Source of the DNA: Bacilli bacterium
Lineage (GTDB): Bacteria > Bacillota_I > Bacilli_A > RFN20 > CAG-826
Length of the DNA stretch: 64,000 nucleotides
Assembly (NCBI GenBank): GCA_017454295.1
Contig: JAFTDF010000042.1
Span: 484-64,483 of the forward strand
Reading direction: 5' to 3'
The notes under the pieces were generated by a model, which made no database searches, was not told the origin of the DNA, and worked only from the letters and a program-made list of their open reading frames with translations. A program made the position numbers and the translations under genes. Positions 1 through 64,000 of the stretch are shown here, in pieces (the first letter of the stretch is position 1; each line of letters begins with the position of its first letter).

Positions 1-63
1 TTGTTCATCGTTAGGCTCTCCTTTGATGCATATATGATAACAAAACCGTGTCACAAAAACGCC

Positions 64-89
64 ACACAAAAGCCGCCCACGTGGGACGG
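64..89 (-). terminator. Rho-independent terminator (copy A of a conserved terminator module)
   Basis: The minus strand reads CCGTCCCACGTGGGCGG (hairpin) followed by CTTTTGTGT. It closes the ORF-poor unit at 90-560. Confidence 0.6.
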
Positions 90-185
90 TCTTGCTGGTT
101 TGTTGCTTCGTGCTTCGGGGAGAACGGTCTTCGTATTATTTCGGAGAATCGATCTCGTCCTGACACACATCAAGTGTCTACCGAC
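64..185 (-). repeat. Conserved ~115 nt 3' module, copy A (paralogous to 2042-2160)
   Basis: The minus strand reads CTTGATGTGT..AGGACGA...ATTCTCC....ACGAAGCAACAAACCA..AAGACCGTCC....GGGCGG-TTTT. By eye it is about 75 percent identical to the copy downstream of rpsR. Confidence 0.6.
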
Positions 186-560
186 AGGCTCACATATCCC
201 GCTTGGGGCAAGGATTCGCATCCTCCCTCCAAAGCCGTTCCATCCCCTGCCACCACGTCATCGGCATCGGGTCCGAGGACTGTCTTTGTTTATAAAACAA
301 AAGACGCCTCTTTCGAGACGCCTGATGTATCTTTGTTTGCCAGTGTGCCCAGGTTGCGAATCCTTCACCCATCCGGGATGAGGACGAGAGCCTGAGAACA
401 ACATGTCCCATGACGACGCCAATTCTCCGAAAAAGAACGAAATCGACTCTCTCCGTCGAAGCCCATATTCGACCCGTGGGACGCGATTCCGACGACGCCT
501 AACAATTTGCCAGCCACAAGGACGATCGTGTGACGTGGACCGACCGGGGTTAGTTAGAAT
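90..560 (-). ncRNA. Candidate structured non-coding RNA or long leader, class unknown
   Basis: About 470 nt without a credible ORF; the six-frame ORFs here are W/R/P-rich junk. It is bounded by an AT-rich promoter-like box (TTATATATTTCATATATAAC on the minus strand, ~555-580) and the terminator at 64-89. GGCGTC motifs recur internally. A new gene starts at position 8 on the minus strand (AAAGGAGAG-N7-ATG) and runs off the left edge. Confidence 0.3.
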
Positions 561-639
561 GAGTTATATATGAAATATATAAGGTCGCTTCGACGTCGAT
601 GGATTCAAATAGATCCAGGACGAGGGTCGGACAGGCATG

Positions 640-662
640 AAAAAACCGCCCACGTGGGACGG
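640..662 (-). terminator. Rho-independent terminator of the antiporter gene (copy B of the terminator module)
   Basis: The minus strand reads CCGTCCCACGTGGGCGG followed by TTTTTTC, 45 nt after the stop at 707-709. It is preceded by AGAAGCAACAAATCA, as in copies A and C. Confidence 0.75.
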
Positions 663-706
663 TCCTGTTGATTTGTTGCTTCTTGCCTATAAAAGAGTCG
701 AAGGAA

Positions 707-1897
707 CTACGCCTCCCTCTTAAGCAATTTGTTTTTCAGGTTATCCATCAATATCGCACCCAATGGAGCGGTTATCAATATTGCCACCACCGCAGCGGTC
801 AGCACCAACGTGCCGCAAGCAAGGCCTTCGGACAAAGCAATCGCCCCAATCGATGCTTGAACGGTCGCCTTAGGGAGATAAGAAATGACGATATATAGTT
901 TTTCTTTCCAAGTGAATTTCGTTGCAATTATGCTGCAAAACACTCCTAAACTTCTAAATACCAACGCAATGAAAACCAGCCCAATGATGATTGCCCCTTC
1001 TTTTGAAAAAGCGTAACGAACATCGACCGCAATGCCAACGAGAGCGAACAATAGGATTTCAAAACCTTGCCATAAGCCGTTATAGGATTTCTGCATCTCC
1101 TTCGCTTCCTCTTTTTTAAAGACGCCCACCACAAATGCCATGACGATGATGGCTAATAGAGACGAAACGCTGAAATACGGTTTCAAGGCATTCTCGAGGG
1201 CGAGCATCCCGAAGGAGAGACCGAGCATCAAAATGACATGGACGATTCTATTTAGTTTCATGTATCGAATGGCTAAAACCATCAAGAAGCCTACTCCGAT
1301 GCCCAAAATGACACCGGAGACGATCGAAATGGGGATTTGCCCGACGCTCCAAGCGTCAAAGGTGGACGTTGCGACCAGATTCTTGAACGAATAGAAAAGG
1401 ACGATTACAAAGATGTCGTCACAAGATGCCCCCGCCATCACAAGTTCGGGCACGCAGTGTTCTTTTCCATATCCTTCTTCCATTAGGCGAATCATTCTCG
1501 GAACCACTACTGCCGGCGAAACGGCCGCCAAGACCGAGCCAAGAAGCAAGGCTTCGAAATAGGATATCCCGAGGAGCATTGGGCCAAATATCGTGATGCC
1601 CGCAATTTCAAAACAAGCGGGTAAAAAGCACATCAATATCGCAGGTCGCCCTATTATCTTTAGGCTCTTAATGTCCAAAGATAGGCCTGACCTGGTCAAT
1701 ATGATGACCAAAGCGATTTGCCTTAGATGAGACGAAACCGACAGCAACGTATCATCAACGATATTGAACAAAGATGGTCCAATAAGAATCCCGAGAATGA
1801 TATACCACACCAGTTTGGGGAGTTTGATCTTCTCAAATAAAAACCCACCGAGGATCCCACCACCAAAAATAATAAACAAAGACAGAAATATATTCAT
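707..1897 (-). CDS. Cation:proton antiporter (Na+/H+ exchanger, CPA family)
   Basis: Polytopic membrane protein of ~396 aa. Its N-terminus (MNIFLSLFIIFGGGILGGFLFEKIKLPKLVWYIILGILIGP) is typical of sodium/hydrogen exchanger family proteins. The start was moved to the ATG at 1897, which has the RBS GGGAGG. Confidence 0.8.
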   Translation of the reverse strand: MNIFLSLFIIFGGGILGGFLFEKIKLPKLVWYIILGILIGPSLFNIVDDTLLSVSSHLRQIALVIILTRSGLSLDIKSLKIIGRPAILMCFLPACFEIAGITIFGPMLLGISYFEALLLGSVLAAVSPAVVVPRMIRLMEEGYGKEHCVPELVMAGASCDDIFVIVLFYSFKNLVATSTFDAWSVGQIPISIVSGVILGIGVGFLMVLAIRYMKLNRIVHVILMLGLSFGMLALENALKPYFSVSSLLAIIVMAFVVGVFKKEEAKEMQKSYNGLWQGFEILLFALVGIAVDVRYAFSKEGAIIIGLVFIALVFRSLGVFCSIIATKFTWKEKLYIVISYLPKATVQASIGAIALSEGLACGTLVLTAAVVAILITAPLGAILMDNLKNKLLKREA

Positions 1898-2012
1898 CGA
1901 TACCTCCCATCTGCCATAGAAACAAAAGCGCTGATTTCTATGACAAAACAAGTCATAGACGTCATCAGCACTTCATTGCGGTTCTCTATTTCTAGATGGG
2001 AGACATCATTCC
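1898..2012 (-). promoter_or_regulatory. Structured 5' leader of the antiporter gene with an anti-SD helix
   Basis: A perfect TATAAT lies at 2020-2025 (minus). There is a 9-nt perfect inverted repeat: CUCCCAUCU (2002-1994) pairs with AGAUGGGAG (1912-1904), which overlaps the SD. A long hairpin sits at 1930-1969 (GCUGAU..CUAUGAC/GUCAUAG..AUCAGC). Confidence 0.45.
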
Positions 2013-2041
2013 CAAGCCAATTATACTACTAGCAAGAGGAG

Positions 2042-2063
2042 AAACATAAGAAAACCGCCCAGC
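2042..2063 (-). terminator. Rho-independent terminator of the rpsF-ssb-rpsR operon (copy C)
   Basis: The minus strand reads CCGTCCATCGCTGGGCGG followed by TTTTC. Confidence 0.75.
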
Positions 2064-2160
2064 GATGGACGGTCTTATTGGTTTGTTGCTTCGTCGTCGA
2101 GGTGATTCCGGTTTGTCCTAAATTGGAGAATTGGGTTCGTCCTACGACACATCAAGCTAG
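2042..2160 (-). repeat. Conserved ~115 nt 3' module, copy C (3' UTR of rpsR)
   Basis: It aligns along its length with 64-185 (see copy A) and lies directly after the rpsR stop. Confidence 0.6.
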
Positions 2161-2161
2161 C

Positions 2162-2386
2162 TTACTTAACTTCGGGAAGCAAACCCATGTAACGGGCGTT
2201 TTTGATCGCCACGGCGAGCTGACGCTGATACTTGGCGCTGGTGCCGGTGACGGAACGCGGGGTGATTTTGCCATCCGGGGAGATGAAGCGCTGGAGGAGT
2301 TCCACATCCTTGTAGTCGATGTATTTGATGTGGTTCTTCTTGAAGTAGCAGGCTTTTCTCCGGGAATGCATCTTTTTGAATGCCAT
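2162..2386 (-). CDS. rpsR: 30S ribosomal protein S18
   Basis: 74 aa containing [51 protein letters not shown]. Sits in the conserved rpsF-ssb-rpsR order. Confidence 0.95.
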
Positions 2387-2403
2387 TGTTGAGAATTCCT
2401 TTC

Positions 2404-2850
2404 TTAGAACGGGAGATCGTCGTCGGTGACGTCGATGGCGTCCACGTTCTTGCTTTGCGCGACGGGGGTCACTTGGCTGACGGGTTCATCGCTCGGATAA
2501 TCCGGGGTGAATCCGGCACCATCACGTTCCTTGGCCGGTTCGACGAATTCGATCCGGTCGACGTTGATTTCGGTGCGGGTGACTTGGATATTGTCGCGGT
2601 TGGTGAACTTGCGCTGAGTCAGGCGGCCGGTGAGCCCGATGAGGTTCCCCTTCTTGAAGAACTTCGTGAGGGTCTCGGCCTGTTTGCCGAACAAAGTGCA
2701 ATCGATAAATACGGTTTGACGTTCTCCGTTAGGACCTTTGCGGCCATCGTCGCAGGCGATGGTGAAGGCGCCAACCTGCGTGCCGGAATTGGTCATACGG
2801 AGTTCGGGGTCACGGGTTAAGCGACCCACCATTGTGATGACATTAAGCAT
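2404..2850 (-). CDS. ssb: Single-stranded DNA-binding protein
   Basis: OB-fold N-terminus ([18 protein letters not shown]) and the acidic C-terminal tip DDDLPF. Confidence 0.95.
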
Positions 2851-2871
2851 CGTTTCTTACCTCCTGTGGTC

Positions 2872-3159
2872 TTATTGATGATCGACGGTGATGAGGAAAC
2901 GGATGACGTTGTTGTCGAGCTTGGCCAAACGATTGAATTCCTTCAAGCCTTCGGGTTCCGCCGACACTTTGATGACGACGTAATACCCTTTGGTGAGTTT
3001 CTTCATCGGATAGGCAAAATCGCGGAGTCCCATTTCTTTGACGTCCTTCACTTGGGCCTTTTGGGCGGTAAGGATGCCGTGGAGCTTCTCGATCTCATTC
3101 TTTCTCGCTTCATCGTTAAGATCGGCGGAAAGGATGTACATGATCTCGTACTTTCCCAT
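2872..3159 (-). CDS. rpsF: 30S ribosomal protein S6
   Basis: The sequence MGKYEIMYILSADL...YYVVIKVSAEPEGLKEFNRLAKLDNNVIRFLI is S6-like. The start at 3159 has the RBS AGGAGG. Confidence 0.93.
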   Translation of the reverse strand: MGKYEIMYILSADLNDEARKNEIEKLHGILTAQKAQVKDVKEMGLRDFAYPMKKLTKGYYVVIKVSAEPEGLKEFNRLAKLDNNVIRFLITVDHQ

Positions 3160-3189
3160 GATTGTTACACCTCCTAATTTCGGACTTAG

Positions 3190-3216
3190 GATCGCCTTGG
3201 GTGGCCCCATGCGACC
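3190..3216 (-). promoter_or_regulatory. Hairpin in the rpsF 5' leader (possible S6:S18 autoregulatory leader)
   Basis: The minus strand reads GGTCGC-A-TGGG-GCCA-CCCA-AG-GCGATC, just upstream of the SD. Assigning it to the known rpsF-leader class is an inference only. Confidence 0.3.
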
Positions 3217-3420
3217 ATAAGAGTGTGTGCCTTGCCTTCGTCAAGGCTCGATAATTATACCGAAATCATTTGGATTTACAACTAGAGACTATGTCTCCTC
3301 CTTCCTCAAAGGTGGAAGACCCATTCCGTGGCATTCGGCGAAACGGCCTCCCCTTTCTTATACGGGGGATTGTTATCGTTTTGAGAATCCATTTTCAAAA
3401 CCGCAATCCCGCGATATGCT

Positions 3421-3876
3421 TTGGCCATGATCGAAATCCTCTCTTCCCTTCCCGAAACCATCGCCGCCTTAGAAGATGGCGATCCCGATTTGAAACGGGC
3501 GCATCTAGGGAATGCCTTATCCGTGATCAAAGGAAGCCTGCCCGAAAACAGTTGGGTCGGCATCTACTACGATAACGGGCGTCAACTCATTCTCGACGCG
3601 TTCCAAGGCACCCCCGCTTGCGAAACCATCGCCTACGGGAAAGGCGTCGTGGGCCAATGCTTCTCCACTGGCCAAGCCATCGCCGTGGAAGACGTCACCG
3701 CTTTCCCAGGCTATATTTGTTGCGATGCCGCGGCCAAATCCGAACTATGCGTCCCCATCATCAAAGGCAATAAAATCCAAGCCATCCTCGATATCGATCG
3801 ACCCGACCATCACCGCTTCGAAACGGAAATCAAAACCTACGAAGAAATCGCGAAAATCCTTGCAAATTGGCTATGA
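3421..3876 (+). CDS. msrC: GAF-domain free methionine-(R)-sulfoxide reductase-like protein
   Basis: The motif FPGYICCDAAAKSELCVPI matches the fRMsr/YebR signature FPGHIACDxxSxSEIVxPL. At 151 aa the size fits. Confidence 0.78.
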   Translation: MAMIEILSSLPETIAALEDGDPDLKRAHLGNALSVIKGSLPENSWVGIYYDNGRQLILDAFQGTPACETIAYGKGVVGQCFSTGQAIAVEDVTAFPGYICCDAAAKSELCVPIIKGNKIQAILDIDRPDHHRFETEIKTYEEIAKILANWL

Positions 3877-3908
3877 AATCCCACAAAAGGCGGGTTTTCT
3901 TTTCAAAT

Positions 3909-6344
3909 CTACCAAACATAGACGCGTTCTGCAGGGGAAACATACATCGCGTCTTTTTCGCCGATTCCGAAGGTGGAATAGAATTCGTCCAACACTTTGA
4001 ACGATTGGTTCACCCGCACCCGGCCAAAGGGGTGTTCGTCTCCCGCCAAATCGCTTCCGTAAACGGCTTGGGAGGCATAGGCGGCAAAGTTCTTCGCCGC
4101 GGATTCAAAGTATTTGGCGTAATCGAAATTCGGAATGGATTTGGCCATACCCATGTTGATGCGTAACCCGGTGACGTCGGCAATCGCTTCGTCGCGGACG
4201 ATGGAACCATCGCTCTCCCAGCCCGGCATGACCTCGACCCCAGAATAGAGGAATTCGAATGCGCGGGCCCTGGTGTTATAGGCCAGCAAATCATCGATAC
4301 CCAAATACCCGGTGCTCTTTCGGGTGCCGCTATCATCGTAATAGATCCCCGTGGCGTCGAAGCCATGGGAAATCTCGTGCCCGACCACCCAGCCATAGGC
4401 GGCAAGGAATTCCTCTTTGCTCATCTTCGCGGGATGGGGATAGGCGGCGAGATAGCCTAAAGTGATCACGATGCTATTGGTCCAAGGCACATAGAAGGCG
4501 TTGGCATAGAGGGCATCATAATCCCGAGCCAAGGCTTCGGTTTGGCCGCTGCGCGAACTTGCGGGGGCGCTTCCCGCGCCATCCATGGCCCGGTCTAAGA
4601 CGGCTTTTTGGTAGAGACCCATGTTTCCATATAAGGTGCCGCCTTCCTCTTTGCTTAAGTAGGCGGGGGCAAGCCGCAAATAGGGCGAGCCGGAATCGGG
4701 AGCGCCGCCAATGACGGAAATCATGTTGCCAAGTTTTGTCCGGACTTTGGTTTTGGCGTCTTCGCTGGCCCAGCTCGATTGCCCTAAAAGGGAAACGGAG
4801 AACGTGCTCTTGATATCACTCACTAATGTGCGAATGGCGCTGAGGTCTTCGGCAAACTCCGCGGTGCCGACATAGTAATTGGACAGATTCCCCGAGACAT
4901 AAGGAATCACATAAGATCCATAGACGCTGTCTTTGGTCAAACCGGCCTCGTCATGGCGGCCACCGGAACTGTGGGCCCATTGCATGACGGCGTCGCCATC
5001 GGGCAAGCAAGGGATATAGTGCTCGCACATCTGCCACACGAACATCCCTTTGAGGTAATCGAGATGATCCGGGGTGGCGAAATCCAAAATCGAAGCGAGG
5101 TCGCAGGCATCATCGAAGAAGAAATAGTTGGGATAGGACACCCCACCGTTTTTCAGCAGGTCATAGACATTCACCGATGCCCCGATGGTAGAAGCGATGC
5201 TTGGCTGGTAAGCCTGGCCTTTAAGGGCCGCGTTTTCTTGGCGGGCAACGGCGAAATAGTATTTGAAATAAGTGTAATTGGTGGCCCATTTCCTGGCAGT
5301 TGCTTCGTCCCAGCCCATGACTTCGGAAAAGATGGGGGTGAAGCGCTCCACGGATTCGTTAAACGCGCTCGACCCAGGCAAGATTTCGGAGGGGCGGGCG
5401 GAATTGCTATAGACGGTGGTCAAGACGCATTGCTGGCTATAGGTGCGGCCGTTGATGGCGGGCGTGGCTTTTTCTTGCTTGGAGGAAGACCACAAGGGGC
5501 AATAGCCCGTGGTGGCGATCATCGTCTCCATGGTGGCTTTCAATTCGGCCCAGGTGGTATCGTCTAAAAACGCATTGATCGCTTCGCATAAGCCGGAACT
5601 ATCCCCTTGCTTGCGGCGATCAAAATCCAAATAGGTGGCGTCGAAATTCTTGGCGGCCCCCACTTCATCGTAGAGCCCTTTGGCCCAGGTATTGATCGCG
5701 GATTGGGGAATTAAGTTCGTTTTATAAACCGAATCGGTCGCATCCTTCCCCTCATCGGGGCAATTGTCGTAAAGGAAATCCCGATTCACGGTGGTATAGA
5801 AATCGTCTTTCTTCGAATTCCCGATATAGGCATGAATCCGGTTTAAGTAGGTGTTGACCGTATCCTCCTTCACCACCATGGAGGCGTAGAAGGTGGAGTT
5901 GCGATTGGGCACATAAAGGCCTTTGTCCACAAGCCACGATAAGGCCAGATAGGTTTGCGAAGAGGAAGTAACGCCGGAAAGGCGGATGCTATCGATGGAG
6001 GCGGGATAACCTTGGAAAGAGCGTGCCCCGGTTTTCTCGGGCATCACGGGGGCAAACCCTTGATGGAGGAGCAACACCAAATCGCCCAAACTCGCGGCGA
6101 TCTTTTTGGAAGACTCCGTGCTGGTGAGTTCGCTCTGTACCGGCTCAATCAAAGAAGAAGCCGTCACATCGCTACGATAAGCGGACGTTCCATTGGCAAC
6201 CAATTCGGCCACGGCAAAGGCATTGAATTCGCTCTCAATCGGCGAATCCGAGCCTCCTGGAACAAAGGGAAAGGCGCAGCCGCAAGCGGTCAATACGCTC
6301 GTTCCTAGCAAAGCTAATACAAGGGTGGGAATCTTTTTCTTCAT
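3909..6344 (-). CDS. M13-family (neprilysin/PepO-like) zinc metallopeptidase lipoprotein
   Basis: Lipobox LVLALLGTSVLTAC-G, the HExxH motif in VVGHEISHGFD, and the family-typical C-terminal ...ERVYVW. It is long (811 aa) because of an N-terminal extension. Confidence 0.85.
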   Translation of the reverse strand: MKKKIPTLVLALLGTSVLTACGCAFPFVPGGSDSPIESEFNAFAVAELVANGTSAYRSDVTASSLIEPVQSELTSTESSKKIAASLGDLVLLLHQGFAPVMPEKTGARSFQGYPASIDSIRLSGVTSSSQTYLALSWLVDKGLYVPNRNSTFYASMVVKEDTVNTYLNRIHAYIGNSKKDDFYTTVNRDFLYDNCPDEGKDATDSVYKTNLIPQSAINTWAKGLYDEVGAAKNFDATYLDFDRRKQGDSSGLCEAINAFLDDTTWAELKATMETMIATTGYCPLWSSSKQEKATPAINGRTYSQQCVLTTVYSNSARPSEILPGSSAFNESVERFTPIFSEVMGWDEATARKWATNYTYFKYYFAVARQENAALKGQAYQPSIASTIGASVNVYDLLKNGGVSYPNYFFFDDACDLASILDFATPDHLDYLKGMFVWQMCEHYIPCLPDGDAVMQWAHSSGGRHDEAGLTKDSVYGSYVIPYVSGNLSNYYVGTAEFAEDLSAIRTLVSDIKSTFSVSLLGQSSWASEDAKTKVRTKLGNMISVIGGAPDSGSPYLRLAPAYLSKEEGGTLYGNMGLYQKAVLDRAMDGAGSAPASSRSGQTEALARDYDALYANAFYVPWTNSIVITLGYLAAYPHPAKMSKEEFLAAYGWVVGHEISHGFDATGIYYDDSGTRKSTGYLGIDDLLAYNTRARAFEFLYSGVEVMPGWESDGSIVRDEAIADVTGLRINMGMAKSIPNFDYAKYFESAAKNFAAYASQAVYGSDLAGDEHPFGRVRVNQSFKVLDEFYSTFGIGEKDAMYVSPAERVYVW

Positions 6345-6406
6345 GTCGATATTCTACGCAAAAAGGGAACCAAAGTTTAGAAAAAGCCGGCGAACCGGCT
6401 TTTGCA

Positions 6407-6862
6407 TTACTTTTCTTCCGCAGGGGCTTCTTCGGCAGAGGCTTCCGCCACGGCCGGACGTTTGGCCTTCGCCTTCAACTTCTTGAGGAAGGCGATATTC
6501 TCCTTGACGACGAAGATGTCGATGGGGATCAAACCCAGCAAGCAGATGATGGAAATCACCCAAGCATAGGTCGCAGGTTTTCCTTGTTGGGTCAAGATGA
6601 TCTCCGCGATGAAGGCGACGATCACCAAGACGGTGTTGATGGCGTGTCCTGCGAAGGAAACGGGCACATAGGCTTGCTTTGTCGTCGAATAGAAGACATG
6701 GCTGCTAATCAAGGCGGCCACGCCGACGAAAGCGACGATGATGGCAATGATCGAGGGCGCGGCACCCCAGGCATTGAGGACCAGCGAGGCGAGGACCGCC
6801 CCGAACGTCCACACGAAGTAGGCGCCGATGTAGCTACGGGATAAGGCACGATTCTTTTTCAT
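6407..6862 (-). CDS. Small integral membrane protein (about 4 TM), function unknown
   Basis: Hydrophobic segments, RBS AAGGAG, and a charged K/A/E tail. Confidence 0.6.
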   Translation of the reverse strand: MKKNRALSRSYIGAYFVWTFGAVLASLVLNAWGAAPSIIAIIVAFVGVAALISSHVFYSTTKQAYVPVSFAGHAINTVLVIVAFIAEIILTQQGKPATYAWVISIICLLGLIPIDIFVVKENIAFLKKLKAKAKRPAVAEASAEEAPAEEK

Positions 6863-6873
6863 GGTGTGACTCC

Positions 6874-8127
6874 TTAGATGGTTTCGATTTGATAACTGGG
6901 CGCGGCTACCAGGACATCGGGAGAAGTGAAGCTTCCTTTGACGTAAGCCTTCTTCTCATCATTATGGAGGAGATAGAGGCTTTGCGTGGGGAGTTTCGCT
7001 TGTAAGCTTTCGACATCGAGGCAGGCGTTTAAGGCGTTATTCAGGTAACGGGTCTCGAGGATTGAGTTCGACCCTTTCTTCGTCACCACCGAAGCGGTGA
7101 AGAAGTCGTTGGGAACGCCATTACCGAGGTTGAGGAAGGTGCTGCGGAACACCGTCTTCCCACCTTCGTGATAGAAGTAGGAAGGGTTGTAGGTGCGCCC
7201 GGAGACTTTGAAGTGGGAGATCAGCGAGACGGCGGTCGTGCCGTTGCAAGTCAAGGTCGCGGCATCGACTTGTTTCCCCTGCACATAGTCATAGAGGAAG
7301 AAGGTCGCGCCGAGATCATCTTCGAGCAAGGCATAATCGCCCATGTCGTTATAGATGAGGCCCCGCTTGTACTCGCCTTGGACGAAGTCGTTGACCACTT
7401 CTTGCGTCTTGTAGGCGTCTTTGAGGATGTTGAGGGAGAGGATGGGGGCGGTCACCTCATATTCTTCCCGGAATGCTTTATAAGCATCGGAGATATGGAG
7501 GCGCACGACGCCATTCCCTTTGAACGTGAGCTCGAAGTTGGAGAGGTCGCTCACCATTTCCCGCGCCTTCTCAAGGTATCCCTTGAGGGCGGGGACGCGT
7601 TCAGGATCGTTAGCTTCGGCATTTCCCTGATCCATGAGGCAGAGCCGTTCCCATTCCTCATAGAGGGGCCCGGCGAAAAGGGAGAAGTTGTTGTTCTCCA
7701 AAGTCTTCGCATAGGCGTCTTGCAGGATGGCATAGACCCGCTCATCGACGGTCACGTCTTGATCGAGGGCCGCATTGACGACCCCGATCGAAGAAGACTC
7801 GGTATAGGTCTTGGATTCGTCGGTCCGGAGATAGGCTTTGCGTAGCGAAGTGCTAAGCAGCACCGTGGCCCCGCGGATTTTGGCTTTGATTTCGGTGCCC
7901 GAGCCATCGAAGTAGAACTGGCCATGGACCCCCGTGTTATAGGGAAGGTCACGGTCGGCTTGGGCATCGATGGTATAGACGCCGGGATCTTGGTGAACCA
8001 GGGAATAGATCCCATAGCCCACCGCGCCTAAGCCTAAGGTCAAGGCGAGGATGAAGAGGATGACCCGAAGGGTGAAATGCTTCCGGCTAACGACGATCTC
8101 TCCGGGATCGCGTTCTTCGTCGGCCAT
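6874..8127 (-). CDS. Membrane-anchored extracytoplasmic protein, weakly ApbE-like
   Basis: Single N-terminal TM. The segment SSIGVVNAALDQDVTVDERVYAILQDAYAKTLENNNFSLFAGPLYEEWE resembles the ApbE pattern S..s.lN....v.v......ll.......t.G.FD...gPL...W. It starts 3 nt after oppF. Confidence 0.4.
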   Translation of the reverse strand: MADEERDPGEIVVSRKHFTLRVILFILALTLGLGAVGYGIYSLVHQDPGVYTIDAQADRDLPYNTGVHGQFYFDGSGTEIKAKIRGATVLLSTSLRKAYLRTDESKTYTESSSIGVVNAALDQDVTVDERVYAILQDAYAKTLENNNFSLFAGPLYEEWERLCLMDQGNAEANDPERVPALKGYLEKAREMVSDLSNFELTFKGNGVVRLHISDAYKAFREEYEVTAPILSLNILKDAYKTQEVVNDFVQGEYKRGLIYNDMGDYALLEDDLGATFFLYDYVQGKQVDAATLTCNGTTAVSLISHFKVSGRTYNPSYFYHEGGKTVFRSTFLNLGNGVPNDFFTASVVTKKGSNSILETRYLNNALNACLDVESLQAKLPTQSLYLLHNDEKKAYVKGSFTSPDVLVAAPSYQIETI

Positions 8128-8130
8128 CGT

Positions 8131-9180
8131 TTATTCCCCTTCCCGCTGTTTCTTATACGAGGCGATTTCCGAAGGGGAACCGTAGACAAGGTGGCCATTA
8201 CCGATATCCACCAAAGAGGGGGTTTCCTCTTCGTAGTTGTGGACGCTCGGATCATAGACGAAGAGTTCCTTTTCCTTCTCCAAGATGGGGTCGGGAATCG
8301 GAATGGCCGACATTAACGACTTGGTATAGGGGTGGAGCGGATGGGCGAAGAGTTCTTCGGTCTCCGCGATCTCCACGATTTTCCCAAGGTGGATGACGAC
8401 GATGCGGTCCGAGATGAAGCGGACGATCGAGAGGTCGTGGGCGATGAAGAGATAGGTGAGTCCCCGTTCCTTTTGGAATTTCTTCAAGAGGTTGAGGACT
8501 TGGGCACGGATGGAGACGTCGAGGGCCGAGATCGGTTCGTCGGCGACGATGAATTCCGGTTCCATGACGACGGAACGGGCGATGCCGACACGTTGGCGTT
8601 GGCCCCCGGAGAATTCGTGGGGGTAACGGGTTAAGTGTTCCGGCAATAAGCCGACGTCGGTGATGGCCTTTTCGACCTTCTCGACGCGTTCCTTCTCATC
8701 TTTATAGAGCTTGAAGTTGATCAAACCTTCGGAGATGATGTATTCGATGGTCGCACGTTCGTTGAGCGAGGCGGCCGGGTCTTGGAAGATCATCTGCAAT
8801 TTGCGGACGAGTTCGCGGGATTCCTTATGGGGAAGCTTCCCGGAGATCTTCTCACCCTTATAGTAGATGGCCCCGGCGGAGCAGGGGTTGATCCGCACGA
8901 TGGCACGGCCAATCGTGGTTTTACCCGAGCCGGATTCGCCGACGAGGGAGACGGTTTCCCCTTTGTAGATGTCGAAGCTGGCATCGGAGACGGCCTTGAA
9001 GGCCTTTCGCCCGCTGCCGAAGGTGATATCGATATGTCGAATCGATAAGACGGGGTCGCCTTCTTGATAAGGAATCTTGGCGGGGAATTTCTTCGCCTGC
9101 TCTTCCTTGAAGGCTTTGCGTTCTTTCGCGGCATCAAGAAGGGACTTCTTGGCGGCTTTTTCTTTTGCTTTGTCTGCCAT
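8131..9180 (-). CDS. oppF: Oligopeptide ABC transporter ATP-binding protein OppF
   Basis: Walker [10 protein letters not shown], signature FSGGQRQR, Walker B FIVADEP, and an oligopeptide C-terminal extension. Confidence 0.9.
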
Positions 9181-9193
9181 ATTCGGTTCCTCC

Positions 9194-11431
9194 TTAAATC
9201 TTGTCCTTATAGACCTTCACCATCTTTTCATGGAGGTCTTGGATGGCTTTGGGCTTTTCGACCTTCGGAGCCCGAGGATCGAGGAGCCACGTTTTGGCCC
9301 AATGGTGGGAATTGACTTCCATCATCGGGGGTTCCTTGACGAAGTCGATGGCCATCGCGTAATGCGAACGAGGCGCGAAGGCGTCCCCGACAATTTTGTT
9401 ATAAAGGGACGGGGGCGTGCCCGCGATGGAGAAGAGTTCGCTGCCACGCTGGGCAAGCTGAGGCAAGGAGCTAAGCAAGGCCCAGGTATAGGGATGGCGC
9501 GGATCATAGAAGATATCCTCGACGGTGCCAAGTTCGACGATCTGCCCGCCGTATAAGACGGCGACACGTTCGGCGACGTTGGCGACGACGCCAAGGTCGT
9601 GGGTGATGTAGACGGTGGTGAAGCCAAGGTCTTTGGAAAGTTTCTTGATGAGGCGGATGATCTGGGCTTGGATGGTGACGTCGAGGGCGGTCGTCGGCTC
9701 GTCGCAAATCAAGATCTTGGGTTGGCAAGACAAGGCGATGGCGATGACGATACGCTGACGCATACCACCGGAATACTGGAATGGATAGTCGTCGAAGCGC
9801 TTCGCCGGATCGGGGATGCCGACCTTCTCCATGATGGCGAGGGCGCGGCGCTTGGCCTCGAAGGCGGTGCAGTTTTGATGCTTCTGGATGACGATCATGA
9901 TCTGCTTGCCGATGGTTAAGATCGGGTTGAGCGAGGTCATGGGGTCTTGGAAGACGGTGGCGATACGGCGACCACGGATTTGCTGCCAGTCCTTGGTGTA
10001 ACGGACTTTGGCGCAGTCGATATGGGCGTAACCGTTGAGGACGTCCATCGGTTTGGACTTCAATTTGCATTCGACGTCTTTCTTGCCGGAAGCATAGAAG
10101 TCGCAGAGGAACTTCAAGGCCTTATTGGCGAAGTTCCAAGTAACGATGGAAGAGTTGAAGTCGGCGACCCGCATCAAGATGAGGTCGGCGAGTTTTTCGT
10201 TGTTGGCTTGGACCGTTTCATTGAGGAGTCCGGCATTCGCAGCCGCGGCATTGGCCTTTTTGATGAGGTGTTTGCGTAAGTGCGGACGGAGGGCTCTGGC
10301 CTGTTCGAGAAGGGTGTCATTAGACAGGAGTTCGTGCTCCACCACTTCTTGGGTGACATTGGTCACGAATTCTTCCTCGATCCACTTCTTGCAGGCGTTG
10401 GTCTCGGTCGGGGTGACCCCGCGATATTCCACGCGGAAGACGATCGGTTCGAAGACACGGTTGTTTTGTTTTTCGGTGAAGAGGTCTTTGCCCCGGTTCA
10501 TGGCCAAGTGATAGCCTCTCATCAATTCGAAGGCATAGCGGACCATGAGGCGGAGGGGGTAACGACCGACCGAAAGGATGATTTCGTCGGCGATCTTTTG
10601 ATTGCGTTTGACGATTTCCTCGGGCAACCCCTTGGCCTTGTAGGCGGCGATTTTCTCGTCGCGGGCGGCGTTGAGGGCAGCGAGTTGGTCTTTCACCGCT
10701 TGACGGGCAGCGACGTCGGCTTTGAAGGCGGCAAGGTGGGCTTTGTGCTTTTCCTTGCGTTCTTGGGTGACGGCCTTGCGCTGCTTGCGGAGTTCGATGA
10801 TCTTGAGATGGGTCTCTTCGAAGGTCTTCTTTTCCTCGGGGTCTTTCTTGTTGAGGGTCCCGATGAGGTTGAAGGCATCGGTGATGTCATCATTAAGATG
10901 TTTGAGGCGTTCCTCGAAGTCTTCGTAAAGCTCGGCAGGTAAGTCGGAATCTTTCTTTTCCTGAGCGGTGATCTTCTCGATTTGGAGGAATTCTTCCGCG
11001 GCAACTTCGCCATAGGAATATTCGTTCAATCTCTCAAAAATCCGTTTCCGCCAACGAAGGTTACGGCCGGTGAGCAAGACGTCGGTCTTCGAGATTTCGT
11101 CATCGTAGAAATAGACGTTGCCATGGCTGATGTAACCATTGCTATCGAGCATGCCGGCGAAGGTTTTGGTCAAGACCGATTTGCCCGAGCCCGACTCACC
11201 GACGATGGCGATGGATTCGCCGTCGAAGATTTCAAGATTGACGTCACGGATGGCGTTTAAGGTACGGCCACGGACGTTGAACTTGACGTCGATGTGCTTC
11301 AGTTTCAACAAGACTTTCCGCTTTTTCGCTTCTTCACGTTCGGCGGATTCGTCCACCCCTTCTTCGGCAGGAGCGGCATTCGCGAGGACTTCTTCCTCAA
11401 CGACTTTTTTGGTTTTCTTTTCAGTTGCCAT
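9194..11431 (-). CDS. oppD: Oligopeptide ABC transporter ATP-binding protein OppD with a ~380 aa insertion
   Basis: Walker [10 protein letters not shown] lies near aa 80, but the Q-loop ([13 protein letters not shown]) is near aa 495. The signature YSGGMRQR and Walker [12 protein letters not shown] follow. The inserted region is rich in coiled-coil sequence. Confidence 0.85.
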
Positions 11432-11443
11432 TGTCGTTCCTCC

Positions 11444-12436
11444 TTATTGCATGTGGGATCTCGGGTCGGAGGCGTCGGCCAGGTTCTGACCCAAGATATA
11501 GAGAATGATGGTGATGGCGGAGGCGATGCCGACCGGTGCCCAGAAGGCCCAGGGGTAGGTCGTCCAGCCGATTTGCCCTTCGTTGATCATCAAACCAAGC
11601 GAAGCGACGTCGGACTTCAAGCCGATGCCGATGTAGGAGAGGAAGACTTCCATGGAGATGTAGGAAGGAACTTCCGTGGCGAGCATCGTGACGATGACCG
11701 AGATCATGTAAGGCAAGATGTTTTTGCCAACCACGCGCATGATGGGGGTACCCAAGCAGCGGGAGGCTAAGTTGTATTCGCGGTCGCGGATGATCAAGAC
11801 CTGCGTACGGATGAAGTAGGCGATGCCAAGCCACCCGGTGATGGTCAAGGCCAAGACGAATTGGGCAAAGCCCGCGCCGAGGATATAAACCAAGACCGAG
11901 ATCATCAAGACGTAAGGCACGTTGGCGATGATGTTATAGATGACCGTGGCCACCATATCGAAGGTCTTGTTGTAGCCCCAGACGGCGCCGATGACGATCC
12001 CGAGGGTCATGTTGATGGCGGCGCAGATGATGGCCAGGAGCAAGGAGGTCCGAGCCGAAGCCCAGATCCCGTAGAAGATGGAGTTCCCGTATTGCCCGGT
12101 GCCGAGGATCCACTTTAAGGAGAATCCCTTTTTGGCAATCGCGGCGGCGGGAGAGAGGTTTTGCATGGTCGCGTCGGTGACGTATTCCATACGGTTATAC
12201 GGGGCGATGAAGGGGAAGACGAAGGTCATCACGAGGATGACGGCCAGCAACGCCAAGATCACCCAGTTGGATTTCTTCTTGAAGAAGATGCGGAGCACCG
12301 ATTTCCAATAGGAGTAACGCGGTGCGGTGATCCGTTCGGAGGTAACGGTATTGTTATCCACGAAGTAGAAGAGGTCATTCTCTTCGGAGGATTTGAATTT
12401 GACCATATCGAACGGTTGTTTCGTAAGTTCAGCCAT
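11444..12436 (-). CDS. oppC: Oligopeptide ABC transporter permease OppC
   Basis: BPD-type permease with multiple TM segments; sits in the opp operon. Confidence 0.88.
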   Translation of the reverse strand: MAELTKQPFDMVKFKSSEENDLFYFVDNNTVTSERITAPRYSYWKSVLRIFFKKKSNWVILALLAVILVMTFVFPFIAPYNRMEYVTDATMQNLSPAAAIAKKGFSLKWILGTGQYGNSIFYGIWASARTSLLLAIICAAINMTLGIVIGAVWGYNKTFDMVATVIYNIIANVPYVLMISVLVYILGAGFAQFVLALTITGWLGIAYFIRTQVLIIRDREYNLASRCLGTPIMRVVGKNILPYMISVIVTMLATEVPSYISMEVFLSYIGIGLKSDVASLGLMINEGQIGWTTYPWAFWAPVGIASAITIILYILGQNLADASDPRSHMQ

Positions 12437-12438
12437 CG

Positions 12439-14019
12439 TTATTTCCTCCCTGAAGTGAACGACACACGCGGGTCGTATTTGGCAAGCAACAAGTCACCGG
12501 CGATCATGGCGACGATCGAGAGGAAGGTGTAGAACACCGTCCCGGCGACGATGACGCCGTTATCGTTGCTGGTAATGGCGTTGGTTAACAAGCCACCAAC
12601 ACCAGGCACTTGGTAGACACGCTCGGTGATAAGGGCGCCGACCAAGCAGGTGAGGATATCGAAGGGAATGCTGTGAACGAAGTAGATGAAGGCGTTCCTG
12701 GAGATGTGCTTGGAGAAGATTTCGCCTTCGGAGAGCCCTTGCGACCTGGCGAACTTGACGTAATCGGAGTTCTTCTGGTCAATCATGTAGCGGCGCATCC
12801 ACTTCATGATGCCGCCGATGGAAGGCAAGGCCAAGGAGATAATCGGTAAGGCCGCGGCCAGGATCCATGGGGCATTCTCATTCATCGCGAGGTTGAAGTT
12901 ATAAGGCAACCCGAACGCGTTGGTACCGATGGCCGCGAAGATGTAGATGTAGGCCAAGGAAGGAACCGCCATGATGAAGATGATGTAGGCGTTGCCGAGC
13001 TTGTCCACGAGCTTGTCTTTCTTTTGGGCCATCAAGATCCCCAAGGGGAAGCCGATGATGTAGGCCGCCACGGTGGCGATGATACCGATGAGGAAGGAGT
13101 TCACGATACGGGTGAGACCGGATTTGGTCTGGGTTCCACCGATATAGTGTTCGCCTTCTCCGTAAATGGTGGCGTCGTATTCGGCCGGACGTTCGGAATA
13201 GGTCACGGTGTGGAAGTCAACCGAGGTCAAGTGGGTGACGCCAGTACCGAGGTCCACGGGGTATTCCTGCTCCGTTTGCTTAATCGGGCCGGTCCCTTGC
13301 ATCAAGACGTCGTAGGTGTCGATGCCTTGGAAGGTTTTATTGGACACGCCGAGATTGAGCTGGAGGATGTTCTGATGGACGAAGGGGAAGCGATCGTCGA
13401 AGTAGATGAGGTACTTATGGGTGGTACCCGAGCCGACTAAGGCCGGCATATTGCTTCGTTGATCCCATTCCCAGCGGATGTAGCGATCCGTGAGGTTCTT
13501 ATCTTGGACATCATTGACGGTTTCGATGTGGAAGAAGTTGGCGATGTATTCTCCCAGACGGACGAATACGTTCTTTTCGCGCTTGGCGACCAACATGGCC
13601 GGGTCAATGGCGCCTCTACGGGATTCGGTACGGGGCAAATATTGGATTTCATAACCCATGCTGGTGTATTGGGTTGTGAATTCGACGACATCGGGATGGC
13701 TGGCGTATTTTTCACCGTCTTGCAAGATGGCGATGGCGTTTTGGTAATCCTCGTGTTCCGGGTAATCGTCGCCATATTTTTCCTGATACTTGGCGGCCAC
13801 GAAGCTTCCGTAGTTGGTGAAGTTCATGTACCCATATTCTTCGTAGAGACCATAGTCGTGAACGACGAGGGAGTTACCCGTATATTTGTTCCGGTTGGGG
13901 TCGGTGGCAAGAATTGCCGAACGATCCATCAGGTTATAAACCAAAAGCATTACGGTACCCGTTACGACGAGCAACGAGAACAATGAGAACAGGATCCGTT
14001 TGAGCAGATATCGTTTCAT
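12439..14019 (-). CDS. oppB: Oligopeptide ABC transporter permease OppB with an enlarged first extracytoplasmic loop
   Basis: N-terminus MKRYLLKRILFSLFSLLVVTG is typical of OppB/DppB. A ~230 aa loop follows before the next TM. The start at 14019 has the RBS AAGGAGG. Confidence 0.85.
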   Translation of the reverse strand: MKRYLLKRILFSLFSLLVVTGTVMLLVYNLMDRSAILATDPNRNKYTGNSLVVHDYGLYEEYGYMNFTNYGSFVAAKYQEKYGDDYPEHEDYQNAIAILQDGEKYASHPDVVEFTTQYTSMGYEIQYLPRTESRRGAIDPAMLVAKREKNVFVRLGEYIANFFHIETVNDVQDKNLTDRYIRWEWDQRSNMPALVGSGTTHKYLIYFDDRFPFVHQNILQLNLGVSNKTFQGIDTYDVLMQGTGPIKQTEQEYPVDLGTGVTHLTSVDFHTVTYSERPAEYDATIYGEGEHYIGGTQTKSGLTRIVNSFLIGIIATVAAYIIGFPLGILMAQKKDKLVDKLGNAYIIFIMAVPSLAYIYIFAAIGTNAFGLPYNFNLAMNENAPWILAAALPIISLALPSIGGIMKWMRRYMIDQKNSDYVKFARSQGLSEGEIFSKHISRNAFIYFVHSIPFDILTCLVGALITERVYQVPGVGGLLTNAITSNDNGVIVAGTVFYTFLSIVAMIAGDLLLAKYDPRVSFTSGRK

Positions 14020-14064
14020 GCTTTTTTCCTCCTTACGTGTGTGCGTGCGTTTAGACACGAACAA

Positions 14065-14089
14065 GGTAGCCACCAAAACGGCGGCTACC
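14065..14089 (-). promoter_or_regulatory. Intercistronic stem-loop between oppA and oppB
   Basis: The minus strand reads GGTAGCCGCC-GTTTT-GGTGGCTACC: a 10 bp stem including one G-U pair, with no clean U tract. Confidence 0.5.
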
Positions 14090-14129
14090 TTGAAAGTTGT
14101 GGTGTTTTATACCCTAAAGGGTAAGCGGA

Positions 14130-16223
14130 TTACAGATTGAGACCGCAGATACGGACCATGTAACCACCTTCGGCAAAGGTGTCGAGGTAGGTGGAGGGGT
14201 CAGCATAGTCGGGGCCCCAGCCGGAACCGTAGAAGATATCCTGGCCGATCTGGTCGCCGGAAGCGGCACGATAGCCGACGGCGTAGAAGTCGGAGGAGGT
14301 GGTGGCTTCGATCAAATTGATGTGGACGCCGAGGTCACCGAGGGTCTTTTCAATCAGTTCCTTGAAGCCGTTGGCATTGGCAACCTGCGAAGCAGAAGCG
14401 CCATAGTAAACGACGTCGAGTTTGACACCGCCAGAAGGCCACTTGTCACCAAGTTCTTCCTTGGCTTTCTTGAGGCATTCCTGAGCGTATTCGGCATTGA
14501 ACCAACCGTCTTGGCCGTCAGCGGCTTTGACCTTGGTGCCCTTCTTGTCGAGGAAGTGTTGGACGAGATCGCCGTAGGGAGTGCCTTTCGGGAAGACCTT
14601 GCCGTCAACCGTCTGTTCTTCGGTGAGGGAGACGAATTCCGGAGCGGTGTAGATGTTACGGATGTTGGTGGCCGCGAGGTCTTCGCCACGGGTGATGGCG
14701 TTCCAGGCTTTGCGGTCGATACCATGGAGAAGAGCTTTACGGAAGTTCTTGTTCTGCATGGCGTTCCAGATGGCAGTGGCATCGTTCTCGGATTGGGGAG
14801 AAGGAACACCGCCATTGGCGAGGGACCAGGTACCACGGTTGGCGTTGAGGGCCATCATGTAAGAGGTCGCGGTGGTGTCAGAGACATAGGCGCTGGCATC
14901 GAAGAAGCCATCGTCTTTGGCCCATTTGAGGGTACCGGTGGAGGCGGAGAGGCCGAGGCCAGCATACTTGGCGTCTTTGACATCCTTGTAGAGTTGTTCC
15001 ATGTTCTCACCGTTGTTGTAGATCCAGGTGAGGGAGTTCATGGTGACGTTGGCGGCATCATGGTATTTCGGGTTCTTCTCGAGCTTGATGGTGCCGGAGG
15101 TTTCGGTGACGTCCCACTGCTTGGGGAGGTAAGCGGAGTTGTAGACCATGTCGCCCATGGAGCCAGACTTACCATAGGTGTAGGTGGCTTCGGCTTTGGC
15201 GGCCTTGAATTCTTCAACACCGAACTTGCCGCCCTTGGATTCGAAGAACTTACGGTTCATCGGGCTGGAGCAGCTGTAGGCGAGACGGGTAACGAAGAAG
15301 TTTTCGGGTTTGACGAGGGTGAAGGAGACCTTGTTGCCATCGGCTTTGACACCGACGTTGTTGAAGGATCCGCCTTCGTAGAGGTATTCGCTGACACCTT
15401 CGACGACGTCTTCGAACAAGAATTCGAGACCGGCGCCGGCGTCGAGCATGTGCTGGAAGCCAGCGACGAAGTCGTCACCAGTAACAGGGGCGTATTCGGC
15501 ACCTTCGTTGGTGAACCACTTGGCACCATCGATGATTTCGAAGGTGTAGGTCTTGCCATCCTCAGAGAGGACGTAGGGCTTGCCATCGATTTCTTTGGCA
15601 AGGCGGCCATGGAGCACGCCGAGGTTGTCGTATTCGACAAGGGACTCGATCATGTTGACCAAGACTTCGGAGTCGGATTGCTGCGAGGTGTTGAGCAAGT
15701 CCATGGTTTCCGGAGCGGTGGAGAAGGTGGTCGTGTAGTCAGTGGCGATCTTGTAGCCTTTGCCTTCAAGATAGGCCTTGGGGTCGTAGGACGCGCCGCC
15801 TTCACGGGCAGCTTGCCACTTTTCGAGCAATTCCGCGCGTTCTTCTTTCTTGATGAACTTACCGGCATCGGCAATGGCGACCATGTTTTTCAAACGGTCT
15901 TCGTCGTTACCATAGAGAACGTAAGGGATGGTTCTGGGGGCAACACGGGAGATGGTGTAGGCACCACCTTGGGTGGAATAGGGAGCCATGATGGCGGTAT
16001 CAAGCAATTCGGCTTCGGCTTCGGCGTACTTGACGTATCGGGCGGAGTCATTGGCGATCTTGGCAGCTTCATCATGGAGTTTCTGGAAATTCCCGAGGAT
16101 GTTGTCGAAGATCTCTTCGTTCTTATGGCGCTGGCCATTCGCGATGGGGCCGCCGCAAGCGGACAAGGCGAGGATAGCGGAAGCACCGAGGACGAGAGTC
16201 TTTGCATTCTTCAAAGCTTTCAT
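14130..16223 (-). CDS. oppA: Oligopeptide-binding lipoprotein OppA (family 5 SBP)
   Basis: Lipobox ASAILALSAC-G, ~700 aa solute-binding architecture, first gene of the opp operon. The start at 16223 has the RBS AAGGAGG. Confidence 0.85.
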   Translation of the reverse strand: MKALKNAKTLVLGASAILALSACGGPIANGQRHKNEEIFDNILGNFQKLHDEAAKIANDSARYVKYAEAEAELLDTAIMAPYSTQGGAYTISRVAPRTIPYVLYGNDEDRLKNMVAIADAGKFIKKEERAELLEKWQAAREGGASYDPKAYLEGKGYKIATDYTTTFSTAPETMDLLNTSQQSDSEVLVNMIESLVEYDNLGVLHGRLAKEIDGKPYVLSEDGKTYTFEIIDGAKWFTNEGAEYAPVTGDDFVAGFQHMLDAGAGLEFLFEDVVEGVSEYLYEGGSFNNVGVKADGNKVSFTLVKPENFFVTRLAYSCSSPMNRKFFESKGGKFGVEEFKAAKAEATYTYGKSGSMGDMVYNSAYLPKQWDVTETSGTIKLEKNPKYHDAANVTMNSLTWIYNNGENMEQLYKDVKDAKYAGLGLSASTGTLKWAKDDGFFDASAYVSDTTATSYMMALNANRGTWSLANGGVPSPQSENDATAIWNAMQNKNFRKALLHGIDRKAWNAITRGEDLAATNIRNIYTAPEFVSLTEEQTVDGKVFPKGTPYGDLVQHFLDKKGTKVKAADGQDGWFNAEYAQECLKKAKEELGDKWPSGGVKLDVVYYGASASQVANANGFKELIEKTLGDLGVHINLIEATTSSDFYAVGYRAASGDQIGQDIFYGSGWGPDYADPSTYLDTFAEGGYMVRICGLNL

Positions 16224-16584
16224 TAGATTTTCCTCCTTAAGCTTCAACAATTAGGCCTTTTCACAAGGGGGTCTGACCCGGACCCGCCTTACAAAAAGTG
16301 CCATTATTAAAACATCCGTAGCATTCTTGACAAGATTTTTTTCACGAAAATTTTTTCATATCGAATTTTCATAAACGCCGATTTTGGCGAAATTGAAACT
16401 GAAAATTCCGATGGCATCGCTGAAATTTGTAAAAAGCAATAGTAAAAATAAGGATATAAAAAGAATAAGAAAAAGCGGAAAAGTGGCATTTTCGTTCGGT
16501 TGCGAACTAATTTTTTGACCTTTTTGTGAAACCTTGTGAAATCCCTTTTCCACCCCTCTGCTTTTTCGCTTGTTTTTGGAAAAG

Positions 16585-16626
16585 AAAAAAGCGCATTACA
16601 TCGGGTAAATTCCAAAATGTAAGCGC
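16585..16626 (-). terminator. Rho-independent terminator after the PIN-like gene
   Basis: The minus strand reads GCGCTTACAT...ATGTAATGCGC followed by TTTTTTC. Confidence 0.6.
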
Positions 16627-16638
16627 TTTCAATACCCT

Positions 16639-18438
16639 CTACTTTTTGGTTTTTTCAGCTTCTTTTTGCAAGGGACGTAATTGGCTCTCCAAAGCGTTCG
16701 AATCAAGCTTTAACGCTTTGCGTTCCTCTCCGGAAAGCTTCTTCCAGAGATCCAATTGGGCTTGAATGTCTTTGATTTTATTTTCAGGCGCGTATTTGGG
16801 GTTGGGGAGCACCGCTTGGAGACGGATATCGGCCGCTTTGGCCTTTTCCAAAAGTTTTGGATGCTTGGGTGCCTCTTTGGGCTTGGCCACAGGTTGGTCC
16901 ACCGCTTTCGCTTTGGGGGCGCTAGGCTTAACCGCTTCTTTTTTCGGAGCGGGCTTTTCGCCCTTCTTGGCATTCGCCTGTTTGGGCTGAACCGCCGGCT
17001 TAGCCGGTTGCTTGGCCGCTTTTTGCGGGGCGGGTTTGGCGGGTTGCTTTTGCACCTTGGTTTCCGCCTTTTTGGCCTCTTTTTTGACTTTGGGGGCTTG
17101 CGGTTTTTCGTGGGCGACCTTTTGCTCGATTTTCTCCGCTTTCTTGGGATCGTCGGGGATCGCCACGATTAAGGTCGGGGTCGGTTTGGCCGGCTCGGCT
17201 TTGGGAGCATCCACCTTTTTCGCAGGTTGTTGGGGCGTTTGCTTTTTGGCTTTGGGGGTTACCTTAGGTGCCGGCTTTTCTTCCAATTTCACCTCGGGGG
17301 CAATTTTGGCGATGTTTTTCTTATCTTTTTCAATCAAAGAGAAGTCGGATTGGAATTCGTTCCCCTCTTTGCGGAAGCGGATATGGAGCCCTTTGTAATC
17401 CAGGGAGCCCCCACTTTTCTTGGCTTTGGCCACTAAGTCGGCGACGTCTTTGGTCGTGAGATCGGCTTGGCCATGGACCACCGGCAGATAAGGAACGCCG
17501 GGATCGCGGATGATGATGCCGGCCCGTAATGCGGCGGAACGGAACGCGGCGACCTCGTCCTTCCCCGTACCTTCAAAGGTTTTCCCTTGGGGTTTGGCCT
17601 CGGGGACGGGGGCGGGCTTCGGGGCGGGTTTGGATTCGACCTTGGCCGGGAGGTTGGCTTTATGGGCGCTAAGCCAGGCTTGGAGCCGCTCTTCGGAGTA
17701 ATTTAAAGAGAGGTTCTTCTTGGACGCGGCGTCCATTTTCGAAAGGGAAGCGAGTTGGGCTTTGACGTCGCTTCGCTTCTTCTCCTCGGGGTAATTGGGG
17801 TTGCCGATGACCGCGCTTAAACGGCGGTCGGAGACCACGAGGGGATGTTCTTTCTTTTGGGGTTGGGGTTGGATGGGATTGGGATTGGTCACTTTTCCAC
17901 GATTGGACGCGGTTTCTCCCTTGTTGGGGACGAGTTCCGCATTGGCGTTGATTCGATATACCGAAACCGGCTTCCCGATTTGGGAAGACATATTGTTCAG
18001 GTATAAGACATCGGTCGTCAGCCCTTTATCCTGGGTGATCAGCAAGATCTTCTGAGAAAGATGATCGTAATCGATTTTGGCGTAGATGGCGTGATCGGCA
18101 AAATTCTCGTCTTTTTTCGAAAAATGGGTTTTCCTGCGTTTATCCTTAACGATCATGACGGTCTTATTTTTCTTGGCCGCCTTGAGAATTTGTAACGCGA
18201 TCTTGGCAAGCACCGCTTTTTCCTTGATTTTGCTATGCGAATGTTTCTTCAGTTCTTGGGTACATTCGTGCAAAACGACAAGGGGGTGGAACGCCGTTGA
18301 ATACGTTTTCGTCTTTTCGAAGATATCGAGCCACCCGGGGAAGGATGTTTCCATCATGGAGCAAGTGTCGATCATCGCATAGTCGAAGCCATCCATGAAC
18401 TTCGCTAGGGATGAGGCGATTTGCTCGTCTCGATACAT
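16639..18438 (-). CDS. PIN-like domain protein with a long K/P/A-rich low-complexity region
   Basis: The N-terminal ~190 aa carry spaced acidic residues (IDTCS, LHECTQEL, FADHAIY, LITQDKG) in a PIN-like arrangement. The rest is AKPxPKxx low complexity with two copies of an RL.AV..NP.Y..E.K..D..AQL segment. Confidence 0.5.
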   Translation of the reverse strand: MYRDEQIASSLAKFMDGFDYAMIDTCSMMETSFPGWLDIFEKTKTYSTAFHPLVVLHECTQELKKHSHSKIKEKAVLAKIALQILKAAKKNKTVMIVKDKRRKTHFSKKDENFADHAIYAKIDYDHLSQKILLITQDKGLTTDVLYLNNMSSQIGKPVSVYRINANAELVPNKGETASNRGKVTNPNPIQPQPQKKEHPLVVSDRRLSAVIGNPNYPEEKKRSDVKAQLASLSKMDAASKKNLSLNYSEERLQAWLSAHKANLPAKVESKPAPKPAPVPEAKPQGKTFEGTGKDEVAAFRSAALRAGIIIRDPGVPYLPVVHGQADLTTKDVADLVAKAKKSGGSLDYKGLHIRFRKEGNEFQSDFSLIEKDKKNIAKIAPEVKLEEKPAPKVTPKAKKQTPQQPAKKVDAPKAEPAKPTPTLIVAIPDDPKKAEKIEQKVAHEKPQAPKVKKEAKKAETKVQKQPAKPAPQKAAKQPAKPAVQPKQANAKKGEKPAPKKEAVKPSAPKAKAVDQPVAKPKEAPKHPKLLEKAKAADIRLQAVLPNPKYAPENKIKDIQAQLDLWKKLSGEERKALKLDSNALESQLRPLQKEAEKTKK

Positions 18439-18558
18439 TCTAATTTGTATCCTCCTTTCGGGGAGGATTATAGAAGGGAAGAAAGAAAAACGCAAAGAAA
18501 GGGGCAGGGTATTAGAAAAACGCTACCCCTTGCCCCCTTTAAAAAGCGGACACAATCC

Positions 18559-18774
18559 TTATTTCATCTCTTCGACGCGAGCGTCAAAGACATTCTCGGC
18601 GGCAAAGGGATAGAGCAATTCGCTACGGTCACGCGGCTCTTTGGCTTTGACGATGAACCAGCGATGGCCTCTGTCGTATTTGCCCTTCATTTTGCCCAGC
18701 TTAATCGCCAAAAGAATCGATTTCGCCTTGGCTTTGTCGAGGTCTTGTCCAACGTGGATGATGTAGGTAGGCAT
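18559..18774 (-). CDS. Small hypothetical protein (71 aa)
   Basis: Good RBS (AGGAGGG, 6 nt spacing). Divergent from the XRE gene. Confidence 0.5.
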   Translation of the reverse strand: MPTYIIHVGQDLDKAKAKSILLAIKLGKMKGKYDRGHRWFIVKAKEPRDRSELLYPFAAENVFDARVEEMK

Positions 18775-18838
18775 GGGTTTTCCCTCCTATTGTTTTTATT
18801 GTGAGGGAAGGAAAGAAAATGTCTATACTATTGTCGAC

Positions 18839-19495
18839 ATGACACCGATTAAGCTCATCGTTGCCCATAATCTCGCCACCCTTCGGAAGAAAGAGGGCCT
18901 GACGCAAAGCGAACTTGCCGCGAAATTCAATTATTCGGACAAGGCCGTTTCGAAATGGGAACACGCCGAAACCATGCCCGATCTCGATACGTTAGATCGG
19001 CTTTGCCAATTCTATGGCGTCTCTTTGGCTGATCTTGTCACGGAAGGCGGGATCGAAGATAGCGACGAAAGCCGGCGGAAAACCCGCTTATCCAACGGTA
19101 CGAAAATCGCCATTGCCGCCTTGTCCTCCATGGTGGTTTGGCTACTTGCGGTGCTCGTGTTCTATGTGCTGAATCTCATCAACGCCGAAAACGCCTCCAA
19201 TTACCATAACTGGATGGTCTTCCTTTGGGCGGTGCCCGCCACCTCCATCGTCTTATTAATCTTTAATGGCATTTGGGGTCGCGCGTTATGGCGGACCATT
19301 TTGATTTTTATCTTGATTTGGTCCGGATGCGCCTGCGTCTATTTGCAACTCGGACAACTGATGCCCGGAGGTCGGGGTTGGGAACTTTGGGCCGTCTTCT
19401 TAATCGGCATCCCACCCAGCATCGCCTCGGTGCTCTGGTTTATCCTTTCTACCCGCGTCGAACGACGGAATCAAAAGCAAATCGGTGGGCGGTAG
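18839..19495 (+). CDS. XRE-family HTH regulator fused to a ~4-TM membrane domain
   Basis: HTH_3 signature LRKKEGLTQSELAAKFNYSDKAVSKWEHAETMPDLDTLDRLCQFYGVSLADLV, followed by hydrophobic segments. Confidence 0.8.
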   Translation: MTPIKLIVAHNLATLRKKEGLTQSELAAKFNYSDKAVSKWEHAETMPDLDTLDRLCQFYGVSLADLVTEGGIEDSDESRRKTRLSNGTKIAIAALSSMVVWLLAVLVFYVLNLINAENASNYHNWMVFLWAVPATSIVLLIFNGIWGRALWRTILIFILIWSGCACVYLQLGQLMPGGRGWELWAVFLIGIPPSIASVLWFILSTRVERRNQKQIGGR

Positions 19496-20480
19496 GAAGC
19501 GCTAGTTCATTCCGGATCTCCTCGCAAGAATAAAAGCGATAGAGATCCGTTTTCTTTTTCAGCTGGATTTGATACGCCACCATGTCCCAGGTCCGATGGG
19601 TGAAATGGAAACGTGATTCCCCTAGAGGAAGGATGTCGACTACCTCGAAATCCGAAAGCGCACTTCTAAGTTGTTCCTTTTGGAGATGGCCCTCTTTCAT
19701 TGGGAAAGCGTAAAGCCCCGAAAGCAAGCCTTTATCGGGACGCTTCTCCAGCGCAATCTCACCTTGATAAGAGAATACCAGGACCGTGTATTTTTCCGTT
19801 TGGACCTTGGCCTTTTTCTTCGGAAGAGGGATTGCTGTTTCATTCCCTTCTTGATGGGCTTTGCAATCAAGGGCGAAGGGGCAAGCATCACAATTTGGCA
19901 TCCCACTTGGAAGGCAAATCGTTTCCCCTAACTCCATGGTCGCTTCATTCAGCAACCCCGGGTCTCCTTCTTCCATCAGGGAGCGCAAGAAGAGGTCCGC
20001 TTCTTTGCGTAAACGGGTGTCATCATAAGATAAGGAATGGCCCTGGTAACGAGCGCAAACGCGAAGCACATTGCCATCGATAGAAGGCGTTTTTTCGCCA
20101 AAGCAAAGGGATGCAATCGCCGCGGAAGTATAAGGCCCAAAGCCAGGTAATTTCGAAATTTCGGAGGCTTTTTGCGGCATTTTGCCTTCTTTTTCATGCA
20201 CGATGATTTGGGCTGCTTTTTGCAGGTTTCTCGCTCGCGAATAATAGCCTAAACCCTCCCAAAGCTTGGCGACTTCCTCGGGGCTAGCCGAAGCCAAATC
20301 CTGCCAAGAAGGGAAGCGTTTCATGAAGGCATCGTAACGGGGAATCACCGTGGAGATTCGGGTTTGCTGCAACATGATTTCGCTGACGGCGACCTTATAG
20401 GGGGAGCGGTCTTCGCGCCACGAAAAAACCCGTCGCTTAGAGGCATACCAAGCCAATAATCTTACGGCGGGTGAATCCAT
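19449..20480 (-). CDS. mutY: A/G-specific adenine DNA glycosylase
   Basis: HhH-GPD motif (IMLQQTRISTVIPRYDAFMKRFP), an Fe-S cluster loop C-x6-C-x2-C-x5-C (CLPSGMPNCDACPFALDC), and a NUDIX-like C-terminus. Confidence 0.85.
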   Translation of the reverse strand: MDSPAVRLLAWYASKRRVFSWREDRSPYKVAVSEIMLQQTRISTVIPRYDAFMKRFPSWQDLASASPEEVAKLWEGLGYYSRARNLQKAAQIIVHEKEGKMPQKASEISKLPGFGPYTSAAIASLCFGEKTPSIDGNVLRVCARYQGHSLSYDDTRLRKEADLFLRSLMEEGDPGLLNEATMELGETICLPSGMPNCDACPFALDCKAHQEGNETAIPLPKKKAKVQTEKYTVLVFSYQGEIALEKRPDKGLLSGLYAFPMKEGHLQKEQLRSALSDFEVVDILPLGESRFHFTHRTWDMVAYQIQLKKKTDLYRFYSCEEIRNELALPTAHRFAFDSVVRRG

Positions 20481-20481
20481 C

Positions 20482-21360
20482 TTATTTCAAATCCACTTTC
20501 TCGAAATGGGCGCGCCCCACGAAGAAGAGGAGGCAACCGTAACCGATGTCGATCAAGATGGAGAGAGTGACATGCCAAGGGAAGAACGCCAAAGCCTCTT
20601 TGGTCTGACTAGACGCCACGCTAATGGAGTTATAAGCCCCGCCCACATGGCCGACGGGAAGAACAAGCGCGACGATTCGGGTAAACCACAGTAGACCGTC
20701 GCCACTGACATTCGGATTGATTTGCATCACAATGAGAGGAATGAGCCCAACCAACAACCCATAGAAAAGGCAAAGGCCGAGAATGATGAAGATCGGAACC
20801 GATCCCGCGGCCGAATGGCCCTTAAACAGATAAACCGTGAAGTGGATAAAGGTGTAAACGAGGATCAAGTTCACCAGCGCCACGGCCACAGTGGCCATGA
20901 ACCGACCGGCATCGGCCGAGCCCCAGCCCACACCTGAAGGCAAGAAGCCTAAGGTCGTGCCAATGACCCATGCCACATACATCAGCCCGGCCACCAGCAG
21001 TCCACCGAAATAATGGACGGTGTAGATTTGCTTACGGGTATAGCCGCCGGCGATTTGTTGAGAGAGCAATCCCGCCCGGAATTCCACGGACAGGAAGCTA
21101 CCGATAATCGCCACCCAGACAATGCCCAGCATCGAAGCGCCGCAGCCGCCGATATCAAAGGAAAGCCCAGAGAGGGCCGTCCACATTGTGGAGGACCATT
21201 CCGTCAGCACTGGTTGGCTGGAATGGGCCATCACAATCCAATTGATGACGCAAGTTAAGAAAGAAGCAAGGAAAGAGATGGATACCAAAATGATCAAAGT
21301 GATGCGGATGGACAAGCTATGCTTCAAACGACATAGGAATAAGGACCAGAGGTTTTTCAT
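20482..21360 (-). CDS. ABC-2 type transporter permease
   Basis: Six or more TM segments, translationally coupled to the ATPase upstream. Confidence 0.6.
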   Translation of the reverse strand: MKNLWSLFLCRLKHSLSIRITLIILVSISFLASFLTCVINWIVMAHSSQPVLTEWSSTMWTALSGLSFDIGGCGASMLGIVWVAIIGSFLSVEFRAGLLSQQIAGGYTRKQIYTVHYFGGLLVAGLMYVAWVIGTTLGFLPSGVGWGSADAGRFMATVAVALVNLILVYTFIHFTVYLFKGHSAAGSVPIFIILGLCLFYGLLVGLIPLIVMQINPNVSGDGLLWFTRIVALVLPVGHVGGAYNSISVASSQTKEALAFFPWHVTLSILIDIGYGCLLFFVGRAHFEKVDLK

Positions 21361-22274
21361 TTGTTTTCCTCCTGCAATAACGAGAGGAAGAAATCTTCCA
21401 GTCCGTGGCTCACTTCGTGGAAATGGGTGACATCCACACCATTGGATAGCAGCAGCTTCACCACATCCGCGGATTCTTGGTGTCCTGAGACCACAAGTTC
21501 ATCCCCGACGATTTCGGAGGTAAAGCCTTCTTTTCCCAAAAGGGCTTGGGCCGCAGCCGAATCGCTGACTTTTAGGTGGAGGGTTTTCGAGGTACCTCTT
21601 TCTAGTTCAGAAGCCGACACGTTCCCGACCACTTTTCCGTTATCCATGAACACGTATTCGGTGGCAAGCAAAGAAAGCTCGCTCAAGATATGACTCGAGA
21701 TGAGGATCGTGATTCCTTTTTCTTGATTGAGTTTGATCAGCAAGTCGCGGATTTGCTTAATGCCTTCCGGGTCGAGGCCGTTGGTAGGTTCATCAAGAAG
21801 CAAAAGTTCCGGCTCTTTGACGAGAGCCATCGCAATGCCAAGGCGTTGCCGCATCCCTAATGAGAAATTGGAAACGTTCTTTTTGGTACCGATGACTTCG
21901 TCTAAACCGACGAAGCGGAGTTGCTCTTCCGCCATCGCTTTTAGATCGCCCGTGTATCCGTTTAAGATCAGCTGCGTTTTCAAATTAAACTCGGCGGAAC
22001 AGCCTCCATAAAAAGCCGGCTTCTCGATCATGGAAGCGACTTTCCTTCTTAAAGCTGGAAATTTAGAAGCGTCTTTTTCCCCGAATAGGGAGTAAGAACC
22101 GCCCGTGGGCTTAGCGACATCGGTTAAAACGCGGATCAAGGTCGTTTTGCCTGCTCCGTTTTTGCCGACCAACCCCAGGATGGCTCCCTTCCGGACGGAA
22201 AGGGATACTTCGTTTAATGCCAGTTTTCCTTTATACGACTTAGAAAGGCCATAGGTTTCGATGATGTTTTCCAT
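21357..22274 (-). CDS. ABC transporter ATP-binding protein (ABC-2/exporter type)
   Basis: Walker A GKNGAGKTT, signature FSLGMRQRL, Walker B LLLLDEPTNGLD. Confidence 0.9.
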   Translation of the reverse strand: MENIIETYGLSKSYKGKLALNEVSLSVRKGAILGLVGKNGAGKTTLIRVLTDVAKPTGGSYSLFGEKDASKFPALRRKVASMIEKPAFYGGCSAEFNLKTQLILNGYTGDLKAMAEEQLRFVGLDEVIGTKKNVSNFSLGMRQRLGIAMALVKEPELLLLDEPTNGLDPEGIKQIRDLLIKLNQEKGITILISSHILSELSLLATEYVFMDNGKVVGNVSASELERGTSKTLHLKVSDSAAAQALLGKEGFTSEIVGDELVVSGHQESADVVKLLLSNGVDVTHFHEVSHGLEDFFLSLLQEENK

Positions 22275-22282
22275 GCATCCTC

Positions 22283-23575
22283 CTATTTTTTCGTGTCGTT
22301 ATTATCGATGGCATTGAATTTGGCTGCAATAGAAGGTGCGTTGGCGGTTAAGGCTTTGATGGTGAGGTTTTGGGTCTTATCGTTAGCCAGACGGAGGTGG
22401 TCTTCGGACTTGAGTAAGGCGTCTTTGACTTTGGTTAAGGCAGCGATGGATTTGTCGAGTTCCTTAATCGCGTCTTGGAAGCGATCCGAGGCATATTCGT
22501 ATTTATTGGAAATATAGGTTTTGAACGTGTCGAGTTCGTTTTCGAAATTGGTCACGTCCACGCTTTGGCGTTGGGCGATCATCAATTGGTCTTTATAATC
22601 CGCGGCGCTCAAAGCGGCATTCTTAAGAAGGGAGATGATCGCGAGGAAACATTGGGGCCGGACTACGAACATCTTAGGGTATTTGTAAACCTGAACGATG
22701 CCCGCGTTGTAATAATCGCTATCGGCTTCGAGCATCGACACCAAGACCGCATACTCGCAACCTTTTTCGTTCCGGTCCTTATCAAGTTCTTTGAAGAAGT
22801 CTTCGTTCTTATGCTTAGTGGAAGTGGTATCGGCCTCGTTTTTCATCTCGAACATGATGGAGAGGAGTTCCGCTCCTTCTTTTGTTTTCTCGCGGAAGAT
22901 GAAGTCGCCCTTGGATCCGCTGCCGCTGACTTGATTGTCCTTTTCAAAATAGGCATCCGGGTAGGCGGCCATACGGATGGAATTGAACTGTTCGAAACAA
23001 TATTGCTCTAAACTCTCACCGATGTTTTTTGTGGAAAGCTTGGCCTTGAAGTCTCTTAAGAAAGCGATCTGGTCATCCTTGTCTTTCAGTTCTTCTTGAT
23101 GCTTGGCCTGAAGGTCCTTCATTTTGTTGGCATCGGATTCTTTAACGAGTTGAAGTTCGCTCTTGAGTTGGGCGATGGAAAGCTCTTGTTCCTGCAATTT
23201 ATCGCGCTGCTTTTCAAGGGCTTGGGTCACCTCGTTTTTGGTGGATTCCTGCGAGATGCGGATATCGGCCTGAAGCTTCGCGATTTCAAGGTTTTTGGCC
23301 GCAATTTCCTCGTCTTTTTTCGCATTTAACGCATCCAATGCGGCTTTTTCTTTGGCTTCGGCTTGATCGATTTTGGCTTGCATGGCAGCTTTTTCGGCTT
23401 CCATTTTAGCGCGAGCGGTCTCCTGATTTGCCGCGGCTAAATCCTCTTGTTGCTGGAGACGGATATGCAATTCTTTTTCGAATTCGACCGTGTGGATTTG
23501 TTTGGCGATCGCGTCGTAATCGCTCTCTTCTAAATTGAACTCTTTACCGCAATGGGGACATTTGATTTTATTCAT
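22283..23575 (-). CDS. DUF2130-like protein (N-terminal zinc ribbon, coiled coil, C-terminal domain)
   Basis: The sequence MNKIKCPHCGKEFNLEESDYDAIAKQI followed by a long coiled coil resembles the DUF2130 family. The start at 23575 has the RBS AGGAGGG. Confidence 0.65.
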   Translation of the reverse strand: MNKIKCPHCGKEFNLEESDYDAIAKQIHTVEFEKELHIRLQQQEDLAAANQETARAKMEAEKAAMQAKIDQAEAKEKAALDALNAKKDEEIAAKNLEIAKLQADIRISQESTKNEVTQALEKQRDKLQEQELSIAQLKSELQLVKESDANKMKDLQAKHQEELKDKDDQIAFLRDFKAKLSTKNIGESLEQYCFEQFNSIRMAAYPDAYFEKDNQVSGSGSKGDFIFREKTKEGAELLSIMFEMKNEADTTSTKHKNEDFFKELDKDRNEKGCEYAVLVSMLEADSDYYNAGIVQVYKYPKMFVVRPQCFLAIISLLKNAALSAADYKDQLMIAQRQSVDVTNFENELDTFKTYISNKYEYASDRFQDAIKELDKSIAALTKVKDALLKSEDHLRLANDKTQNLTIKALTANAPSIAAKFNAIDNNDTKK

Positions 23576-23768
23576 GGGGAAACCCTCCTGATCAGCTGGA
23601 AAACATTGTAACGCAGCCTCGCGCTGGAACAAGTCGGCAACGGCCGTTTTCGGACTTTTGTCCGTATTTTGGGACAACTGGGTTTCGCCGATATCGACTT
23701 CCCCCAAGACGGGGAAAATCTTTTTTTATAAAAAGAATATGGTATGCTTTGCCCTGGAGGACCTGCGC

Positions 23769-24659
23769 ATGAAAGGTATCATCCTTGCCGGTGGCTCGGG
23801 CACCAGGCTCTACCCCCTGACCCTCGTCACCTCGAAACAACTGCTCCCAATCTACGACAAACCCATGATCTACTACCCGTTGAGCGTTTTGATGCTCGCC
23901 GGGATCAGGGACATCCTGGTCATCTCAACCCCGTCCGACCTGCCCCGCTTCGAGGAACTGCTCGGCGACGGCTCGTCCTTCGGCATCCGCCTCTCCTACA
24001 TGGAGCAGCCCTCCCCCGACGGCTTGGCCCAGGCCTTCGTGCTGGGCGAGGAATTCATCGGGGACGAGGCCTGCGTCATGGTCTTGGGCGACAACATCTT
24101 CTACGGCGACGGGCTCGAACGCCACCTCCGCAACTCCGTCCGCAGGGCCGAGGAGGAAGGCAAGGCCACCATCTACGGCTACTACGTCAACGACCCGGAA
24201 CGCTTCGGCGTCGTGGAGTTCGACGACGTCGACCACCCCATCCGCATCGTCGAGAAGGACCCCAACCCCAAATCCAACTACGCCGTCACGGGCCTCTACT
24301 TCTACCCCAAGGGCGTCTCGGAGAAGGCCAAGTCCATCCGCAAATCCGACCGTGGGGAATACGAGATCACCGACCTGAACAACCTCTACCTCGCCGAGGA
24401 CGCCATCCACATCACCCTCCTGGGCCGCGGCTACGCCTGGCTCGACACGGGCACCCACCAGTCCATGATGGACGCCTCCGCCTTCGTGCAGTCCATCGAG
24501 GAGCACCAGGGGCTGAAGATCTGCTGCCCCGAGGAGATCGCCTACCGCAACGGATGGATCAGCAAACAGCAACTCATTGAGAAGGGCGAGCTCATGTCCA
24601 AGAACGGATATGGCAAGCACCTGCTCAACGTCGCATATGGAAAGGTGAAAGTCTTATGA
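23769..24659 (+). CDS. rfbA: Glucose-1-phosphate thymidylyltransferase
   Basis: [18 protein letters not shown]...[40 protein letters not shown]. The GC3 is conspicuously high. Confidence 0.95.
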
Positions 24660-25207
24660 TCGAAGTAAAGAAAACCGCCATCGAAGGCGTCTTAATCATC
24701 GAGCCCAAAGTCTTCGGGGATGATCGTGGCTACTTCATGGAAACCTATAACGCTCCCGAATTCAAAGAAAAGGGAATCCCCTATGATTTCGTCCAAGATA
24801 ACCAATCGAAATCCAAAAAGGGTGTCTTAAGGGGGCTCCATTACCAAATCAACCATCCTCAGGCCAAACTGGTCCGTGTGTTAGAAGGCGAGGTCTATGA
24901 TGTCGCCGTCGACCTTCGTAAGAACTCGCCCACCTATGGCAAATACGTCGGCGTTTTGCTCACCGGCGAAAACAAAAAGATGTTCATGATTCCCCGGGGC
25001 TTTGCCCACGGCTTTGTCGTCTTATCCGAAAATGCGACCTTCGCCTATAAATGCGATGACGTTTATCATCCTGGCGACGAAGGCGGACTTCCCTATAACG
25101 ACCCCTCCATCGGGGTGGAATGGCCTTATGAAGGGGAACCGCTCCTTTCGGAAAAAGACCAGCATCATACTCCTCTGGCGGAGAGCAAGGTGGCCTTCGA
25201 TTTATGA
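24656..25207 (+). CDS. rfbC: dTDP-4-dehydrorhamnose 3,5-epimerase
   Basis: Cupin epimerase motifs: [23 protein letters not shown]. Confidence 0.93.
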
Positions 25208-26070
25208 GATTCCTCGTCACCGGCGTCAAAGGTCAATTAGGCAGCGCCTTACTTCGTGAACTTGCCCGTCGCGGCTTTACCGATGTCATCGGCATCGACG
25301 TCGAAGATTTAGATCTCACCAATGAGGAAGCGGTCTATTCCTTCATCCGTGAGAAGCACCCCGATGTCGTCTTCAATCCCGCCGCTTGGACGGCTGTCGA
25401 TAAAGCCGAACTATTCCCCGAAAAAGTCCGTCAAATCAACGCTTTCGGGCCGGGGTATATCGCCAAGGTTTGCAAGGAAATCGGGGCGAAAACCGTGCAA
25501 ATCTCCACCGATTATGTATTTCCTGGAACCGGCAATACCCCTTATGAAACCGATGATCCCATCGGCCCTTCCTCGGTGTATGGTTCCACCAAAGCCGAAG
25601 GAGAGGAAAACGTCCGCCAAGCCAATACCCGCCACTTCATCGTCCGCATTTCCTGGGCCTTTGGCGCGGGTCCGAACTTCGTCCGCACGATGCTTCGTTT
25701 AGCCGAGACTCACGACAAATTGACCGTCGTTGGTGACCAAATCGGTTCTCCCACTTATATGGAAGATTTGGCTCGCTTATTGGTGGATATGTCTTTGACC
25801 GAGGAATACGGCACCTACCACGCCACCAATGAAGGCTTCTGCTCCTGGGCCGAATTCGCCAAGGAGATTTTCCGTCAAGCGGGGAAGCAAGTCGAAGTCG
25901 AAGCGGTCACCACGGAAGAATATCTCCGTCGCAATCCCAACCAAGCCAAACGTCCGTTAAATTCGCGGCTCTCCAAAGCCAAGCTAATTGAACATGGCTT
26001 CCAGCCTTTGCCTACCTGGCAAGACGCCTTGAGCCGTTATCTAAAATTCCTCAAGGAGGAACAAGTATGA
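25204..26070 (+). CDS. rfbD: dTDP-4-dehydrorhamnose reductase
   Basis: [13 protein letters not shown]...STDYVF...YGSTKAEGE; RmlD family. Confidence 0.93.
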   Translation: MRFLVTGVKGQLGSALLRELARRGFTDVIGIDVEDLDLTNEEAVYSFIREKHPDVVFNPAAWTAVDKAELFPEKVRQINAFGPGYIAKVCKEIGAKTVQISTDYVFPGTGNTPYETDDPIGPSSVYGSTKAEGEENVRQANTRHFIVRISWAFGAGPNFVRTMLRLAETHDKLTVVGDQIGSPTYMEDLARLLVDMSLTEEYGTYHATNEGFCSWAEFAKEIFRQAGKQVEVEAVTTEEYLRRNPNQAKRPLNSRLSKAKLIEHGFQPLPTWQDALSRYLKFLKEEQV

Positions 26071-27080
26071 ACATTCTCGTCACCGGAGGGGCCGGTTTCA
26101 TCGGCGGCAATTTCCTCCACATCATGGTGAAGCAGCATCCCGACGACCGGTATATCTGTCTGGACGCCCTCACCTACGCAGGAAACATGGAAACCTTGGC
26201 GCCGATTATGGATTGCCCCAATTTCCGATTCGTCAAAGCCGATATCCGCGATAAAGAAGCGGTTGAGAAACTTTTTCAAGAGGAGAAGCTTGACGCCGTT
26301 ATCAACTTCGCGGCCGAATCCCACGTGGACCGTTCCATCGAAAACCCCCAAATCTTTTTGGAGACCAATATCGTTGGCACGTCCGTGTTAATGGACGCTT
26401 GCAGGAGACACGGCAATATCCGTTTCCACCAAGTCTCCACCGATGAGGTTTATGGCGATCTTCCCTTAGATCGTCCCGACCTTCTCTTCCACGAAGATAC
26501 CCCGCTTCATACTTCGAGTCCCTATAGCTCTTCGAAAGCCGCCGCGGACCTTTTGGTGCTCGCCTACCACCGCACCTATGGATTGCCCGTGACCATCTCG
26601 CGTTGTTCCAACAACTATGGGCCCTACCAATTCCCCGAGAAACTCATCCCCTTGATGATCCAAAAAGCCCAAAGAGGCGAAAAACTCCCCGTCTATGGGG
26701 ATGGGGCGAATGTGCGCGACTGGCTCCATGTTTCCGACCATTGTCAAGCCATCGATTTGATTTTGCGCAAAGGACGTATCGGCGAAGTCTATAACGTCGG
26801 TGGTCACAACGAACGCAGCAACCTTCAAGTGGTGAGAGTCATCCTCAAAGCCTTGGGCAAAGACGAATCCCTCATCGAATATGTCAAAGATCGTTTGGGC
26901 CATGACCGACGTTACGCGATCGATCCCACCAAGATCGAAACCGAGCTTGGTTGGAAACCGCAATACGTCTTCGAAACCGGTATCGCGGAAACGATCCGTT
27001 GGAACCAGCAACATCAAGACTGGCTTGCCCACGTCGAATCCGGTGAATATCTTCGCTGGATGGAACGTTACGAAAAGTAA
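26067..27080 (+). CDS. rfbB: dTDP-glucose 4,6-dehydratase
   Basis: MNILVTGGAGFIGGNF...STDEVYG...YSSSKAAADLL; RmlB family. Confidence 0.95.
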   Translation: MNILVTGGAGFIGGNFLHIMVKQHPDDRYICLDALTYAGNMETLAPIMDCPNFRFVKADIRDKEAVEKLFQEEKLDAVINFAAESHVDRSIENPQIFLETNIVGTSVLMDACRRHGNIRFHQVSTDEVYGDLPLDRPDLLFHEDTPLHTSSPYSSSKAAADLLVLAYHRTYGLPVTISRCSNNYGPYQFPEKLIPLMIQKAQRGEKLPVYGDGANVRDWLHVSDHCQAIDLILRKGRIGEVYNVGGHNERSNLQVVRVILKALGKDESLIEYVKDRLGHDRRYAIDPTKIETELGWKPQYVFETGIAETIRWNQQHQDWLAHVESGEYLRWMERYEK

Positions 27081-27089
27081 TTCCCAATA

Positions 27090-27116
27090 ACGGGTGGCGG
27101 AAGTCGCCCGTTTTTT
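27090..27116 (+). terminator. Rho-independent terminator of the rfb operon
   Basis: ACGGGTGG-CGGAAG-TCGCCCGT followed by TTTTTT. Confidence 0.75.
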
Positions 27117-27185
27117 CATATATAAAAACCGTTTTGTTTCTCAAAAAGCCATTCATCTTTCGTGCATGAAAGTAGAGGATTATAA

Positions 27186-27470
27186 ACGAACCAAGCGTCC
27201 CTTCCTTTTGACGAAAGAACCATCCAACCCCTTATTCGCTACGTTCGCGGACAAAAAGTCATGATGAATTTTGATTTGGCGGAAATCTACGGCTATGAAA
27301 CGAGATATTTGAATCTTCAAGTTAGAAGAAATGCCGAGAAATTCCCGGAAGACTTCATGTTTCAATTAAGAAAAGACGAAATGGATCAAATCTTGATGTT
27401 GCAAAATGTCACATCAAGTTGGGGCGGGACAAGGAAAATGCCTCGGGTGGCGGAGGCCATCCGTTTTTAA
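27186..27470 (+). pseudogene. Truncated ORF6N (KilA-N-like) domain remnant
   Basis: The open frame reads ...IQPLIRYVRGQKVMMNFDLAEIYGYETRYLNLQVRRNAEKFPEDFMFQL...SSWGGTRKMP, then diverges and stops. The conserved domain begins upstream of the first ATG. It is paralogous to the N-terminus of 27522-28520. Confidence 0.5.
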
Positions 27471-27521
27471 ATTCTCAAAACCCGCCCTTCGTTTCGTATA
27501 AGTAAGTGAAGGACTTTTTAT

Positions 27522-28520
27522 ATGAACCAATTGACAGCCCCTTTAGACGAAAAAACAATCCAAACTCTTATTCACGAGATCCGTGGCCAAAAGGTTATGC
27601 TGGATTTTGACTTGGCAAGAATTTATGGTTACTCAACCAAAGCTTTTAACCAACAAGTTAAAAACAATGCGGATAAATTTGAACTTGATTTCATGTTTCG
27701 TCTGACTTCGCAAGAGTGGGACGACATTTTGAGGTCAAAAAAATTGACCGCAAATGCATTCATCGTGAATGAAGACAGGCCGGAAAGTGGTTTGCGGTCG
27801 AAAAAATCCACCGCAAACGCAAATTCCAAGCGCAGATATCTACCGTTTGCTTTCACTGAGCAAGGCATCTACATGCTCATGACTGTGTTGCGTGGAGATC
27901 TTGCCGTCAGGCAGAGCAAGACGCTTATCCGCCTGTTTAAATCCATGAAAGACTATATCGTGGAAACGCAGTCGTTGGGTTCGACCAACGAGGTCCTCGC
28001 CCTGGCTAACCAAGTACGGAAAAACACGGAAGCGATTTCAAAAATAGAAGGAAAAATAGATATGGTGATGGATAACTTCATCGATCCGTCCACCTATAAA
28101 TCCTTCTTAATCATGGATGGCGAGAAAGTGGAATCCTCCCTCGTATATCGTTCTATATTCAGTCTGGCCAAAACCTCGATTCTTCTTATCGACGATTACA
28201 TTGGATTAAAGACGTTGGGCTTGCTGAAGAGCTGCGCAAACAACGTTGAAATAACGATCGTCTCCGACAACAAAGCAAGAGACGGCCTTTCCCCACAAGA
28301 CTTGCAAGACTTTACCGCAGATACCGATAATGGAATATCGCTGGCCCCAAACAATGGGCGGGTACACGATCGTTACGTCGTCCTCGATTACGGAACAAAA
28401 GAAGAGATCATCTATCACTGTGGTGCATCCAGTAAAGACGGCGGTAAAAAGGTCTCGACCATGATGAGAGTTGAAAATCCGCAAGATTATCATCGGTTTA
28501 TCGACAGTTTGTTCTCCTGA
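27522..28520 (+). CDS. ORF6N domain protein with an uncharacterised C-terminal domain
   Basis: IRGQKVMLDFDLARIYGYSTKAFNQQVKNNADKFELDFMFRL...RRYLPFAFTEQGIYMLMTVLRGDLAVRQSKTLIRLF. The C-terminal part contains VHDRYVVLDYG...YHCGASSKDGGKK. Local GC is lower than in neighbouring genes. Confidence 0.72.
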   Translation: MNQLTAPLDEKTIQTLIHEIRGQKVMLDFDLARIYGYSTKAFNQQVKNNADKFELDFMFRLTSQEWDDILRSKKLTANAFIVNEDRPESGLRSKKSTANANSKRRYLPFAFTEQGIYMLMTVLRGDLAVRQSKTLIRLFKSMKDYIVETQSLGSTNEVLALANQVRKNTEAISKIEGKIDMVMDNFIDPSTYKSFLIMDGEKVESSLVYRSIFSLAKTSILLIDDYIGLKTLGLLKSCANNVEITIVSDNKARDGLSPQDLQDFTADTDNGISLAPNNGRVHDRYVVLDYGTKEEIIYHCGASSKDGGKKVSTMMRVENPQDYHRFIDSLFS

Positions 28521-28720
28521 TCCCGCGGTTCCTCGGCATGAACGCTTTTTAAAAGCGAGGCGCTCCCAAAAAGCGTAATTCGCGTTGGACTAGGAGAATT
28601 GTGGAAAGATAGAAAGGAAAGGCGGTTCCAATCAGCGCCTAATCATAGGATTAGTAAATGTGACCTCCGCGCATATTCGCTCTTTCGCAAAGCGAAATTC
28701 CCCTTTATTATTGTGGGGAT

Positions 28721-30103
28721 ATGGGACTCTCTTATAACGTCTCCTACGCTATCGCTTCCTTTGTGATCTGCGCGATCTTGCTTTTGATCGTGTCGTTAAA
28801 CTATTCGTCCACGAACATCGTAAGCCGCCGCTACCGGTTCTTCCTCTACGCGGCGATGGCGATGTTCGCCCTCGACGTCGTCACCGTCGCCACCAACGAC
28901 CACGCCAGTGAGATTCCCCTTTGGGTGAATCAACTCCTTAACGGCTTATACTTCTTCTCCAGTGGCCTCACGGCGATTCTCTTCCTTTATTATTGCCTCT
29001 CCGTGGCCTTGGCCCACCATAGCCTTCGCACACGAAGAATCTTCTACATCATCAACCTCTCCATTTTGGGGATTTATTCCATCACGCTTATCGCCAACGC
29101 CTTCACGGGGTTCTATTTCTATTTCGATCCCGTCAAAGGCTATAGCCATGGCGATGCTTATTTGCTGGTCAACGCCGCCTCATTGTTATTCACCATCGAA
29201 AGCATCGTGGTCTTCGCCGTCGAGCATAAACAGTTCCAAAAGCGGCAACTCGTCTGCACCACTTTGTTCTTTGTTTCCTTCTTTGTCACCTTTGGACTTC
29301 AACTCTTTGTCTTTCCCAAAGTGTTACTCTCCGATTTCGGCACCGCGATCGGGGCCCTCATCACTTTCTTCTCCATCGAGACCCCCGACTATGCCAAACT
29401 CATGTTCACGCTCAACGAATTAAATGAGTTGCGGGCCTCTTTAGAAACCCAGATTGAGCATCGTACCGAAGAACTCGCCCAAGAACGGGAATCCTATGAA
29501 TCCCTGACCGTTGAGACCTTGGCCTCCTTAGCCCGCGTCATCGACGCCAAAGACCATTACACCAACGGCCACTCCTTCCGCGTGGCCGCCTATGCCCGTG
29601 CATTAGCCCAACAGCTTGGCAAAGACAGCCGTTATTGCAAACACATCTATTTGGCAGGCCTCGCCCATGACGTTGGCAAAATCGGGATTTCCGAAGCGAT
29701 TCTTGCCAAGCCCGGAAAATTAACGCCTGAGGAATTTAAAGTCATCCAATCGCATCCCGCTTTGGGTGGGAATATCCTCAAAGGCATCCACCAATTCAAG
29801 ATGTTCGAGGAAGTCGCTCGTCATCACCACGAACGTTATGATGGCCACGGCTATCCCGATAAGCTCGCCGGGGAAGAAATCCCCTATGCCGCGCGCATTG
29901 TGACCATCGCCGATACCTTCGATGCGATGACCAGCAATCGTAGCTACCGCAAAGCCCTCAGCGACGATCAAGCCTTCACGGAACTCGAGCTCCATAGCGA
30001 TAAACAATTCGATGGGAAGATGGTCGATGCCTTCTTCAAGCTCTGCGAACGTTATCCCGATTCCATAAGGAACCACATCGAAGACTTCGAACTTGAAGAC
30101 TAA
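28721..30103 (+). CDS. Membrane-bound HD-GYP domain protein (c-di-GMP phosphodiesterase type)
   Basis: Six to seven N-terminal TM segments, then HSFRVAAYA...LAGLAHDVGKIGI...HHERYDGHGYPDKL...IADTFDAMTSNRSYRKAL. Confidence 0.88.
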   Translation: MGLSYNVSYAIASFVICAILLLIVSLNYSSTNIVSRRYRFFLYAAMAMFALDVVTVATNDHASEIPLWVNQLLNGLYFFSSGLTAILFLYYCLSVALAHHSLRTRRIFYIINLSILGIYSITLIANAFTGFYFYFDPVKGYSHGDAYLLVNAASLLFTIESIVVFAVEHKQFQKRQLVCTTLFFVSFFVTFGLQLFVFPKVLLSDFGTAIGALITFFSIETPDYAKLMFTLNELNELRASLETQIEHRTEELAQERESYESLTVETLASLARVIDAKDHYTNGHSFRVAAYARALAQQLGKDSRYCKHIYLAGLAHDVGKIGISEAILAKPGKLTPEEFKVIQSHPALGGNILKGIHQFKMFEEVARHHHERYDGHGYPDKLAGEEIPYAARIVTIADTFDAMTSNRSYRKALSDDQAFTELELHSDKQFDGKMVDAFFKLCERYPDSIRNHIEDFELED

Positions 30104-30110
30104 TGATTAA

Positions 30111-30138
30111 CGGCCTTCAATCGGAGGCCGTTTTATTT
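30111..30138 (+). terminator. Rho-independent terminator after the HD-GYP gene
   Basis: CGGCCT-TCAATCGG-AGGCCG followed by TTTTATTTG. Confidence 0.7.
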
Positions 30139-30252
30139 GTTTGGATAGGGCGTCGATTGTTTCTCAAAAGGGACCCTTTCGTACGTATAAGAAAATGGAG
30201 GCGTGTTTAAGCACGGTTCTTGCTTTATGAAAGGAGTAATTATATTATAGGT

Positions 30253-30552
30253 ATGAAAGAATTATCTTTCGAATGGGATCCGCGTAAAGCCGATAGCAAT
30301 ATCGTCAAACACGGAATCGGGTTTATGGAAGCCGTAACGGTGTTTCGAGACCCGCTTGCCATCATTATCGCAGACCCCGACTCATCTCCAAACGAAGAAA
30401 GGTTTCTCATCCTCGGGCTAAACAGCGCGGCCAAAATGCTCGTTGTCTGCTATTGCTTAAGAGAAAACGAGACCGTCATTCGGATCATCTCGGCCAGGAA
30501 AGCCACCACCAACGAAGAAAGACACTATTCTAGGAGGAAGAACGCAGCATGA
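30253..30552 (+). CDS. brnT: BrnT-family (DUF497) toxin
   Basis: FEWDPRKADSNIVKHGIGFMEAVTVFRDP...RIISARKAT. It overlaps the antitoxin gene by 4 nt. Confidence 0.8.
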   Translation: MKELSFEWDPRKADSNIVKHGIGFMEAVTVFRDPLAIIIADPDSSPNEERFLILGLNSAAKMLVVCYCLRENETVIRIISARKATTNEERHYSRRKNAA

Positions 30553-30764
30553 GAAAAGAATATGACTTCAGCAATGGCAAGCCCAACCCCTATGCCAGGC
30601 AATTAAAACGGCAAATCACTATCAACCTCTCTGAAGAAGCTTTGAAATATTTCAAAGAGCAAGCGGCTGAGTTAGGAATCCCCTATCAAACGTTAATTAA
30701 CCTCTATCTCACCGACTGCGCCCGTACCAAACGAAAATTAAAGCTTACGTGGGAAGAAAAATAG
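30549..30764 (+). CDS. brnA: BrnA-family antitoxin
   Basis: 71 aa. The sequence INLSEEALKYFKEQAAELGIPYQTLINLYLTDCA is a typical BrnA/RHH-like C-terminus. Confidence 0.8.
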   Translation: MRKEYDFSNGKPNPYARQLKRQITINLSEEALKYFKEQAAELGIPYQTLINLYLTDCARTKRKLKLTWEEK

Positions 30765-30778
30765 CCCCTAAGCAAAAA

Positions 30779-30799
30779 CCTCCGATTTTGTTTCGGAGG
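30779..30799. terminator. Bidirectional terminator between brnA and the fibre/adhesin supercluster
   Basis: CCTCCGA-TTTTGTT-TCGGAGG, flanked by an A-run on the left and a T-run on the right. Confidence 0.75.
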
Positions 30800-30801
30800 T
30801 T

Positions 30802-33800
30802 TTAGGAATTCGGAGTCGTCACATTGATGGTGACCGTTGATCCAGTGGTCACCTCGCCATCGTTGATGTAATACTTGAACGACGTGTAGGTCTTAGGATT
30901 CCCACCAATGGTGACTGAGATCGTCGAATTGGCTTTATCGACAGTAACCACATAATTCTCACCCGTCCTGGTCATCTTAAATCTATAGGAAGTGAGATTT
31001 TGGTAATTGGCTTCGTCGCCGCTAGTAATGATCTCTCCAATCAATTCCCAGTCCAAATTGGCGATAACCGTATCTTGCGATGCGGTGTAGCTGTATTCGA
31101 AGCACGTGGTGTTTTGAGTGCCAACGGTGTTAAGAGTCTGTAATTCAGTATCCGTAAAGAGGCGGCCTTTGTTTTCGCCATAGCTCGTGCCTTTATAAAC
31201 GTTGATATATTCTGGGGTCTCCCCATCTTTGGTTTGGACCCAAGTGTTATTGGCTGCGTTATTGACGTTGGAAATCACCGTTTTCGTCACCGATCCGGTA
31301 GAACTGTTCGTGTCGAAATAAGTAACCCGGGTTTCGGTGTAATTTGTCGTGCTGTCAGGTGTCAAAGTGACAGGATTATTGTTTTCCTGGGTGGTGATAT
31401 CTTCCCCTTGGTAGCGCAACGTGACGCTCGGAGGGCCGGAGCGCGATAGCGTAACGATATTGGAGTTACGAATCAATTGAATGGAAGCGGCTGTTTCCGC
31501 GGAGGTGGAGATGGAAATAGCAATGGTATCAGCGTTGTCTAGGTCGGTCTTGGCGACGCGTTTTCCGTCGACCGTCTTTATAATCGCGGAGATCGCCGTG
31601 GCGGCATCCGCTACGAGAACCACGCCCTTTGGATACTTCATCATTTGGGTCACGAGTGCGAATTTCTCATAGACCTCGGTGCGGTTGTCTTTCATGGCGT
31701 TGGCTCCGATATCGAGGTAAATCAAATATGCACCGACTTCCCCATTGTCTACGGATCCTAAGCAATATTCACCATCGTTGATTGGGATTTCGAAATAATA
31801 CGCTTTGTTTTGGTTGTTCGTAAGCGTGCCAGGGGTCTTGATTCTGCCCATATCAAACTTCAGTTCGTATCTTGTTTTGAAATCGTTGTAGTAAGCCGTC
31901 GCGTTCGACCCGTATTGATTATTGAATTCGGTTTCGGTCAATGGGCTTTCCGAGTACGGAACGTCGGCTCCCGCAACCTGGTAAATCTCATATTTATTTT
32001 GCGTCGCATCGAGTCGGAATGGACTGGTAAAGCGAATTCCGTTTGCCGTTTGGAGTTTATAGATATAAGAATGATTCTCAATTCCGTCTCCATAGACGCC
32101 CAGGATTTCTTCGATGGAAGTGATATTGAGCTTATTTGCAGTTCGATTAACGCGATGCAAGGAGAAGAACGAATCGACGGTACCACCACCCATATAAGCA
32201 CCGGCGAAAAAGTTCACATAACCCCGTTCTTTCAAGTTGAAGTCAATTGAATTGGCCGGCAATTCGTAATTCTGGTTGTCGTAAGTATGTTCTAGCACCC
32301 GAACAAACTCGGCTTGAACTTTATTCTTGGCGTCAATTGATGCCTGCATGAAATGAAGTCCATAGACATTGGTTCCGTCATCGCTAAGGGTTTTCTCGAT
32401 TTCCCCTTTAGATTTTAGGTATTTGTTACTAAAGCCCGCGAGATCCGAAGCACCAATCGTATGATCGGAGAAAGAGCTCCCGGATCCGGTGATTGTTCGG
32501 ACGTCTGAAAACTCTCCGGAGGATTGATCGAAATTGGTTAAATTTCCGCTAATGGGATATTCGGAGACGCGGATGGTTGAATCTCTACCGGCGCGTCCGC
32601 CGCCCCAGTCATAATAATAATAGGTTGTCCAACCATCACTATAGGAACCGTTGGAGTAATTTGACCCGCCAACGACATAACCGGTGTTATTCAAAATAGG
32701 TTCGTATTTGTTAACAACGGTCGTCTTGTCACTATCAATAAATCCATCTTTACTCGATACGGAAAGAGGGAAATAGGAAACGTCCTTTCCATGATAGCAG
32801 GATTCATAGGTTTGAATCGTGTCCGTCCCTGTCCTGTCAGTCACTTCTTGGGTTTTGTCTAAGGGGCTATCATAAAGCCAATATTCTATGGTCGGAACGA
32901 TGGCGCCACTGGTGCCATACGAAAAAGCTCCGTTGGAAAAAGTCAAATAATCTGTTTCGCCGGTGACGGCTGCGCTGATTGTGCCGTTGTTGTTGTTAAG
33001 CTCATATTTGGCATATCCCGTTGAGGTGCCGCTGGTGACGCCGGCAACGAAGGTGGTGGGCGTTAAATAATAGCGCTTGTTATTGAATTGGGTATAGATG
33101 TTGGTTCCATCCATCTGCCATTCCGTAGCTTCATCCGGATCCGTTGTGGTAACCCAAGGATACGCGTCAGCACTAGCGTGTTTTTGATCGCTTACGCCCA
33201 AATAATAGGTCTGGTTGCCAGAAGTATAGGAAATATAGAAAGTCTGAGCAGCCAAAGCCCACCCAGAGTTGTAATAGAGTTGATAATTCCCCGATGTGTA
33301 ATAGCGTCCGTCTTCGTCTTCGTAACAAGTCCAGGAACCTTGTGTGTTTCCAACTCTAAGAGTGCCGTTGTTGTTATACAAATAATAAGTGGTACCGTTG
33401 TAAATTGTAGAAATCGTACCTGACTGGCCAGCCTCCGGAACCGTCCATAAAGAAGCGGCAGACGATCCCGAAGTTTTATCGCTCCATTTATTGGTGGTGC
33501 TTGGATCATACGATAAAGCGTGGGTCCCCGATTTAATTTCATATCCGTCGTGGCGACGGTATTTGGTCTTTCTCGCTAAATGCCCGCCAGACACATATAT
33601 ATACGCACTGCTCTCAGAGCCGTTTTGTTTAAATAGGCGGAAGGCACCGATTTTTCTGTTATACGAATTGCCTGATCTGGCCGAATTGTAAGTTTTTAAA
33701 TATGAACCATTGTTGCTAGTGGTTATGGTGGATTGGTTGGTTGAACTCGAAAGTTCGTCATTCGCATCATATGTTTCATAAATGTAGGTCGGAACGCCAT

Positions 33801-34680
33801 TGACGTGAGTGGCATAACTTCCGCTTGAATAAATATCGTTCAAACGAGTGTACATGGACTTCATTTCAACAGAACCGCCCCACTGCGGTTCGCCAATGCC
33901 TTGTTCTTGGACGACAAAAGTTTCGTGATTTACATTGAAATTATAGACAGACCCTTTAGCTCTTTGGATGCTCTCTTCGTAATTCGATGCGGCCTGACCG
34001 ACCAGACCATAATCAGAAGAAGCCCCGCTTCCGGCGATTTGGATTTTCGGGGAGTCAACGGCGATGTTTTGGACTTCGGCGTTTGCTTTTGCTACTGCGG
34101 CGCCAACAACGGAATTGTTTTGAGCTGTGTCGACCGTATTTCCTGATAAACCGATGTTTTTAATCACCGTATTCGCCCCACTGATAACGCCAAAAACACC
34201 AACGTCTGTCATCGGAGTATAAGAAGTGACGCGCTTCGGATAGTAGCCAAATTTGGATTGATCGTTGGTAAATGTATAACCAGAAATGGTGTAACCCTGG
34301 CCATCAAAAACACCTTGGAACGGATGGGCTGCAGTGCCAATAGGAGGAATGGCTTTGATCGCGGAAGAGCTGTTATAGGTGAGATTCCCCGCCAATTCAA
34401 AATGCGGCGGGTTTTCTGGCGTAAACCCAGCCCGTTCATAGAAATAGTTCATGTATTGGAGCCAGGCGAGGTTATATAAGTGACGGGTTTCACGGATGCC
34501 ATAGGGATGCTCCAGGCTTCCATCGCCATAGGCAAAATAAGCACCGACGGCGCTGCCGGCGACATCGGGGTCGCCGATCGTGACGGCATTGGTAAACCAC
34601 GCCACGGAGCCGGCAAAGGCACCGAAGCTGGTGGTAGCCATTAAGGCGATGATGGATCCGATCTTTACTGCCTTCTTCAT
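30802..34680 (-). CDS. Giant secreted adhesin-like protein (1292 aa) with a SipW/TasA-type signal motif
   Basis: The N-terminus MKKAVKIGSIIALMATTSFGAFAGSVAWFTN carries the motif. It is followed by EHPYGIRETRHLYNLAWLQ and PFQGVFDGQGYTISGYTF...VGVFGVISGANTVIKNIGLSGNTV. These are signatures of beta-helix-type Firmicute surface proteins. Paralogue of 55659-58733. Confidence 0.7.
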   Translation of the reverse strand: MKKAVKIGSIIALMATTSFGAFAGSVAWFTNAVTIGDPDVAGSAVGAYFAYGDGSLEHPYGIRETRHLYNLAWLQYMNYFYERAGFTPENPPHFELAGNLTYNSSSAIKAIPPIGTAAHPFQGVFDGQGYTISGYTFTNDQSKFGYYPKRVTSYTPMTDVGVFGVISGANTVIKNIGLSGNTVDTAQNNSVVGAAVAKANAEVQNIAVDSPKIQIAGSGASSDYGLVGQAASNYEESIQRAKGSVYNFNVNHETFVVQEQGIGEPQWGGSVEMKSMYTRLNDIYSSGSYATHVNGVPTYIYETYDANDELSSSTNQSTITTSNNGSYLKTYNSARSGNSYNRKIGAFRLFKQNGSESSAYIYVSGGHLARKTKYRRHDGYEIKSGTHALSYDPSTTNKWSDKTSGSSAASLWTVPEAGQSGTISTIYNGTTYYLYNNNGTLRVGNTQGSWTCYEDEDGRYYTSGNYQLYYNSGWALAAQTFYISYTSGNQTYYLGVSDQKHASADAYPWVTTTDPDEATEWQMDGTNIYTQFNNKRYYLTPTTFVAGVTSGTSTGYAKYELNNNNGTISAAVTGETDYLTFSNGAFSYGTSGAIVPTIEYWLYDSPLDKTQEVTDRTGTDTIQTYESCYHGKDVSYFPLSVSSKDGFIDSDKTTVVNKYEPILNNTGYVVGGSNYSNGSYSDGWTTYYYYDWGGGRAGRDSTIRVSEYPISGNLTNFDQSSGEFSDVRTITGSGSSFSDHTIGASDLAGFSNKYLKSKGEIEKTLSDDGTNVYGLHFMQASIDAKNKVQAEFVRVLEHTYDNQNYELPANSIDFNLKERGYVNFFAGAYMGGGTVDSFFSLHRVNRTANKLNITSIEEILGVYGDGIENHSYIYKLQTANGIRFTSPFRLDATQNKYEIYQVAGADVPYSESPLTETEFNNQYGSNATAYYNDFKTRYELKFDMGRIKTPGTLTNNQNKAYYFEIPINDGEYCLGSVDNGEVGAYLIYLDIGANAMKDNRTEVYEKFALVTQMMKYPKGVVLVADAATAISAIIKTVDGKRVAKTDLDNADTIAISISTSAETAASIQLIRNSNIVTLSRSGPPSVTLRYQGEDITTQENNNPVTLTPDSTTNYTETRVTYFDTNSSTGSVTKTVISNVNNAANNTWVQTKDGETPEYINVYKGTSYGENKGRLFTDTELQTLNTVGTQNTTCFEYSYTASQDTVIANLDWELIGEIITSGDEANYQNLTSYRFKMTRTGENYVVTVDKANSTISVTIGGNPKTYTSFKYYINDGEVTTGSTVTINVTTPNS

Positions 34681-34681
34681 C

Positions 34682-35539
34682 TTACACCACCGTCACCCAA
34701 TCACAGGCAAAGTGCATTTCCTCTAAGCCGAGGAAGTTATTAAAAACGTAATCGATCGCATTGGCGTAGTAGTCGAGGACGACGGCAATCGAACGCACCG
34801 TTCCCGAAGTCGCTTTGAAAACAGAGATGCTTGAATTGAAATGAGGTCCCTCAACCTTCCCTGCCGACTCTGTATCGAAATAGACAAAGCTGGTCTTTGT
34901 GTAATCCGCATCGCGGTCCTCATACGTCAGCGTCCAGGTATGATCGTAGTCCGTGGTGACCCCCTCAATGGTCACGCTATAGGTGGCGGTAGGAAGCGAC
35001 GAACTTGGGGTGGTAAAGGATTTGGCATAGCAAGCCACGACCGAACTCATCGGGTATTTGCCCTTCACGTCGTCTTTGCCTTCGATGGAATCTACCGACC
35101 CCAAATAATAGTCCTTCGAAGAATTGGCTTTGATGTGAATCGGCTCCGCAGCGGTTGGGGATACGTCTTTGTCGAAATCAAAAACTAGCAGCAACGGCTG
35201 TGAGGGTTCGAGCAAATCGTATTCACCCATCGTGATCGTGGGAGGGGTGAGTGGATTGGAAGTCACGGTAATCGGATTCCAATTGGTCACTGTCAAGGTT
35301 TGCAAAGGGTTGCCCAAATCAAAATGCATCTCGGTGCGGGAGGTATCGATGCTGGGGTAAATCGTCAAGGATTTGAAATCTCCGCTGATGGGAGAAACAG
35401 GGAAAGAATTGGCGTTTTCTTTCACCATGGAAACGGAATCAAACCAGGCATAGGCCCCAGAGAAGGCGGCGGCAAGGGAAAAGATCACCATTGAGGTGGC
35501 GGCGATGATCTTGAGCTTTGGATTCCCGCTACGTTTCAT
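34682..35539 (-). CDS. Secreted protein (285 aa) with a SipW/TasA-type signal motif; partner of the giant adhesin
   Basis: N-terminus ...IFSLAAAFSGAYAWFDS. First gene after a c-di-GMP-I-like riboswitch. Same position and size as 58764-59705. Confidence 0.65.
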   Translation of the reverse strand: MKRSGNPKLKIIAATSMVIFSLAAAFSGAYAWFDSVSMVKENANSFPVSPISGDFKSLTIYPSIDTSRTEMHFDLGNPLQTLTVTNWNPITVTSNPLTPPTITMGEYDLLEPSQPLLLVFDFDKDVSPTAAEPIHIKANSSKDYYLGSVDSIEGKDDVKGKYPMSSVVACYAKSFTTPSSSLPTATYSVTIEGVTTDYDHTWTLTYEDRDADYTKTSFVYFDTESAGKVEGPHFNSSISVFKATSGTVRSIAVVLDYYANAIDYVFNNFLGLEEMHFACDWVTVV

Positions 35540-35542
35540 AAA

Positions 35543-35637
35543 AAGCCAGTTGCCTCATTTCCGGCAGCTGGCTGTCTAGAATCGTAGACCCTTTAGCTTT
35601 GCGTCGCCAGATCACTCTGGTTTTGCTTTTGTCGGCT
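35543..35637 (-). promoter_or_regulatory. c-di-GMP-I (GEMM-I)-like riboswitch, copy 2
   Basis: The minus strand reads GACAAAAGCAAAACC-AGA-GTGA-TCT-GGCGACGCAAAGC-TAAAGGGTCTA-CGATTC-TAGACAGCCAGCTGCC. A hairpin follows (CCAGCTGCC/GGCAACTGG) with CTTTTT directly before the ATG at 35539. Confidence 0.8.
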
Positions 35638-35732
35638 CTATTATATAGAGGCCGTTTCAAAAGGGAAACCTTTTTTCTCTCTTCCGTTTCGAAAAGGAAG
35701 CGTTCATCGAAAAAAACCATTGCTTTTTTGAA

Positions 35733-35763
35733 AGCAAAACCGCCCGTATGTGAAGGGCGGTTT
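35733..35763 (-). terminator. Rho-independent terminator ending the 14 kb fibre operon
   Basis: The minus strand reads AAACCGCCCTTCACATACGGGCGGTTTTGCT, immediately after the stop at 35767. Confidence 0.8.
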
Positions 35764-35766
35764 GAT

Positions 35767-38700
35767 TTATTTCCCGACGTTATTGTTGCTGCGGATCGCC
35801 TCGATGAGGGCGGGGCGTTCTAACGGCATGTAGAAGTAGTAACCTTGGAGTTCCAAATTGGGATTAATCTTGTAGAGAAGGTCGCTTTGGTCGCGGTTTT
35901 CAACACCGACGACGGCGATGTCGATATTCTTCTCCTTGGCCTCAGTTAGCAAGGACGTGATGGCTTTTAGACGGCTTTGGTCAGTATCGATATTGTGGAC
36001 GACATTACGGCCTACCTTGATCTTTTCGAAGCCCAGTTTTGCCACGTCATCGAGGGAAATGAAGCGGCCCGAATATTGATCGATAACCATGTGGACCTTG
36101 TGCTTCTTTAGCATCGGCGCGGCTGCTTCAAAGGCTTCCAAATGTTTGGAGACGTCGCCTTCTGCGATTTCGAAAGCAAGGAAGCCTTCGGGCAGTTTGC
36201 TCTTCTTGAGGAATTCGTCGAAGTCGGCGTCGAAGGATTGGTCGGCAAACAAAGAGACATCGGTATTCAAAGCCAGCTGCTTGAAGCCAAACATCTTTAA
36301 GGTCGCCGGACCAACGGCCTGGTAGAAGGAATCAACGTAACGGAGCAAAGCACGGGTAATGAGCGGGATCTTGCCGTTTTCCTCAGCCACGCGGATGAGT
36401 TCTTCCGGGTTGAAGACGATATGACGATATTCGTCTTGGATACGGAGCAAGATTTCGGCGCCGAAGATGCGATGCTCGCGACCTTGCACCATCGGTTGAA
36501 GCGAGACGCGGAAGGTCTCTTTCCCGAACTGCTCCTCGATGACTTGGAGGATGAATTCGCGACGGGATGCCGGACGGACGTAGTCGGTATCGTCGAAATA
36601 GATGTAGTCGCTGCCTTTATCGCGTTTACGGGTATTCAAATCGCGGGCCACGTGACGGAAGAAATCGTTGGCCCCGGCATAACCCTGCGGATAGTTCATC
36701 GGCATGTAGGAGATGTTCAAATCGTAGGTATCTCCGCCTTCATAGGTAAGGCCCTTGGTGAAACGGAAAATCTCTTCGCACCGGTTGATCAAATCGACTT
36801 GGCCAACCGCGGGGAACAAGATCCCGAGGGTCTTCTCGTCATAACGGAAGAAGCCATCGTATTGGGGACCGAGCTTCTTCAAGGCATCGATGAAGGCTCG
36901 CTGAATCAATAGGAACCCTTCCGAGCCGAAGCGGCGGATGAGCTGGTCGTGATTGTCTAAGCGCAGCATCAAGACATAGCCGTTATCGCCCACGAGGTAA
37001 TGGTTGCTGACTTCTTCGAATAAGGTTGGGAAGGAGGCAATGAGCAATTCGGGATCGTAACGGTTGGCGTAATCCTCTTCGGTACGGACGCGGCGTAAGA
37101 GCATCGTCTGACGCTGACCGCGTTGGACGTCGATCGTTAAAGAAGTCACGAATTGATGCTTCCCCACCTGCGAGGGTTTCTTGTTGCCCGTTTTTAACGG
37201 ACAATCGGCGCAGGGGCTGTTTAAACCATAAAGGCATTGGTAACAGGCCTTGCCTTCCTCCAAACCACGGAAGATGCGCTTCATACCCTTGGAGTAGGAA
37301 AGGATACGATACGTGCCTTTTTCGATTTGGTAGGACACCGAATCGGTCGCGGCGAGCAAGGCATCGTAACGGCGATGGGCTTCAAGCATATCCTCGATGA
37401 GCACGCCTTGGACGTAAGAGGAGGAAATGTGATAGCAAGCCGCGGACAGCGATTCTTGGAGATAACTGTCCAAGGAAGCGTTCTTGAAACGGTTGATGAA
37501 ATAGACGGCCCCATAGGTCTTGCCATCTTTCTTTAATGCGTAGAAGAAGCCGGATTGGATGTTTAATTTATCCAAGACCTTCCCCAGTTGCGGCCCCACA
37601 TGGTTCCGCGAGGAGAAATAGAAGGAATGATCGGGGTCATGGGAAGCGTCAAGCGCGGGGATGAAATCGGGGTCGACCAATTGGCCTACTTGGATCGTTT
37701 CCTCAGGACCCACATGGTCTTTGAAGATATAACCGCCGCGTTCTTGGTCATAGGCGATGATGCCCGCCATTTCGAAATTGAGCTCGCTGCAAAGGGCTTG
37801 TAACACGCGGGCCATGCCGGCACGGACATCTTGTTTGTTATCGTTGGTGGACTCAATCGAAGAGAGGTTGAACAGAATCTTCGACATTTGATTCAGGTGC
37901 ATCGCGTTTTTGCCGATATTGGCATCGCCGAGGTTATGGAGGCGGTTAGGCAAATACATCTGGGCGATCTTGCCTTGGCGGCGCGCATAACGAAGGTCGG
38001 GGAACATCTCGTGGACGGCGGAGAAGGGATAGGCGACGATGGCGTAATGGGGCACCAGTGGCACATAGCCTTCCACGTTGTGTTTGGAGATGGCCATCTT
38101 GCTGAGCAGACCATCGAAGCAATGCCGTAAGGCGGCGAAGGAATCGACGCGAGGCAAATAGATGTAGAACGAATTCCCGTCCTCCGGCAACAAGACGAGG
38201 AAATTCTCATAATGACGGAATTGCTCCACGATCATTTGGTGGATGGCGTGACGTTCGGCATCGCTTAGGCCATTGTTGCCCAAATCGTAATAGATATTGG
38301 CCAAAGCATTCCGGAAGTTCATCGAGGAGGCGATGATGTTGCTTAATTGCTTCTCAAAGCTCTCCAACGTCGCGACATGGTCAAAGCCTTCCACCCATTC
38401 GAGGAAGAAGGAATCGTAATTCAAATCGCCGAAAACCAAGGTGGCGTTATTCAAAGAGGATTTCACGGCATGGACGGCATCGTTTAACCGGGCGAATTCC
38501 ACCACTTTGTCGCCGCCGGGATAATCTTCGAGCCCGGCTTCGCCCGCGTTGATATGGGCGAGGTTGCGCTCCGTGACGCCAAACAAGGAATCGATATAAC
38601 GCTTCCGCAAGCCGCGGACGCTTAAAACCCCGATGATGAAGAAAGCGGCGATAAAGACGATGACGAAGATGATCATGGAAATCAAAACCGCCAAGTTCTG

Positions 38701-38826
38701 CGTCTTGCCATAGACCGTCCCCATCCCGACGATTAACGCCCCTAAGGCGATAAAGGCGGAAAGATAGGCGAGGATGGTGACGATGAACATCCGATGGAGG
38801 GTCTTTTTCTTTCGTGGTTTGGCCAT
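35767..38826 (-). CDS. Membrane protein with GAF-like, degenerate GGDEF-like and degenerate EAL domains (candidate c-di-GMP receptor)
   Basis: Two N-terminal TM segments. A GGDEF-like block has RYDEKT in place of RYGGDEF. The EAL domain keeps QP...EILLR, N and EIAE. However, it has DQYSGR for DDFGxG, KVG for KxD and VGVEN for EGVE. It also contains a CxxC-x8-CxxC motif (CYQCLYGLNSPCADC). Confidence 0.7.
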   Translation of the reverse strand: MAKPRKKKTLHRMFIVTILAYLSAFIALGALIVGMGTVYGKTQNLAVLISMIIFVIVFIAAFFIIGVLSVRGLRKRYIDSLFGVTERNLAHINAGEAGLEDYPGGDKVVEFARLNDAVHAVKSSLNNATLVFGDLNYDSFFLEWVEGFDHVATLESFEKQLSNIIASSMNFRNALANIYYDLGNNGLSDAERHAIHQMIVEQFRHYENFLVLLPEDGNSFYIYLPRVDSFAALRHCFDGLLSKMAISKHNVEGYVPLVPHYAIVAYPFSAVHEMFPDLRYARRQGKIAQMYLPNRLHNLGDANIGKNAMHLNQMSKILFNLSSIESTNDNKQDVRAGMARVLQALCSELNFEMAGIIAYDQERGGYIFKDHVGPEETIQVGQLVDPDFIPALDASHDPDHSFYFSSRNHVGPQLGKVLDKLNIQSGFFYALKKDGKTYGAVYFINRFKNASLDSYLQESLSAACYHISSSYVQGVLIEDMLEAHRRYDALLAATDSVSYQIEKGTYRILSYSKGMKRIFRGLEEGKACYQCLYGLNSPCADCPLKTGNKKPSQVGKHQFVTSLTIDVQRGQRQTMLLRRVRTEEDYANRYDPELLIASFPTLFEEVSNHYLVGDNGYVLMLRLDNHDQLIRRFGSEGFLLIQRAFIDALKKLGPQYDGFFRYDEKTLGILFPAVGQVDLINRCEEIFRFTKGLTYEGGDTYDLNISYMPMNYPQGYAGANDFFRHVARDLNTRKRDKGSDYIYFDDTDYVRPASRREFILQVIEEQFGKETFRVSLQPMVQGREHRIFGAEILLRIQDEYRHIVFNPEELIRVAEENGKIPLITRALLRYVDSFYQAVGPATLKMFGFKQLALNTDVSLFADQSFDADFDEFLKKSKLPEGFLAFEIAEGDVSKHLEAFEAAAPMLKKHKVHMVIDQYSGRFISLDDVAKLGFEKIKVGRNVVHNIDTDQSRLKAITSLLTEAKEKNIDIAVVGVENRDQSDLLYKINPNLELQGYYFYMPLERPALIEAIRSNNNVGK

Positions 38827-38828
38827 GG

Positions 38829-39566
38829 TTATTTCCCTCCTAGTAAGTCGGCGCGGCCGATGTCGCCGATGGTGGTGACGATGCCTTTGCCCAAATCGAT
38901 ATAATGCCGCAAGGTGGTGGCATAATCTTCCACCGTATAGGCCTTATCCAAGAAACGGGAGACCGTTTTCACGCCCACAAAGGGCACATGTCCCAAATAG
39001 CAGGCCGTGGCGATGCCACCCATATTGGTTTCCAAGACCACACGTTCCTTCGCCCCATAGAGGAATTCGCCCGAGGTCATTTCCTTGAGCTGTTCCATTT
39101 TGGTGAAGGCGACGTTGGTGGAAACGTAATTGCATACCGCATAATGGCCGATGCCCCGCTTCTCAAAGGAATCGGAGAGATAGCCCACGATATCCTCTTG
39201 GCAGAGGAAGTAAGGCGGGAAGCCCGGGATTTGGCCCATTCTCGTGCCGGCTTCGGCGGAAAGATCGACGTCGCCACTAAAGACACGGCCGGAAATGGCG
39301 ATATCCCCGGCTTTGAAGTCTTTGGAGAAAGCCGTGCAACGGCCCACCCCGATGACGAGGATCGCCAAATACTTCTGGATTAAACCCAGCATGATGGCGG
39401 AGGAAAGATAATTGGTGAACATCCCTTCGACGAGGCAGACTTCCTGATTGAAGATGTTCCCAAGGGTCAACTTGTAACGGTCTAAATAGGTTTCGGTGTG
39501 CTTCCCGGTCATGATGGAGTCGAAATAGAGGACGTCATCATGGGTGGCGCCGACGATCATAATCAT
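38829..39566 (-). CDS. Divergent MTA/SAH-nucleosidase-like (PNP_UDP_1 fold) protein
   Basis: By eye it aligns with MtnN (IVGATHDDV.., VLETNMGGIATAC.., VGVKTVSRFLD). The catalytic Asp of the SD motif appears replaced (VSR), and the GSAGG loop is GRCTA. Confidence 0.5.
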   Translation of the reverse strand: MIMIVGATHDDVLYFDSIMTGKHTETYLDRYKLTLGNIFNQEVCLVEGMFTNYLSSAIMLGLIQKYLAILVIGVGRCTAFSKDFKAGDIAISGRVFSGDVDLSAEAGTRMGQIPGFPPYFLCQEDIVGYLSDSFEKRGIGHYAVCNYVSTNVAFTKMEQLKEMTSGEFLYGAKERVVLETNMGGIATACYLGHVPFVGVKTVSRFLDKAYTVEDYATTLRHYIDLGKGIVTTIGDIGRADLLGGK

Positions 39567-41104
39567 CGCTTGGTTCCTCCTTCAAACGGGTTGTCTCTTA
39601 AGAAGGCCTCATATTCCTCTTTGGGGAGGGCCTTCGAATAATAGAAGCCTTGGATGGTGTCGCATTTGGCGCGGCGGAGGAATTCAACTTCCTCCTTGCT
39701 ATCGACGCCTTCGGCGATGACTTCACGGTCGGAAGCATGGCAAAGGCCGATGATCAATTTGACGATGTCTTTGGCACGGGGGTCCTCACGCATGGCATCG
39801 ATGAAGGATTTATCGACTTTCACCGCGTCGAAGGGGATTTTGCGGAGATTGATGATGTTGGAATAGCCGATGCCGAAGTCATCCATCAAGACACGCATCC
39901 CCCGTTCCCGGAGCTTCTTGATAATGGACACGGACAGGAACTGATTGGCTTGGGAGGTGGTTTCGGTGATTTCGATTTCGATGAGCGAAGGATCGATGCC
40001 ATAGGAATCGATGGTGTTCACGATCATCGAAAGGAAGTCCATGGAGTAGAACTCATAGAGGGAGAAGTTGACCGATACCGGCAATAAACGGCGCCCTTTA
40101 CGTTTGGCTTCGGCCAAATCCTCGCAGGTCTTTTTGAAGACGTAGATATCGAGCTCATGGAGCAATCCGGCGGCATCCATGCGCTCGATGAAACGCGCCG
40201 GTGGGACGATACCATATTTGGGCGAATGCCAACGGATCAAGGCTTCGGCGGAAATGAATTCTTTCTTCTCCAAGGAGAACTTAGGTTGGTAATAGACAAC
40301 GAATTCCTTGTCATCGAAGGCTTTGACGATTTCGGCGATATCGTCGCTGGAAGCGGCGGAGCGAAGTTTCTCGTCATAGTAAGAGAAGGTTTCGAAATTG
40401 CGCTCGGCATTCTCTTTGGCCAGCATCGCATCGTCGATCATCGGCATCAGCGATTCGGTGGGTCCGGCGTGGCGAATCCCAAAGAAAGGCTGGACATAGA
40501 TGTGATAATGGCGTTGATCCAAGATCGCATAGATGCGGTCGCGAATGGTGACGACGAGGTCTTCGACTTGGCCTTGGTCGCGGTCAAAGGCATAGACGAC
40601 GAAATTGCCACGGTCGAAGCAGAATAAGTGGCGACGGCGGTCATAGAGCCCGCTTTTGGCGGAGAATAAATCCGACAAGGCGAAAGCGATGCGGGAGTTT
40701 AAATCGTTGATTTCCTCGTTGGAGGTGGCGGCGCGGGAAGAAGAGAAGGAAGAAGCCGAGAAGACAATCAGGAATTGACTCTTCCCTGCGAAGCGGAAGC
40801 TCCGCCGCCAAAGATTGGCGTGCTGCTCAAAGGCATAAAGGTTATAGAACGCGGTCTTTTGCCCCAAGGAATAGAGGTTTTCCGTCTGTAACGAAGAAAC
40901 GACGGTACGTTGATTGAAATAGATGGTGATGCAGCGTAAGAAGAGCCCGGCAAAGAAGGTCAGGTAGAAAATCGCCCCGATCATCAAACCGTGGTTGCCA
41001 TCCATCACGCCGGTGGCAATCAAAATGATCGATACGACGATGGCCGCGACATAAAGACCACCGGTAATGATGGAGTAGAGGAAATAACGGCGTTTGGATT
41101 TCAT
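39563..41104 (-). CDS. Membrane-anchored degenerate-GGDEF / canonical EAL protein (c-di-GMP phosphodiesterase)
   Basis: YYQPKF...AEALIRW, VSVNFS, EIEITETT, LMDDFGIGYSNI, VKVDKSF, IAEGVDSKEE and IQGFYYSKALP are all present. The upstream GGDEF-like block reads FDRGNF. Confidence 0.85.
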   Translation of the reverse strand: MKSKRRYFLYSIITGGLYVAAIVVSIILIATGVMDGNHGLMIGAIFYLTFFAGLFLRCITIYFNQRTVVSSLQTENLYSLGQKTAFYNLYAFEQHANLWRRSFRFAGKSQFLIVFSASSFSSSRAATSNEEINDLNSRIAFALSDLFSAKSGLYDRRRHLFCFDRGNFVVYAFDRDQGQVEDLVVTIRDRIYAILDQRHYHIYVQPFFGIRHAGPTESLMPMIDDAMLAKENAERNFETFSYYDEKLRSAASSDDIAEIVKAFDDKEFVVYYQPKFSLEKKEFISAEALIRWHSPKYGIVPPARFIERMDAAGLLHELDIYVFKKTCEDLAEAKRKGRRLLPVSVNFSLYEFYSMDFLSMIVNTIDSYGIDPSLIEIEITETTSQANQFLSVSIIKKLRERGMRVLMDDFGIGYSNIINLRKIPFDAVKVDKSFIDAMREDPRAKDIVKLIIGLCHASDREVIAEGVDSKEEVEFLRRAKCDTIQGFYYSKALPKEEYEAFLRDNPFEGGTKR

Positions 41105-41925
41105 TGCTTCTCCTCCGGTTGTTCTTCGGGTTTCGGCGCGGCTTTCTTGCTGAGCATCTCTTGGAGCATCTCGTCTTTCAGGCGTTTTAATTCGGCCTCG
41201 GAAAGCCCTTCTAAAGAGACGTCTTTCTTTGGGGCTTCCGCCGTGACTTCTTCCGCGGGCTCTTTCATGGCTTTAAAGATATCCATGACGGAAACGATGA
41301 CCAAATAGAAGGCGGGGATCAAAAGCAAGACGAATAAGCCCCAAGGCGAGGCGACAAAGCCAAAGACGGCGCCTAAGAAATCGCTATGGAGCACCACTTT
41401 ACCCAAGATAAAGCGTTCCGTGAAGGCCTGATATTGGCCCGGGTGGGCCGCTTTGCCTTCGGGGTTAATCCCAGCCACGATAAAGGTATAACGCCCTTGG
41501 CCGGAAGCTTTGCTTTGGTCGATATGGATTTCCTGGACGCGGTGGGTCATCGGATAACCGGTGGGAATGGTCCGGTCATAAAGGCTCTTGTCTTCGGGGA
41601 CGGTATATTCGGTGGTATCGGTGCAGCGGTCCATGAAGGTGATGTCGATGGTTTCGCCCCGGAGAAAGGCCTGATAGAGCTTCTCCGGATCCTCGCGATA
41701 GGTGATGATGGCGGAGTTGACTTTGTATTCGGGTTCCATGGAGTTGGTCCGAACCACGAAATTGCCCACACCGAAGCGAATCGGCTGACTGAAATATTCG
41801 TCCTTATGGACCATGGATTCGATCTGCCCTGCCCCCACGGCGAGGAAAAGGACGCCGACGATGCCGACGAGGACCCATTCGATAATGCGACGGGCTTTAG
41901 ATTTCTCTTTCTTCACCCGTTTCAT
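41101..41925 (-). CDS. sipW: Archaeal/ER-type signal peptidase I (SipW-like, S26B) with a C-terminal TM and charged tail
   Basis: N-terminal TM, catalytic-Ser box VRTNSMEPEY, His box GYPMTHRVQEI, a second TM near aa 190-220, then a K/E/P-rich tail. Confidence 0.8.
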   Translation of the reverse strand: MKRVKKEKSKARRIIEWVLVGIVGVLFLAVGAGQIESMVHKDEYFSQPIRFGVGNFVVRTNSMEPEYKVNSAIITYREDPEKLYQAFLRGETIDITFMDRCTDTTEYTVPEDKSLYDRTIPTGYPMTHRVQEIHIDQSKASGQGRYTFIVAGINPEGKAAHPGQYQAFTERFILGKVVLHSDFLGAVFGFVASPWGLFVLLLIPAFYLVIVSVMDIFKAMKEPAEEVTAEAPKKDVSLEGLSEAELKRLKDEMLQEMLSKKAAPKPEEQPEEKQ

Positions 41926-44045
41926 AATTTGACGACCTTCCCGCCGAGTTTGGCTTTGATGTCATGGGCTAAGTTGTAGTCATCGAAGACCTTGGCATCG
42001 TCTTTGTCTTCGCTATAGGTGCCTTCTTCGACGTAATAGCCCATTAAGGTTTTCACGATAAAGGTGCCGGGGATGGGTTCCCGTTCCATTTTCGGTTTAC
42101 GTTGTTTCACCGGCACGAATTCTTCTTCGTCCTCATCATCGTATTTGGGAGATTCGTAGTTCTCAGCCTCCGCATCCGTTTGATGGTCAAAGACCGGCAC
42201 GAAAGCGGGCGAAGCTTCTTCCTTCTCCTCCACGGCGGCTTCTTCGATAGGTTCCTCGGGAAGAGCTTCTTCGATCAAAGGCTCGGAGATTTCCGGTTCG
42301 GGGGTCTCGGGTTCAGCCAAGACTGCAGGAGTTTCGTCGATCTCGGGCTCTTTCGATTTCCGTTTCCTACCTTTTTTCGCGGCAGGTTTGGAGGCTTTTG
42401 GCTTTTCTACGGGTGCGATGGGCACTTCTTCTTGGGCGACGGGTCCTTGCTCCTGAGGAACCACTTCTTCAGAGGCCCTTGCTTCAGGAGCCGAATCTTT
42501 GGGAGCCGAATCTTTGGGAGCGACTTCTTCCGGAACGAAAGCTTCGGATTCAGAAACCTCGGGGGCTTCTTCTGCCGTTTCTACAGAGGCGGGAATATAT
42601 TCCTCGGGTTCAGGCTGCTGTTCTTCGAGAATCGGTTCTTCTTGTTTTTGCTTTTTGCCCTTTTTCGAAACGGGTTGTTCTTCGTCCCAAGACTGGTTCC
42701 AAGTGGCTTTGGCCGCGGCGACGAGTTCGGCACGGACGCGGTTGAGCAAATCGGTTTCCTCTTGTTGGATGACCTTGGCTTCTTTGGCGGCAAGACGTTT
42801 CCGTTCGAATTCGCGTTTTTCCAAAATGGCTTCGGCTTGCTTTTCGAATTGCCGTTCCATCTTGGCGTTGCGGTGACGGAGTTGCTCGAGTTCTTTCTCG
42901 AATTCACGCAGATCACGCTTCTCTTCGTATTCTTCCGCGTAATATTCCTTCTCTTTCCGCGTGGGGTGTAAGGGCAAATCCTTGTTGAGGAGGCGATTGA
43001 GGTATTCCATATACCCTTCGTCGGCGCGGACGAAATGGATGGGGCCTTTCAAATAAGGCCCATAGATAAAGGCCTCGTCCTCGGCATGGGTGAGGATCTT
43101 GGGTTTATATTCCTTGACGGCTCCTTTGGTCACCGTCGATTTATCCTTGCCTTGCAAAGCAAGATAAGAACCAAGCAGCGAGAAATTGAGCTCCGCGAGT
43201 TCTTTATCCGTGAAAACGGAATAATCCTCGTTCATTCGGTAAGTGATACCCAACGTGGAATAGGTCTCCAAATAGCGATAGACCTCATAGCAATGATGGT
43301 ATTTGGGGTTCTTACGGATGATGTTGGTTTGGAGAATGGGGTTGCGGACGTTGTTCTCGGTTTTGAATTTCCGCATAAACGGCGAGTTGTAGTAATACAA
43401 AATGTAATTACGGATCTCGGCGATACGTTGGAAATAGGTGGAGTTGAGTTGGCTCACCTCGGTGTGGGAAACGGATTTGACTTTGACTTTGGTTTCGATG
43501 GAAATCTCGGAATCCCCGATTTGGGAATGGTTTTTCAAATAGAGGACTTCCTCATCGTGGAGTTTGGCGAACTTCAACGCGAATTCATAACGTTTCTCGA
43601 CGAAGAGCATCAATTTACGAATGAAGGTCGCGATAAAACGGTTCTCGTAGGTGAAGAGGTTATCCTCGTTGGAGAAATTTAAGATCTTCGAAGGGATGAC
43701 GTTGCCGTATTCATCGACTTCTTTGATGTATTGGGTATGGGAGGCCAGATGTTGAACGGATTCCCCCGTGATTTTTTTCGCCAATTCGATCGGGGTGATG
43801 TCGGAGACCGCATGCGTGACCGAACGGGGCGCTTTGATGATATCGCCTAAATCGAAGATGACGCCTTCGATTTTATCGATCCAACGGGCATCGAAGGAGG
43901 AAGTCTCAACACGGTCGAGGCGCAAATACGAGTTTTTGCCGCGAGAAAGCCCCGCGTAGAGTTCCGCTTCATCCTCATCTTTGATGATGGAGCGCATCTT
44001 CGCGGTATATTTGGCGTAGAGTTTTTTATCGCGGCTTTCTTCCAT
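41922..44045 (-). CDS. McrC/DUF2357-like partner protein with a coiled coil and a long acidic P/E-rich region; no recognisable nuclease motif
   Basis: The segment NLFTYENRFIATFIRKLMLFVEKRY resembles the (T/P)-x-ENR-f-hk-x-fL motif of McrC/DUF2357 N-domains. No signal peptide or TM. aa 360-640 are coiled coil plus low complexity. A small C-terminal globular domain follows. Overlaps both neighbouring genes. Confidence 0.45.
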   Translation of the reverse strand: MEESRDKKLYAKYTAKMRSIIKDEDEAELYAGLSRGKNSYLRLDRVETSSFDARWIDKIEGVIFDLGDIIKAPRSVTHAVSDITPIELAKKITGESVQHLASHTQYIKEVDEYGNVIPSKILNFSNEDNLFTYENRFIATFIRKLMLFVEKRYEFALKFAKLHDEEVLYLKNHSQIGDSEISIETKVKVKSVSHTEVSQLNSTYFQRIAEIRNYILYYYNSPFMRKFKTENNVRNPILQTNIIRKNPKYHHCYEVYRYLETYSTLGITYRMNEDYSVFTDKELAELNFSLLGSYLALQGKDKSTVTKGAVKEYKPKILTHAEDEAFIYGPYLKGPIHFVRADEGYMEYLNRLLNKDLPLHPTRKEKEYYAEEYEEKRDLREFEKELEQLRHRNAKMERQFEKQAEAILEKREFERKRLAAKEAKVIQQEETDLLNRVRAELVAAAKATWNQSWDEEQPVSKKGKKQKQEEPILEEQQPEPEEYIPASVETAEEAPEVSESEAFVPEEVAPKDSAPKDSAPEARASEEVVPQEQGPVAQEEVPIAPVEKPKASKPAAKKGRKRKSKEPEIDETPAVLAEPETPEPEISEPLIEEALPEEPIEEAAVEEKEEASPAFVPVFDHQTDAEAENYESPKYDDEDEEEFVPVKQRKPKMEREPIPGTFIVKTLMGYYVEEGTYSEDKDDAKVFDDYNLAHDIKAKLGGKVVKL
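42487..42516. repeat. Perfect 15-bp tandem duplication inside the 707-aa gene
   Basis: GGAGCCGAATCTTTG occurs twice, followed by the partial copy GGAGC. It encodes APKDS-APKDS in frame. Confidence 0.9.
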
Positions 44046-45562
44046 TAGTTGTTCTTAATCAAGTTTTCGATATAGGCGTGGGACATGGGGAAGGTGCCTT
44101 TGCCATAGAGTTTATCCAAATAAGCATCGAGTTGCTTCAACTCGTCTTTTAAGAAGGCGATGTTGAGGGATTCGAACTTCTTCAAGATCTTGCTGGCAAA
44201 GATGAAATCGAAGCCATCGACTTCCTTGCCGCCACAGGCGACGAAGGTCGGGATGAAGGATTCGAGCTGCTTCAAGATACGGTTACCGAAGGCGAGTTTG
44301 AATTTCTTGATGACGAAGTTATCGAGGTCTTCGAATTTCTGGGTCATATTCTCGGAAATCGGGAAGTTGCGGATGGCATCGTCATAGAGACTGCGGAGTT
44401 GGAAATAGGGAATCGGCATCGGCTCTTGCTGGGCGGCCTGGAACGGGCGGCCCTTATCGTCGAAGAAGAGGGAGATGGCACGGTCATAGACCTTATCGGA
44501 GATGGTGAAGGTGGAGTCGTCGTTGTTGGCGGTGCCGAAGAAGACGACGTTTTGGGGAATGGCGAGTTTGCCTTCTTTGAGGTTGGCGGGGTCGCTTGGT
44601 AAGGTGTTGGGGATCAAGTCGATCTGCCAGGCGGATGGATCGCGCATTTCCATGATGGATAGGAATTCGGCGAAATAGTATTCGATACGGGCCAAGTTCA
44701 TTTCATCGAGGGTGATGATGTCGAGGTCTTGGCGGTAGCCGCAGGTATAGAGGGCTTTCAAGAATTCGGATTCGTTGAATTTCTTGGTGAATTCGTTGTA
44801 GTAACCTAACAATTCGGAACGGTCTTTCCAAGAGGGCTGGACCGGGATGATGGCGGAGTCGAATCCGAAGAACTTACCAAGGGCATAGGCAAGCGAGGTT
44901 TTACCGGTACCGGAGATCCCTTCGAGGATGATTAATTTCGAAGTGGCCATACCGGCGAACAATTGACGGATGGTTTCGATCTTGTAATACAAGCCCAATT
45001 GGCTGGCGGCATAGTTGCGGAAGGAGTTGCAGAGTTCTTCTAGGGACAAGCCCTGATGCATGGGGATATCCATGTTGACGCCGCGATAAGCGTTATCGAC
45101 GGAAATCAGCTTGGGGAAGCGGGTACCACTGGTATCGGCGGCCTCTTCAGCAGCCGCGGCTTCTTCGCCCGGCTTTAAGCCCATATAGCCGACTTTGAGG
45201 TTGAGGATCTTGTCGCGTTCACGGGTTGCTTCATAGAGTTCGTAGTTGAGGCGTTCGACCTGGCGGCGAAGTTCGTCTTTGTCGAGCTCGCGGCGGACGA
45301 AACGGATATATTTCCGAAGCAGGATGAAGAGCAAGAATCCCAGTCCGCCGATGAGGGCGATGAAGAGAATCAAGAACAACACCCAGAAGAACCAGCCCCA
45401 AAAGCCGAAGTCTTTGGAAGCGACGGAAAGGTAAGAGCCATAGTCATTGAAGTTCTGGGGCACATCGGACCAAGGGGAGGCGAAAGCCTTCTGGAACCAT
45501 CTCCCGATATCGGAGAAGACCCGGATGAGCAATTGACGTAGATATTCGAAGTAAGCGGTCAT
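44045..45562 (-). CDS. Membrane-anchored McrB-like AAA+ (AAA_5) NTPase
   Basis: One TM (FWGWFFWVLFLILFIALIGGLGFLLFILL), then a coiled coil. Walker A is GISGTGKTS and Walker B plus the McrB-type helix is IITLDEMNLARIEYYFAEFLSIME. The NxxD-type motif is FFGTANNDDSTF..DKVYDRA. There is no N-terminal DNA-binding domain. Confidence 0.75.
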   Translation of the reverse strand: MTAYFEYLRQLLIRVFSDIGRWFQKAFASPWSDVPQNFNDYGSYLSVASKDFGFWGWFFWVLFLILFIALIGGLGFLLFILLRKYIRFVRRELDKDELRRQVERLNYELYEATRERDKILNLKVGYMGLKPGEEAAAAEEAADTSGTRFPKLISVDNAYRGVNMDIPMHQGLSLEELCNSFRNYAASQLGLYYKIETIRQLFAGMATSKLIILEGISGTGKTSLAYALGKFFGFDSAIIPVQPSWKDRSELLGYYNEFTKKFNESEFLKALYTCGYRQDLDIITLDEMNLARIEYYFAEFLSIMEMRDPSAWQIDLIPNTLPSDPANLKEGKLAIPQNVVFFGTANNDDSTFTISDKVYDRAISLFFDDKGRPFQAAQQEPMPIPYFQLRSLYDDAIRNFPISENMTQKFEDLDNFVIKKFKLAFGNRILKQLESFIPTFVACGGKEVDGFDFIFASKILKKFESLNIAFLKDELKQLDAYLDKLYGKGTFPMSHAYIENLIKNN

Positions 45563-46614
45563 ATTTCCATCTCCCTTAAGATCTTGAATTGCAGATTGGC
45601 TTGGAAGGAGCCACCCATATTGGCATTGACGCAGTCGTGGTCCCAGCCCTCTAAGTAGATGCTGATTTGCAGCGGCTTCGGTTGGTTCCGGTGGCAGGCG
45701 ACGTAGAAGGGGTTCACCTGGATGTCGTTGCTGCCTAGTTCGTCGAAGGTATAGGCGGTTTCTTGTTTGATCACGAGTCCCTTCTTAGTGGAAGCCTCTA
45801 AGTCAAAGGGGTGCGTCCCATAGGAATGCCCGGCATTGAAGGAGGTGAGTTCGCCATCGGCTTCGGTGGCCACCTCGAGGCGTTCCCCATGGACGATGGC
45901 GTCGTAATCGTTATATTCGCCATAGAGGATTTCCTTTTGGAATCCCGTTCCGCCTTCCATGTAGATGTCATAGAAGCCATCGCGGTCGTTATCGAGGACC
46001 CCGCCATAATAGGTGATGCCCTCGCGATGGGGATCGATGATGACATAATTGTCATCCTCAAAGTCATAAATGGAAACCCGAATCGCCTTCTCCAAGGTGT
46101 TAAGCCGTTCGACCCGTTCCTCATAGGTGTAGGTCGATAGCATGTTCCTCGCGGTGATCATGTTCGCTTCCACGTAGGCGCGCACGAAACAAAAAGCGGG
46201 ATCGATGCCAACGTAAACGTTGTCGTCGGCGCAAAGCCATAACGTCTGCGAGTAATGGCCATAGCTGACGGCATCGGGTCCGAAGGGGATACCCTTGTCG
46301 GAAGTGATCAAATTGGCGTATTCGTAAAACTTCGGCGCGGTCTTGCCATCCCTCCAGCGGGATTCGAACATGGTCGAGACCGGGGCGAAGCGCACCACTT
46401 GATCGAGTTCTTCGGCGGCGAGTTTGTCCTTCATCTTCGCCACGTCCTCGGTGGTGCCGATTTTCAAGCCTTTTTCGCCCGCCATCTCGATTTCGAGGGT
46501 GCGGACGGCCAGATTGGTCGCGTTGTTATACCAGGCCAAAGACGAGGCAAAGGATGCCCCGGATAAGGCCGTAAGGCCGATAAGGGAAGCAAGTAGCAAA
46601 CGCGATCGTTTCAT
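45559..46614 (-). CDS. Secreted TasA-like fibre-family paralogue (about 351 aa)
   Basis: The signal ...LSGASFASSLAWYNN carries the motif. C-terminal motif LQISIYLEGWDHDCVNANMGGSFQANLQFKI. ATG at 46614 is preferred over the GTG at 46626. Confidence 0.65.
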   Translation of the reverse strand: MKRSRLLLASLIGLTALSGASFASSLAWYNNATNLAVRTLEIEMAGEKGLKIGTTEDVAKMKDKLAAEELDQVVRFAPVSTMFESRWRDGKTAPKFYEYANLITSDKGIPFGPDAVSYGHYSQTLWLCADDNVYVGIDPAFCFVRAYVEANMITARNMLSTYTYEERVERLNTLEKAIRVSIYDFEDDNYVIIDPHREGITYYGGVLDNDRDGFYDIYMEGGTGFQKEILYGEYNDYDAIVHGERLEVATEADGELTSFNAGHSYGTHPFDLEASTKKGLVIKQETAYTFDELGSNDIQVNPFYVACHRNQPKPLQISIYLEGWDHDCVNANMGGSFQANLQFKILREMEI

Positions 46615-46615
46615 A

Positions 46616-47782
46616 CTAGAGGGCACGGTTGATCTGGAATTGGAGCCCTAGATTGAATTGGTGGCTGATCTCGTCATCGATGACGGCATGGTCCCAACCT
46701 TCGAGATAAACGGACATCGTCAGGTGGGCCAAAGCGGCATCGTCGTTAGCGGTCACGCATAAAGGCGTACCACCGGTGAGGTAGCCGGCCCCGTTATCGG
46801 TCGGGGCAATGGATTTGAGCGTCTCGTAATGGGCCAGTTCAGGCGTGACAAACGAGGCAAAATCGGACGTGGTATAACCATCGACGCCTTCTTTGTGTTT
46901 GCCATAGAAGGTGGAGGCGTTGGTGCGTCCGGGGTTGACGTAATAATCATTGACGTCATCTAGTCCGGTATCGGCGCCGAAATGCGTCAAATGATTGGCG
47001 GGGTTATTATCGGGGTGAGCCGCCGTCTTGGCATAACGGCCATAGACGATCTCTTCGGAGGCATCGTAGTCATAGAACCCGTCGTTATTCAAATCGAGCA
47101 GGCCCGCGACCTTGGTGTCGCCGGCGAGGGCTTCTTTCCCGACCCCGGGATTGAGGATTAATTTGGTGGCCCCATCGAAATGGAGGCGTAAGGCCCGATA
47201 GATTTGGTGGGAGGCATCCCCGCCGGTGGTGGCGAGGGCGTCGGTGATCCAGATGTTCTCGTTCTTGGCGTAGATGTTGCCCGTGGCACCGGTATGGATG
47301 ACGCGGAAGACGAAGTCGATTTTGCAATAGGCCGTCTTGCCGGCATCGTAGATTTCGGTGCTATAAGCCATCGGGGCTTTCTTTAACGCGAGGTTATCCC
47401 CATTGGCATAGCCATAGGAAGACACCGGCGTTAATTCATTGGTCGCATACCCTTGCCGCGCTAAATAGGCTTGGATGGCGACCGAGTTGAGGCCGGAACC
47501 GGCCTTCGCCCAATAGATATCTTCTCCATTGATCTCTTCGTGGGTCAGCCCGAGGTTGACGACATGGTGTTGGGCGTCGATCACGTCTTGGGTGAAGTCC
47601 ACATCGGAAACGAGTCCGATCTGAAGCTGTTCCGACTGCGCGACAGAGGTGCCTTGATAAGACATCGTGACACGGGTGGACGAGGCATACCACGCGACCG
47701 TACCGGAGATGGCTCCGGCGAAAGAGGCAGTCAACGCTAAAACCATCGCAGCTGAGAAGATATGAGCTTTTCTTAGTTTCAT
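46616..47782 (-). CDS. Secreted TasA-like fibre-family paralogue (388 aa)
   Basis: Signal ...SFAGAISGTVAWYASS. C-terminal motif LTMSVYLEGWDHAVIDDEISHQFNLGLQFQI. Confidence 0.65.
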   Translation of the reverse strand: MKLRKAHIFSAAMVLALTASFAGAISGTVAWYASSTRVTMSYQGTSVAQSEQLQIGLVSDVDFTQDVIDAQHHVVNLGLTHEEINGEDIYWAKAGSGLNSVAIQAYLARQGYATNELTPVSSYGYANGDNLALKKAPMAYSTEIYDAGKTAYCKIDFVFRVIHTGATGNIYAKNENIWITDALATTGGDASHQIYRALRLHFDGATKLILNPGVGKEALAGDTKVAGLLDLNNDGFYDYDASEEIVYGRYAKTAAHPDNNPANHLTHFGADTGLDDVNDYYVNPGRTNASTFYGKHKEGVDGYTTSDFASFVTPELAHYETLKSIAPTDNGAGYLTGGTPLCVTANDDAALAHLTMSVYLEGWDHAVIDDEISHQFNLGLQFQINRAL

Positions 47783-47829
47783 AGGATGACCCCCTTTCTT
47801 CTAATTAAATTTCGTCGCCATCAGGGTGC

Positions 47830-47863
47830 GGGCAAAGTCGCATGAGTCGGTACGGCTTTGCCC
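47830..47863 (-). promoter_or_regulatory. Stable intercistronic hairpin after the putative major subunit gene
   Basis: GGGCAAAG-N18-CTTTGCCC (8 bp GC-rich stem) in the 137 nt gap. No U tract. Confidence 0.5.
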
Positions 47864-47919
47864 GATCCAATGGTTAGAAATAAACGTGTTTTGTGGTTGT
47901 TTTGGAGATAAACGAGAGA

Positions 47920-48978
47920 TTATTCAGCGTCGGTATGGGCTTCAGCGGTGAAGCGGATACCAACGTTGAACTTGGCACCAACGGTCTTGGTTTCGTCCCA
48001 AATGGACTTAACATCAACGGTGTCGGAACCAGAAGTCGCAGTTTTGGTGCTGAGTTCGGTCCAGCCTTCAAGATAAATCTTGAGGTTCACATAGAGGTTC
48101 TTGGTGGCGGAAGTGGAACCGATTTCCTTGCCCACGATAGCGGTCGCGGTGGAATCGTCGGCGACACCGACGACGTTGCTGGTGACTTTGGTGTTGGCAG
48201 TCGCAACAGCGGTCTTCTCGTTGACGCCATAGAGCACATCGGCACGGCCAGTGCTAAAGTCATAACCTTCAGTTTGATCGATGATACCGTCGTTGTTGAG
48301 GTCGAGCTTGCCATACACCTTGACGGGGTCGGCGCTCTTGGCAAAAGTGGCGTAGTCGGCAAAGACGGGATTGCCGGAATCGGGGGCCGTAACGGCGGAA
48401 ACGCCAACTCGAAGAGCGGAGGAGACATCAATTTTGCCAGAGGGGTTGTCGGTGGCGGCCTGAAGCGTCACGTCAGAGACGTAGATCTTCTTCGCAAGAT
48501 AAGAATCGGTGTCCGCACCAGTCACGTCTTTTACACGAATTTCAAGAGGAATCACAATGTAATCGACTTCGGCGCTAGCTTCTCCCCAAGAAGTCATCTC
48601 GGCGTATTGATAAATCGGGTTCTTGTAGAGCGTAGCGGCAACTGCACCAGCGGCAAGTTCGCCGGAGGTAACCGGGCGAAGTTCGTTGGTAGCAGCGGTA
48701 CGGTTGGCGCCGCCATTAGCGGTGGTCGCGGCCAAATAAGTGGCAATGTCGGTAGAGGTTAAATCCTGCTTCCATTCGCCAAAGCCATCGGTTTTGGTGG
48801 AGCGGATACGGATTTGGATGCTTTCAGAGCAGTGAGCAGAGGCACCAGAATAGGCGACGGTGCTACGGGTGGAGTATTGATACCAAGCAACGGTACCGGA
48901 GATGGAACCAGCGATGGCGGCACCCATGGCGATGGCCATAGAAGCGATCGTGGCTTTCTTTAAGGTGTTAGTTTTCAT
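47920..48978 (-). CDS. Secreted TasA-like fibre-family paralogue, putative major subunit (352 aa)
   Basis: Signal ...GAAIAGSISGTVAWYQYS. C-terminal motif LYVNLKIYLEGWTEL...GAKFNVGIRFTAE. Codon usage (GGT/ACC/GCT/CGT rich) looks biased towards high expression. Followed by a hairpin. Confidence 0.65.
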   Translation of the reverse strand: MKTNTLKKATIASMAIAMGAAIAGSISGTVAWYQYSTRSTVAYSGASAHCSESIQIRIRSTKTDGFGEWKQDLTSTDIATYLAATTANGGANRTAATNELRPVTSGELAAGAVAATLYKNPIYQYAEMTSWGEASAEVDYIVIPLEIRVKDVTGADTDSYLAKKIYVSDVTLQAATDNPSGKIDVSSALRVGVSAVTAPDSGNPVFADYATFAKSADPVKVYGKLDLNNDGIIDQTEGYDFSTGRADVLYGVNEKTAVATANTKVTSNVVGVADDSTATAIVGKEIGSTSATKNLYVNLKIYLEGWTELSTKTATSGSDTVDVKSIWDETKTVGAKFNVGIRFTAEAHTDAE

Positions 48979-49789
48979 AAGCGTTTATTTCAACTCCTAA
49001 TTTGATTGTGGCTCCAACAGGAGGAGTCATGTCGTCTCTGGATTGACGGTCTTCACCTTCAAGCCAGGCGACGAGGGTGTACCTGCGGATGTCGTCTGCG
49101 CGGAACCCGGGCACAGTGTAACGGGCTACGGTCTCGCCGGAGAGGAAGAGCTCCGCTAAAGGGTGGTCCTCGTCTTCGGTCCGATCATAAGAAGCCTCGG
49201 CAATGAACTCGCGACGGGTTCTGGTCCCGTCGGGGAGGTAATTGTATTCGGCGGCTTCTTTGGCGTAGACCTTGTAATTGTGCTCGGTACTGTTGGCCTC
49301 GTTATCGAAGATCATGACCCTGAGGGTGTCATCGAGCTTCCGCTCGGTGCCATCATCGGTGGGTTTGCTCTCCGTGATGTTAAACGAGATGTCGTACTTC
49401 GCGGTCTTCTTACCGACGTTTTTCACGTAGAACGTATATTTGAAATAATTCAAAGTCGTCCAGGCGTTCTTATCGTCGTAATTGGCCCCGAGGGTATAAG
49501 GGGAATCCTCGTTATCCAAAACCTCTCCAGAGGGAAGGGCATGGAACGTGGTCTCCTCATACGGTCGTAAATCGTCGATACGAAGGAGCGACTCTGGTTT
49601 TTCAAACGAAGCCTTTTCGCTTAGCGACAACCCCACTTCACCGTTATTGACGGAGACCGTGAATGTCCCAACGAATCGGCCAAGGAAAGCAATGATGCTT
49701 AAAGACACCAGCCCCGACGTGGAGGCACCCACGACGATCCAGGCGGCGATCTTCCTTTTCCGTTTTCTCACTAAGTCAAGTTCGTACAT
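48968..49789 (-). CDS. Membrane-anchored TasA-like family member with a degenerate signal motif (273 aa)
   Basis: The TM is followed by GRFVGTFTVSV, compared with GGTFAWF in its paralogues. It shares the C-terminal motif YTLVAWLEGEDRQ...ATIKLGVEINAYE. First gene after riboswitch copy 3. Confidence 0.6.
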   Translation of the reverse strand: MYELDLVRKRKRKIAAWIVVGASTSGLVSLSIIAFLGRFVGTFTVSVNNGEVGLSLSEKASFEKPESLLRIDDLRPYEETTFHALPSGEVLDNEDSPYTLGANYDDKNAWTTLNYFKYTFYVKNVGKKTAKYDISFNITESKPTDDGTERKLDDTLRVMIFDNEANSTEHNYKVYAKEAAEYNYLPDGTRTRREFIAEASYDRTEDEDHPLAELFLSGETVARYTVPGFRADDIRRYTLVAWLEGEDRQSRDDMTPPVGATIKLGVEINAYEN

Positions 49790-49829
49790 AAACGATCGTG
49801 CTTCGGTACAGAAAGCACTATGTGTCCCA

Positions 49830-49966
49830 ATGGGAGAAATAAATACCAGTTGCCTATCATCCAGTGTGATCTGGTGGGTATTTCTCCCTAAGGCAACTGG
49901 CTATCTAGTGAACTAGACCCTGTAGTTTTGCGTCACCGCATCGCTGCGGTTTTGCTTTTGACTCGC
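49830..49966 (-). promoter_or_regulatory. c-di-GMP-I (GEMM-I)-like riboswitch, copy 3, with a terminator-type expression platform
   Basis: The minus strand reads GTCAAAAGCAAAACC-GCA-GCGA-TGC-GGTGACGCAAAAC-TACAGGGTCTAG-TTCA-CTAGATAGCCAGTTGCC. CCAGTTGCCT then re-pairs with AGGCAACTGG (49855-49846), followed by TATTTATTTCT. Confidence 0.8.
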
Positions 49967-49970
49967 CCGT

Positions 49971-49999
49971 AATATAGCGAATTGAAAAATATTTTGCAA
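49971..49999 (-). promoter_or_regulatory. Sigma-70/SigA-type promoter of the 14 kb fibre operon
   Basis: The minus strand reads TTGCAA-N17-TATATT, 5-10 nt upstream of the aptamer. Confidence 0.65.
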
Positions 50000-50027
50000 C
50001 ACTGAAACTCCCCCCATAGTTTCTATG

Positions 50028-50058
50028 CAAAAATGAAAACACCCCACTAGGGGGTGCT
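50028..50058 (-). terminator. Rho-independent terminator after the 127-aa membrane protein gene
   Basis: The minus strand reads CACCCCCTAGTGGGGTG followed by TTTTCATTTTT. Confidence 0.8.
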
Positions 50059-50076
50059 TCCAATTGGTTTGTTCTT

Positions 50077-50460
50077 CTACTTGTTATCGGAGTTCAGATC
50101 CTCGAGAAGTTGCTTCCGGAGGGCTTCCTTCTGCTCATCCGAGAGATCGTTGACTTTGATCGGCTCTTTCTTCGTGGATTTCCGCACATAGATGACTAAG
50201 CCGATGATATTGCCGGCCAGCAACACAAATAGCGGAATGACATAGGAGACGAGATAGACCGTGGGGTTATTTTGGAGATAACCGATATAGCCTTCGGCGG
50301 TAATGATCTCGGCCGCGGTTTTACCAACGGTGTTGGCCAACATAATAATGTTGAATACGGCCAGCCCCAAAGTCGCGATGATATCGATGACAAGAAGGGT
50401 AATGAGCAATGGTTTTTTAGCTTTGTTCATACGGGAAACTACCGATTTTTCGGCTTTCAT
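50077..50460 (-). CDS. Small membrane protein (about 3 TM) with a charged C-terminal tail
   Basis: Hydrophobic segments. Co-directional, 50 nt downstream of the 320-aa fibre-family gene. Confidence 0.55.
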   Translation of the reverse strand: MKAEKSVVSRMNKAKKPLLITLLVIDIIATLGLAVFNIIMLANTVGKTAAEIITAEGYIGYLQNNPTVYLVSYVIPLFVLLAGNIIGLVIYVRKSTKKEPIKVNDLSDEQKEALRKQLLEDLNSDNK

Positions 50461-50510
50461 AAGTTTATAACCGAATAACGAGAATTACAAAACGATATTT
50501 TTGATGAGGA

Positions 50511-51473
50511 TTAGGACGCCTTGTATTCACGAGTATAGAACTTCATAGTCGCAGCGACTTTGTTGAAGTGCTCGGCCGTCGAAACAATGGAAGGATCGGT
50601 GCCTTCAAACCAAACCACAACAGTGAAGGTGAGCGCAGTTTGAGTGGCATCTTCAGTGGCTTTCCCAAATTTACCTAAGCAAGTGTATTCCGCAGAATCT
50701 CCAGTAGAATAATCTGTGGTAAGCGCGGTTCCTTCGCCATGCTTCGCTTCCATAGTATTTGAAGCCATGATGGTCTTCCCGGTATAGGTTTTCCCGCCGG
50801 TATAATTGGTAGCGATAGTGTACGCTGTGGCATCGTCAACATAATGAGGCTGGTTTGCGGGGGTTGCGTCATTGGTCGCGCGTTTAGGAGCCCAAACGCG
50901 CTTGTTTGCGACGCTGTTGGCAGTGGGTGTCGCACCAACAAACGCCACGCGGAAACCTTTAATAGTGTCCTCTACGGCAGACTCTTCCTGGGCAGCAACC
51001 GCGCTGTTGGGATCGAAGAACAGCAGAGCTGCGCCTTCGGTGTTGAATTTATAGGTAAAGGTCATTTGCCAAGAAACGGCCCACCACATATCTTTGCCGG
51101 TTTCAAAGTCATCTTTCGCCTTCCAAGCGCTGGCGGCATCTCCAGAAGCCACAACTCGACGAACGCCAGAATTGTTTTCACTAGAGGCGGTATAAATTGT
51201 GCCGGCCTCATGGTCATAAGAAGCGTGAGTAAGAACATCTCCTGTGGCCATGACAAAGGTGTGACTGTCTCCGTTGTCAGTGGTGGTTCCGCCAATTGCG
51301 TTGCTCATGGTAACGGACAAGTCGCCACCCATTGGTTTGACTTCGAAAACGCTTCCCTCAACGGTTGCGGAAGTCACGGACGAGAACCAAGCAACGGTTC
51401 CACCGACGGATCCAGCAGCGGCAAGCAATAAGACGCCAAGAGCAGGGACAACGAGTAATGATTTTTTCTTCAT
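50511..51473 (-). CDS. Secreted TasA-like fibre-family paralogue (320 aa), second putative structural subunit
   Basis: Signal MKKKSLLVVPALGVLLLAAAGSVGGTVAWFSS. C-terminal motif LTFTVVVWFEGTDPSIVSTAEHFNKVAATMKFYT. Strong RBS AAGGAG. It has its own riboswitch-like leader. Confidence 0.65.
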   Translation of the reverse strand: MKKKSLLVVPALGVLLLAAAGSVGGTVAWFSSVTSATVEGSVFEVKPMGGDLSVTMSNAIGGTTTDNGDSHTFVMATGDVLTHASYDHEAGTIYTASSENNSGVRRVVASGDAASAWKAKDDFETGKDMWWAVSWQMTFTYKFNTEGAALLFFDPNSAVAAQEESAVEDTIKGFRVAFVGATPTANSVANKRVWAPKRATNDATPANQPHYVDDATAYTIATNYTGGKTYTGKTIMASNTMEAKHGEGTALTTDYSTGDSAEYTCLGKFGKATEDATQTALTFTVVVWFEGTDPSIVSTAEHFNKVAATMKFYTREYKAS

Positions 51474-51518
51474 AAATGTTTATCTCCTTAGTAGTGAGGT
51501 CCTATATAACGACAAAAG

Positions 51519-51618
51519 CCATTCATGAGGGCCTCACTGAATGGATGATAGGCGATAGAGCTTGCATTGCGCGTCGCCAGCGGGGTTTGGGACGTCCTCG
51601 CCGCTTATGCTTTGCGTA
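51519..51618 (-). promoter_or_regulatory. Divergent GEMM-I-like leader, copy 4, with a terminator hairpin
   Basis: The minus strand reads CGCAAAGCATAAGCGG...CCGCTGGCGACGCGCAATGC. This keeps the GCAAA and GGCGACGC-CAA-GC cores, but the first hairpin is long and not GNRA-capped. CCATTCA-N12-TGAATGG plus CTTTTG follows. Confidence 0.45.
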
Positions 51619-51621
51619 TAT

Positions 51622-51650
51622 AGTTTAGGCAAGATATTCGGTTTCGTCAA
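51622..51650 (-). promoter_or_regulatory. Promoter upstream of riboswitch-like leader copy 4
   Basis: The minus strand reads TTGACG-N17-TAAACT. Confidence 0.55.
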
Positions 51651-51662
51651 ATGGAAAATATA

Positions 51663-51688
51663 CAGAAAAAGAGCCGATGGCACGGCCA
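51663..51688 (-). terminator. Weak terminator-like hairpin after the LRR gene
   Basis: The minus strand reads GGCCG-TGCCAT-CGGCT followed by CTTTTTCT. The stem is short. Confidence 0.35.
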
Positions 51689-51735
51689 TTTTTCATCATT
51701 TTGCGTTTATTTTTCCTTTGAGAGATCCGCGTGAT

Positions 51736-54700
51736 TTATGCGCTAATCGCGGTGATCAAAGCGGCCTTTTGTTCAGAGGTTTTACCAACCCAAGCATCAG
51801 CGTCGGCTTTGCTGTTGCACAACAAGAACCACTTGTCAGATGCAGATCCCGTATCGAGCGTCGTCCAATAACGGGTAGAGGTGCTTCCCTTCAAAAGATC
51901 CTCGGAAACGCTGAAGGGGAAATAGGCCGTGTTCTGATCGATGAATGCTCCATTGGGATAGCGTTTGACGTTGTCGCCGGTCCGAGACCCGTTTTCGCAA
52001 GCAATATCGGCCTTTTGGCCCACCAAAATCGCAGAGCCGTTATTCAAGCCGGTGAACGGGCTGGTGACTTTTGGTTTCTTATTACTTTCGGTAACGCCCT
52101 GCATATCGTCTTTAATGCCTGACTCCGGCAGCAAATCGGGGTCACACCCAACATAAAGGGAATCCGAGTTCGGAAGGTGAATGTATTGAATCGCTTTGCA
52201 ATTCTTAAAAGCGGATTGACCGATGGAACGAAGCGAGGTGCAGCCGGACAAATCCAAGATCCCCGTTGTCTTTTCACGAGCATTCGCATCAAAAGGCACC
52301 AAGGCCGTTTTGTCGCCGTTCCACTTGAAATAAGAGTACGCGGCCCCGCCGGTCAAATTGGCGAGCTTCGGACATTCCTCAAAGGCCCCAAATCCTATTT
52401 TTTCAATATGCGTCATACGCGTGAAGTCGACGGTAGTGAGATTCGGGTTTTTGCGAACCGCACCAAGGGAAGTTCCATAATTCGCATATTTCTCCCAATT
52501 GTCCTTTCCGGTGTTGCCGGCGCGTTGAATCACATCAAAGCGGCTCGACTCAATCAATCCGCTATAGTCGCTTGCATACCCAGAGCCAATAAATCGAATT
52601 TGGGAATTGACCGGGATCTCGATTTCGGTAAGCGCAGCATTGTGGCTCATCGCAGACCCATAAATGGTGCTGACGGTGGCTGGGATACTGATTTTCGTAT
52701 AAGCGGTATTCGCCAAAGCGTGAGGGGCAATCGCTGCCGTTCCGGAAGTCACTGCACAAGTACCGGTGGAATTCGCCGTTTGGGAAAGCAAGGTTTCTTT
52801 TCCGGAACCAGTGTAATAAATGCCGTCGTCTTGCAAAGCAAAGGAATTGGTATTGGTGGCTAGAGAAACGTCGTCAATCAGGGCAGAGGCATTGGGCATG
52901 ACGGAAAAGGCACCGGTTCCTAAGAACGCCACGTCGCCTTCAATATCCAAGGCGGCGAAACGGTTGTTAAAGAACGCCAGGGCCTCAATCCTCGTCACGG
53001 AGTTTGGCAAAACGCAATACCCGCTCTTGCCCGCTACGCTGACTGGAGTGTCATTATTGTCTTTGTAGGTGACGAATTGTACGCCGCTTGTGTTCGTCGT
53101 TCCGGTGTTATGGCGGAAGAAAGCCCGTTCGCCGATGGTGGTCACCGACGTCGGCAAAATCACGGTATTGCCAGGAATTGGCTCGCCCGCAGCCTGTCCA
53201 AAGCATCCGGAACCGATTTCGATGATTTTCGGGTTTAACGTGGTATTTAACGTCAGATCAACGATGCTTTGGTCCGACACGCAATAGCATCTGGTCGCGA
53301 TGTAGTTATTGCCGCTTTTCACAAACGCCACCGTATTATGAGAGTCGTTGATTGAGGTGTTAAGGGAATTGTCCGTCAAATCAAGATATTCCACTCCATT
53401 GGTCCAAGTAATCACGTCGCCGGTGTCATCGCACGACACCCCATAATAAGTAGGGATGGTCCGCCGCAAAGAGGCAAGGGAGGCACTCGAAGTAGAACCA
53501 AATTGATCCCGATAGCATTCCGAAGGATCGGCGTTCCACCAACGGCCCACCCCGGTCTCTTGGTTGCTAGAGTGAATGCTGCTTTGGGCTTTATCGACAT
53601 AGATAACCGCGTCAGGGTATGAGAACTGCTCCGCCGCGTTTGTGGAATAATTCCCGAAAATCGGAGCCCCAAAAGTTCCACTGCCGTTATTGTTGCCCCA
53701 TAGGGTGTATTTTTGGTCGACTCCGCTGACCAAAGAAGATACATAGAAGAACAGTTCTCGGATTGCCACGCATCCCTTGAAACAATTTTGCCCGACATAG
53801 CAGAAGTTTTTGTTCGAGACGAAGCGAAGCAAAGACTTGCAGTTTTCGAACGTCGACATGCCGAAGGAGGAACGGGGCTTTGTGCCGGTGGAAACGTTTT
53901 TATTCCAAACTTGAACGGATCTTAAGCAATTCGCTCCTTTGAAGGCATAAGGCAAAACCGGGCTGGTCCAGGTCTCATAAGTCTCTTCCGGGCGTTTGTT
54001 TCCATCGAGGTTCGTCGGCTTCATGTTACCGCAAGTGTTTTCATGAAGACGGGGGGAAATATATAAATCAACCTCACCCGTTCCTTTGCCGGTTCCATCG
54101 CCGTTTTCGGTGCAGTTATAACCCAAATTCGCAAAGGCATAGCGGCCGATAAAAACGGTTTGCAGGTCACCCGGGCTATCGGAATCGTTGGCCATAAAAG
54201 AAAACTCGCTGACCGCCCGGAAATCGTAGAAAGAGTAGGCGCCGATATATTTCAGACATTTCGGGAGCCGCAATGAGGTCAAAAGGGTATTGGGGACCGA
54301 CCCCGTTTTCCCTTGGAACACTTCATAACTGACTTCGAGCAAACTCGTGCAACTAGAGAAATTCAATGCAGAGATGTTTAGGCAATTATAAAAGGCACGG
54401 TTCCTGATTTGGACGAGTCCGGAATTAAAAGTGACGCTTCGAATATCCTCGTTGGCGGCAAAAGAGTTGGAGTCTAAAACCTTGACGGTCCGATTCGTTC
54501 CGTTCGAATCTTTGAGTTGGTTGGGAATCGTTAGGGCGCCGCTTGCCACATCATAATATCCGGGAATTGTGCGGTTCGGTGTTTCGAACTTAAAGATTTT
54601 GGCATACGTTCCAGGGTTGTTTTGTATGGTTTTGGAACCAGCCGCAGTGCCTGTCGTCGCTTGGTCGAATGGAATGTTCGCGGTTTCGATGGTGTAATAC

Positions 54701-55662
54701 AAGCCTGGGTAATCGTCTGGCATTTCGGTAATTTGACCGGACTCAATTTCGATTGGCACGTAATCCAGTTTTTCATCGGTCCGCCCTGTGGCAACATGGC
54801 GTTTACGCCAATTCACGTCAAAACCGGGATTGGTGCTATGGGTCGGTTCGGTGTCACCGGTGTAATAGAGGGTAAGCTTCTCGCATTCGGCAAACGCGAA
54901 TTCCCCTACTTCATTCATATTTTCCTCGAAGTAGCCAAGGGTCATGCTGGTGCAATCGGCAAAGGCGTATCGCCCAATCGTGATATTGTTAGTCCAAGCC
55001 GAAGCCGCGTTCTTCGAGGGGAAGAAGAAACTCATCATCTTCGAGCATTTCTGGAAGGCGCTTTCGCCGATGTTGACTAAAGAAGAGGGGCACGGGAACG
55101 ATAAAAGGCTCTCGCAGTTGGTAAAGGCATGATCTCCCACTATGGTGATTTTCGAATTGGAGGTCGTCGTCCCACCAGAGCCGTTGCTGTAATTAACCCG
55201 TTCCAAAGCGCGGTCATCTAAGAATGTGGACGGGGCGATTTCCGTCACCTTCGTGGGGAAGGTAAACGACTGAAGATTCAAACAATAAGCAAAAGCTTCC
55301 GGTCGAATCTCCTCAACAGTGTTGGGAACGGTGACCGTTTCGAAATCGCAGCCACGGAATCCGCCTTCTACGATGGCTTTAACGGTATAAGGGGTACCGC
55401 TAACCGTAATGGTTTGAGGGATCGAGTGATTGGTATCCGTGTCCGCGGACCCCTTGTTCCATCCAACGGCAATCCCGCTGGCATCGCCGGTGATGCGGTA
55501 ACACTTATATTTGTCATCTGGCGAAGTGAAAGAACCGGTGGTGTCGATAATCAACTCCGTCGCAATCACGCCGAGCGAAGCGGCGCCAAAAGAAATCACC
55601 GATAAAATTAGAACGAGCCATGGAACGACTCGCTTGGATAGCTTTTTGCCAAAAATCCTCAT
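51736..55662 (-). CDS. Giant BspA-type leucine-rich-repeat surface protein (1308 aa)
   Basis: Many repeats of the form I(G/P)..AF..C..L..(I/F).(I/L)P..(V/L) (for example AFAYCLNLQSFTFP, AFTNCESLLSFPCP, AFQKCSKMMSFFFP). Ordinary N-terminal signal/anchor. ATGA overlap with the upstream gene. Confidence 0.8.
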   Translation of the reverse strand: MRIFGKKLSKRVVPWLVLILSVISFGAASLGVIATELIIDTTGSFTSPDDKYKCYRITGDASGIAVGWNKGSADTDTNHSIPQTITVSGTPYTVKAIVEGGFRGCDFETVTVPNTVEEIRPEAFAYCLNLQSFTFPTKVTEIAPSTFLDDRALERVNYSNGSGGTTTSNSKITIVGDHAFTNCESLLSFPCPSSLVNIGESAFQKCSKMMSFFFPSKNAASAWTNNITIGRYAFADCTSMTLGYFEENMNEVGEFAFAECEKLTLYYTGDTEPTHSTNPGFDVNWRKRHVATGRTDEKLDYVPIEIESGQITEMPDDYPGLYYTIETANIPFDQATTGTAAGSKTIQNNPGTYAKIFKFETPNRTIPGYYDVASGALTIPNQLKDSNGTNRTVKVLDSNSFAANEDIRSVTFNSGLVQIRNRAFYNCLNISALNFSSCTSLLEVSYEVFQGKTGSVPNTLLTSLRLPKCLKYIGAYSFYDFRAVSEFSFMANDSDSPGDLQTVFIGRYAFANLGYNCTENGDGTGKGTGEVDLYISPRLHENTCGNMKPTNLDGNKRPEETYETWTSPVLPYAFKGANCLRSVQVWNKNVSTGTKPRSSFGMSTFENCKSLLRFVSNKNFCYVGQNCFKGCVAIRELFFYVSSLVSGVDQKYTLWGNNNGSGTFGAPIFGNYSTNAAEQFSYPDAVIYVDKAQSSIHSSNQETGVGRWWNADPSECYRDQFGSTSSASLASLRRTIPTYYGVSCDDTGDVITWTNGVEYLDLTDNSLNTSINDSHNTVAFVKSGNNYIATRCYCVSDQSIVDLTLNTTLNPKIIEIGSGCFGQAAGEPIPGNTVILPTSVTTIGERAFFRHNTGTTNTSGVQFVTYKDNNDTPVSVAGKSGYCVLPNSVTRIEALAFFNNRFAALDIEGDVAFLGTGAFSVMPNASALIDDVSLATNTNSFALQDDGIYYTGSGKETLLSQTANSTGTCAVTSGTAAIAPHALANTAYTKISIPATVSTIYGSAMSHNAALTEIEIPVNSQIRFIGSGYASDYSGLIESSRFDVIQRAGNTGKDNWEKYANYGTSLGAVRKNPNLTTVDFTRMTHIEKIGFGAFEECPKLANLTGGAAYSYFKWNGDKTALVPFDANAREKTTGILDLSGCTSLRSIGQSAFKNCKAIQYIHLPNSDSLYVGCDPDLLPESGIKDDMQGVTESNKKPKVTSPFTGLNNGSAILVGQKADIACENGSRTGDNVKRYPNGAFIDQNTAYFPFSVSEDLLKGSTSTRYWTTLDTGSASDKWFLLCNSKADADAWVGKTSEQKAALITAISA

Positions 55663-58600
55663 CCTCCGCCACCTCCTGCTTCAGGCCATGACTTCGTTGT
55701 TGCGGTGTAATGTTTCGAGTTCAAGTAATATGAAGGCGAAGATGCTCGGCAATAAGCGAGGACGCTCGTGGTGCAGGCATTGCCTTCAGTATGGTTGAAA
55801 AGCAGTTGAATATCCCCAGAAGCATGGGTCGTCACTTCCATCTTCCCAGGAGTGTTATCGAAATAAGCCCGGAACGAGAATTCCGCCTTATTCAAATTCT
55901 CTTGGATGATTGGATCGGCATCTAAGCCGGTGTTGGATCGCAAGAAATCGATGGGCTTGGCCGTTCCGCCGATGGAAATGATGTCGGCAGCCCCAAGTTC
56001 GGCGGTGCTTTGGCCTTGGACGGCAAGGAAATAAAGATTCGCGGAATTGCCGCCTTGATTGGATTTGCCGGAAGCGCCAATGATATAGTCGCCATGCGGC
56101 AAGGTGAAAATATGGGCATATAGAACCCCAGAATCGGTCATGTTGCCTTCTACCGTATTATCGATAGCGGTCGCCGTCGTTCCTTCTTCGAAATCGTATT
56201 TGAAGTAACGATGGGAATCCATGGCACCCGTGTTTCTGGATTTCATCGTATAGCATTCTTTGATGTCGTTGGTGGATTTGGTGGGATCAAAACTATAGAT
56301 GCCGATGTCGTTGCCATTACCGACCACAGAGACGTTGGCAAAGGCGCTTTCGATGCGGAAGACAATGGAGTTGGCCGGATAGTAACGGGTTCCCTCCGAG
56401 GTTTCAAAGCGAGCCTTCCCTTGATCCGGCTTTTTAATCGGCATGTAAGAGGAGAGTGCATTAATCGGCTCATTCAAAGAGGAACGGAACATAAACCCGA
56501 AGCGGGAAGACCCGATTTCGACCGGTTGGTTTTCTTGGTCTCTGAGCTTCGAATAAAGGTAGGTTTGCAAGAACGGGCTGTCGGTATTGAACATGTAGTT
56601 TTTGCCGACCGGTTTGTTTTCTTCGGCAAGATCCAATTCGAACACATAGTTAAAGTCCCGAGAGAATGGGTAATCGAAGGAATGGATATCGGGGTATTCA
56701 AAATTCGGATAAGAAGGCAAAGTCGTGGCTTTTTGCGGGTAATTCGAGCCCGTCCATCCAGCGAAACCGGTTCTGGTCCAATCGCATTCCGCGGTGGAGA
56801 AATATACTTTGGTTTTCGGGGTTGAGCCGTTGATGATTTGACATTGCCCCATATTGTCACGCCAATAGGTGCCATAGGCGCCAGAGGCGGCGGCATCGTT
56901 TTTGGTGGTCACCAATTTAAAGACCCCCATGCCGCGGTCAATCCCGTTCTCTTTGTCGTCTTGGATGATCTTATTCCAAAGGAAGTCGACAGATTGGAAT
57001 TTGCTGAGTTGATTTTCCGGTATCGTATAATTGCTGCCAAACCCAGGGGGAATATCCGCTCTTTCCTCAGAGGTGAAATCCGAAATATCAAATGAGGTGA
57101 CGTAATGGACCGGATCGGCCTCGTCGTGGCGAAGGAATTCTTTGTAACGGTCAAAGGTTAAGCTCTCCGCCAAATGGTCTCCCGTCGCGGATCCACCTTC
57201 TTGCCCATAGGAAACGAAGTACTTGGTGTTGGACGAGGAATCGGTCGGGGAGCCGGCGAACGCGGCGTCTCCAGCATTAAAATCCGAACGAATCATAGAA
57301 TAGATACGGGTAAAGTTCATAACACCGGTGTCACCATGATCGGTCAAACCAAAATCAGGATTGATTTCGTTGATTAAGCTCGAATCCATTTCCCCAACCA
57401 AGCCGGTGTCGGTTTCGGTGGGGGTTTTCACATTGTCGGTTTGGTTGAATTTGAGTGTTCCGCCAAAGACGTAGCAATAGGTCATTTGCCCGTCGAGGTG
57501 GCCGGCCAAAAAGCCGATGTTGTTACCATGATGGTAATTGGGGGCACCTTCCCCGTGGAGATAATCGCAATAAATGTCGAGCGAGTATTTTCCTTCTTCC
57601 CAAGTTGTGCCGTTGGAAAGGAAAGAGAGCGTGTAACTTTGAATCACTCGGGAGAACGTCACACCCAAGCTCACCGGACGCACCGAGGCCACCAAATAAA
57701 TGCGGGTCCGGACTTCTTTTAGAGCCCCGGAGTTGAAATCTTTGGAATCCTTCAAAGGCCCAAGATCAATCCCCATGACTTCATCAAGTTTGCCGTCGCC
57801 ATCGACGTCACGCTGTTCTTTCTTCAGGAAGCCAATGGAAGAACGCCACTCATAGGTGAAGGGATCATCAGGGTGGGCCGTTTTGCTTGGGAACACGGGC
57901 TTAAACCAGCCTTTGGCGTATTTGGTATAGTCCGCGGCCGTGGTTTGACTTTCCCCGGCGCTTTCTAAATTGCTGGGATTATTGATGTAACTGCGGTGGG
58001 TCATGCCGTCTCGCTTTTTTAGCGAAACGCTACCCCGGGTATCGTCATATAAGAGCAAATCCGCTTCCGAAGCGAAATAGTCGGCATCGTCATAAAGGGG
58101 ATTCACCGCCGTGGCAAAATCGTCGACGTCCGCGGAGAACAAAACATTGTCATCGTCCCCTTCCGTGGGGTTATAACCGGTCGACTCGATGGTGATATCC
58201 TGCGTGATGACGTTATGGACGTATCCCTCCTGGGAAATGTAGCCAAACATGCCGATATCTTCCGGATTGCCGGCGATATGCAGGTTTTTGATAACGATAT
58301 CGTTGCCGCGGAATTCGCCGCAAAACGGGGTCCCTTCGCTGCCGATCGGCAATAACGTCCCTTCCCAAGCGCTCATATCCAAGTATTTGACCGGACGGTT
58401 ATCCTCGAGGCAATAGAACCCGGGGACGAAATCGTCGATCCCCTCAAACTCCGTGAAATAGTGACCCATCTGCCATACGCTGGGGGTTCCATACATGCCA
58501 AGGCTTTGCAACCGGGTGAGGTTATATAAGTGATTCGGGCTGGTGATTTCATAAGGGTGGGCTGGGGTGCCGTCTCCGGTGTAGTAATAACTGCGAAGCC

Positions 58601-58733
58601 CAATCTCCCCGTCGACGACATTGGTTTGGCCCCCGGGAAGCAAGAACCAAGCCATGCTAACGGTCAATGCGAAAACCGGTACCAAGATGGCAACAAGCGA
58701 TGCAAGAATGCCCCTGATTGCGTATTTGTTCAT
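55659..58733 (-). CDS. Giant secreted adhesin-like protein (1024 aa) with a SipW/TasA-type signal motif
   Basis: N-terminus ...LVPVFALTVSMAWFLLPGG, then AHPYEITSPNHLYNLTRLQ and PFCGEFRGNDIVIKNLHIAGNPEDIGMFGYIS. Paralogue of 30802-34680. Confidence 0.7.
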   Translation of the reverse strand: MNKYAIRGILASLVAILVPVFALTVSMAWFLLPGGQTNVVDGEIGLRSYYYTGDGTPAHPYEITSPNHLYNLTRLQSLGMYGTPSVWQMGHYFTEFEGIDDFVPGFYCLEDNRPVKYLDMSAWEGTLLPIGSEGTPFCGEFRGNDIVIKNLHIAGNPEDIGMFGYISQEGYVHNVITQDITIESTGYNPTEGDDDNVLFSADVDDFATAVNPLYDDADYFASEADLLLYDDTRGSVSLKKRDGMTHRSYINNPSNLESAGESQTTAADYTKYAKGWFKPVFPSKTAHPDDPFTYEWRSSIGFLKKEQRDVDGDGKLDEVMGIDLGPLKDSKDFNSGALKEVRTRIYLVASVRPVSLGVTFSRVIQSYTLSFLSNGTTWEEGKYSLDIYCDYLHGEGAPNYHHGNNIGFLAGHLDGQMTYCYVFGGTLKFNQTDNVKTPTETDTGLVGEMDSSLINEINPDFGLTDHGDTGVMNFTRIYSMIRSDFNAGDAAFAGSPTDSSSNTKYFVSYGQEGGSATGDHLAESLTFDRYKEFLRHDEADPVHYVTSFDISDFTSEERADIPPGFGSNYTIPENQLSKFQSVDFLWNKIIQDDKENGIDRGMGVFKLVTTKNDAAASGAYGTYWRDNMGQCQIINGSTPKTKVYFSTAECDWTRTGFAGWTGSNYPQKATTLPSYPNFEYPDIHSFDYPFSRDFNYVFELDLAEENKPVGKNYMFNTDSPFLQTYLYSKLRDQENQPVEIGSSRFGFMFRSSLNEPINALSSYMPIKKPDQGKARFETSEGTRYYPANSIVFRIESAFANVSVVGNGNDIGIYSFDPTKSTNDIKECYTMKSRNTGAMDSHRYFKYDFEEGTTATAIDNTVEGNMTDSGVLYAHIFTLPHGDYIIGASGKSNQGGNSANLYFLAVQGQSTAELGAADIISIGGTAKPIDFLRSNTGLDADPIIQENLNKAEFSFRAYFDNTPGKMEVTTHASGDIQLLFNHTEGNACTTSVLAYCRASSPSYYLNSKHYTATTKSWPEAGGGGG

Positions 58734-58763
58734 ACCGGTATTCGTTTAACCTCCCTTCGTGCC

Positions 58764-59705
58764 TTAAGAAATCGTGAATGAGAAAAAATAATCGTAGATC
58801 GCCCGAATCCGATGGTCGCTGGTCACGGCTTCGCGGAATTGTTTCAGCTCTTCCGGGGCATAATTGACGTTGATATAAGCCACCGCTTCATAGGGTTCTT
58901 CTTCCGCGGGCTCAACGAAATCGATCCCCACTTGATCCCCAATCACGGCGACACGGGAGACATCGTCTTCATAGAAGTTCACGTGGCTAGCTTCTAAGGA
59001 CGATAAATACGAAATCTTATAATAAACTTTCTCCAGCTCAGTCAGCTCCCGAGTCAAATAAGAGGGGATGTATTTGGTATAGGTTTCGGTATCCTCGTCA
59101 TAAAGCGGGTTTTCCGTTTCTCCCGTTTCCGCCAAATCTTCCGGAGTGTAAATATCGAAGTCGACGCAGGTAGAAAGCAAGGTTTCGTCTTCTTCGGGCG
59201 ATCGATCGGGCAGTTTCACAGCAGCGGCCCTTAAGTCCGCTAGCGACGTAAACTCGTTGGAGGAGAACGTCACTTCGAAAATCGCATTGGAATTGAAATC
59301 GATTAACGGGGTCCCTTGGATGAATGTTTCCAATGGATCATAGAGATTCATCACATCCACCTTCACCCATTCGTCGTCAACGGTTTCCCCAAAGGAAGGC
59401 GGCTCGCCTTCAAAATCGTAATAGAAGCCCTTGACGTAATAATGGTTATCCCCGGATTTATTGGGGCGGGTATAGTCGATGCCGCCGATACCATCATCGG
59501 GGAACACGAATTTAATCAAGCGAACGCTTTTAATGCTGGCATTGCGGTTCATGACTTGGAACTGCGATGCCTGGGCAGCGGCGTCGGTTTGGGACATAAA
59601 CCAAGCGAAAGTTCCACCGAAAGCAGAGAGTAACGATAAAACCAGCGTCGTCGTGGCTGCGACGATGGTCCGGATTCCTTTTCTTGACCCTTTGTTCTCT
59701 TTCAT
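58764..59705 (-). CDS. Secreted protein (313 aa) with a SipW/TasA-type signal motif; partner of the giant adhesin
   Basis: N-terminus ...LVLSLLSAFGGTFAWFMSQ. First gene after riboswitch copy 1. The C-terminus resembles that of 34682-35539. Confidence 0.65.
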   Translation of the reverse strand: MKENKGSRKGIRTIVAATTTLVLSLLSAFGGTFAWFMSQTDAAAQASQFQVMNRNASIKSVRLIKFVFPDDGIGGIDYTRPNKSGDNHYYVKGFYYDFEGEPPSFGETVDDEWVKVDVMNLYDPLETFIQGTPLIDFNSNAIFEVTFSSNEFTSLADLRAAAVKLPDRSPEEDETLLSTCVDFDIYTPEDLAETGETENPLYDEDTETYTKYIPSYLTRELTELEKVYYKISYLSSLEASHVNFYEDDVSRVAVIGDQVGIDFVEPAEEEPYEAVAYINVNYAPEELKQFREAVTSDHRIRAIYDYFFSFTIS

Positions 59706-59707
59706 GA

Positions 59708-59826
59708 AAAACCAGTCTGCAATGAATCAACTTAGGTTTCCCCAAGCTTTCTTTGGCAGCTGGCTGTCTTATTCAAGACCCTTTAGCATTGCGTCGCCAG
59801 ATTACTCTGGTTTTGCTTTTGACGAT
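59708..59826 (-). promoter_or_regulatory. c-di-GMP-I (GEMM-I)-like riboswitch, copy 1
   Basis: The minus strand reads GTCAAAAGCAAAACC-AGA-GTAA-TCT-GGCGACGCAATGC-TAAAGGGTCT-TGAATA-AGACAGCCAGCTGCC. A hairpin follows (CCAG-CTGC / GCAG-A-CTGG) with TTTTT abutting the ATG at 59705. Confidence 0.8.
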
Positions 59827-59830
59827 TCCT

Positions 59831-59858
59831 ATTTTAGGAAACTCGATTTCCATGTAAA
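59831..59858 (-). promoter_or_regulatory. Promoter upstream of riboswitch copy 1
   Basis: The minus strand reads TTTACA-N16-TAAAAT, immediately upstream of the aptamer. Confidence 0.6.
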
Positions 59859-59917
59859 GCGCTTTCTTTACAAGAAAATAGATTTTTTCATGGCCGCTTT
59901 TTTTAGTCCAGGTCAGC

Positions 59918-59945
59918 AAAAAACGTCTTCTTTCTAAAGAAAGAC
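59918..59945 (-). terminator. Rho-independent terminator after the diguanylate cyclase gene
   Basis: The minus strand reads GTCTTTCTTTAGAAAGAAGAC followed by GTTTTTTGC. Confidence 0.65.
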
Positions 59946-60000
59946 TCTCTAAAACTACATGGATATTTGTAGTTTCCAAAAAGGAAACCGTAACAACTGT

Positions 60001-61074
60001 CTATTTTTTGATTCCCGCCGCGTCTTTGCCGCTGCGCTTGATGATGTAAACCTCTTTATCGGCTTCGCGAATAAAGGCGTCGAGATCCTCGGGAGAACGG
60101 AGATGGCCACAATAGGCACCGACGGAGCAACTCATTTTTAAGTCGGGAGCGTCTTCTAAGTGAATCGCTTTGACTGCGGCCACCATTTGGTTGCCGATTT
60201 CCAGCAAATCATGAGCCGAGGTGTTTTCTTGGATGATCAAGAATTCATCGCCCCCGAAACGGATCACCTCGCTGGCGTTGGAAGTGGCTAAGGCCTGCCC
60301 CACTGCCATTAAGGCAAGGTTGCCAATCGGATGGCCATAGGTATCGTTGATGTGCTTTAAATCATCGACGTCGATAAAGAGGACGCCAAGTTGTTCCTTC
60401 TCGTCGATATGGAGGGTTTTCTTATATTCCACCAAGAACGAATGATTATGCAGTCCCGTCAAGGAATCGGTAAAGGCGAGCTCCCGGAAGCGGCGTTGGT
60501 TTTCTAGCAAGGTGGCGTTGATATGGGAAGTCGCTAACGCGGAGATGACACCGAGGATAAAACCGGTGAGGAACACCATAAAAAAGACAAGCTTAAACGG
60601 CCCATCGAGCATGGTGTTGTTTTGCTGGGTTTGGGGAAGTAGCAAGAACACCGAAGTCTCGATGAAATAAACGATGGCCGCGGTAAACCCAGGCAAGAAA
60701 TCCAAGAAGAGCATCGCCGAGACCCCGGCAATCGGGGCCCAGAACAAAATCGAGGGTACGTATTTAGCGGCAAATAAGAAGCACGTGCATACCCCAATGC
60801 TTAAGACCGTGGAGACCCAAGAAATGATATACGTGACCCGTTCGCTGCCTTGATAGGCGACGTGGAATATCGTGACGGGCAAGGAGAGTCCCGCGAGGGT
60901 TAAAAGGGCGGGGACTAGTGCCCAGTCTTTATACTGCACCATCAATATTCCCGCGACTAAGGCGGAGACGGTCAAAAGCACGAGCAACATCCCCACGCAA
61001 GCATGGAGACGTTTCCGGTGATCGGCGAAATACGTGCCGAAACGTTCTTTGAACGAAGTTGGTTTTCTTTTCAT
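60001..61074 (-). CDS. Membrane-bound diguanylate cyclase (intact GGDEF)
   Basis: About six TM segments, then FTDSLTGLHNHSFL...LFIDVDDLKHINDTYGHPIGNLAL...IRFGGDEFLII. The start was moved to MKRKPTSF at 61074. Confidence 0.85.
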   Translation of the reverse strand: MKRKPTSFKERFGTYFADHRKRLHACVGMLLVLLTVSALVAGILMVQYKDWALVPALLTLAGLSLPVTIFHVAYQGSERVTYIISWVSTVLSIGVCTCFLFAAKYVPSILFWAPIAGVSAMLFLDFLPGFTAAIVYFIETSVFLLLPQTQQNNTMLDGPFKLVFFMVFLTGFILGVISALATSHINATLLENQRRFRELAFTDSLTGLHNHSFLVEYKKTLHIDEKEQLGVLFIDVDDLKHINDTYGHPIGNLALMAVGQALATSNASEVIRFGGDEFLIIQENTSAHDLLEIGNQMVAAVKAIHLEDAPDLKMSCSVGAYCGHLRSPEDLDAFIREADKEVYIIKRSGKDAAGIKK

Positions 61075-61204
61075 GGGGTATGGCTCCGATAGAAATGGGT
61101 TTCGAATAATCCATTGTAATCTCCCGAGGCGTTTTTGTGAAACGAAACTCGCCCGCCGGGTTTCGGGTTCAACGCTTCGATTTGCTTTGTCGCTTAACGC
61201 GTTC

Positions 61205-61696
61205 TTATCGTTCAAAAGCGAGGCGGGGAGAGCCGTCGTGCCCCACCTTGATCGTGCCACGACACACAAACCCTTCTTTTCTCAGCAGGTTTTGCATCAC
61301 CCGGTTTTCCTCATGGGTATCGATACGGAGATGCTCCACAAAAGAGGATGCATAGGCGATCGCCAAGGAGCCAATTCCCTTCATTTTTCCGGAAGAGGCG
61401 ATTCGGTGAATCACCCCATAAGGACCTTGGTAAGCCCAAGCTCCCGTCACCATATGGACATAGGTGGGTTCCACCTCAACCCCGTAATCGAAAAAGAACG
61501 TTCCCACGATTTGACCCGCTTCTTCCACCACATAGTTTTTCCCTTGGGTGATGTCCTCACGGATGAGTGTTTCCGGGGGCCAGGCGTGGTCGCCCCATTG
61601 ATGGGGATTCCCCATGGACGCCATGAAATCGCGGGCCCGAACGAAGATGGCCATTAAGGCCGGCAAATCAGCAAGCGTTCCTTTGCGAATGGTCAT
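61205..61696 (-). CDS. GNAT-family N-acetyltransferase
   Basis: 163 aa. The acetyl-CoA loop region is RIASSGKMKGIGSLAIAYA. The start was moved to MTIRKG at 61696. Confidence 0.65.
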   Translation of the reverse strand: MTIRKGTLADLPALMAIFVRARDFMASMGNPHQWGDHAWPPETLIREDITQGKNYVVEEAGQIVGTFFFDYGVEVEPTYVHMVTGAWAYQGPYGVIHRIASSGKMKGIGSLAIAYASSFVEHLRIDTHEENRVMQNLLRKEGFVCRGTIKVGHDGSPRLAFER

Positions 61697-61896
61697 GTCC
61701 ACATCATAGAAGAAGATTTGTTTTTTCCTAGCAAAAATGCGCAAAAACGAATTCTTTTCGCAAAAACAACCCGCGTTTGCGGCCTTTTCTTTCTTATAGG
61801 CGCACGACCGCAAAAAAGAAAAGATTGAAAAGAAGCCCTGCGCCCGACACAATATGTGCGCAAATTAGGCACCACACATTACTAAGGAGGTTTGCC

Positions 61897-63060
61897 ATGT
61901 TTCCAATTTTCGCTTCGCTGGGCGATGACCTACTGAAGGCGATGTCCAATCAAACCCTATGGACCAACATCGTCAAGACGGTCGTTTTCATCGCCCTCGG
62001 CTTCATCTTCACCAAGAAGAAGCTGCTTCCCGATTCCACCGGGAAAGTCCTCACCCGCTTCGTCATGGGGGTCTGTCTCCCTTGCTTAGCCTTCTGCTCA
62101 TTCATGAAGGACTTCACCGTCACCGAAGGGGTCGGTGCCATCGTCAACTTCGTCCTTGGCTTCGTCTTCTACATCCTCTTCATCTTCATCGGTAAGCTCG
62201 TCTTCCTCTGGGTCAAAGACAAAGACAAACGAGAAGTCTTAGCCGTTTTATTCGCCTTTGGTTCCACCACCTTCTTCGCCTATCCGCTCATCAGCTCCAT
62301 CTATGGTTCCACCGCGGGCAACTACTTCAACATCATGAACGTGGCCTACCGCGTCTTCCTCTATAGCTACGCCTATGTCGTCGTCTCCGGCATCAAACTG
62401 GGCAAAAAGAAAGAACCCTTGCAGGAAGGAGAACCTTCCATCTCCACCAAAGAGATCTTGAAGAAAGTCTTCCTCAACCCCATTCTTCTTGCCACTTTCG
62501 CCGGTTTGCTCCTTTGGGTCCTCCAAGCCATCCCCGGCGTCAACTTCATCACCGCCGATCCCTATTCCGGGAAAGAAATCGCCAATGGCGTCGCCTTCTG
62601 GCGTTTCGATGTGACCTTGCCTTGGTTCTATCAAGCCGCCAATACCTTGGGCGGCCTCTCCTCCACCATCATCTTATTCGCCATCGGGTGCACCCTCGGT
62701 GCCGGCTCCATTAAGGAAGCCGCGGGCGATAAATACGCTTGGATCTGGACCGCGATAAAGGTCTTCCTCGCTCCCGCCATCGTCTTGGGCATCCTCTTCG
62801 CCGTCGAAGGCATTGCCAAAGCCGCCGGCTACGCACAACTCATCACCATCGAAACCGTCCAATCCTCGGTCCTCACCTGGCTCGTACCGCCTGCCACCGT
62901 GGCCGTTGGCTATTGCATCAACTTCGATCGCCAGAAAGAAATGGCGTCCCATATCTCGCTGATCTCCACTTTTGGTGCCGTCGTCGGCGTCGTCATCTGG
63001 GTCATCTTGCTCGTCGTGGTCGAATCCCTTGGGTTCTTCCCCGCGATCGTGGCTGCTTAA
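61897..63060 (+). CDS. AEC-family (auxin efflux carrier-like) membrane transporter
   Basis: About 10 TM segments in a two-halves architecture. RBS AAGGAGG precedes the ATG at 61897. Confidence 0.6.
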   Translation: MFPIFASLGDDLLKAMSNQTLWTNIVKTVVFIALGFIFTKKKLLPDSTGKVLTRFVMGVCLPCLAFCSFMKDFTVTEGVGAIVNFVLGFVFYILFIFIGKLVFLWVKDKDKREVLAVLFAFGSTTFFAYPLISSIYGSTAGNYFNIMNVAYRVFLYSYAYVVVSGIKLGKKKEPLQEGEPSISTKEILKKVFLNPILLATFAGLLLWVLQAIPGVNFITADPYSGKEIANGVAFWRFDVTLPWFYQAANTLGGLSSTIILFAIGCTLGAGSIKEAAGDKYAWIWTAIKVFLAPAIVLGILFAVEGIAKAAGYAQLITIETVQSSVLTWLVPPATVAVGYCINFDRQKEMASHISLISTFGAVVGVVIWVILLVVVESLGFFPAIVAA

Positions 63061-63076
63061 TAAGGGGTAATTAATT

Positions 63077-64000
63077 ATGGAAAAGAAAATCATTTGCTTT
63101 GGGTGCCGTGACTACGAGAAGCCCTATTTTGAGAAACTCGGTCAGCAATATGGCTATGAGTTGATTCTCCGCCCGGAATATCTCAATTCCGCCAACTGGG
63201 AACTCGCCAAAGGTTATGAGATCGTCATGGTCCGCGGTGGCTGCGCCGTCGATCACGACCACATGAAACTATTGGCCGAAAACGGCTTGAAATATTACCT
63301 CACCCGGACCGCCGGCTATAACCATGTCGACGTCGCCGCTTGCAAGGAATTTGGCATCGAAACCGCCTTCGTCCCCGGCTATTCCCCCAACGCCATATCC
63401 GAACTCGCCTTAACCTTAGGCATGATGCTCGTCCGCAACGCCGCCTATGCCACCTATGAGGCCAAGGAAGGCCGCTTCCAAGTCACCAATCAAATGTTCT
63501 CTCGGGAAATCCGGGGTTGCACCGTGGGGATCTTGGGGTGCGGCAGAATCGGTTGCACCACCGCTTCCTTATTCAAAGGTTTAGGCGCCCATATGATCGG
63601 TTACGATCCCTTCCCTAGCGATTACGCTAAGGGACTGATGGAAATGAAGGAAGCCGACGAAGTCTTCGAACAAGCCGACCTCCTCATCATCCATATGGCC
63701 TATTTCAAAGGCAAGAACGATAACTTTGTTTCCGCCGAACGCATCGCCAAAATGAAGCCGGGCTCCATCATCGTCAACGTCGCCCGTGGCGAAGTCATGG
63801 ATACCGAAGCCGCCGTCGCCGCCATCAAATCCGGCCACTTGGGCGGGCTTGGGCTCGACGTCATCTCCAACGAAGGCGCCCTCTTCTTCAAATCCTTCGA
63901 TCCGAAGAAGATGCCGACTCCCTTGTTCCAAGATCTCGTCGATCTCTATCCGAAGGTCTTGGTGACGCCCCACATCGGCTCCGCCACCGACTTAGCCCTG
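63077..64000 (+). CDS. D-isomer-specific 2-hydroxyacid dehydrogenase (D-lactate dehydrogenase-like), 3' end truncated by the window
   Basis: I translated this frame by hand; it is not in the ORF track because there is no stop in the window. It reads MEKKIICFGCRDYEKPYFE...GILGCGRIGCTTA (NAD-binding GxGxxG)...IVNVARGEVMD...LVTPHIGSAT. The frame stays open to 64000. Confidence 0.8.
   Translation, partial: MEKKIICFGCRDYEKPYFEKLGQQYGYELILRPEYLNSANWELAKGYEIVMVRGGCAVDHDHMKLLAENGLKYYLTRTAGYNHVDVAACKEFGIETAFVPGYSPNAISELALTLGMMLVRNAAYATYEAKEGRFQVTNQMFSREIRGCTVGILGCGRIGCTTASLFKGLGAHMIGYDPFPSDYAKGLMEMKEADEVFEQADLLIIHMAYFKGKNDNFVSAERIAKMKPGSIIVNVARGEVMDTEAAVAAIKSGHLGGLGLDVISNEGALFFKSFDPKKMPTPLFQDLVDLYPKVLVTPHIGSATDLAL

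Follow-up and report, generated by a model that had tools for sequence, protein, structure and literature searches.

The closest described relatives of the locus analysed here are the tapA-sipW-tasA operon of Bacillus subtilis and the sipW-bsaA-bsaB-bsaC operon of Clostridium perfringens, which place the gene for a dedicated SipW/archaeal-type signal peptidase next to those of its substrates. TasA is cleaved at GGGTWA/AF (a slash marks a cut or a predicted cut throughout), and its mature N-terminus, AFND, which we checked against PDB 8AUR, serves as a donor strand between fibre subunits. Donor-strand filaments are also built by archaea, as ABP/AbpA in Pyrobaculum and as threads in Sulfolobus; like the locus described below, their operons encode accessory membrane proteins of unknown role (PMC9245690).

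Here we describe a gene block of about 30 kb (positions 30802-61074) within a window of 64 kb, the whole stretch of DNA analysed. We read the region as a dedicated cell-surface fibre/adhesin system of SipW style, supplemented by an McrBC-like module and induced by cyclic dinucleotides, and assign this reading a probability of about 0.55. That its AW-signal proteins form filaments we infer rather than observe.

Gene layout

A sequence-only reading of the window had described a co-directional gene block, and both its coordinates and its orientation were correct: every gene lies on the minus strand. In order of transcription the features are as follows.

60001-61077, minus strand: GGDEF422, six-TM GGDEF cyclase (PF00990, E = 1.2e-29)
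59752-59827, minus strand: c-di-GMP-I aptamer 1 (RF01051, 53.8 bits)
58764-59705, minus strand: H313, small AW-signal protein, GGTFA/WF
55659-58733, minus strand: G1024, giant AW-signal surface protein
51736-55662, minus strand: LRR1308, BspA-type leucine-rich-repeat giant (PF13306)
51492-51625, minus strand: F320 leader RNA, conserved structured RNA (model R2)
50511-51473, minus strand: F320, AW-signal subunit, GGTVA/WF
50077-50460, minus strand: Z127, small two-TM membrane protein
49800-49966, minus strand: c-di-GMP-I aptamer 2 (49889-49966; RF01051, 58.5 bits) and expression platform
48968-49789, minus strand: Y273, first core-operon gene, N-terminal TM anchor
47920-48978, minus strand: E352, AW-signal paralogue, SGTVA/WY
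46616-47782, minus strand: D388, AW-signal paralogue, SGTVA/WY
45559-46614, minus strand: C355, AW-signal paralogue, SSLA/WY
44045-45562, minus strand: AAA505, membrane-anchored McrB-like AAA+ NTPase
41922-44045, minus strand: X707, partner of AAA505, DUF2357 domain
41101-41925, minus strand: Sip274, divergent SipW/archaeal-type (S26B) signal peptidase I
39563-41104, minus strand: EAL513, membrane EAL phosphodiesterase (PF00563, E = 4.9e-63)
38829-39566, minus strand: PNP245, MTA/SAH-nucleosidase-like (PNP_UDP_1)
35767-38826, minus strand: EAL1019, membrane protein, degenerate GGDEF plus EAL
35560-35637, minus strand: c-di-GMP-I aptamer 3 (RF01051, 56.8 bits)
34682-35539, minus strand: B285, small AW-signal protein, SGAYA/WF
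30802-34680, minus strand: A1292, giant AW-signal surface protein, AGSVA/WF

Two starts differ from or refine the listed frames. GGDEF422 probably begins at ATG 61077 (the listed ORF begins at TTG 61269), and C355 probably at ATG 46614, giving 351 aa as in the L001 call. Most parts of the earlier reading hold; its fourth riboswitch leader does not, and its link to TasA is weak.

AW-signal proteins and their probable peptidase

Eight proteins (H313, G1024, F320, E352, D388, C355, B285 and A1292) carry a hydrophobic stretch followed by [GSAV][GSTA]xAW[FY] at residues 24-36, and six-frame translation of the window yielded exactly these eight occurrences and none elsewhere. The earlier count of at least eight such proteins thus stands under this looser motif, whereas only H313 and F320 satisfy the stricter pattern under which it was proposed, G-[GS]-[TSA]-x-A-W-[FY]. 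Related loci, 51 in number, contain 149 AW-signal ORFs. Sip274, with two TM segments, is indeed an S26B peptidase of SipW type, though a divergent one: its scores fall far under curated cut-offs (27 bits versus 190; 18 versus 51.85), but its family is consistent, all 33 members matching the SipW model NF046067 (best E = 9.4e-11) and 17 of 33 matching TIGR02228. The family profile found no solved signal peptidase. Within the family there is no variation in the Ser62-Met63 box (TDSMEP) and almost none in the His128 box (THR), and these intact catalytic boxes argue that cleavage occurs. Together, the eight motifs and Sip274 support the proposed logic, a SipW-type signal held in common and a peptidase dedicated to it.

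The postulated kinship of the AW proteins with TasA fared less well. PF12389 (camelysin/TasA) was matched by no cluster protein, and the SipW-cognate signal model TIGR04088 stayed sub-threshold, giving F320 15.5 bits where 19 are required and reaching E <= 0.1 for 15 of 50 family members. The F320-family signal does align to that of TasA by hhalign, with Ala at -1. F320, which forms one family with H313 and B285, was modelled by AF2 as an all-beta protein (pLDDT 82.5) with its first 45 residues disordered. The top Foldseek match of this model in the PDB was the TasA fibre (8aur_A; E = 5.4e-3, probability 0.60, TM 0.24/0.30), followed by the donor-strand pilins PapK, CS20 and FimA and the Saci_0406 thread at E values of 0.3-1.3. 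The D388 family, with more than 300 homologues and no family name, likewise gave a confident all-beta model (pLDDT 83.8); D388 has no Pfam domain and its model no PDB match at E < 0.05. Resemblance to the TasA fold is faint for F320, the D388-family model has no TasA-like match, and the link is weak. Both models have a disordered N-terminus of 45-48 residues, and of the 57 columns that are invariant or nearly so in the D388 family, 14 lie within residues 23-56.

Y273 has an N-terminal TM anchor that lacks the AW cleavage motif, shares the C-terminal motif WLEGxD...LxVxI with the D388 and F320 families, and weakly matches A1 and A7 in profile comparison. Its position is conserved, and L057 and L059, two distant systems, also have it. 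It is a candidate membrane anchor or initiator subunit. The giants G1024 and A1292, earlier put forward as beta-helix-like, are paralogous (28% identity over 185 aa) and matched neither Pfam nor the PDB by sequence. LRR1308, correctly described before as a BspA-type giant, matches PF13306 in five stretches (E = 1.3e-60) behind an N-terminal TM or signal segment without AW motif.

These data also bear on an alternative that we consider unlikely, though it deserves weight: a non-filamentous surface coat or adhesin set, whose AW proteins would be monomeric or lattice-forming and either processed or simply anchored through the N-terminal segment, with AW[FY] as a membrane-interface or peptidase-recognition motif rather than the start of a donor strand. 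The D388-family model has no resemblance to a known pilin or to the TasA type of fold, an interfacial anchor would account for aromatic residues immediately behind a TM helix, and the giants and LRR1308 resemble adhesins rather than fibre subunits. Such a coat would also suit a cell that lacks sortases and possibly a wall: the order RFN20 has no srtA/B sortase genes in published genome annotation, and for two of its families a peptidoglycan deficiency is predicted (PMC10868615). Against a coat stand the dedicated SipW-like peptidase with its intact catalytic boxes, the three or four paralogues in fixed order beside an uncleaved Y273, reminiscent of major, minor and anchor pilin sets, and an N-terminus that is conserved yet unmodelled, as in BsaA and TasA.

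Riboswitches and leader RNA

Four GEMM-I leaders had been claimed. Three were confirmed, since aptamers 1, 2 and 3 pass the RF01051 gathering score of 35 bits, and these head, as proposed, the operons that they would gate. RF01051 did not match the fourth leader (51474-51735) even at E <= 10, nor did a model derived from the window's own three aptamers and run without filters; the F320 leader is thus not GEMM-I.

The F320 leader is instead a conserved, covarying RNA outside Rfam families, none of which it matches. It comprises a hairpin with the invariant loop AGUCCCA, the box CCUAUCAUCC and, immediately 5' of the Shine-Dalgarno sequence, a terminal hairpin with a U-run; 14 of its 28 pairs show compensatory changes (RNAalifold). 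Model R2 found 24 copies, one per locus, each 5' of an F320 orthologue. Z127 is kept between F320 and the core riboswitch, with a strong terminator at its 3' side (50062-50034).

Behind aptamer 1 lies a terminator that shares part of its 5' arm with the P2 3' strand, and the terminator of aptamer 3, AGCCAGCUGCC...GGCAACUGGCU-UUUU, overlaps this strand likewise; this arrangement recurs in at least 24 of 41 leaders. The platform of aptamer 2 is a conserved, long terminator-like helix, GCCAGUUGCC...GGCAACUGG, and contains two boxes, GGAUGAUAGG and UUGGGAC, complementary to the F320 leader RNA of the same cluster. In 36 loci the Y273 orthologue has an aptamer upstream, and compensatory changes occur in each of the six P1 pairs. 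When seven loci were re-scanned with Rfam's own model, it upheld every one of the nine model-R1 hits, of which seven lie upstream of Y273. Ligand binding would hold the P2 3' strand in the aptamer, block the overlapping terminator and permit read-through, so that the aptamers are predicted ON switches; terminator-based platforms therefore imply induction by ligand.

The identity of that ligand is a separate matter. All three aptamers have A at the position equivalent to G20 of Vc2, and Vc2 with G20 changed to A binds both c-di-GMP and cGAMP (PMC6140456). Because of this residue, the ligand may not be c-di-GMP alone and could be cGAMP or both dinucleotides; of the proposed c-di-GMP gating, control of three operons by cyclic-dinucleotide riboswitches stands and c-di-GMP as sole ligand is less certain.

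The three turnover proteins that had been noted were confirmed by domain matches. GGDEF422 has a canonical GGDEF motif with Asn at the base-specificity position (GHxxGN), as do its orthologues upstream of F320 in L005, L008 and L013. EAL513 has an intact EAL motif; EAL1019, the last core-operon gene before a terminator, combines a degenerate GGDEF domain with an EAL domain carrying EIL. PNP245 always lies between the two EAL genes.

Conservation and host

The core order (Y273, two or three AW paralogues, C355, NTPase, partner, peptidase, EAL, PNP-like, EAL) is kept in about 50 species-level MAGs of uncultured gut and rumen Bacilli, 36 of which retain the riboswitch. Homologues are thus clustered rather than scattered. 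The supercluster as a whole, however, is in part peculiar to this window: few other genomes place the two small-plus-giant satellite operons next to the core, the riboswitch-B285-like-A1292-like operon recurring in L005 and L023. More distant loci (L059, L061 and L062) encode an AW protein, peptidase, NTPase and usually a DUF2357 partner in shuffled orders, and L057, on a short contig, has the same set except that the peptidase directly follows the NTPase with no partner gene. NTPases of these four are 38-44% identical to AAA505. All relatives are MAGs labelled uncultured Bacilli or 'Erysipelotrichaceae', including Ca. Enteromonas and Ca. Enterosoma, in support of the Mollicutes-related host lineage suggested earlier. 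The lack of sortases in RFN20 and the peptidoglycan deficiency predicted for two of its families also speak for the fibre/adhesin reading, and a host without a cell wall is plausible.

The McrB-like NTPase and its partner

The McrBC-like pair seen in the sequence-only reading proved to be integral to the cluster. AAA505 contains an AAA_5 domain with Walker A (GISGTGKTS), Walker B (VLDEMN) and NNDD aligned to the NTAD of McrB, which is also its closest solved relative in a profile comparison with the PDB (6hz4, E = 8e-5). Across the membrane from this domain, beyond a single TM segment (residues 64-82), lies an N-terminal segment of 60 residues that is conserved. Its wider family comprises at least 8000 clusters at 90% identity. 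X707, which is cytoplasmic and without TM segment, consists of a DUF2357 (McrC N-terminal-like) domain and a low-complexity E/K/P-rich tail, and no nuclease domain was detected in it. DUF2357 was found in 3 of 25 X707 family members and in the partners encoded by L061 and L062.

No other cluster gene approaches AAA505 in conservation (69-79% identity across aligned loci, versus 25-55% for the AW subunits), which lends some appeal to a dynamic appendage or motility apparatus, whose motor, the membrane McrB-like ring with its partner, would extend, retract or move fibres or legs. Type IV pilus ATPases and the gliding of Mycoplasma mobile, with its internal motor and giant surface proteins, are analogues in logic. 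The AAA505 segment beyond the membrane, the linkage of AAA505 to AW proteins and peptidase in distant systems, and its co-regulation with giant surface proteins would all fit. We nevertheless regard a motor of this kind as quite improbable: McrB-family proteins are not known to act on secreted proteins, the operon lacks a polytopic PilC-like platform protein, and cells with high cyclic-dinucleotide levels usually adhere rather than move.

Least credible is an McrBC-type anti-phage module placed by chance in a surface-protein operon, two unrelated functions side by side, for although AAA505 matches the PADLOC candidate phage-defence model PDC-M26A (E = 1.2e-41), has McrB as its nearest solved structure, and has a distant relative that adjoins phage-like genes without AW proteins nearby (L058), with L063 showing tandem NTPase-partner pairs and no AW proteins in the stretch covered, about 50 species keep the NTPase-partner pair in the same slot, with C355 on one side and Sip274 on the other, the linkage to AW proteins and peptidase survives gene-order shuffling, a TM anchor replaces the DNA-binding domain of McrB beside a partner with no detected nuclease domain, the pair sits with overlapping stop and start codons inside a riboswitch-controlled operon, and defence genes are usually patchy rather than among the most conserved of a locus.

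Proposed mechanism

Under the preferred reading of a fibre/adhesin system, Sip274 would cleave AW precursors after Ala, a site predicted from the alignment to TasA. The freed N-terminal segment, the most conserved part of the AW subunit families although disordered in models, may then act as donor strand, joining F320, E352, D388 and C355 into fibres seated on uncleaved, membrane-anchored Y273. The sets H313-G1024-LRR1308 and B285-A1292 would use the same peptidase and display adhesins. The McrB-like ring and partner, anchored on the membrane's inner side, might perform NTP-driven work or act as a checkpoint for export or assembly; this role is a guess, because to our knowledge no NTPase is required by the donor-strand fibres described so far (TasA, BsaA, ABP, threads). 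The match of the wider NTPase family to PDC-M26A likewise weighs against the preferred reading. At the operon end, the two EAL proteins would lower the signal again, and we therefore propose negative feedback.

Comparison with known systems

Like the Bacillus and Clostridium SipW-fibre systems, the locus places a dedicated peptidase beside substrates whose signals end in G-G-T-x-A and an aromatic residue, and combines several paralogous subunits with a distinct first-gene protein; the mature N-terminus is unstructured in monomer models, as in BsaA, and a function in adhesion or biofilm matrix is predicted here. It differs in that its subunits lack PF12389, with only F320 faintly TasA-like in fold, in an operon of 11 genes rather than three or four, in two EAL proteins and a PNP-like protein, in cyclic-dinucleotide riboswitch control, and in a host lineage without sortases and possibly without a cell wall. 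With ABP/AbpA and the Sulfolobus threads it shares beta-rich subunits, the absence of a chaperone or usher and, here as predictions, processing by signal peptidase I and an N-terminal donor strand. The archaeal subunits show no sequence or confident fold match, however, the thread 7pnb reaching only E = 1.3 with the F320 model, and archaeal operons have neither a conserved dedicated peptidase nor a conserved NTPase.

The leaders resemble the GEMM-I riboswitches of Firmicutes adhesins and pili in that three full-length RF01051 aptamers precede surface-protein operons, but have A, not G, at the Vc2 G20 equivalent and, in the core platform, boxes complementary to a second leader RNA. GTP-dependent McrBC restriction systems share the McrB-type AAA+ domain with its NxxD-like motif and an adjacent partner with an McrC-type N-terminal domain. 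In AAA505 the N-terminal DNA-binding domain is replaced by the 60-residue segment and TM helix, X707 has a long low-complexity tail in place of a recognisable nuclease domain, and the genomic setting is one of secreted proteins, not a defence island. The membrane McrB-like NTPase and its DUF2357 partner have no counterpart in the SipW-fibre systems, and a putative membrane-bound McrB-like motor in such a surface-protein system is unexpected.

Organization of the gene cluster

The cluster proposed by the sequence-only reading is for the most part real and goes well beyond what chance would give. Eighteen genes on the minus strand, running from 61.1 to 30.8 kb in a window of 51% G+C, are arranged in four transcription units.

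Features of the cluster
60001-61077: GGDEF gene (GGDEF422), immediately upstream of unit 1
Unit 1, minus strand: aptamer at 59752-59827 ahead of genes H313, G1024 and LRR1308; terminator-like site at 51687-51672
Unit 2, minus strand: promoter-like site at 51650-51622 and structured leader of 130 nt ahead of F320 and Z127 (a small two-TM protein); strong terminator at 50062-50034
Unit 3, minus strand: promoter-like site at 49999-49971, aptamer at 49889-49966, about 11 genes and a terminator at the end
Unit 4, minus strand: aptamer at 35560-35637, then B285 and A1292

Genes of unit 3, the core operon, overlap or abut at their ends in the order Y273, E352, D388, C355, AAA505 (an NTPase), X707 (its partner), Sip274 (a signal peptidase), EAL513, PNP245 and EAL1019. 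Units 1 and 4 are satellite operons that encode a small and a giant AW protein, a term used here for the eight proteins with an N-terminal motif [GSAV][GSTA]xAW[FY] (H313, G1024, F320, E352, D388, C355, B285 and A1292). The assignment of LRR1308 as a BspA-type LRR giant was borne out by PF13306 (LRR_5) repeats in five stretches (E = 1.3e-60).

Opp-type ABC transporter genes of the left flank (8131-16250) carry large insertions (ATPase, 745 aa; permease, 545 aa; binding protein, 706 aa), and these enlarged proteins fit a host related to Mollicutes. At 1949-2022 on the minus strand, a fluoride riboswitch (RF01734, 37.5 bits) lies upstream of a gene at 707-1951, which encodes a member of the Na_H_Exchanger family and is not crcB.

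Conservation and host

A locus scan using one genome per species returned 55 loci, mostly from ruminant guts. By title, the majority are metagenome-assembled genomes (MAGs) of uncultured Bacilli, Bacillales, 'Erysipelotrichaceae', Ca. Enteromonas or Ca. Enterosoma; three bins bear Bacteroidota names. In GTDB, Ca. Enteromonas and Ca. Enterosoma belong to order RFN20. The relatives are uncultured Bacilli, and the Mollicutes-like host type suggested earlier was right. Published annotation records no sortases in RFN20 and ML615J-28 and some families without a cell wall, two RFN20 families being predicted to be peptidoglycan-deficient, and this was taken as 'reduced surface protein expression' (PMC10868615).

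Conservation of gene order in MAGs, a check proposed in the same reading, was evident for the core. Loci that were long enough displayed a near-universal order of (F320) Z127, Y273, one or two copies of E352, D388, C355, AAA505, X707, Sip274, EAL513, PNP245 and EAL1019. Satellite operons were rarer than the core: riboswitch-B285-like-A1292-like units were present in L005 and L023, and G1024-like or LRR giants lay upstream in L021, L038, L039, L044 and L048. In distant systems, where the NTPase is 38-44% identical to AAA505, the module remained together and its order changed.

Gene order in distant systems
L059: Y-like, AW, NTPase, partner, peptidase
L057: Y-like, AW, NTPase, peptidase; no partner gene on the short contig
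L061: NTPase, partner, peptidase, AW
L062: AW, peptidase, NTPase, partner

Of the arguments for one machine comprising the NTPase pair, the peptidase and its substrates, this linkage, which outlasts gene rearrangement, is the strongest.

A shared secretion signal and its putative peptidase

A signal common to at least eight proteins had been claimed. Exactly eight window proteins carry the AW motif, which closes a hydrophobic N-terminus at residues 24-36; translation of the window in six frames gave no further copy, and 51 related loci contain 149 AW-motif ORFs. BLASTP sorted the eight proteins into three groups, namely A1292 and G1024; B285, H313 and F320; and C355, D388 and E352. Profile-profile alignment of the F320 and D388 families (96% probability) was confined to the signal and the residues following it. 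The F320-family signal GGTVAWF aligned with GGTWAAF of TasA (hhalign, E = 1.1e-3, probability 21%), and the mature N-terminus of TasA is AFND, as checked in PDB 8AUR. Based on this alignment, AW precursors would be cleaved between Ala and Trp. A match to the SipW-cognate signal model TIGR04088 was not obtained at its cut-off of 19 bits, F320 being the sole window match with 15.5 bits. At E <= 0.1, the model matched 15 of 50 sequences (best E = 0.0032) in the F320-family alignment, an alignment that takes in H313 and B285.

Sip274 had been described as a SipW-type S26B peptidase. The protein scored under the curated cut-offs of NF046067 (27.3 versus 190 bits) and TIGR02228 (18.2 versus 51.85 bits), and its family profile had no match among solved signal peptidases. 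Across the family, the SipW model NF046067 matched 33 of 33 members (E <= 0.01, best 9.4e-11) and TIGR02228 matched 17 of 33. Alignment of the 33 relatives revealed an invariant Ser62-Met63 (TDSMEP) and a nearly invariant His128 (THR), with TM segments of Sip274 at residues 14-32 and 196-214. We take the Ser and His boxes to be the S26B catalytic dyad. On the basis of catalytic motifs and family-wide, sub-threshold NCBIfam matches, Sip274 is accepted as a divergent SipW-type peptidase, and the earlier reading was right on the logic of one signal class served by a common peptidase.

Subunit families and predicted structures

AF2 modeled F320 with a pLDDT of 82.5 and a pTM of 0.81, residues 1-45 being disordered. 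The best match of this model among 350,542 PDB chains was the TasA fibre 8aur_A (E = 5.4e-3, probability 0.60, TM 0.24/0.30), followed by PapK, CS20, FimA and the Sulfolobus thread (E 0.3-1.3). We regard this predicted likeness to the TasA fibre fold as a lead, not a match. The D388 family, with more than 300 homologues, has neither a Pfam domain nor a name. Its all-beta AF2 model (pLDDT 83.8, pTM 0.82, low confidence at residues 1-48) retrieved nothing below E = 0.05 from the PDB with Foldseek, and assignment to a known fold was dropped. PF12389 gave no match in the eight AW proteins, in either subunit family or in the 50 members of the F320-family alignment. A relationship of AW proteins to TasA/camelysin by sequence was likewise rejected, as Pfam, NCBIfam, PDB phmmer and hhalign all failed past the signal peptide. 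The claim of TasA-like fibres is unproven. The giants A1292 and G1024 had no Pfam or PDB sequence match even at permissive thresholds.

Conservation in the D388 family is highest in the segment after the predicted cleavage site, with 14 of the 57 invariant or near-invariant columns in residues 23-56, and monomer prediction left this segment unmodelled. Published work on the donor strands of BsaA and TasA gives the same picture of a conserved but unmodelled N-terminus. That AW subunits may polymerise by donor-strand complementation is hinted at, indirectly, by nothing other than these conserved, low-confidence N-termini. Y273, the first core-operon product, has an N-terminal TM anchor without the AW motif. 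It shares a C-terminal motif, WLEGxD…LxVxI, with D388, C355 and F320, and weak profile matches link it to the D388 (E = 1.2e-3) and F320 (E = 2.9e-4) families. Y273 is accordingly a candidate uncleaved, membrane-anchored relative of the subunits that might serve as base or initiator.

The NTPase pair

In AAA505, a single TM segment (residues 64-82) follows a conserved 60-residue N-terminal segment. The AAA505 family profile matched the McrB structures 6hz4, 6ut6 and 7vsr (E = 8e-5 to 1.7e-4), with which Walker A, Walker B and NNDD (on NTAD of McrB) were aligned, and AAA505 itself scored 22.9 bits with PF07728 (cut-off 22). X707 lacks a TM segment and consists of a conserved N-terminal 370 residues followed by a low-complexity tail. 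DUF2357 (PF09823), a McrC-type N-terminal domain, was detected in 3 of 25 X707 relatives (best E = 6.5e-6) and in the partner genes of L061 and L062, which also match the X707 profile (2.5e-22 and 2.8e-43). The proposal of a McrBC-like pair was correct. A search of X707 against nuclease families gave no match, and its profile retrieved low-complexity noise only from the PDB. A cryptic ExK motif is present at residues 184-186.

Identity of AAA505 over aligned loci is 69-79%, versus 25-55% for neighbouring genes. The family has at least 8000 clusters at 90% identity, and 750 matches at E <= 1e-30 among 50%-identity representatives, many with the same TM-plus-coiled-coil N-terminus. AAA505 also matches the PADLOC candidate PDC-M26A (E = 1.2e-41). 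Distant NTPase relatives in L058 (5777-7279, beside phage holin-like genes) and L063 (5988-10503, tandem NTPase-partner pairs) have no AW proteins in the sequence examined, which suggests that the family has other contexts, possibly defence.

Riboswitches and cyclic-dinucleotide turnover

Four GEMM-I leaders had been proposed. Three pass the Rfam model RF01051 (gathering score 35 bits, full-length aptamer required), with 58.5 bits at 49889-49966, 56.8 bits at 35560-35637 and 53.8 bits at 59752-59827, whereas the F320 leader fails. Aptamer identity is based on Rfam's own model and not on R1, the covariance model built from the window aptamers. Rescanning of seven related loci gave nine RF01051 matches (50.5-65.6 bits), confirming nine of nine R1 matches, seven of them upstream of Y273. 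In 36 loci, a GEMM-I aptamer lies 5' of the Y273 orthologue; the riboswitch was not found in distant systems L057-L060. Compensatory changes occur at six of six P1 pairs of the aptamer alignment, and covariation is cited for P1 alone, helix 3 of R1 (P2 register) being only 17% paired.

In the three window leaders, the P2 3' strand (…GCCAGYUGCC) doubles as the 5' arm of a terminator-like helix followed by a U-run, and at least 24 of 41 related leaders show this strand sharing. Because of this dual use, the leaders would be ON switches: bound ligand would keep the shared strand inside the aptamer and block the terminator. Architecture differs in the core leaders of L029, L030, L034, L035, L038, L040, L042 and L044, which have a second copy of the GCCAGUUGCC strand and a terminator-like helix starting about 55 nt past the end of R1.

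The expected turnover proteins were all identified by domain and motif. The EAL motif is intact in EAL513, EAL1019 combines an EIL motif with a degenerate GGDEF domain, and GGDEF422 has six TM segments and a canonical GGDEF motif. Since two EAL proteins close a ligand-induced operon, they may provide negative feedback. Between the two core EAL genes there is always PNP245 (38829-39566), an MTA/SAH-nucleosidase-like protein with a weak PNP_UDP_1 match.

The description 'c-di-GMP-gated' is upheld for gating by the three RF01051 aptamers and is possibly too narrow for the ligand, owing to an A in the aptamers and an Asn in GGDEF422. The A occupies the position mapped to G20 of Vc2 in three of three window aptamers and 31 of 36 scorable relatives.

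A at the G20 equivalent
Near 49956, 35627 and 59817: base 5' of the GC opening P1, unpaired

Placement of this unpaired A at Vc2 G20 is our own mapping and is assumed here. The Asn (Asn317) is at the base-specificity position of GGDEF422, a site occupied by Asp in canonical cyclases and by Ser in Hypr GGDEFs, and is common to orthologues adjoining F320 (L005, L008, L013). In Vc2, the G20A change gives an RNA with similar affinity for c-di-GMP and 3'3'-cGAMP (PMC6140456). EAL genes of the cluster favour c-di-GMP as ligand.

A structured leader upstream of F320

The fourth leader (51474-51735) had no RF01051 match at E <= 10 and scored at most 6 bits with R1, filters off, which ruled it out as GEMM-I. 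It contains a distinct RNA element.

F320 leader RNA
51492-51625, minus strand: conserved, covarying RNA of about 130 nt

From an alignment of 20 copies, RNAalifold predicted 28 pairs, 14 with compensatory changes. Overall, 93.5% of cells were paired, as opposed to 31-50% with partners slid, and 0 of 500 shuffles reached the observed values. A covariance model found 24 copies (L004-L048), one per locus and each 5' of an F320 orthologue, and no Rfam family matched. We regard the element as a candidate for a new riboswitch or regulatory leader. The 5' half of this RNA (GCAAAGC…GGCGAC…GAUGCAAA) resembles GEMM-I, which is probably why the leader was first read as such.

Two invariant boxes of the F320 leader (51540-51600) are reverse complements of boxes in the core platform (49800-49870), both on the minus strand. 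The hairpin loop GUCCCAA is complementary to core-platform UUGGGAC, directly after the U-run, and box CCUAUCAUCC is complementary to core-platform GGAUGAUAGG, beside the terminator 3' arm. Complementarity was judged by a longest-complement test, as whole-leader RNAduplex energies were uninformative. Both box pairs recur in 14 loci. Among the 16 loci that have the two leaders, the CCUAUCAUCC/GGAUGAUAGG pair was the longest inter-leader complement (10-12 nt) in 14, with p of about 0.01-0.04 for each locus alone. In loci without a detected F320 leader, GGACAAUAGG occurs in seven and UGGGAC is mostly lost; a variant box pair in L019 has one compensatory change and one mismatch. A DNA-level inverted repeat (invertible element) as the source of complementarity was ruled out, since complementarity is kept in the RNA whether F320 is co-directional with or divergent from Y273. 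We hypothesize from these sequence patterns that the two operons may be coupled by leader-to-leader RNA pairing.

Relation to known systems

The most far-reaching reading, to which we assign a probability of roughly 0.2, is an undescribed class of surface appendage that would be very common in gut metagenomes. Here, a McrB-type GTPase ring tethered to the membrane would act with a nuclease-less McrC-like partner, both taken from DNA restriction, to drive or license assembly of donor-strand fibres, and possibly to move them; the fibre subunits would have new folds. Second-messenger wiring would operate via A20 variants of GEMM-I and via a novel leader RNA pairing with the riboswitch terminator region, creating RNA-RNA cross-talk between two operons. 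RFN20, RF39 and ML615J-28 are abundant, uncultured Bacilli orders of the gut and rumen. For these cells, a large, conserved surface-protein system under signal control would explain attachment to hosts, feed particles or each other, and several big families without a Pfam domain would acquire a first function. The unclassified leader RNA and A20 aptamers raise testable questions on the ligand range of the riboswitch and on RNA-RNA coupling.

The system was not described in the literature searched, and we count it as an unreported variant among SipW-dependent surface-fibre systems, with a real chance that its NTPase module sets it apart as a machine of a new kind. In contrast to McrB, AAA505 lacks the DNA-binding N-terminal domain and has a 60-residue segment and TM helix instead. 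X707 ends in a low-complexity tail, and the PD-(D/E)xK nuclease domain of McrC was not detected in it. The system would be the first with a McrBC-type NTPase pair acting on the side of secreted proteins instead of DNA.

Follow-up and report, generated by a model that had tools for sequence, protein, structure and literature searches.

Gene organization of the locus

Within the window, a stretch of 64,000 nucleotides of Bacilli DNA, two adjacent genes on the minus strand encode a 505-aa McrB-like NTPase and a 707-aa McrC-like protein, both located and described as in the earlier note (Table 1). The pair is chained to its neighbours on either side. The gene for a 355-aa secreted protein overlaps the 505-aa gene in the tetranucleotide ATGA at 45559-45562, the 505-aa and 707-aa genes meet in TAATG at 44043-44047, and the 707-aa gene shares ATGA at 41922-41925 with a signal peptidase gene. 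All three overlaps, already claimed before, are real and can be read directly in the sequence. The coupling reaches beyond the pair, as the intergenic gaps from 47782 down to 35767 measure -11, -4, -1, -4, -4, -4 and +2 bases. The downstream part of the cluster shows an identical gene order in loci L001 and L003-L011 of the survey described below. Translational coupling and co-inheritance link the pair to a SipW/Sec11-type peptidase and to secreted proteins of one family, marked by signal peptides with the ending A-W-[FYI].

Table 1. Genes and features of the locus (window positions; residue numbers refer to the encoded protein)
Feature	Position	Strand	Remarks
Downstream cluster part	30802..41104	-	TM-EAL (513 aa), MTA/SAH-nucleosidase-like (245 aa), degenerate-GGDEF/EAL (1019 aa) and two AWF proteins (285 and 1292 aa)
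274-aa SipW/Sec11-type signal peptidase	41101..41925	-	Ser box NSMEP and His box THRV; weak matches to NCBIfam SipW and archaeal-type SPase I
707-aa McrC-like protein	41922..44045	-	
Small C-terminal domain of the 707-aa protein, residues ~657-707	41925..42077	-	beta-beta-beta-alpha-beta; pLDDT ~97; conserved in many close homologues
Acidic P/E-rich disordered linker, residues 456-652	42090..42680	-	pLDDT <50; 48 E and 29 P in 197 residues
Single long helix, predicted coiled coil, residues 370-455	42681..42938	-	AF2 pLDDT ~90; in most homologues
Conserved N-terminal region of the 707-aa protein, residues 1-355	42981..44045	-	DUF2357 by transitive homology; AF2 pLDDT mostly >85
505-aa predicted membrane-anchored, coiled-coil McrB-like NTPase, NxD branch (CoCoPALM 'McrB')	44045..45562	-	AAA_5, PDC-M26A, hhalign to E. 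coli McrB
Signature loop N346-N-D348-D349	44516..44527	-	NxD variant of the McrB NxxD, then a second acidic residue
Walker B D286-E287 within LDEMNLAR	44702..44707	-	D286 invariant and E287 nearly so (39 relatives); aligns with DEINRA of E. coli McrB
Walker A GISGTGKT(S), residues 215-222	44897..44920	-	G215, G218, G220 and K221 invariant in 39 diverse relatives
Hydrophobic TM segment, residues 56-83 (28 residues)	45314..45397	-	hydropathy scan of relatives and sequence
355-aa secreted protein, signal peptide end LAWY	45559..46626	-	stop overlaps the GTPase gene start
388-aa paralogue of the 355-aa protein, signal end GTVAWY	46616..47782	-	homologues in related loci
352-aa paralogue of the 355-aa protein, signal end GTVAWY	47920..48978	-	homologues in related loci
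p273, 273-aa membrane-anchored protein	48968..49789	-	C-terminal WLEGxDxDC module common to AW[FY] proteins
127-aa small membrane protein	50077..50460	-	homologues in Erysipelotrichaceae-type loci
320-aa secreted protein, signal end GTVAWF	50511..51473	-	sub-threshold TIGR04088 match, E=0.014
Upstream cluster part	51736..59705	-	313-aa (GGTFAWF), 1024-aa (SMAWF) and 1308-aa BspA-type LRR proteins

The McrB-like NTPase

The 505-aa protein carries the motifs GISGTGKTS, LDEMNLARIEYYFAEFLSIME and GTANNDDS, on which its original assignment to the McrB/AAA_5 group was based, and profile comparisons uphold that assignment. Pfam AAA_5 matches at E=9e-5 with 22.9 bits (cut-off 22). The GTPase domain of E. 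coli McrB aligns with the family profile at 97.5% in hhalign (E=7e-12) over 240 columns, which span Walker A, the VQ..SY..LGY segment, Walker B and the signature loop. All of 39 diverse relatives keep N346 and D348, with D, E or Q at position 349; in an ungapped alignment to the E. coli NTAD, D349 also permits an NxxD reading. The loop fits the definition of the NxD branch, in which the signature NxxD has contracted to NxD, mostly with D or E as the next residue (PMC11090510). Judging from its sequence, the protein belongs to the McrB family of NTPases and retains the Walker A, Walker B and NxD residues intact.

The PADLOC model PDC-M26A also matches the protein (E=1e-41), across the NTPase core only; a literature search gave no paper on PDC-M26. 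The closest relatives of the GTPase domain are this model and coiled-coil proteins of the CoCoNuT type, both defence candidates, an affinity that speaks against the assembly mechanism considered below.

A single TM helix and a coiled coil had been proposed to take the place of a DNA-reader domain at the N-terminus, and the sequence agrees: the hydrophobic segment is followed by a basic stretch, RKYIRFVRR, and a heptad-like helix at residues ~85-125. The hydrophobic helix, with the coiled coil after it, is predicted to tether the NTPase to the membrane. Such an architecture is characteristic of CoCoPALM, a kind of system named in 2024 by Bell et al. in a definition three sentences long (eLife 2024, PMC11090510), and the window locus is very probably one of its members. 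The same authors call the N-terminal domain of the CoCoPALM GTPase FtsB-homologous (PMC11090510), and a TM plus coiled-coil module resembling FtsB/DivIC could indicate a cell-division or envelope-remodelling factor. One relative does give N-terminal matches to FtsL_2 (E=0.015) and DivIC (E=0.22), but both are below threshold and absent for the window protein itself. GTPase relatives instead carry 2 to 6 TM helices in a hydropathy scan, and no division genes lie in the neighbourhoods, which makes a role in division very improbable.

The McrC-like partner and the nuclease question

The 707-aa protein itself matches no Pfam family, and its assignment runs through its relatives. DUF2357, the McrC N-terminal domain, exceeds the Pfam threshold in 8 of 30 close homologues (best score 34 bits versus 23.3), which are 51-56% identical to the 707-aa protein where checked, and it does so in more distant loci too. 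The TYENRF...FIRKL motif that had suggested an McrC/DUF2357 N-domain is present, in line with this result. An AlphaFold2 model gives a confident N-domain at residues 1-320. The coiled coil, the acidic P/E-rich stretch of ~200 aa and the small C-terminal domain described before are all found again in the model and in the composition. The linker differs in both sequence and length among aligned homologues, and the C-terminal domain of ~50 aa has no Pfam or NCBIfam match; Foldseek pairs this domain, at rank 40, with a 61-aa viral protein. In order, the protein comprises an McrC N-terminal (DUF2357) module, a coiled coil, a linker rich in acidic residues and a small terminal domain.

Several searches addressed the presence of a nuclease. 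Pfam finds no nuclease family in 30 members of the partner family at E<=1, and Foldseek finds no nuclease match for the 707-aa model in the PDB and BFVD. In the PDB, the model of the McrC-like N-domain matches no solved McrC, and the family sequence profile has no match. Comparison of the family with E. coli McrC by hhalign is null (1% probability), and the PADLOC models, including PDC-M26, give no match to the partner at E<=1.

A PD-(D/E)xK site composed of E134 (in TYENRF), D/E164 and E184-T-K186 was considered and rejected, as family and fold searches give it no support. The pattern D/E164...E184-x-K186 does exist in the partner. In the model, a long beta-hairpin at residues 163-192 carries K171, E182, E184 and K186; positions 164 and 184 lie at opposite ends of this 14+14-residue hairpin, and K171 faces E184. 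Strand register, taking 177-178 as the turn, would place the partner of position 164 near 191, not near 184, and the alpha-beta-beta-beta-alpha-beta unit after the hairpin is absent from the model. There is a small chance that the pattern marks a cryptic nuclease. The earlier failure to find a PD-(D/E)xK motif is borne out by the Pfam, Foldseek and hhalign checks, and the McrC-type partner appears, as read from its sequence and predicted fold, to have no recognisable nuclease.

Secreted AW[FY] proteins

The 355-aa protein has a beta-rich AF2 model (pLDDT 85.8) with no Foldseek match in the PDB at E<=0.001. Its family corresponds to no Pfam or NCBIfam family, and its profile is null against the PDB. 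Against TasA, hhalign gives 0.2%, a weak test since it relied on a single template sequence; the TasA sequence was checked against PDB entry 8AUR. The SipW-signal profile TIGR04088 matches one of eight proteins, the 320-aa one, at 15.5 bits versus a cut-off of 19, and is null on seven more N-termini. The G-T-x-A-W-[FY] motif resembles the TasA signal end by eye. A TasA-like identity of the 355-aa neighbour was rejected, with Foldseek, the PDB profile and hhalign all null. The description of these neighbours as fibre subunits was accordingly not confirmed: no fold or sequence match links them to TasA or to a solved pilin.

Conservation of the gene set

The survey comprises 161 related loci from Erysipelotrichaceae, Acholeplasmatales, Izemoplasmatales, Ruminococcus, Lachnospiraceae and gut metagenomes. 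The pair keeps its synteny with one set of gene families in 80 species genomes and likewise in 80 metagenome loci. The arrangement recurs in the 161 loci, across many taxa, at 37-78% identity, and in 75 of 77 first-set loci the gene that immediately follows the GTPase gene is the McrC-like one. Secreted proteins with an A-W-[FYI] signal end, a SipW/Sec11-type peptidase and often EAL proteins surround the pair. Neighbour counts refer to the 33 loci flanked by >=5 kb on each side. Among accessory genes p273 is the most constant (33/33), followed by AW[FY]-signal proteins (27/33) and EAL proteins (25/33); p273 and the AW family align at 97.5% in hhalign. The iterative HMM sets for SipW and TM127 were over-broad, with 131 ORFs each, and were filtered by catalytic boxes; signal peptidase homologues with both the Ser box and the His box occur in 42 of 81 first-set loci. 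In single-linkage clustering the McrC-like and peptidase families fell into one cluster, probably via coiled-coil or low-complexity regions and fusions. Such a fusion, with DUF2357 and Peptidase_S26 in one ORF, occurs in two Ruminococcus genomes (L056 and L026).

The loci fall into subtypes. GTPases with 1-3 TM helices are accompanied by AWF proteins and c-di-GMP genes, and those with 4-6 TM helices by an ABC transporter and small secreted proteins whose signal ends in GFAAW[IV]I. In the 4-6-TM subtype the peptidase lies directly upstream in 31/43 loci and the McrC-like gene downstream in 42/43, and EAL genes are missing from the neighbourhoods.

The NTPase has >8000 homologues, and together with the conserved synteny this places the observation far beyond chance. 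McrBC systems are mobile in general, and a selfish or defence McrBC cassette might have landed by accident inside a surface-protein operon. That explanation is refuted by the recurrence of the same arrangement across the survey, with overlaps and the fusion, and retains practically no probability. No PADLOC family matches any of 10 neighbours. The pair is not in a defence island but is part of an operon of secreted-protein and signal-peptidase genes, and the survey, with its conserved secretion-gene synteny and neighbours free of nucleases and PADLOC families, sustains the earlier view that this is not a restriction or defence module.

An immune function of another type would involve a membrane-associated, CoCoNuT-type McrBC derivative that senses infection, for example by a phage using surface structures as its receptor, and acts through the peptidase, membrane damage or receptor shedding rather than through a nuclease. 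The proximity of the GTPase domain to coiled-coil NxD McrB homologues and PDC-M26A, the high variability of accessory domains on the McrC homologue and the placement of CoCoPALM beside CoCoNuTs by Bell et al. (PMC11090510) would suit such a sensor. It is nevertheless improbable, given that nuclease, HEPN or other effector families are absent from the pair and its neighbours, in contrast to CoCoNuTs, that gene order is stable across Firmicutes families and orders without a patchy defence-island context, and that the GC content of the window locus is that of its surroundings.

Proposed function

The favoured reading, that the locus is a CoCoPALM system working as a processing or assembly machine, is as a whole about evenly balanced between right and wrong. 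By analogy with E. coli McrBC, six GTPase subunits would form a ring, and the McrC-like N-domain would insert into it and stimulate GTP hydrolysis. The insertion is assumed from family membership only, because the McrC N-domain model matched no solved McrC. Six helices and coiled coils would hold the ring against the cytoplasmic side of the membrane, and the GTP-driven conformational cycle of the ring would be coupled through the McrC-like subunit to the signal peptidase, a coupling that may be covalent in some Ruminococcus genomes. The machine could then present, process or extract membrane-held AW[FY] precursors, leading to a surface polymer. Its logic would parallel that of type IV pili, with pilin, prepilin peptidase and assembly NTPase, and the EAL and GGDEF proteins on either flank hint at c-di-GMP control. 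That a GTP-driven membrane platform acts with the signal peptidase in the processing or assembly of secreted proteins is plausible, though short of an even chance.

Known SipW-dependent fibres, exemplified by TasA, assemble without an NTPase, so a motor is not obviously needed. This also favours a GTP-dependent switch or checkpoint, in which the ring and the McrC-like subunit gate the activity or localisation of the peptidase or relay c-di-GMP status, restricting the processing of secreted proteins to biofilm conditions, while the substrates themselves are not worked on by the ring. The McrC-peptidase fusion, the constancy of the peptidase-GTPase-McrC triad even where the secreted-protein genes differ and the EAL and GGDEF genes in most loci point in the same direction. 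McrB-family rings, however, are processive NTPases, no c-di-GMP-binding domain was detected in the two proteins of the pair, and the 4-6-TM subtype lacks EAL genes nearby; a pure switch is rather unlikely.

A more specific version of the assembly reading, offered tentatively and with the odds somewhat against it, is that CoCoPALM is a true pilus or surface-polymer assembly pathway in which an McrBC motor has been exapted and coupled to a Sec11/SipW-type peptidase. The pathway would then be common among Firmicutes of gut and rumen and among the wall-less Acholeplasmatales and Izemoplasmatales, and would comprise two or more subtypes.

McrBC is the textbook example of a restriction system driven by GTP. 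The branch described here is large, conserved, predicted to be membrane-bound, apparently devoid of a nuclease, genetically linked with a signal peptidase and that enzyme's likely substrates, and fused to the peptidase in some genomes. If a surface structure is indeed built or processed, an immune motor would have been recruited for cell-surface biogenesis. A function outside defence would be a first for the McrBC family, and fibre biogenesis of this NTP-dependent type would form a new class. The carriers are abundant gut and rumen Firmicutes and their wall-less relatives, about whose means of adhesion and biofilm formation very little is known.

Comparison with known systems

E. coli McrB combines an N-terminal DNA-reader domain with an NxxD motif, and E. 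coli McrC is a PD-(D/E)xK nuclease. The window pair shares with them the homologous NTPase domain, the two-gene arrangement with overlapping reading frames and a partner from the family whose N-domain activates the ring, whereas the partner itself shows no similarity to E. coli McrC by hhalign or fold search.

The tapA-sipW-tasA operon of B. subtilis likewise encodes an ER/archaeal-type peptidase beside its secreted substrates. The TasA signal end GGGTWAAF and the GGTFAWF of the window 313-aa protein both place small residues before aromatics. The fibre operon of B. subtilis has no NTPase, whereas the window cluster has one, and no resemblance to TasA in sequence or fold was detected for the secreted proteins of the window. 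Type IV pilus and Tad systems would correspond in their functional parts, namely small secreted subunits with a special signal, a dedicated peptidase, a hexameric membrane NTPase and an asymmetric partner. Their NTPase, peptidase and signal peptide class are all unrelated to those of the window, which makes the likeness an analogy only.

CoCoNuT (CnuB/CnuC) and PDC-M26 belong to the same NxD GTPase clade, with 40-46% identity to the window protein in the NTPase module. CoCoNuT also has coiled coils on both partners, and its McrC has often lost the nuclease. CoCoNuT GTPases are soluble, have long N-terminal coiled coils and always lie beside HEPN or other nucleases, and an absent McrC nuclease is reported to be compensated in every case by an adjacent one (PMC11090510). 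The window pair differs in its predicted membrane anchor, its apparent lack of a nuclease and its secretion-gene neighbours.

The closest counterpart is CoCoPALM, for which the searchable literature contains no experimental study of function. All elements of its definition are found in the window: an NxD McrB with TM helix and coiled coil, a DUF2357 and coiled-coil McrC, and peptidase genes. The finding is a rediscovery, because Bell et al. 2024 had already described this set and named such systems CoCoPALM; they also proposed a link to pilus assembly (PMC11090510). New beyond the published definition are the constant partners (p273, the A-W-[FYI] proteins and the EAL proteins), the McrC-peptidase fusion, the 4-6-TM subtype with its ABC transporter and the apparent absence of a nuclease. 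The survey makes the published CoCoPALM hypothesis testable by providing a constant gene set, a Rosetta-stone fusion of McrC and peptidase, a second subtype and a cultured carrier, Ruminococcus sp. FC2018.

Class membership

The membrane-anchored McrB-like GTPase of 505 aa, its 707-aa McrC-like partner and the adjacent SipW-like signal peptidase belong to CoCoPALM, a class whose name was coined by Bell et al. 2024 (PMC11090510) for systems that were left to a later paper. Judged by sequence, the window carries each feature stated for this class (PMC11090510). The earlier note had thus rediscovered CoCoPALM from raw sequence; the feature it described is real and its interpretation sound. No follow-up paper on CoCoPALM was found in a literature search. 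Since the operon is a member of a named, uncharacterised class, the feature is not new; it is worth pursuing because its function is still a hypothesis, now sharply testable.

Operon organisation

Every gene of the region lies on the minus strand, and GC content and GC skew are even throughout the locus. Both open reading frames are present as first claimed, together with each motif quoted for them, and direct reading of the sequence bears out the three reported gene overlaps (ATGA at 45559-45562, TAATG at 44043-44047 and ATGA at 41922-41925). The coupling is not confined to these overlaps: between the 388-aa gene and the 1019-aa gene downstream of it, the successive gaps are -11, -4, -1, -4, -4, -4 and +2 bases. 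An MTA/SAH-nucleosidase-like (PNP_UDP_1) gene overlaps the upstream EAL gene and is separated by 2 bases from the downstream one; this trio, kept in 13 related loci, suggests a nucleotide-signal turnover module joined to the operon. Four bases are shared by the gene of a 1024-aa secreted protein and that of a 1308-aa surface protein with BspA-type leucine-rich repeats, so that an adhesin-like gene is part of the cluster's transcript.

Coordinates of features in the window and in related loci (L-numbers)
Feature	Position	Strand	Remarks
505-aa ORF, McrB-like GTPase	44045-45562	-	
707-aa ORF, McrC-like partner	41922-44045	-	
Conserved residues 134-186 of 707-aa protein	43488-43647	-	E134, D/E164, E184-T-K186
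C-terminal ~50-aa domain of 707-aa protein	41925-42077	-	pLDDT ~97; no family
PNP_UDP_1 gene	38829-39566	-	between two EAL genes
p273 gene	48968-49789	-	273-aa membrane-anchored protein
1308-aa surface protein gene and 1024-aa AWF-signal-end protein gene	51736-58733	-	
McrC-peptidase fusion	L056:9828-12824		998 aa; DUF2357 33.8 bits, Peptidase_S26 23.4 bits, both above threshold
McrC-peptidase fusion	L026:7353-10307		984 aa; Peptidase_S26 24.0 bits
McrC-like protein with Big_2 repeats	L017:9017-15760		Faecalibacillus sp.; 2247 aa
McrC-like protein with two ~120-aa repeats	L062:11490-14759		
McrC-like protein with two ~120-aa repeats	L078:5940-8873		
McrC-like protein with two ~120-aa repeats	L065:11573-14389		
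4-6-TM subtype, example locus	L105:4917-17015		

The McrB-like GTPase

The 505-aa protein passes the Pfam AAA_5 model narrowly (E=9e-5) and finds no match in PDB by sequence. When 39 diverse relatives are combined into a profile, hhalign aligns it with the E. coli McrB GTPase domain (97.5%, E=7e-12, 240 columns), pairing E. coli and family motifs as GPPGVGKT with GISGTGKT, VQFHQSYSYEDFIQGY with VQPSWKDRSELLGYY, DEINRANLSKVFGEVMMLME with DEMNLARIEYYFAEFLSIME, and GLMNTADRS with GTANNDDST. None of these relatives departs from G215, G218, G220 and K221 of Walker A, from D286 of Walker B or from N346 and D348 of the signature; at position 349 they have D, E or Q. In Bell et al. 2024 (PMC11090510), a major branch of the McrB GTPases is defined by the motif NxD with D or E next to it, and the signature of the 505-aa protein is of this kind.

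The N-terminus consists of a single 28-residue hydrophobic segment (56-83), the basic stretch RKYIRFVRR and a heptad-like helix to about residue 125; by the positive-inside rule, the NTPase would be cytoplasmic. The family is very large: a word-indexed search gave at least 8000 proteins, and a search at the level of 50%-identity clusters gave 8575 clusters at E<=1e-3, 750 of them at E<=1e-30. The best 150 representatives share the NTPase module but differ at the N-terminus: some have one, two or four to six helices there, others a basic tip followed by a long soluble coiled coil of 300-450 residues. Those with the soluble coiled coil are similar to the architecture of CoCoNuT CnuB and to the PADLOC candidate PDC-M26A, which the 505-aa protein itself matches over the NTPase core only (E=1e-41).

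The McrC-like partner

The 707-aa protein has no match in Pfam, NCBIfam, PADLOC or PDB sequences. It has 316 homologues, in which the first ~370 residues are conserved, and 8 of the 30 homologues scanned exceed Pfam's gathering score for DUF2357, the domain named "MN, McrC N-terminal domain" by Bell et al. (PMC11090510). The positive homologues that were re-scanned are 51-56% identical to the 707-aa protein, and remoter McrC-like homologues pass the threshold as well. In an AlphaFold2 model built from 111 sequences, a confident N-domain (residues 1-320), with a long hairpin (163-192) bearing K171, E182, E184 and K186, is followed by one helix (370-455), a disordered acidic P/E-rich stretch (456-652) and a beta-beta-beta-alpha-beta domain (657-707). 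This last domain can be superposed on A0A6G5YBM9, an unnamed viral protein of 61 aa (Foldseek probability 0.99, TM 0.63, rmsd 2.5 Å).

The earlier note had seen no PD-(D/E)xK motif in this protein, and that observation stands. No nuclease family was found in 30 McrC-like members at E<=1, PDB searches by profile and by Foldseek returned nothing, a nuclease included, the BFVD search gave no nuclease, and hhalign detected no similarity between the family and E. coli McrC. The conserved E134, D/E164 and E184-T-K186 recall the E…D…ExK pattern of nucleases; in the modelled hairpin the strand register sets 164 far from 184, so that they probably do not form a cryptic PD-(D/E)xK centre. This stretch may instead form a surface contacting the GTPase ring.

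Two Ruminococcus genomes each have one ORF that joins the McrC N-domain, by way of a coiled coil and a hydrophobic segment, to a SipW-type signal peptidase; the arrangement is consistent with an intracellular McrC part and a peptidase domain outside. No other single finding speaks as strongly for the McrC-like subunit working with the signal peptidase. Of the four rivals to the main reading, the likeliest is a GTP-dependent gate on the peptidase.

Other architectures were also observed. McrC-like proteins of ~750 aa from Ruminococcus and Lachnospiraceae (L040, L047, L060, L066, L081) have one hydrophobic segment near residue 610, and the partner in these clades may be membrane-associated even without peptidase fusion. 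The Faecalibacillus protein carries 15 Big_2 immunoglobulin-like repeats in its C-terminal half, and no transmembrane segment was noticed between its McrC-like and Big_2 parts; such repeats are normally extracellular. Three further proteins contain two copies of a ~120-aa repeat (…RRSF.SRL…YY..IKNELLSY..VK…W..E.Y…GKTL.LYLALDP…) that has no Pfam match.

Conservation of the gene neighbourhood

The same operon occurs in a 76%-identical relative. A scan of one genome per species, in which ORFs were compared with the window's proteins, gave 80 loci at 42-78% identity from Erysipelotrichaceae, unclassified Bacilli, Acholeplasmataceae, Izemoplasmatales, Ruminococcus, Oscillospiraceae, Lachnospiraceae and other Clostridia. 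A cultured carrier is Ruminococcus sp. FC2018 (L032). The McrC-like gene lies a few tens of bases downstream of the GTPase gene in 75 of the 77 loci with enough downstream sequence. In the two exceptions (L044 and L074, Tenericutes/Acholeplasmataceae MAGs), genes for YAWF-signal proteins follow the GTPase gene and there is no McrC-like gene.

Thirty-three loci have flanks of 5 kb or more in each direction. All 33 contain a homologue of p273, the 273-aa membrane-anchored protein, and no other accessory gene is as constant. Proteins whose hydrophobic signal ends in A-W/F-F/Y, typically x-T-Y-A-W-F-T, occur in 27 of the 33, EAL proteins in 25, and a SipW-like peptidase with Ser box (SMxP) and His box (HR[IVL]) in 21. 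Across the whole first set a peptidase with both boxes is found in 42 loci. Chance insertion of the pair into the operon, the least likely of the four rivals, is refuted by this synteny survey.

De novo clustering of the locus ORFs yielded no further widely conserved family and no nuclease, and none of 10 window neighbours matched a PADLOC model. Together with the recurrent synteny with secretion genes, these results uphold the earlier view that this does not look like a restriction or defence module. Second of the four rivals is that some immune function persists, exerted by an effector other than a nuclease.

Seeding a further scan with the 4-6-TM relatives yielded 80 metagenome loci, 37 of which are of the 1-3-TM type with the neighbourhood seen in species genomes. 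The other 43 (L083-L125, gut metagenome contigs) form a distinct subtype. Its gene order is two or more ~230-aa secreted proteins with the signal end GFAAW[IV]I (28 loci), a ~335-aa SipW-like peptidase whose gene immediately precedes that of the GTPase (31 loci), the 4-6-TM McrB-like GTPase, a divergent McrC-like gene (42 loci), and then an ABC ATPase, a permease, a ~800-aa exported protein and a lipoprotein. These neighbourhoods showed no EAL genes; in the 1-3-TM subtype, EAL and GGDEF genes suggest c-di-GMP control. From the gene content of both subtypes, the invariant core is therefore the peptidase, the membrane GTPase, the McrC-like protein and small secreted proteins with aromatic signal ends.

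Secreted proteins and p273

Eight window proteins (313, 1024, 320, 352, 388, 355, 285 and 1292 aa) have A-W-[FY] signal ends. They had been taken for fibre (TasA-like) subunits, which could not be confirmed: they have no family matches in Pfam or NCBIfam, the 355-aa protein, modelled with confidence (pLDDT 85.8), finds no structural match in PDB, their profile against PDB was null, and so was hhalign against a TasA sequence checked against PDB entry 8AUR. The SipW-dependent signal-peptide model is touched by the 320-aa protein only, below threshold. In the 355-aa model, pLDDT falls below 50 at residues 17-31 and 34-42; the second stretch lies just past the LAWY signal end, a faint hint at most of a donor-strand mechanism. 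A C-terminal WLEGxDxDC...G...F module is common to p273 and the AW[FY] proteins (hhalign 97.5%), their likeness being confined to the last ~40 residues of p273, which may be an anchor or base subunit.

Proposed mechanism

By analogy with E. coli McrBC, the GTPase would form a hexameric ring activated by the McrC-like N-domain inserted in its pore. The ring would sit under the membrane, held by its helices and coiled coils, with the McrC-like subunit linking it to the signal peptidase. A division-related role is the third of the four rivals. The most likely reading is that GTP hydrolysis is coupled to the handling of membrane-held A-W-[FYI] precursors, which could be presented to the peptidase, extracted, or inserted into a growing polymer. 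The division of labour proposed here would parallel that of type IV pili, with their pilin, prepilin peptidase and assembly ATPase.

Follow-up and report, generated by a model that had tools for sequence, protein, structure and literature searches.

What does a set of five neighbouring proteins sharing a short C-terminal block, here called A to E, do in uncultured Bacilli? In the 64,000-nt stretch of contig JAFTDF010000042.1 analysed here (the window), all five open reading frames listed by a first-pass annotation, which had read them as a paralogous family and a new branch of TasA-like proteins, are present on the minus strand (Table 1); for A, the start codon is either GTG 46626 or ATG 46614, the latter being the start given earlier. 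We consider it slightly better than an even chance, roughly 55%, that A-E are structural proteins of a c-di-GMP-induced surface fibre or matrix of the TasA-superfamily type in uncultured gut and rumen Bacilli. The uniqueness and conservation of the shared motif, the paralogy of A, B and C, the fold matches of D, a peptidase encoded in the operon, the conserved gene order and the riboswitch aptamers support this reading.

Table 1. Features of the locus and of its sister operons (positions in the window)
Feature	Coordinates	Strand	Description
PNP_UDP_1 gene	38829..39566	-	Pfam E = 6e-6; nucleoside phosphorylase/nucleosidase superfamily
EAL-domain protein, membrane-anchored	39563..41104	-	Pfam EAL E = 4.9e-63; c-di-GMP phosphodiesterase type
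SipW/archaeal-type signal peptidase I, divergent	41101..41925	-	motifs NSMEP and MTHRV; cytoplasmic tail LSEAELKRLKDEMLQEML
U707	41922..44045	-	cytoplasmic partner; no hydrophobic segment; conserved position
McrB-like AAA+ NTPase, membrane-anchored	44045..45562	-	Pfam AAA_5
A	45559..46626	-	355 aa; paralogue; signal ...SSLAWY; YLEGWD block
B	46616..47782	-	388 aa; C paralogue; signal ...SGTVAWY; YLEGWD block
Hairpin in C-B intergenic region	47830..47863	-	GGGCAAAG...CUUUGCCC; no U-tract; role putative
C	47920..48978	-	352 aa; signal ...SGTVAWY; C-terminal YLEGWT block
D	48968..49789	-	273 aa; N-terminal membrane helix, then directly first core strand (invariant SFLGRFVGTFTVS)
Putative expression platform	49837..49900	-	hairpin CCAGUUGCCUU...AGGCAACUGG, then UAUUUAUUU; overlaps aptamer 3' strand
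c-di-GMP-I (GEMM-I) riboswitch aptamer	49889..49966	-	Rfam RF01051; in 287-nt leader of D
Intrinsic-terminator-like hairpin	50034..50062	-	12 pairs, then U-run; ends E-TM127 unit
TM127	50077..50460	-	small membrane protein; two hydrophobic segments (hydropathy scan)
E	50511..51473	-	320 aa; signal ...GGTVAWF; C-terminal WFEGTD block; divergent subunit-like protein
Third riboswitch-led operon	30802..35637	-	c-di-GMP-I aptamer 35560-35637
L1292	30802-34680	-	signal GSVAWF; third operon
S285	34682-35539	-	signal SGAYAWF; third operon
Second riboswitch-led operon	51736..59827	-	c-di-GMP-I aptamer 59752-59827
BspA-type LRR protein	51736-55662	-	second operon
L1024	55659-58733	-	reduced signal SMAWF; second operon
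S313	58764-59705	-	signal GGTFAWF; second operon

Relationships and predicted folds of the five proteins

Among all 174 six-frame open reading frames of at least 80 aa in the whole window (36,058 residues), the motif [YW][LF]EG[WETD] occurs exactly five times, once each in A, B, C, D and E and 30-51 residues before the C-terminus, which bears out the C-terminal block described earlier and limits it, within the window, to these proteins. When homologues and orthologues of each group were pooled, a relaxed form of the motif was kept in 249 of 298 C, 155 of 160 D, 38 of 40 B, 30 of 38 A and 10 of 14 E sequences, and the [YW][LF]EG block was found in none of 120 TasA-family proteins scanned. Likewise, a signal-end motif previously assigned to four of the five was confirmed for A, B, C and E (...G[GS]T[VL]AW[YF]), where a single hydrophobic segment precedes [GS][GST]x[VIL]AW[YF]; D is without it.

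Pairwise hhalign comparisons of A, B and C gave probabilities of 99.2-100% (B-C 100%, A-B 99.8%), with alignments spanning nearly the full length for A-B and B-C and the first ~220 residues for A-C, and at the level of sequence profiles these three are firmly identified as paralogues. The similarity of E to A, B and C lies mostly in residues 1-57, and that of D to the other members mostly in the C-terminal block, where E also matches D. Family HMMs linked D and E to the others by reciprocal matches in a pool of 1,847 sequences, the best E-values lying between 3e-4 and 8e-4, and at E < 1 the C and E models matched 106 and 105, respectively, of 160 D-family proteins. The proposed five-member family is thus firm for A, B and C, while the HMM matches hint that D and E are related to them.

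The AF2 model of D (pLDDT 82.7) found as its best Foldseek matches in the PDB the TasA fibre (8aur_A, E = 1.8e-3, prob 0.99) and, in second place, the archaeal bundling pilin AbpA (7ueg_A, E = 3.1e-3, prob 0.92), with E-values that are marginal (above 1e-3) and TM of 0.32-0.36. The structure prediction advised by the first-pass annotation pointed towards TasA for D, but not for C, whose model (pLDDT 86.6, residues 1-45 below 50) had no significant match in the PDB, the best being CBM3 at E = 0.047 and CanA reaching prob 0.08. The best of these non-significant matches were a family 3a CBM, lectins of the ConA type and glycosidase accessory domains (all prob <=0.16). The Pfam search, which had also been advised, detected PF12389 (TasA/camelysin) neither in the five proteins nor in 51 homologues of C, and membership of A-E in this Pfam family was rejected because PF12389 was absent from all five. 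Profile comparisons of C and D with TasA gave nothing significant beyond the signal peptide (hhalign 43% for C, driven by the signal peptide, and 0.2% for D). TIGR04088 was matched by protein E below threshold (15.5 bits vs a cut-off of 19) and was absent from the C family. Hence the idea of a new TasA-like branch does not hold at the level of PF12389 membership, but has a fair standing at the superfamily level, given the fold matches of D, the peptidase encoded in the operon and the aromatic P2' residue discussed below.

Several traits suggest a division of labour. Leaving E aside, no orthogroup varies more than C, which is frequently duplicated or lengthened and is a candidate for the major, exposed subunit; a profile search for it returned 816 library proteins (one per 50%-identity cluster) at E <= 0.001. 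Its N-terminal segment (residues 32-50) is conserved and disordered in the model, with W32, Q34, Y35, T37, R38 and G45 invariant in the low-pLDDT stretch. DxDxDG-type loops are present in C (residue 226), B (DLNNDGFYD, residue 230) and A (DNDRDGFYD, residue 212). D, with 528 homologues found, has neither the AW[YF] motif nor room for a donor strand and is a candidate membrane-anchored terminal subunit, although it might also be cleaved between A and F of I-I-A-F-L-G-R. Both C and E had been singled out as major subunits with high-expression-type codon usage and their own leader or trailing hairpin. Codon bias (Nc 41.3 for C, 43.0 for B, 45.2 for A, 55.2 for D, 53.2 for E and 34.3 for the AAA+ gene) is moderate in C but not seen in E, and does not support the idea that E is a major subunit with high expression. 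A hairpin lacking a U-tract does come after C (z-score -1.4, computed for the whole 143-nt C-B intergenic region and not the hairpin alone), whereas the strong terminator lies after TM127, not after E, and the structured leader belongs to D.

A conserved operon with a peptidase, an NTPase pair and a riboswitch

The defining context of the system escaped the first-pass annotation, which missed the riboswitch, the SipW-like peptidase and an invariably linked pair of a McrB-like AAA+ NTPase and a DUF2357 protein. The full unit, in the order TM127, c-di-GMP-I riboswitch, D-C-B-A, AAA+, U707, SipW-like, EAL and PNP, recurs in about 80 loci of rumen and gut Bacilli; gene order is kept in about 36 of 42 genome loci (the remainder being short or incomplete) and in 43 metagenome loci. 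This operon is strictly conserved and was unannotated before. The genes A, AAA+, U707 and SipW follow one another with overlapping stop and start codons, beginning with the stop codon of A and the start of the AAA+ gene, and synteny places EAL directly after the peptidase gene in every locus and PNP as the invariant last gene of the block. E lies upstream of TM127 and is transcribed apart from D-A, and E-like genes adjoin TM127 in many loci, in both orientations. TM127 shares the cytoplasmic tail motif LSDEQKEALRKQLLEDL with the SipW-like peptidase, and its orthologues immediately precede the riboswitch and D in 27 genome loci and most metagenome loci.

The peptidase has two hydrophobic segments (11-39 and 182-220) and matched NF046067 (E = 2.2e-6) as well as TIGR02228 (E = 0.0018), in each case short of the model's cut-off; among 13 orthologues, NF046067 was matched by all 13 (best E = 1.6e-10) and TIGR02228 by nine. 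Ser62 of its catalytic pair is invariant and His128 nearly so. Since this divergent SipW/archaeal-type peptidase is encoded in the same operon, export of A-E very probably follows a SipW-type route. Cleavage is predicted between A and W of AW[YF], which would place an aromatic residue at P2', the trait on which the SipW dependence of TasA rests (PMC10269814).

In the AAA+ NTPase, ~50 N-terminal residues precede a hydrophobic segment (50-86), after which come a coiled coil and an AAA_5 domain (22.9 bits vs a cut-off of 22); its profile matches McrB 6hz4 (E = 2e-4) and the PADLOC candidate defence model PDC-M26A (E = 1e-41). It is the operon's most conserved protein (62-79% identity across species) and in every locus is flanked by subunit genes on one side and U707-SipW on the other. 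In U707, the linker that joins a conserved N-terminal part of ~445 aa (DUF2357-like) to a small, likewise conserved C-terminal domain is acidic and rich in Pro; three of 13 orthologues matched DUF2357 (best E = 1.2e-5), a domain that occurs in McrC-like partner proteins, and no nuclease family was matched by the 13.

The aptamer in the D leader scored 58.5 bits (RF01051 gathering score 35), and in all 13 other loci checked an aptamer above the gathering score occupies the equivalent position. The leader folds with an MFE of -60.2 kcal/mol (z = -4.2), and the terminator after TM127, at 50034-50062, was the longest-stem site of the terminator scan. We infer that the riboswitch acts as an ON-switch at high c-di-GMP. 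Four further proteins in the window carry an AW[FY]-type signal, encoded by sister operons led by aptamers of the same class (Table 1). S285 and L1292 are candidates for further peptidase substrates and possibly tip or adhesin proteins; a similar small-plus-large gene pair lies near the cluster in four other loci (L009, L031, L034 and L069), with an aptamer directly upstream of it in L034.

A proposed surface fibre and its alternatives

Taken together, A-E are probably subunits of a cell-surface fibre. High c-di-GMP would permit transcription through D-C-B-A-AAA+-U707-SipW-EAL-PNP, upon which A, B, C and E would be exported and cut by the SipW-like peptidase after the Ala of ...T-[VL]-A-W-[YF]. 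The new N-terminus, W-[YF]-x-x-x-T-..., may serve as a donor strand completing the beta-sandwich of a neighbour, possibly assisted by the DxDxDG loops of A, B and C as putative calcium loops. D, retaining its membrane helix and lacking a donor strand, would tether the fibre to the membrane as terminal subunit, with C as the main exposed subunit and A, B and E as minor ones. The EAL protein would close a feedback loop by reducing c-di-GMP. Speculatively, the four other AW[FY] proteins may dock via the same strand. The linkage of the McrB-like NTPase and its DUF2357 partner to this system is shown, and the pair might, for example, power or gate export, assembly or anchoring. To our knowledge no TasA-type system uses an AAA+ NTPase, so that the fibre model leaves two invariant genes unexplained.

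Polymerisation itself is a predicted step, and the C model does not significantly resemble any fibre subunit; A-E could therefore instead build a surface coat or adhesin complex that is not filamentous, in which SipW-processed beta-sandwich proteins are held on the membrane by D or other membrane proteins without donor-strand polymerisation and the C-terminal block is the core of a common fold. The BspA-LRR and large proteins of the sister operons, which could act as adhesins, fit such a complex. We nevertheless regard it as rather unlikely, because both best fold matches of D are donor-strand fibre subunits, the strong conservation of an N-terminal segment without structure in the monomer is otherwise hard to account for, and several paralogues with one donor-strand-less member make up a typical fibre set.

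Improbable, in our judgement, is that the proteins are secreted CBM-like or lectin-like proteins by which cells in the rumen and gut adhere to plant fibre or to mucin glycans, with the putative calcium loop serving ligand binding rather than assembly. The rumen and gut habitats, the loops of A, B and C and the kinds of fold that head the C matches agree with it; however, those matches do not exceed prob 0.16, no Pfam CBM or lectin family was matched by the five proteins or the C homologues, and the dedicated peptidase, conserved N-terminal strand and NTPase pair would be left unexplained. A fibre could moreover bear such binding sites, so that this is hardly an alternative. That the AAA+/DUF2357 pair is unrelated to A-E, being a McrBC-like module for phage defence or restriction that merely adjoins a surface-protein operon, as its McrB, PADLOC and DUF2357 matches might imply, is highly improbable, since defence islands are variable and mobile while the pair (48-79% identity) sits between A and the SipW-like gene in all ~80 loci reaching that far, with stop/start overlaps, a membrane segment in the NTPase and no nuclease family detected in U707.

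Comparison with known systems

Among the closest known systems is TasA/TapA/SipW of Bacillus subtilis (CalY/TasA of B. cereus; PF12389), with which the proposed fibre shares a dedicated SipW-type peptidase in the operon, a signal peptide ending in ...G-G-T-x-A with an aromatic P2', several paralogous beta-sandwich subunits and an association with biofilm or adhesion, and whose TasA fibre is the best fold match of D. In contrast to that system, the proteins are without PF12389 or TIGR04088 membership, their bodies are not alignable with TasA and carry a block absent from TasA proteins, A, B and C, which have a DxDxDG loop, are larger, the operon has no recognisable TapA-like gene, and the c-di-GMP riboswitch, McrB-like NTPase with DUF2357 partner, TM127, EAL and PNP are added.

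In published loci of the TasA superfamily, genes for major and minor subunits occur together with those for a tip or anchor, for SPase I and for c-di-GMP enzymes, and in some of these systems calcium assists the donor strands (bioRxiv 10.64898/2026.01.04.697558). The AbpX/AbpA/CanA/Tafi branches (Sleutel et al., bioRxiv 10.64898/2026.01.04.697558; PMC9245690; PMC12518558) are alike in such subunit, SPase I and c-di-GMP enzyme loci, in an N-terminal donor strand with an aromatic residue at position 2 (here proposed) and in a proposed calcium-assisted, chaperone-free assembly, a likeness judged by fold match (AbpA second for D, CanA among the weak C matches) and published description. Here, however, the hosts are gut and rumen Bacilli represented by MAGs only, the peptidase has a two-TM SipW layout instead of the ten-TM AbpX-type SPase, the DUF5305 accessory protein was not detected and the NTPase pair is present. 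The bsa operon of Clostridium perfringens (bsaA-sipW-bsaB-bsaC; PMC11580942) is likewise a SipW-linked Bacillota operon with two remote TasA-like paralogues, in which membrane-anchored BsaA oligomers form by donor strands, as inferred here, and a machine driven by an NTPase, encoded by type IV pilus genes, aids secretion; that helper is encoded elsewhere, whereas the McrB-like AAA+ lies inside the present operon, and no VWA protein occurs in this cluster.

With McrBC-type AAA+ proteins the NTPase shares the AAA_5 fold and Walker A GxxGxGKT[ST] (GISGTGKTS here), along with a translationally coupled downstream partner gene with DUF2357 similarity. It differs in an N-terminal membrane segment and coiled coil in place of a DNA-binding domain, a partner without detected nuclease domain and a fixed place inside a surface-protein operon rather than a mobile defence island. 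Finally, c-di-GMP riboswitches control adhesin and pilus genes of Clostridia and Bacilli, such as pilA1 and CD2831 of C. difficile and a collagen adhesin of B. thuringiensis. The D leader resembles these cases in its GEMM-type aptamer ahead of a surface-structure gene and in its probable ON direction at high c-di-GMP, while here the fibre cargo is of a different kind, three aptamers make up a small regulon and the EAL gene lies inside the controlled operon.

Kinship of the five candidate fibre subunits

The first-pass annotation had described five proteins (A to E) as a paralogous family of TasA-like members with a common C-terminal block; our analysis bore out the block and placed the five open reading frames on the (-) strand at the annotated positions. 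The window holds 174 six-frame ORFs that are 80 aa or longer (36,058 residues). Among them the pattern [YW][LF]EG[WETD] has exactly five occurrences, is restricted to A to E, and lies 30-51 residues from the protein ends; judged from the sequences, it is not a chance pattern. Among pooled homologues and orthologues a looser version of the motif was kept in C (249/298), D (155/160), B (38/40), A (30/38) and E (10/14), and it was found in none of 120 TasA-family proteins. The proposed paralogy held firmly for three members. Profile-profile comparison (hhalign) of orthologue alignments gave probabilities of 99.8% for A-B and 100% for B-C, both near full length, and of 99.2% for A-C over about the first 220 residues; E matched A, B and C significantly only in its first ~40-60 residues, and D reached 18-56% with the other members. 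When family HMMs were run against a pool of 1,847 proteins, the links of D and E were weak, yet reciprocal and specific: the C and E models matched 106 and 105 of the 160 D proteins, respectively, at E-values below 1 (best 5.5e-4 and 3e-4), mostly at D residues ~230-256, which represent the C-terminal block, and E was joined to A, B and C via residues 1-57. Alignment of C with D by hhalign was collinear across 150 columns, from the LRV strand through a D.DG loop and the LEG block to the final strand, at a probability of only 4%. At the level of sequence profiles A, B and C are thus firm paralogues, and D and E are probably distant relatives of them.

Pfam and NCBIfam yielded no useful family for A to E or for 51 homologues of C, and a PDB sequence search with the five-protein profile gave nothing useful. 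Homologues of C and D carried only the name "hypothetical protein" in the protein databases searched, and among the core proteins of the cluster the sole assignments above cut-off were a borderline AAA_5, EAL and PNP. An exhaustive profile search with C recovered 816 library proteins (one per 50%-identity cluster), and the 150 matches listed were all close relatives without names, none of which formed a bridge to TasA.

Membership in the TasA/camelysin family was not upheld at the sequence level. PF12389 (Peptidase_M73), present in all genuine TasA homologues listed, had no match at an E-value of 1 or below in A to E or in 51 members of the C family. Comparison of C with a 33-member TasA alignment gave an hhalign probability of 43% (E-value 2.4e-4), carried by the signal peptide and the N-terminus; that of D was 0.2%, and a TasA HMM reached a best E-value of 0.0034 in the pooled families. 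The proposed SipW-type signal stood as a likeness at the level of the motif (...GGT.A.[FY]) and of the hhalign alignment of the signal regions, and fell short in TIGR04088, which matched E at 15.5 bits (E-value 0.014; cut-off 19 bits) and gave no match in A to D or in 51 members of the C family. On the results for PF12389, hhalign and TIGR04088, A to E are therefore not members of the TasA family, and at most they would form a new branch within the TasA superfamily as defined by structure, which comprises TasA, AbpA, AbpX, CanA, threads and Tafi.

The predicted structures bear on this latter relationship. An AlphaFold2 model of D, built from 44 sequences (pLDDT 82.7), comprises an N-terminal helix at residues 3-23 and a beta-sandwich from residue 41. 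Among 350,542 PDB chains, Foldseek ranked the TasA fibre first (8aur_A, E-value 1.8e-3, probability 0.99, 209 columns) and the archaeal bundling pilin AbpA second (7ueg_A, E-value 3.1e-3, probability 0.92), all other matches having probabilities of 0.44 or lower. These E-values and the TM-scores (0.26-0.36) are marginal, though the two matches are specific, and both proteins are donor-strand fibre subunits. The model of C, built from a 51-sequence alignment, is beta-rich (pLDDT 86.6) and had no significant PDB match; the best was CBM3 at an E-value of 0.047, and the non-significant matches were jelly-roll and lectin-like only, with CanA at a probability of 0.08. The jelly-roll fold anticipated by the first-pass annotation is thus marginally suggested by the model of D, and that of C gave non-significant matches to it. 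Residues 1-45 of C have a pLDDT below 50, yet W32, Q34, Y35, T37, R38 and G45 are invariant, and the whole stretch from residue 32 to 50, these positions included, is below 50 in the monomer. We infer that the N-terminal segment of A, B, C and E (W-[YF]-x-x-x-T) is a candidate donor strand that would complete the sheet of a neighbouring subunit.

Features of the window considered in the analysis
Feature	Positions	Strand	Remarks
A	45559-46626	(-)	alternative ATG at 46614; orthologue identity 28-48%
B	46616-47782	(-)	orthologue identity 30-50%
C	47920-48978	(-)	orthologue identity 25-53%
D	48968-49789	(-)	orthologue identity 34-57%
E	50511-51473	(-)
TM127	50077-50460	(-)	127 aa, two hydrophobic segments; between E and D
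AAA+ (McrB-like NTPase)	44045-45562		505 aa; orthologue identity 62-79%
U707 (DUF2357-like partner)	41922-44045	(-)
SipW/archaeal-type signal peptidase I, divergent	41101-41925	(-)	NF046067, TIGR02228, Ser/His boxes
EAL protein, in-operon	39563-41104	(-)	c-di-GMP turnover
PNP_UDP_1	38829-39566	(-)	nucleoside phosphorylase/nucleosidase
Degenerate GGDEF-EAL protein	35767-38826	(-)	c-di-GMP turnover
GGDEF protein	60001-61269	(-)	c-di-GMP turnover
HD-GYP-type protein	28721-30103	(+)	HDVGK and HHERYDGHGYP motifs read from sequence
c-di-GMP-I aptamer	49889-49966	(-)	leader of D
c-di-GMP-I aptamer	35560-35637	(-)	leader of S285-L1292
c-di-GMP-I aptamer	59752-59827	(-)	leader of S313-L1024-BspA
Terminator	50034-50062		ends E and TM127
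S313	58764-59705	(-)	paired with L1024
L1024	55659-58733	(-)	paired with S313
S285	34682-35539	(-)	paired with L1292
L1292	30802-34680	(-)	paired with S285
Fluoride riboswitch RF01734	1949-2022	(-)	37.5 bits (gathering 34)
ORF	707-1951	(-)	directly downstream of the fluoride riboswitch
DUF2130 protein	22283-23707	(-)
ORF6N-domain protein	27522-28520	(+)

A conserved operon and its c-di-GMP riboswitches

In a scan of 185,579 species genomes the C family was found in 42 species, all represented by uncultured rumen or gut MAGs that are labelled Bacilli, Erysipelotrichaceae, Bacillales, Ca. Enteromonas or Ca. Enterosoma, except for a few genomes that bear other taxa or only 'bacterium' in their record titles. 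The gene order is fixed as [E]-TM127-D-C-B-A-AAA+-U707-SipW-like-EAL-PNP_UDP, in which C is present in one or two copies and is sometimes 500-870 aa long, and the stop and start codons of A, AAA+, U707 and the SipW-like gene overlap. The PNP_UDP_1 gene, directly after EAL, is the last gene of the block in nearly every sufficiently long locus. A search of metagenomes with the AAA+ alignment returned at least 410 relatives, human gut being among the sources. The loci inspected that spanned 9 kb or more numbered 43, and in every one of them U707 followed AAA+; SipW, EAL and PNP came next wherever the contig extended, and subunit genes preceded wherever upstream sequence existed. In more distant versions, whose AAA+ is 48-57% identical, subunit genes are fewer (TM127-D-A or E-E-E-TM127-B), and the window therefore carries an expanded form of the cluster. 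In the long C-type subunits of some species (L001:11193-13811, L010:10001-12124, L006:3392-5173 and others) only the first ~240-300 residues match C, and extra domains are inserted or appended, an arrangement which suggests that the main subunit carries exposed modules that vary.

Three c-di-GMP-I aptamers on the (-) strand scored above the gathering threshold of Rfam RF01051 (58.5, 56.8 and 53.8 bits; threshold 35 bits), and an aptamer was likewise present before the first subunit gene in 13/13 other loci checked, at 45.8-68 bits. The leader of D folds with a z-score of -4.2 and contains a hairpin with a U-run, the 5' arm of which overlaps the 3' strand of the aptamer, which suggests termination without ligand and read-through with ligand, the direction of the switch being deduced from this layout. 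A strong terminator ends E and TM127, both of which lie upstream of the riboswitch. The first-pass annotation had further proposed C and E as highly expressed major subunits; the hairpin after C is not a canonical terminator, the high-expression codon usage of E was rejected by its Nc value, and C is moderately codon-biased (Nc 41.3). Genes for c-di-GMP turnover are unusually dense, lying within 33 kb around the three riboswitches.

The other two aptamers precede two paralogous pairs, each of a small (285-313 aa) and a large (1024-1292 aa) protein with the same AW[FY] signal as the subunits. Both large proteins, L1024 and L1292, have G.G....PY.I....HLYNL near the N-terminus, and L1024 contains a DVDGDGKLD loop. 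The pairs S313/L1024 and S285/L1292 are candidates for tip or adhesin cargo of the SipW-like peptidase. Elsewhere in the window a fluoride riboswitch lies directly upstream of an ORF, and the DUF2130 and ORF6N-domain genes, flanked by the Opp transporter region on one side and the surface-protein operons on the other, may be mobile-element remnants.

Export signals, the peptidase and the NTPase pair

In each of A, B, C and E a single hydrophobic segment near the N-terminus ends in ...[GS][GST]x[VIL]AW[YF], and D has a degenerate version of the motif. Including S313, L1024, S285 and L1292, nine proteins of the window carry AW[FY] after the hydrophobic segment, at residues 27-34, eight in its full form and L1024 in a reduced one (SMAWF). 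The predicted mature N-termini have W-[YF]-x-x-x-T in common. Sortase-assembled pilins were ruled out, as A to E and four other AW[FY] proteins have neither an LPXTG sorting signal nor a C-terminal hydrophobic segment. In type IV pilins a short charged leader is removed in front of the hydrophobic helix (G|F/M-x-x-x-E), and the systems include both a prepilin peptidase and a PilB-type ATPase; such pilins were likewise ruled out, as the conserved motif here is C-terminal to the hydrophobic segment rather than before it, and family scans of the cluster genes gave no match to a prepilin peptidase or PilB-type ATPase family.

The locus includes a dedicated signal peptidase I, a feature by which TasA-superfamily loci are recognized. 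The window copy scored 27.3 bits with NF046067 (cut-off 190) and 18.2 bits with TIGR02228 (cut-off 51.85), and 13/13 orthologues matched NF046067 (best 1.6e-10) and 9/13 TIGR02228, all below the curated cut-offs; a PDB sequence search gave no match. By these profile scores the enzyme is a divergent S26B relative rather than an equivalog. Ser62, within T[DN]SMEP, is invariant and T127-H128-R129 (MTHR) nearly so; the Ser of the SMEP box and the His of the THR box we take to be catalytic from what is established for S26B enzymes. As in SipW, each end has a hydrophobic segment (11-39 and 182-220), and orthologues are present in every locus that reaches that far. The predicted cut after ...T-V-A agrees with the -3/-1 rule, and P1' would then be W and P2' either Y or F. 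An aromatic residue at P2' is described as the feature through which ordinary signal peptidase processes TasA poorly and TasA relies on SipW (PMC10269814).

The peptidase (residues ~241-262) and TM127 (residues 106-123) have in common a C-terminal cytoplasmic tail, L[ST][DE]E[DQ]K..L[KR].[EQ][LM]L, found in 23 of 29 peptidase and 14 of 27 TM127 orthologues, in four tandem copies in one peptidase (L010:18997-20253), and in no other ORF of the loci (1,352 scanned). This tail may serve to dock a partner in the cytoplasm, for example AAA+ or U707.

In AAA+, ~50 conserved N-terminal residues precede a hydrophobic segment (50-86), which is followed by a coiled coil and then an AAA_5 domain (22.9 bits with Pfam AAA_5, cut-off 22); the AAA+ profile matches the McrB structures 6hz4, 6ut6 and 7vsr at E-values of 2e-4 to 5e-4. 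U707 has no membrane segment and gave no match in a PDB sequence search. Its orthologues matched DUF2357, which we take to be a domain of McrC-like partner proteins, in 3/13 cases (best 1.2e-5), and none matched a nuclease family. A long acidic, Pro-rich low-complexity linker in U707 precedes a small conserved domain in the C-terminal ~50 residues (...FIVKTLMGYYVEEGTYSEDKDDAKVFDDYNLAHDIKAKLGGKVVKL), which has no family match. It is improbable that the pair is a passenger defence module. AAA+ matches a PADLOC candidate defence model at an E-value of 1e-41; with the PADLOC defence-system models U707, the peptidase and D gave no match and C only a weak one (E-value 0.011). However, the fixed position, translational coupling, membrane anchor and high conservation argue that AAA+ and U707 belong to the system. 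In the literature we found no precedent for McrB-type proteins linked with TasA-like loci.

Proposed assembly and comparison with known systems

In our preferred reading, which we consider somewhat more likely than not, the five proteins would be subunits of a cell-surface fibre of TasA-superfamily type. High c-di-GMP would open the D-led operon, and the subunits would be exported and then cut by the SipW-like enzyme, so that the new N-terminus, conserved but unstructured in the monomer, could serve as donor strand for polymerisation. A, B and C contain a DxDxDG-type loop (LDLNNDGxxD), and weak EF-hand matches were found in 7/51 homologues of C; assembly might therefore be calcium-dependent, as described for CanA and AbpX (bioRxiv 10.64898/2026.01.04.697558). 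In D the membrane helix passes directly into the strand that opens the core (invariant SFLGRFVGTFTVS), so that D would accept a strand and could not donate one; the membrane-proximal end would best be assigned to D. C varies more than any other orthogroup of the D-A operon and is often duplicated, which makes it the leading candidate for the main exposed subunit. The c-di-GMP signal itself would be subject to feedback by the EAL protein. A more far-reaching reading, to which we assign a probability of roughly one in four, is that the cluster encodes a new kind of NTPase-dependent surface-filament machine, in which jelly-roll subunits processed by the SipW-like enzyme are handed over, assembled or anchored by a membrane-anchored McrB-like AAA+ ring and its DUF2357 partner. 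The AAA+/U707 pair may dock on the common tails of the peptidase and TM127. Such a machine, widespread in gut and rumen Bacilli and under direct c-di-GMP riboswitch control, would follow a type-IV-pilus-like logic (several subunits, one signal, a dedicated peptidase and a motor) with unrelated parts.

The cluster is common despite its lack of annotation, with at least 410 NTPase relatives in metagenomes and the C family in 42 GTDB species. If our reading is correct, the TasA superfamily of biofilm fibres would reach into a large group of uncultured, host-associated Bacilli, and these organisms would have a testable adhesion or biofilm apparatus with c-di-GMP as signal input via the riboswitch. 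The invariant McrB-like NTPase/DUF2357 pair is the surprising part, and would mean either that a restriction-type motor was recruited for a surface structure or that TasA-type assembly is not always energy-independent.

The closest known systems are tapA-sipW-tasA of Bacillus, the bsa operon of C. perfringens (PMC11580942) and the wider TasA superfamily loci, which combine major and minor subunits, a tip or anchor, SPase I and c-di-GMP enzymes (bioRxiv 10.64898/2026.01.04.697558; PMC9245690). The system in the window differs from these: its subunit families are unannotated and have a diagnostic [YW][LF]EG block, it is under direct riboswitch control, and its operon includes a McrB-like NTPase together with a DUF2357 partner.
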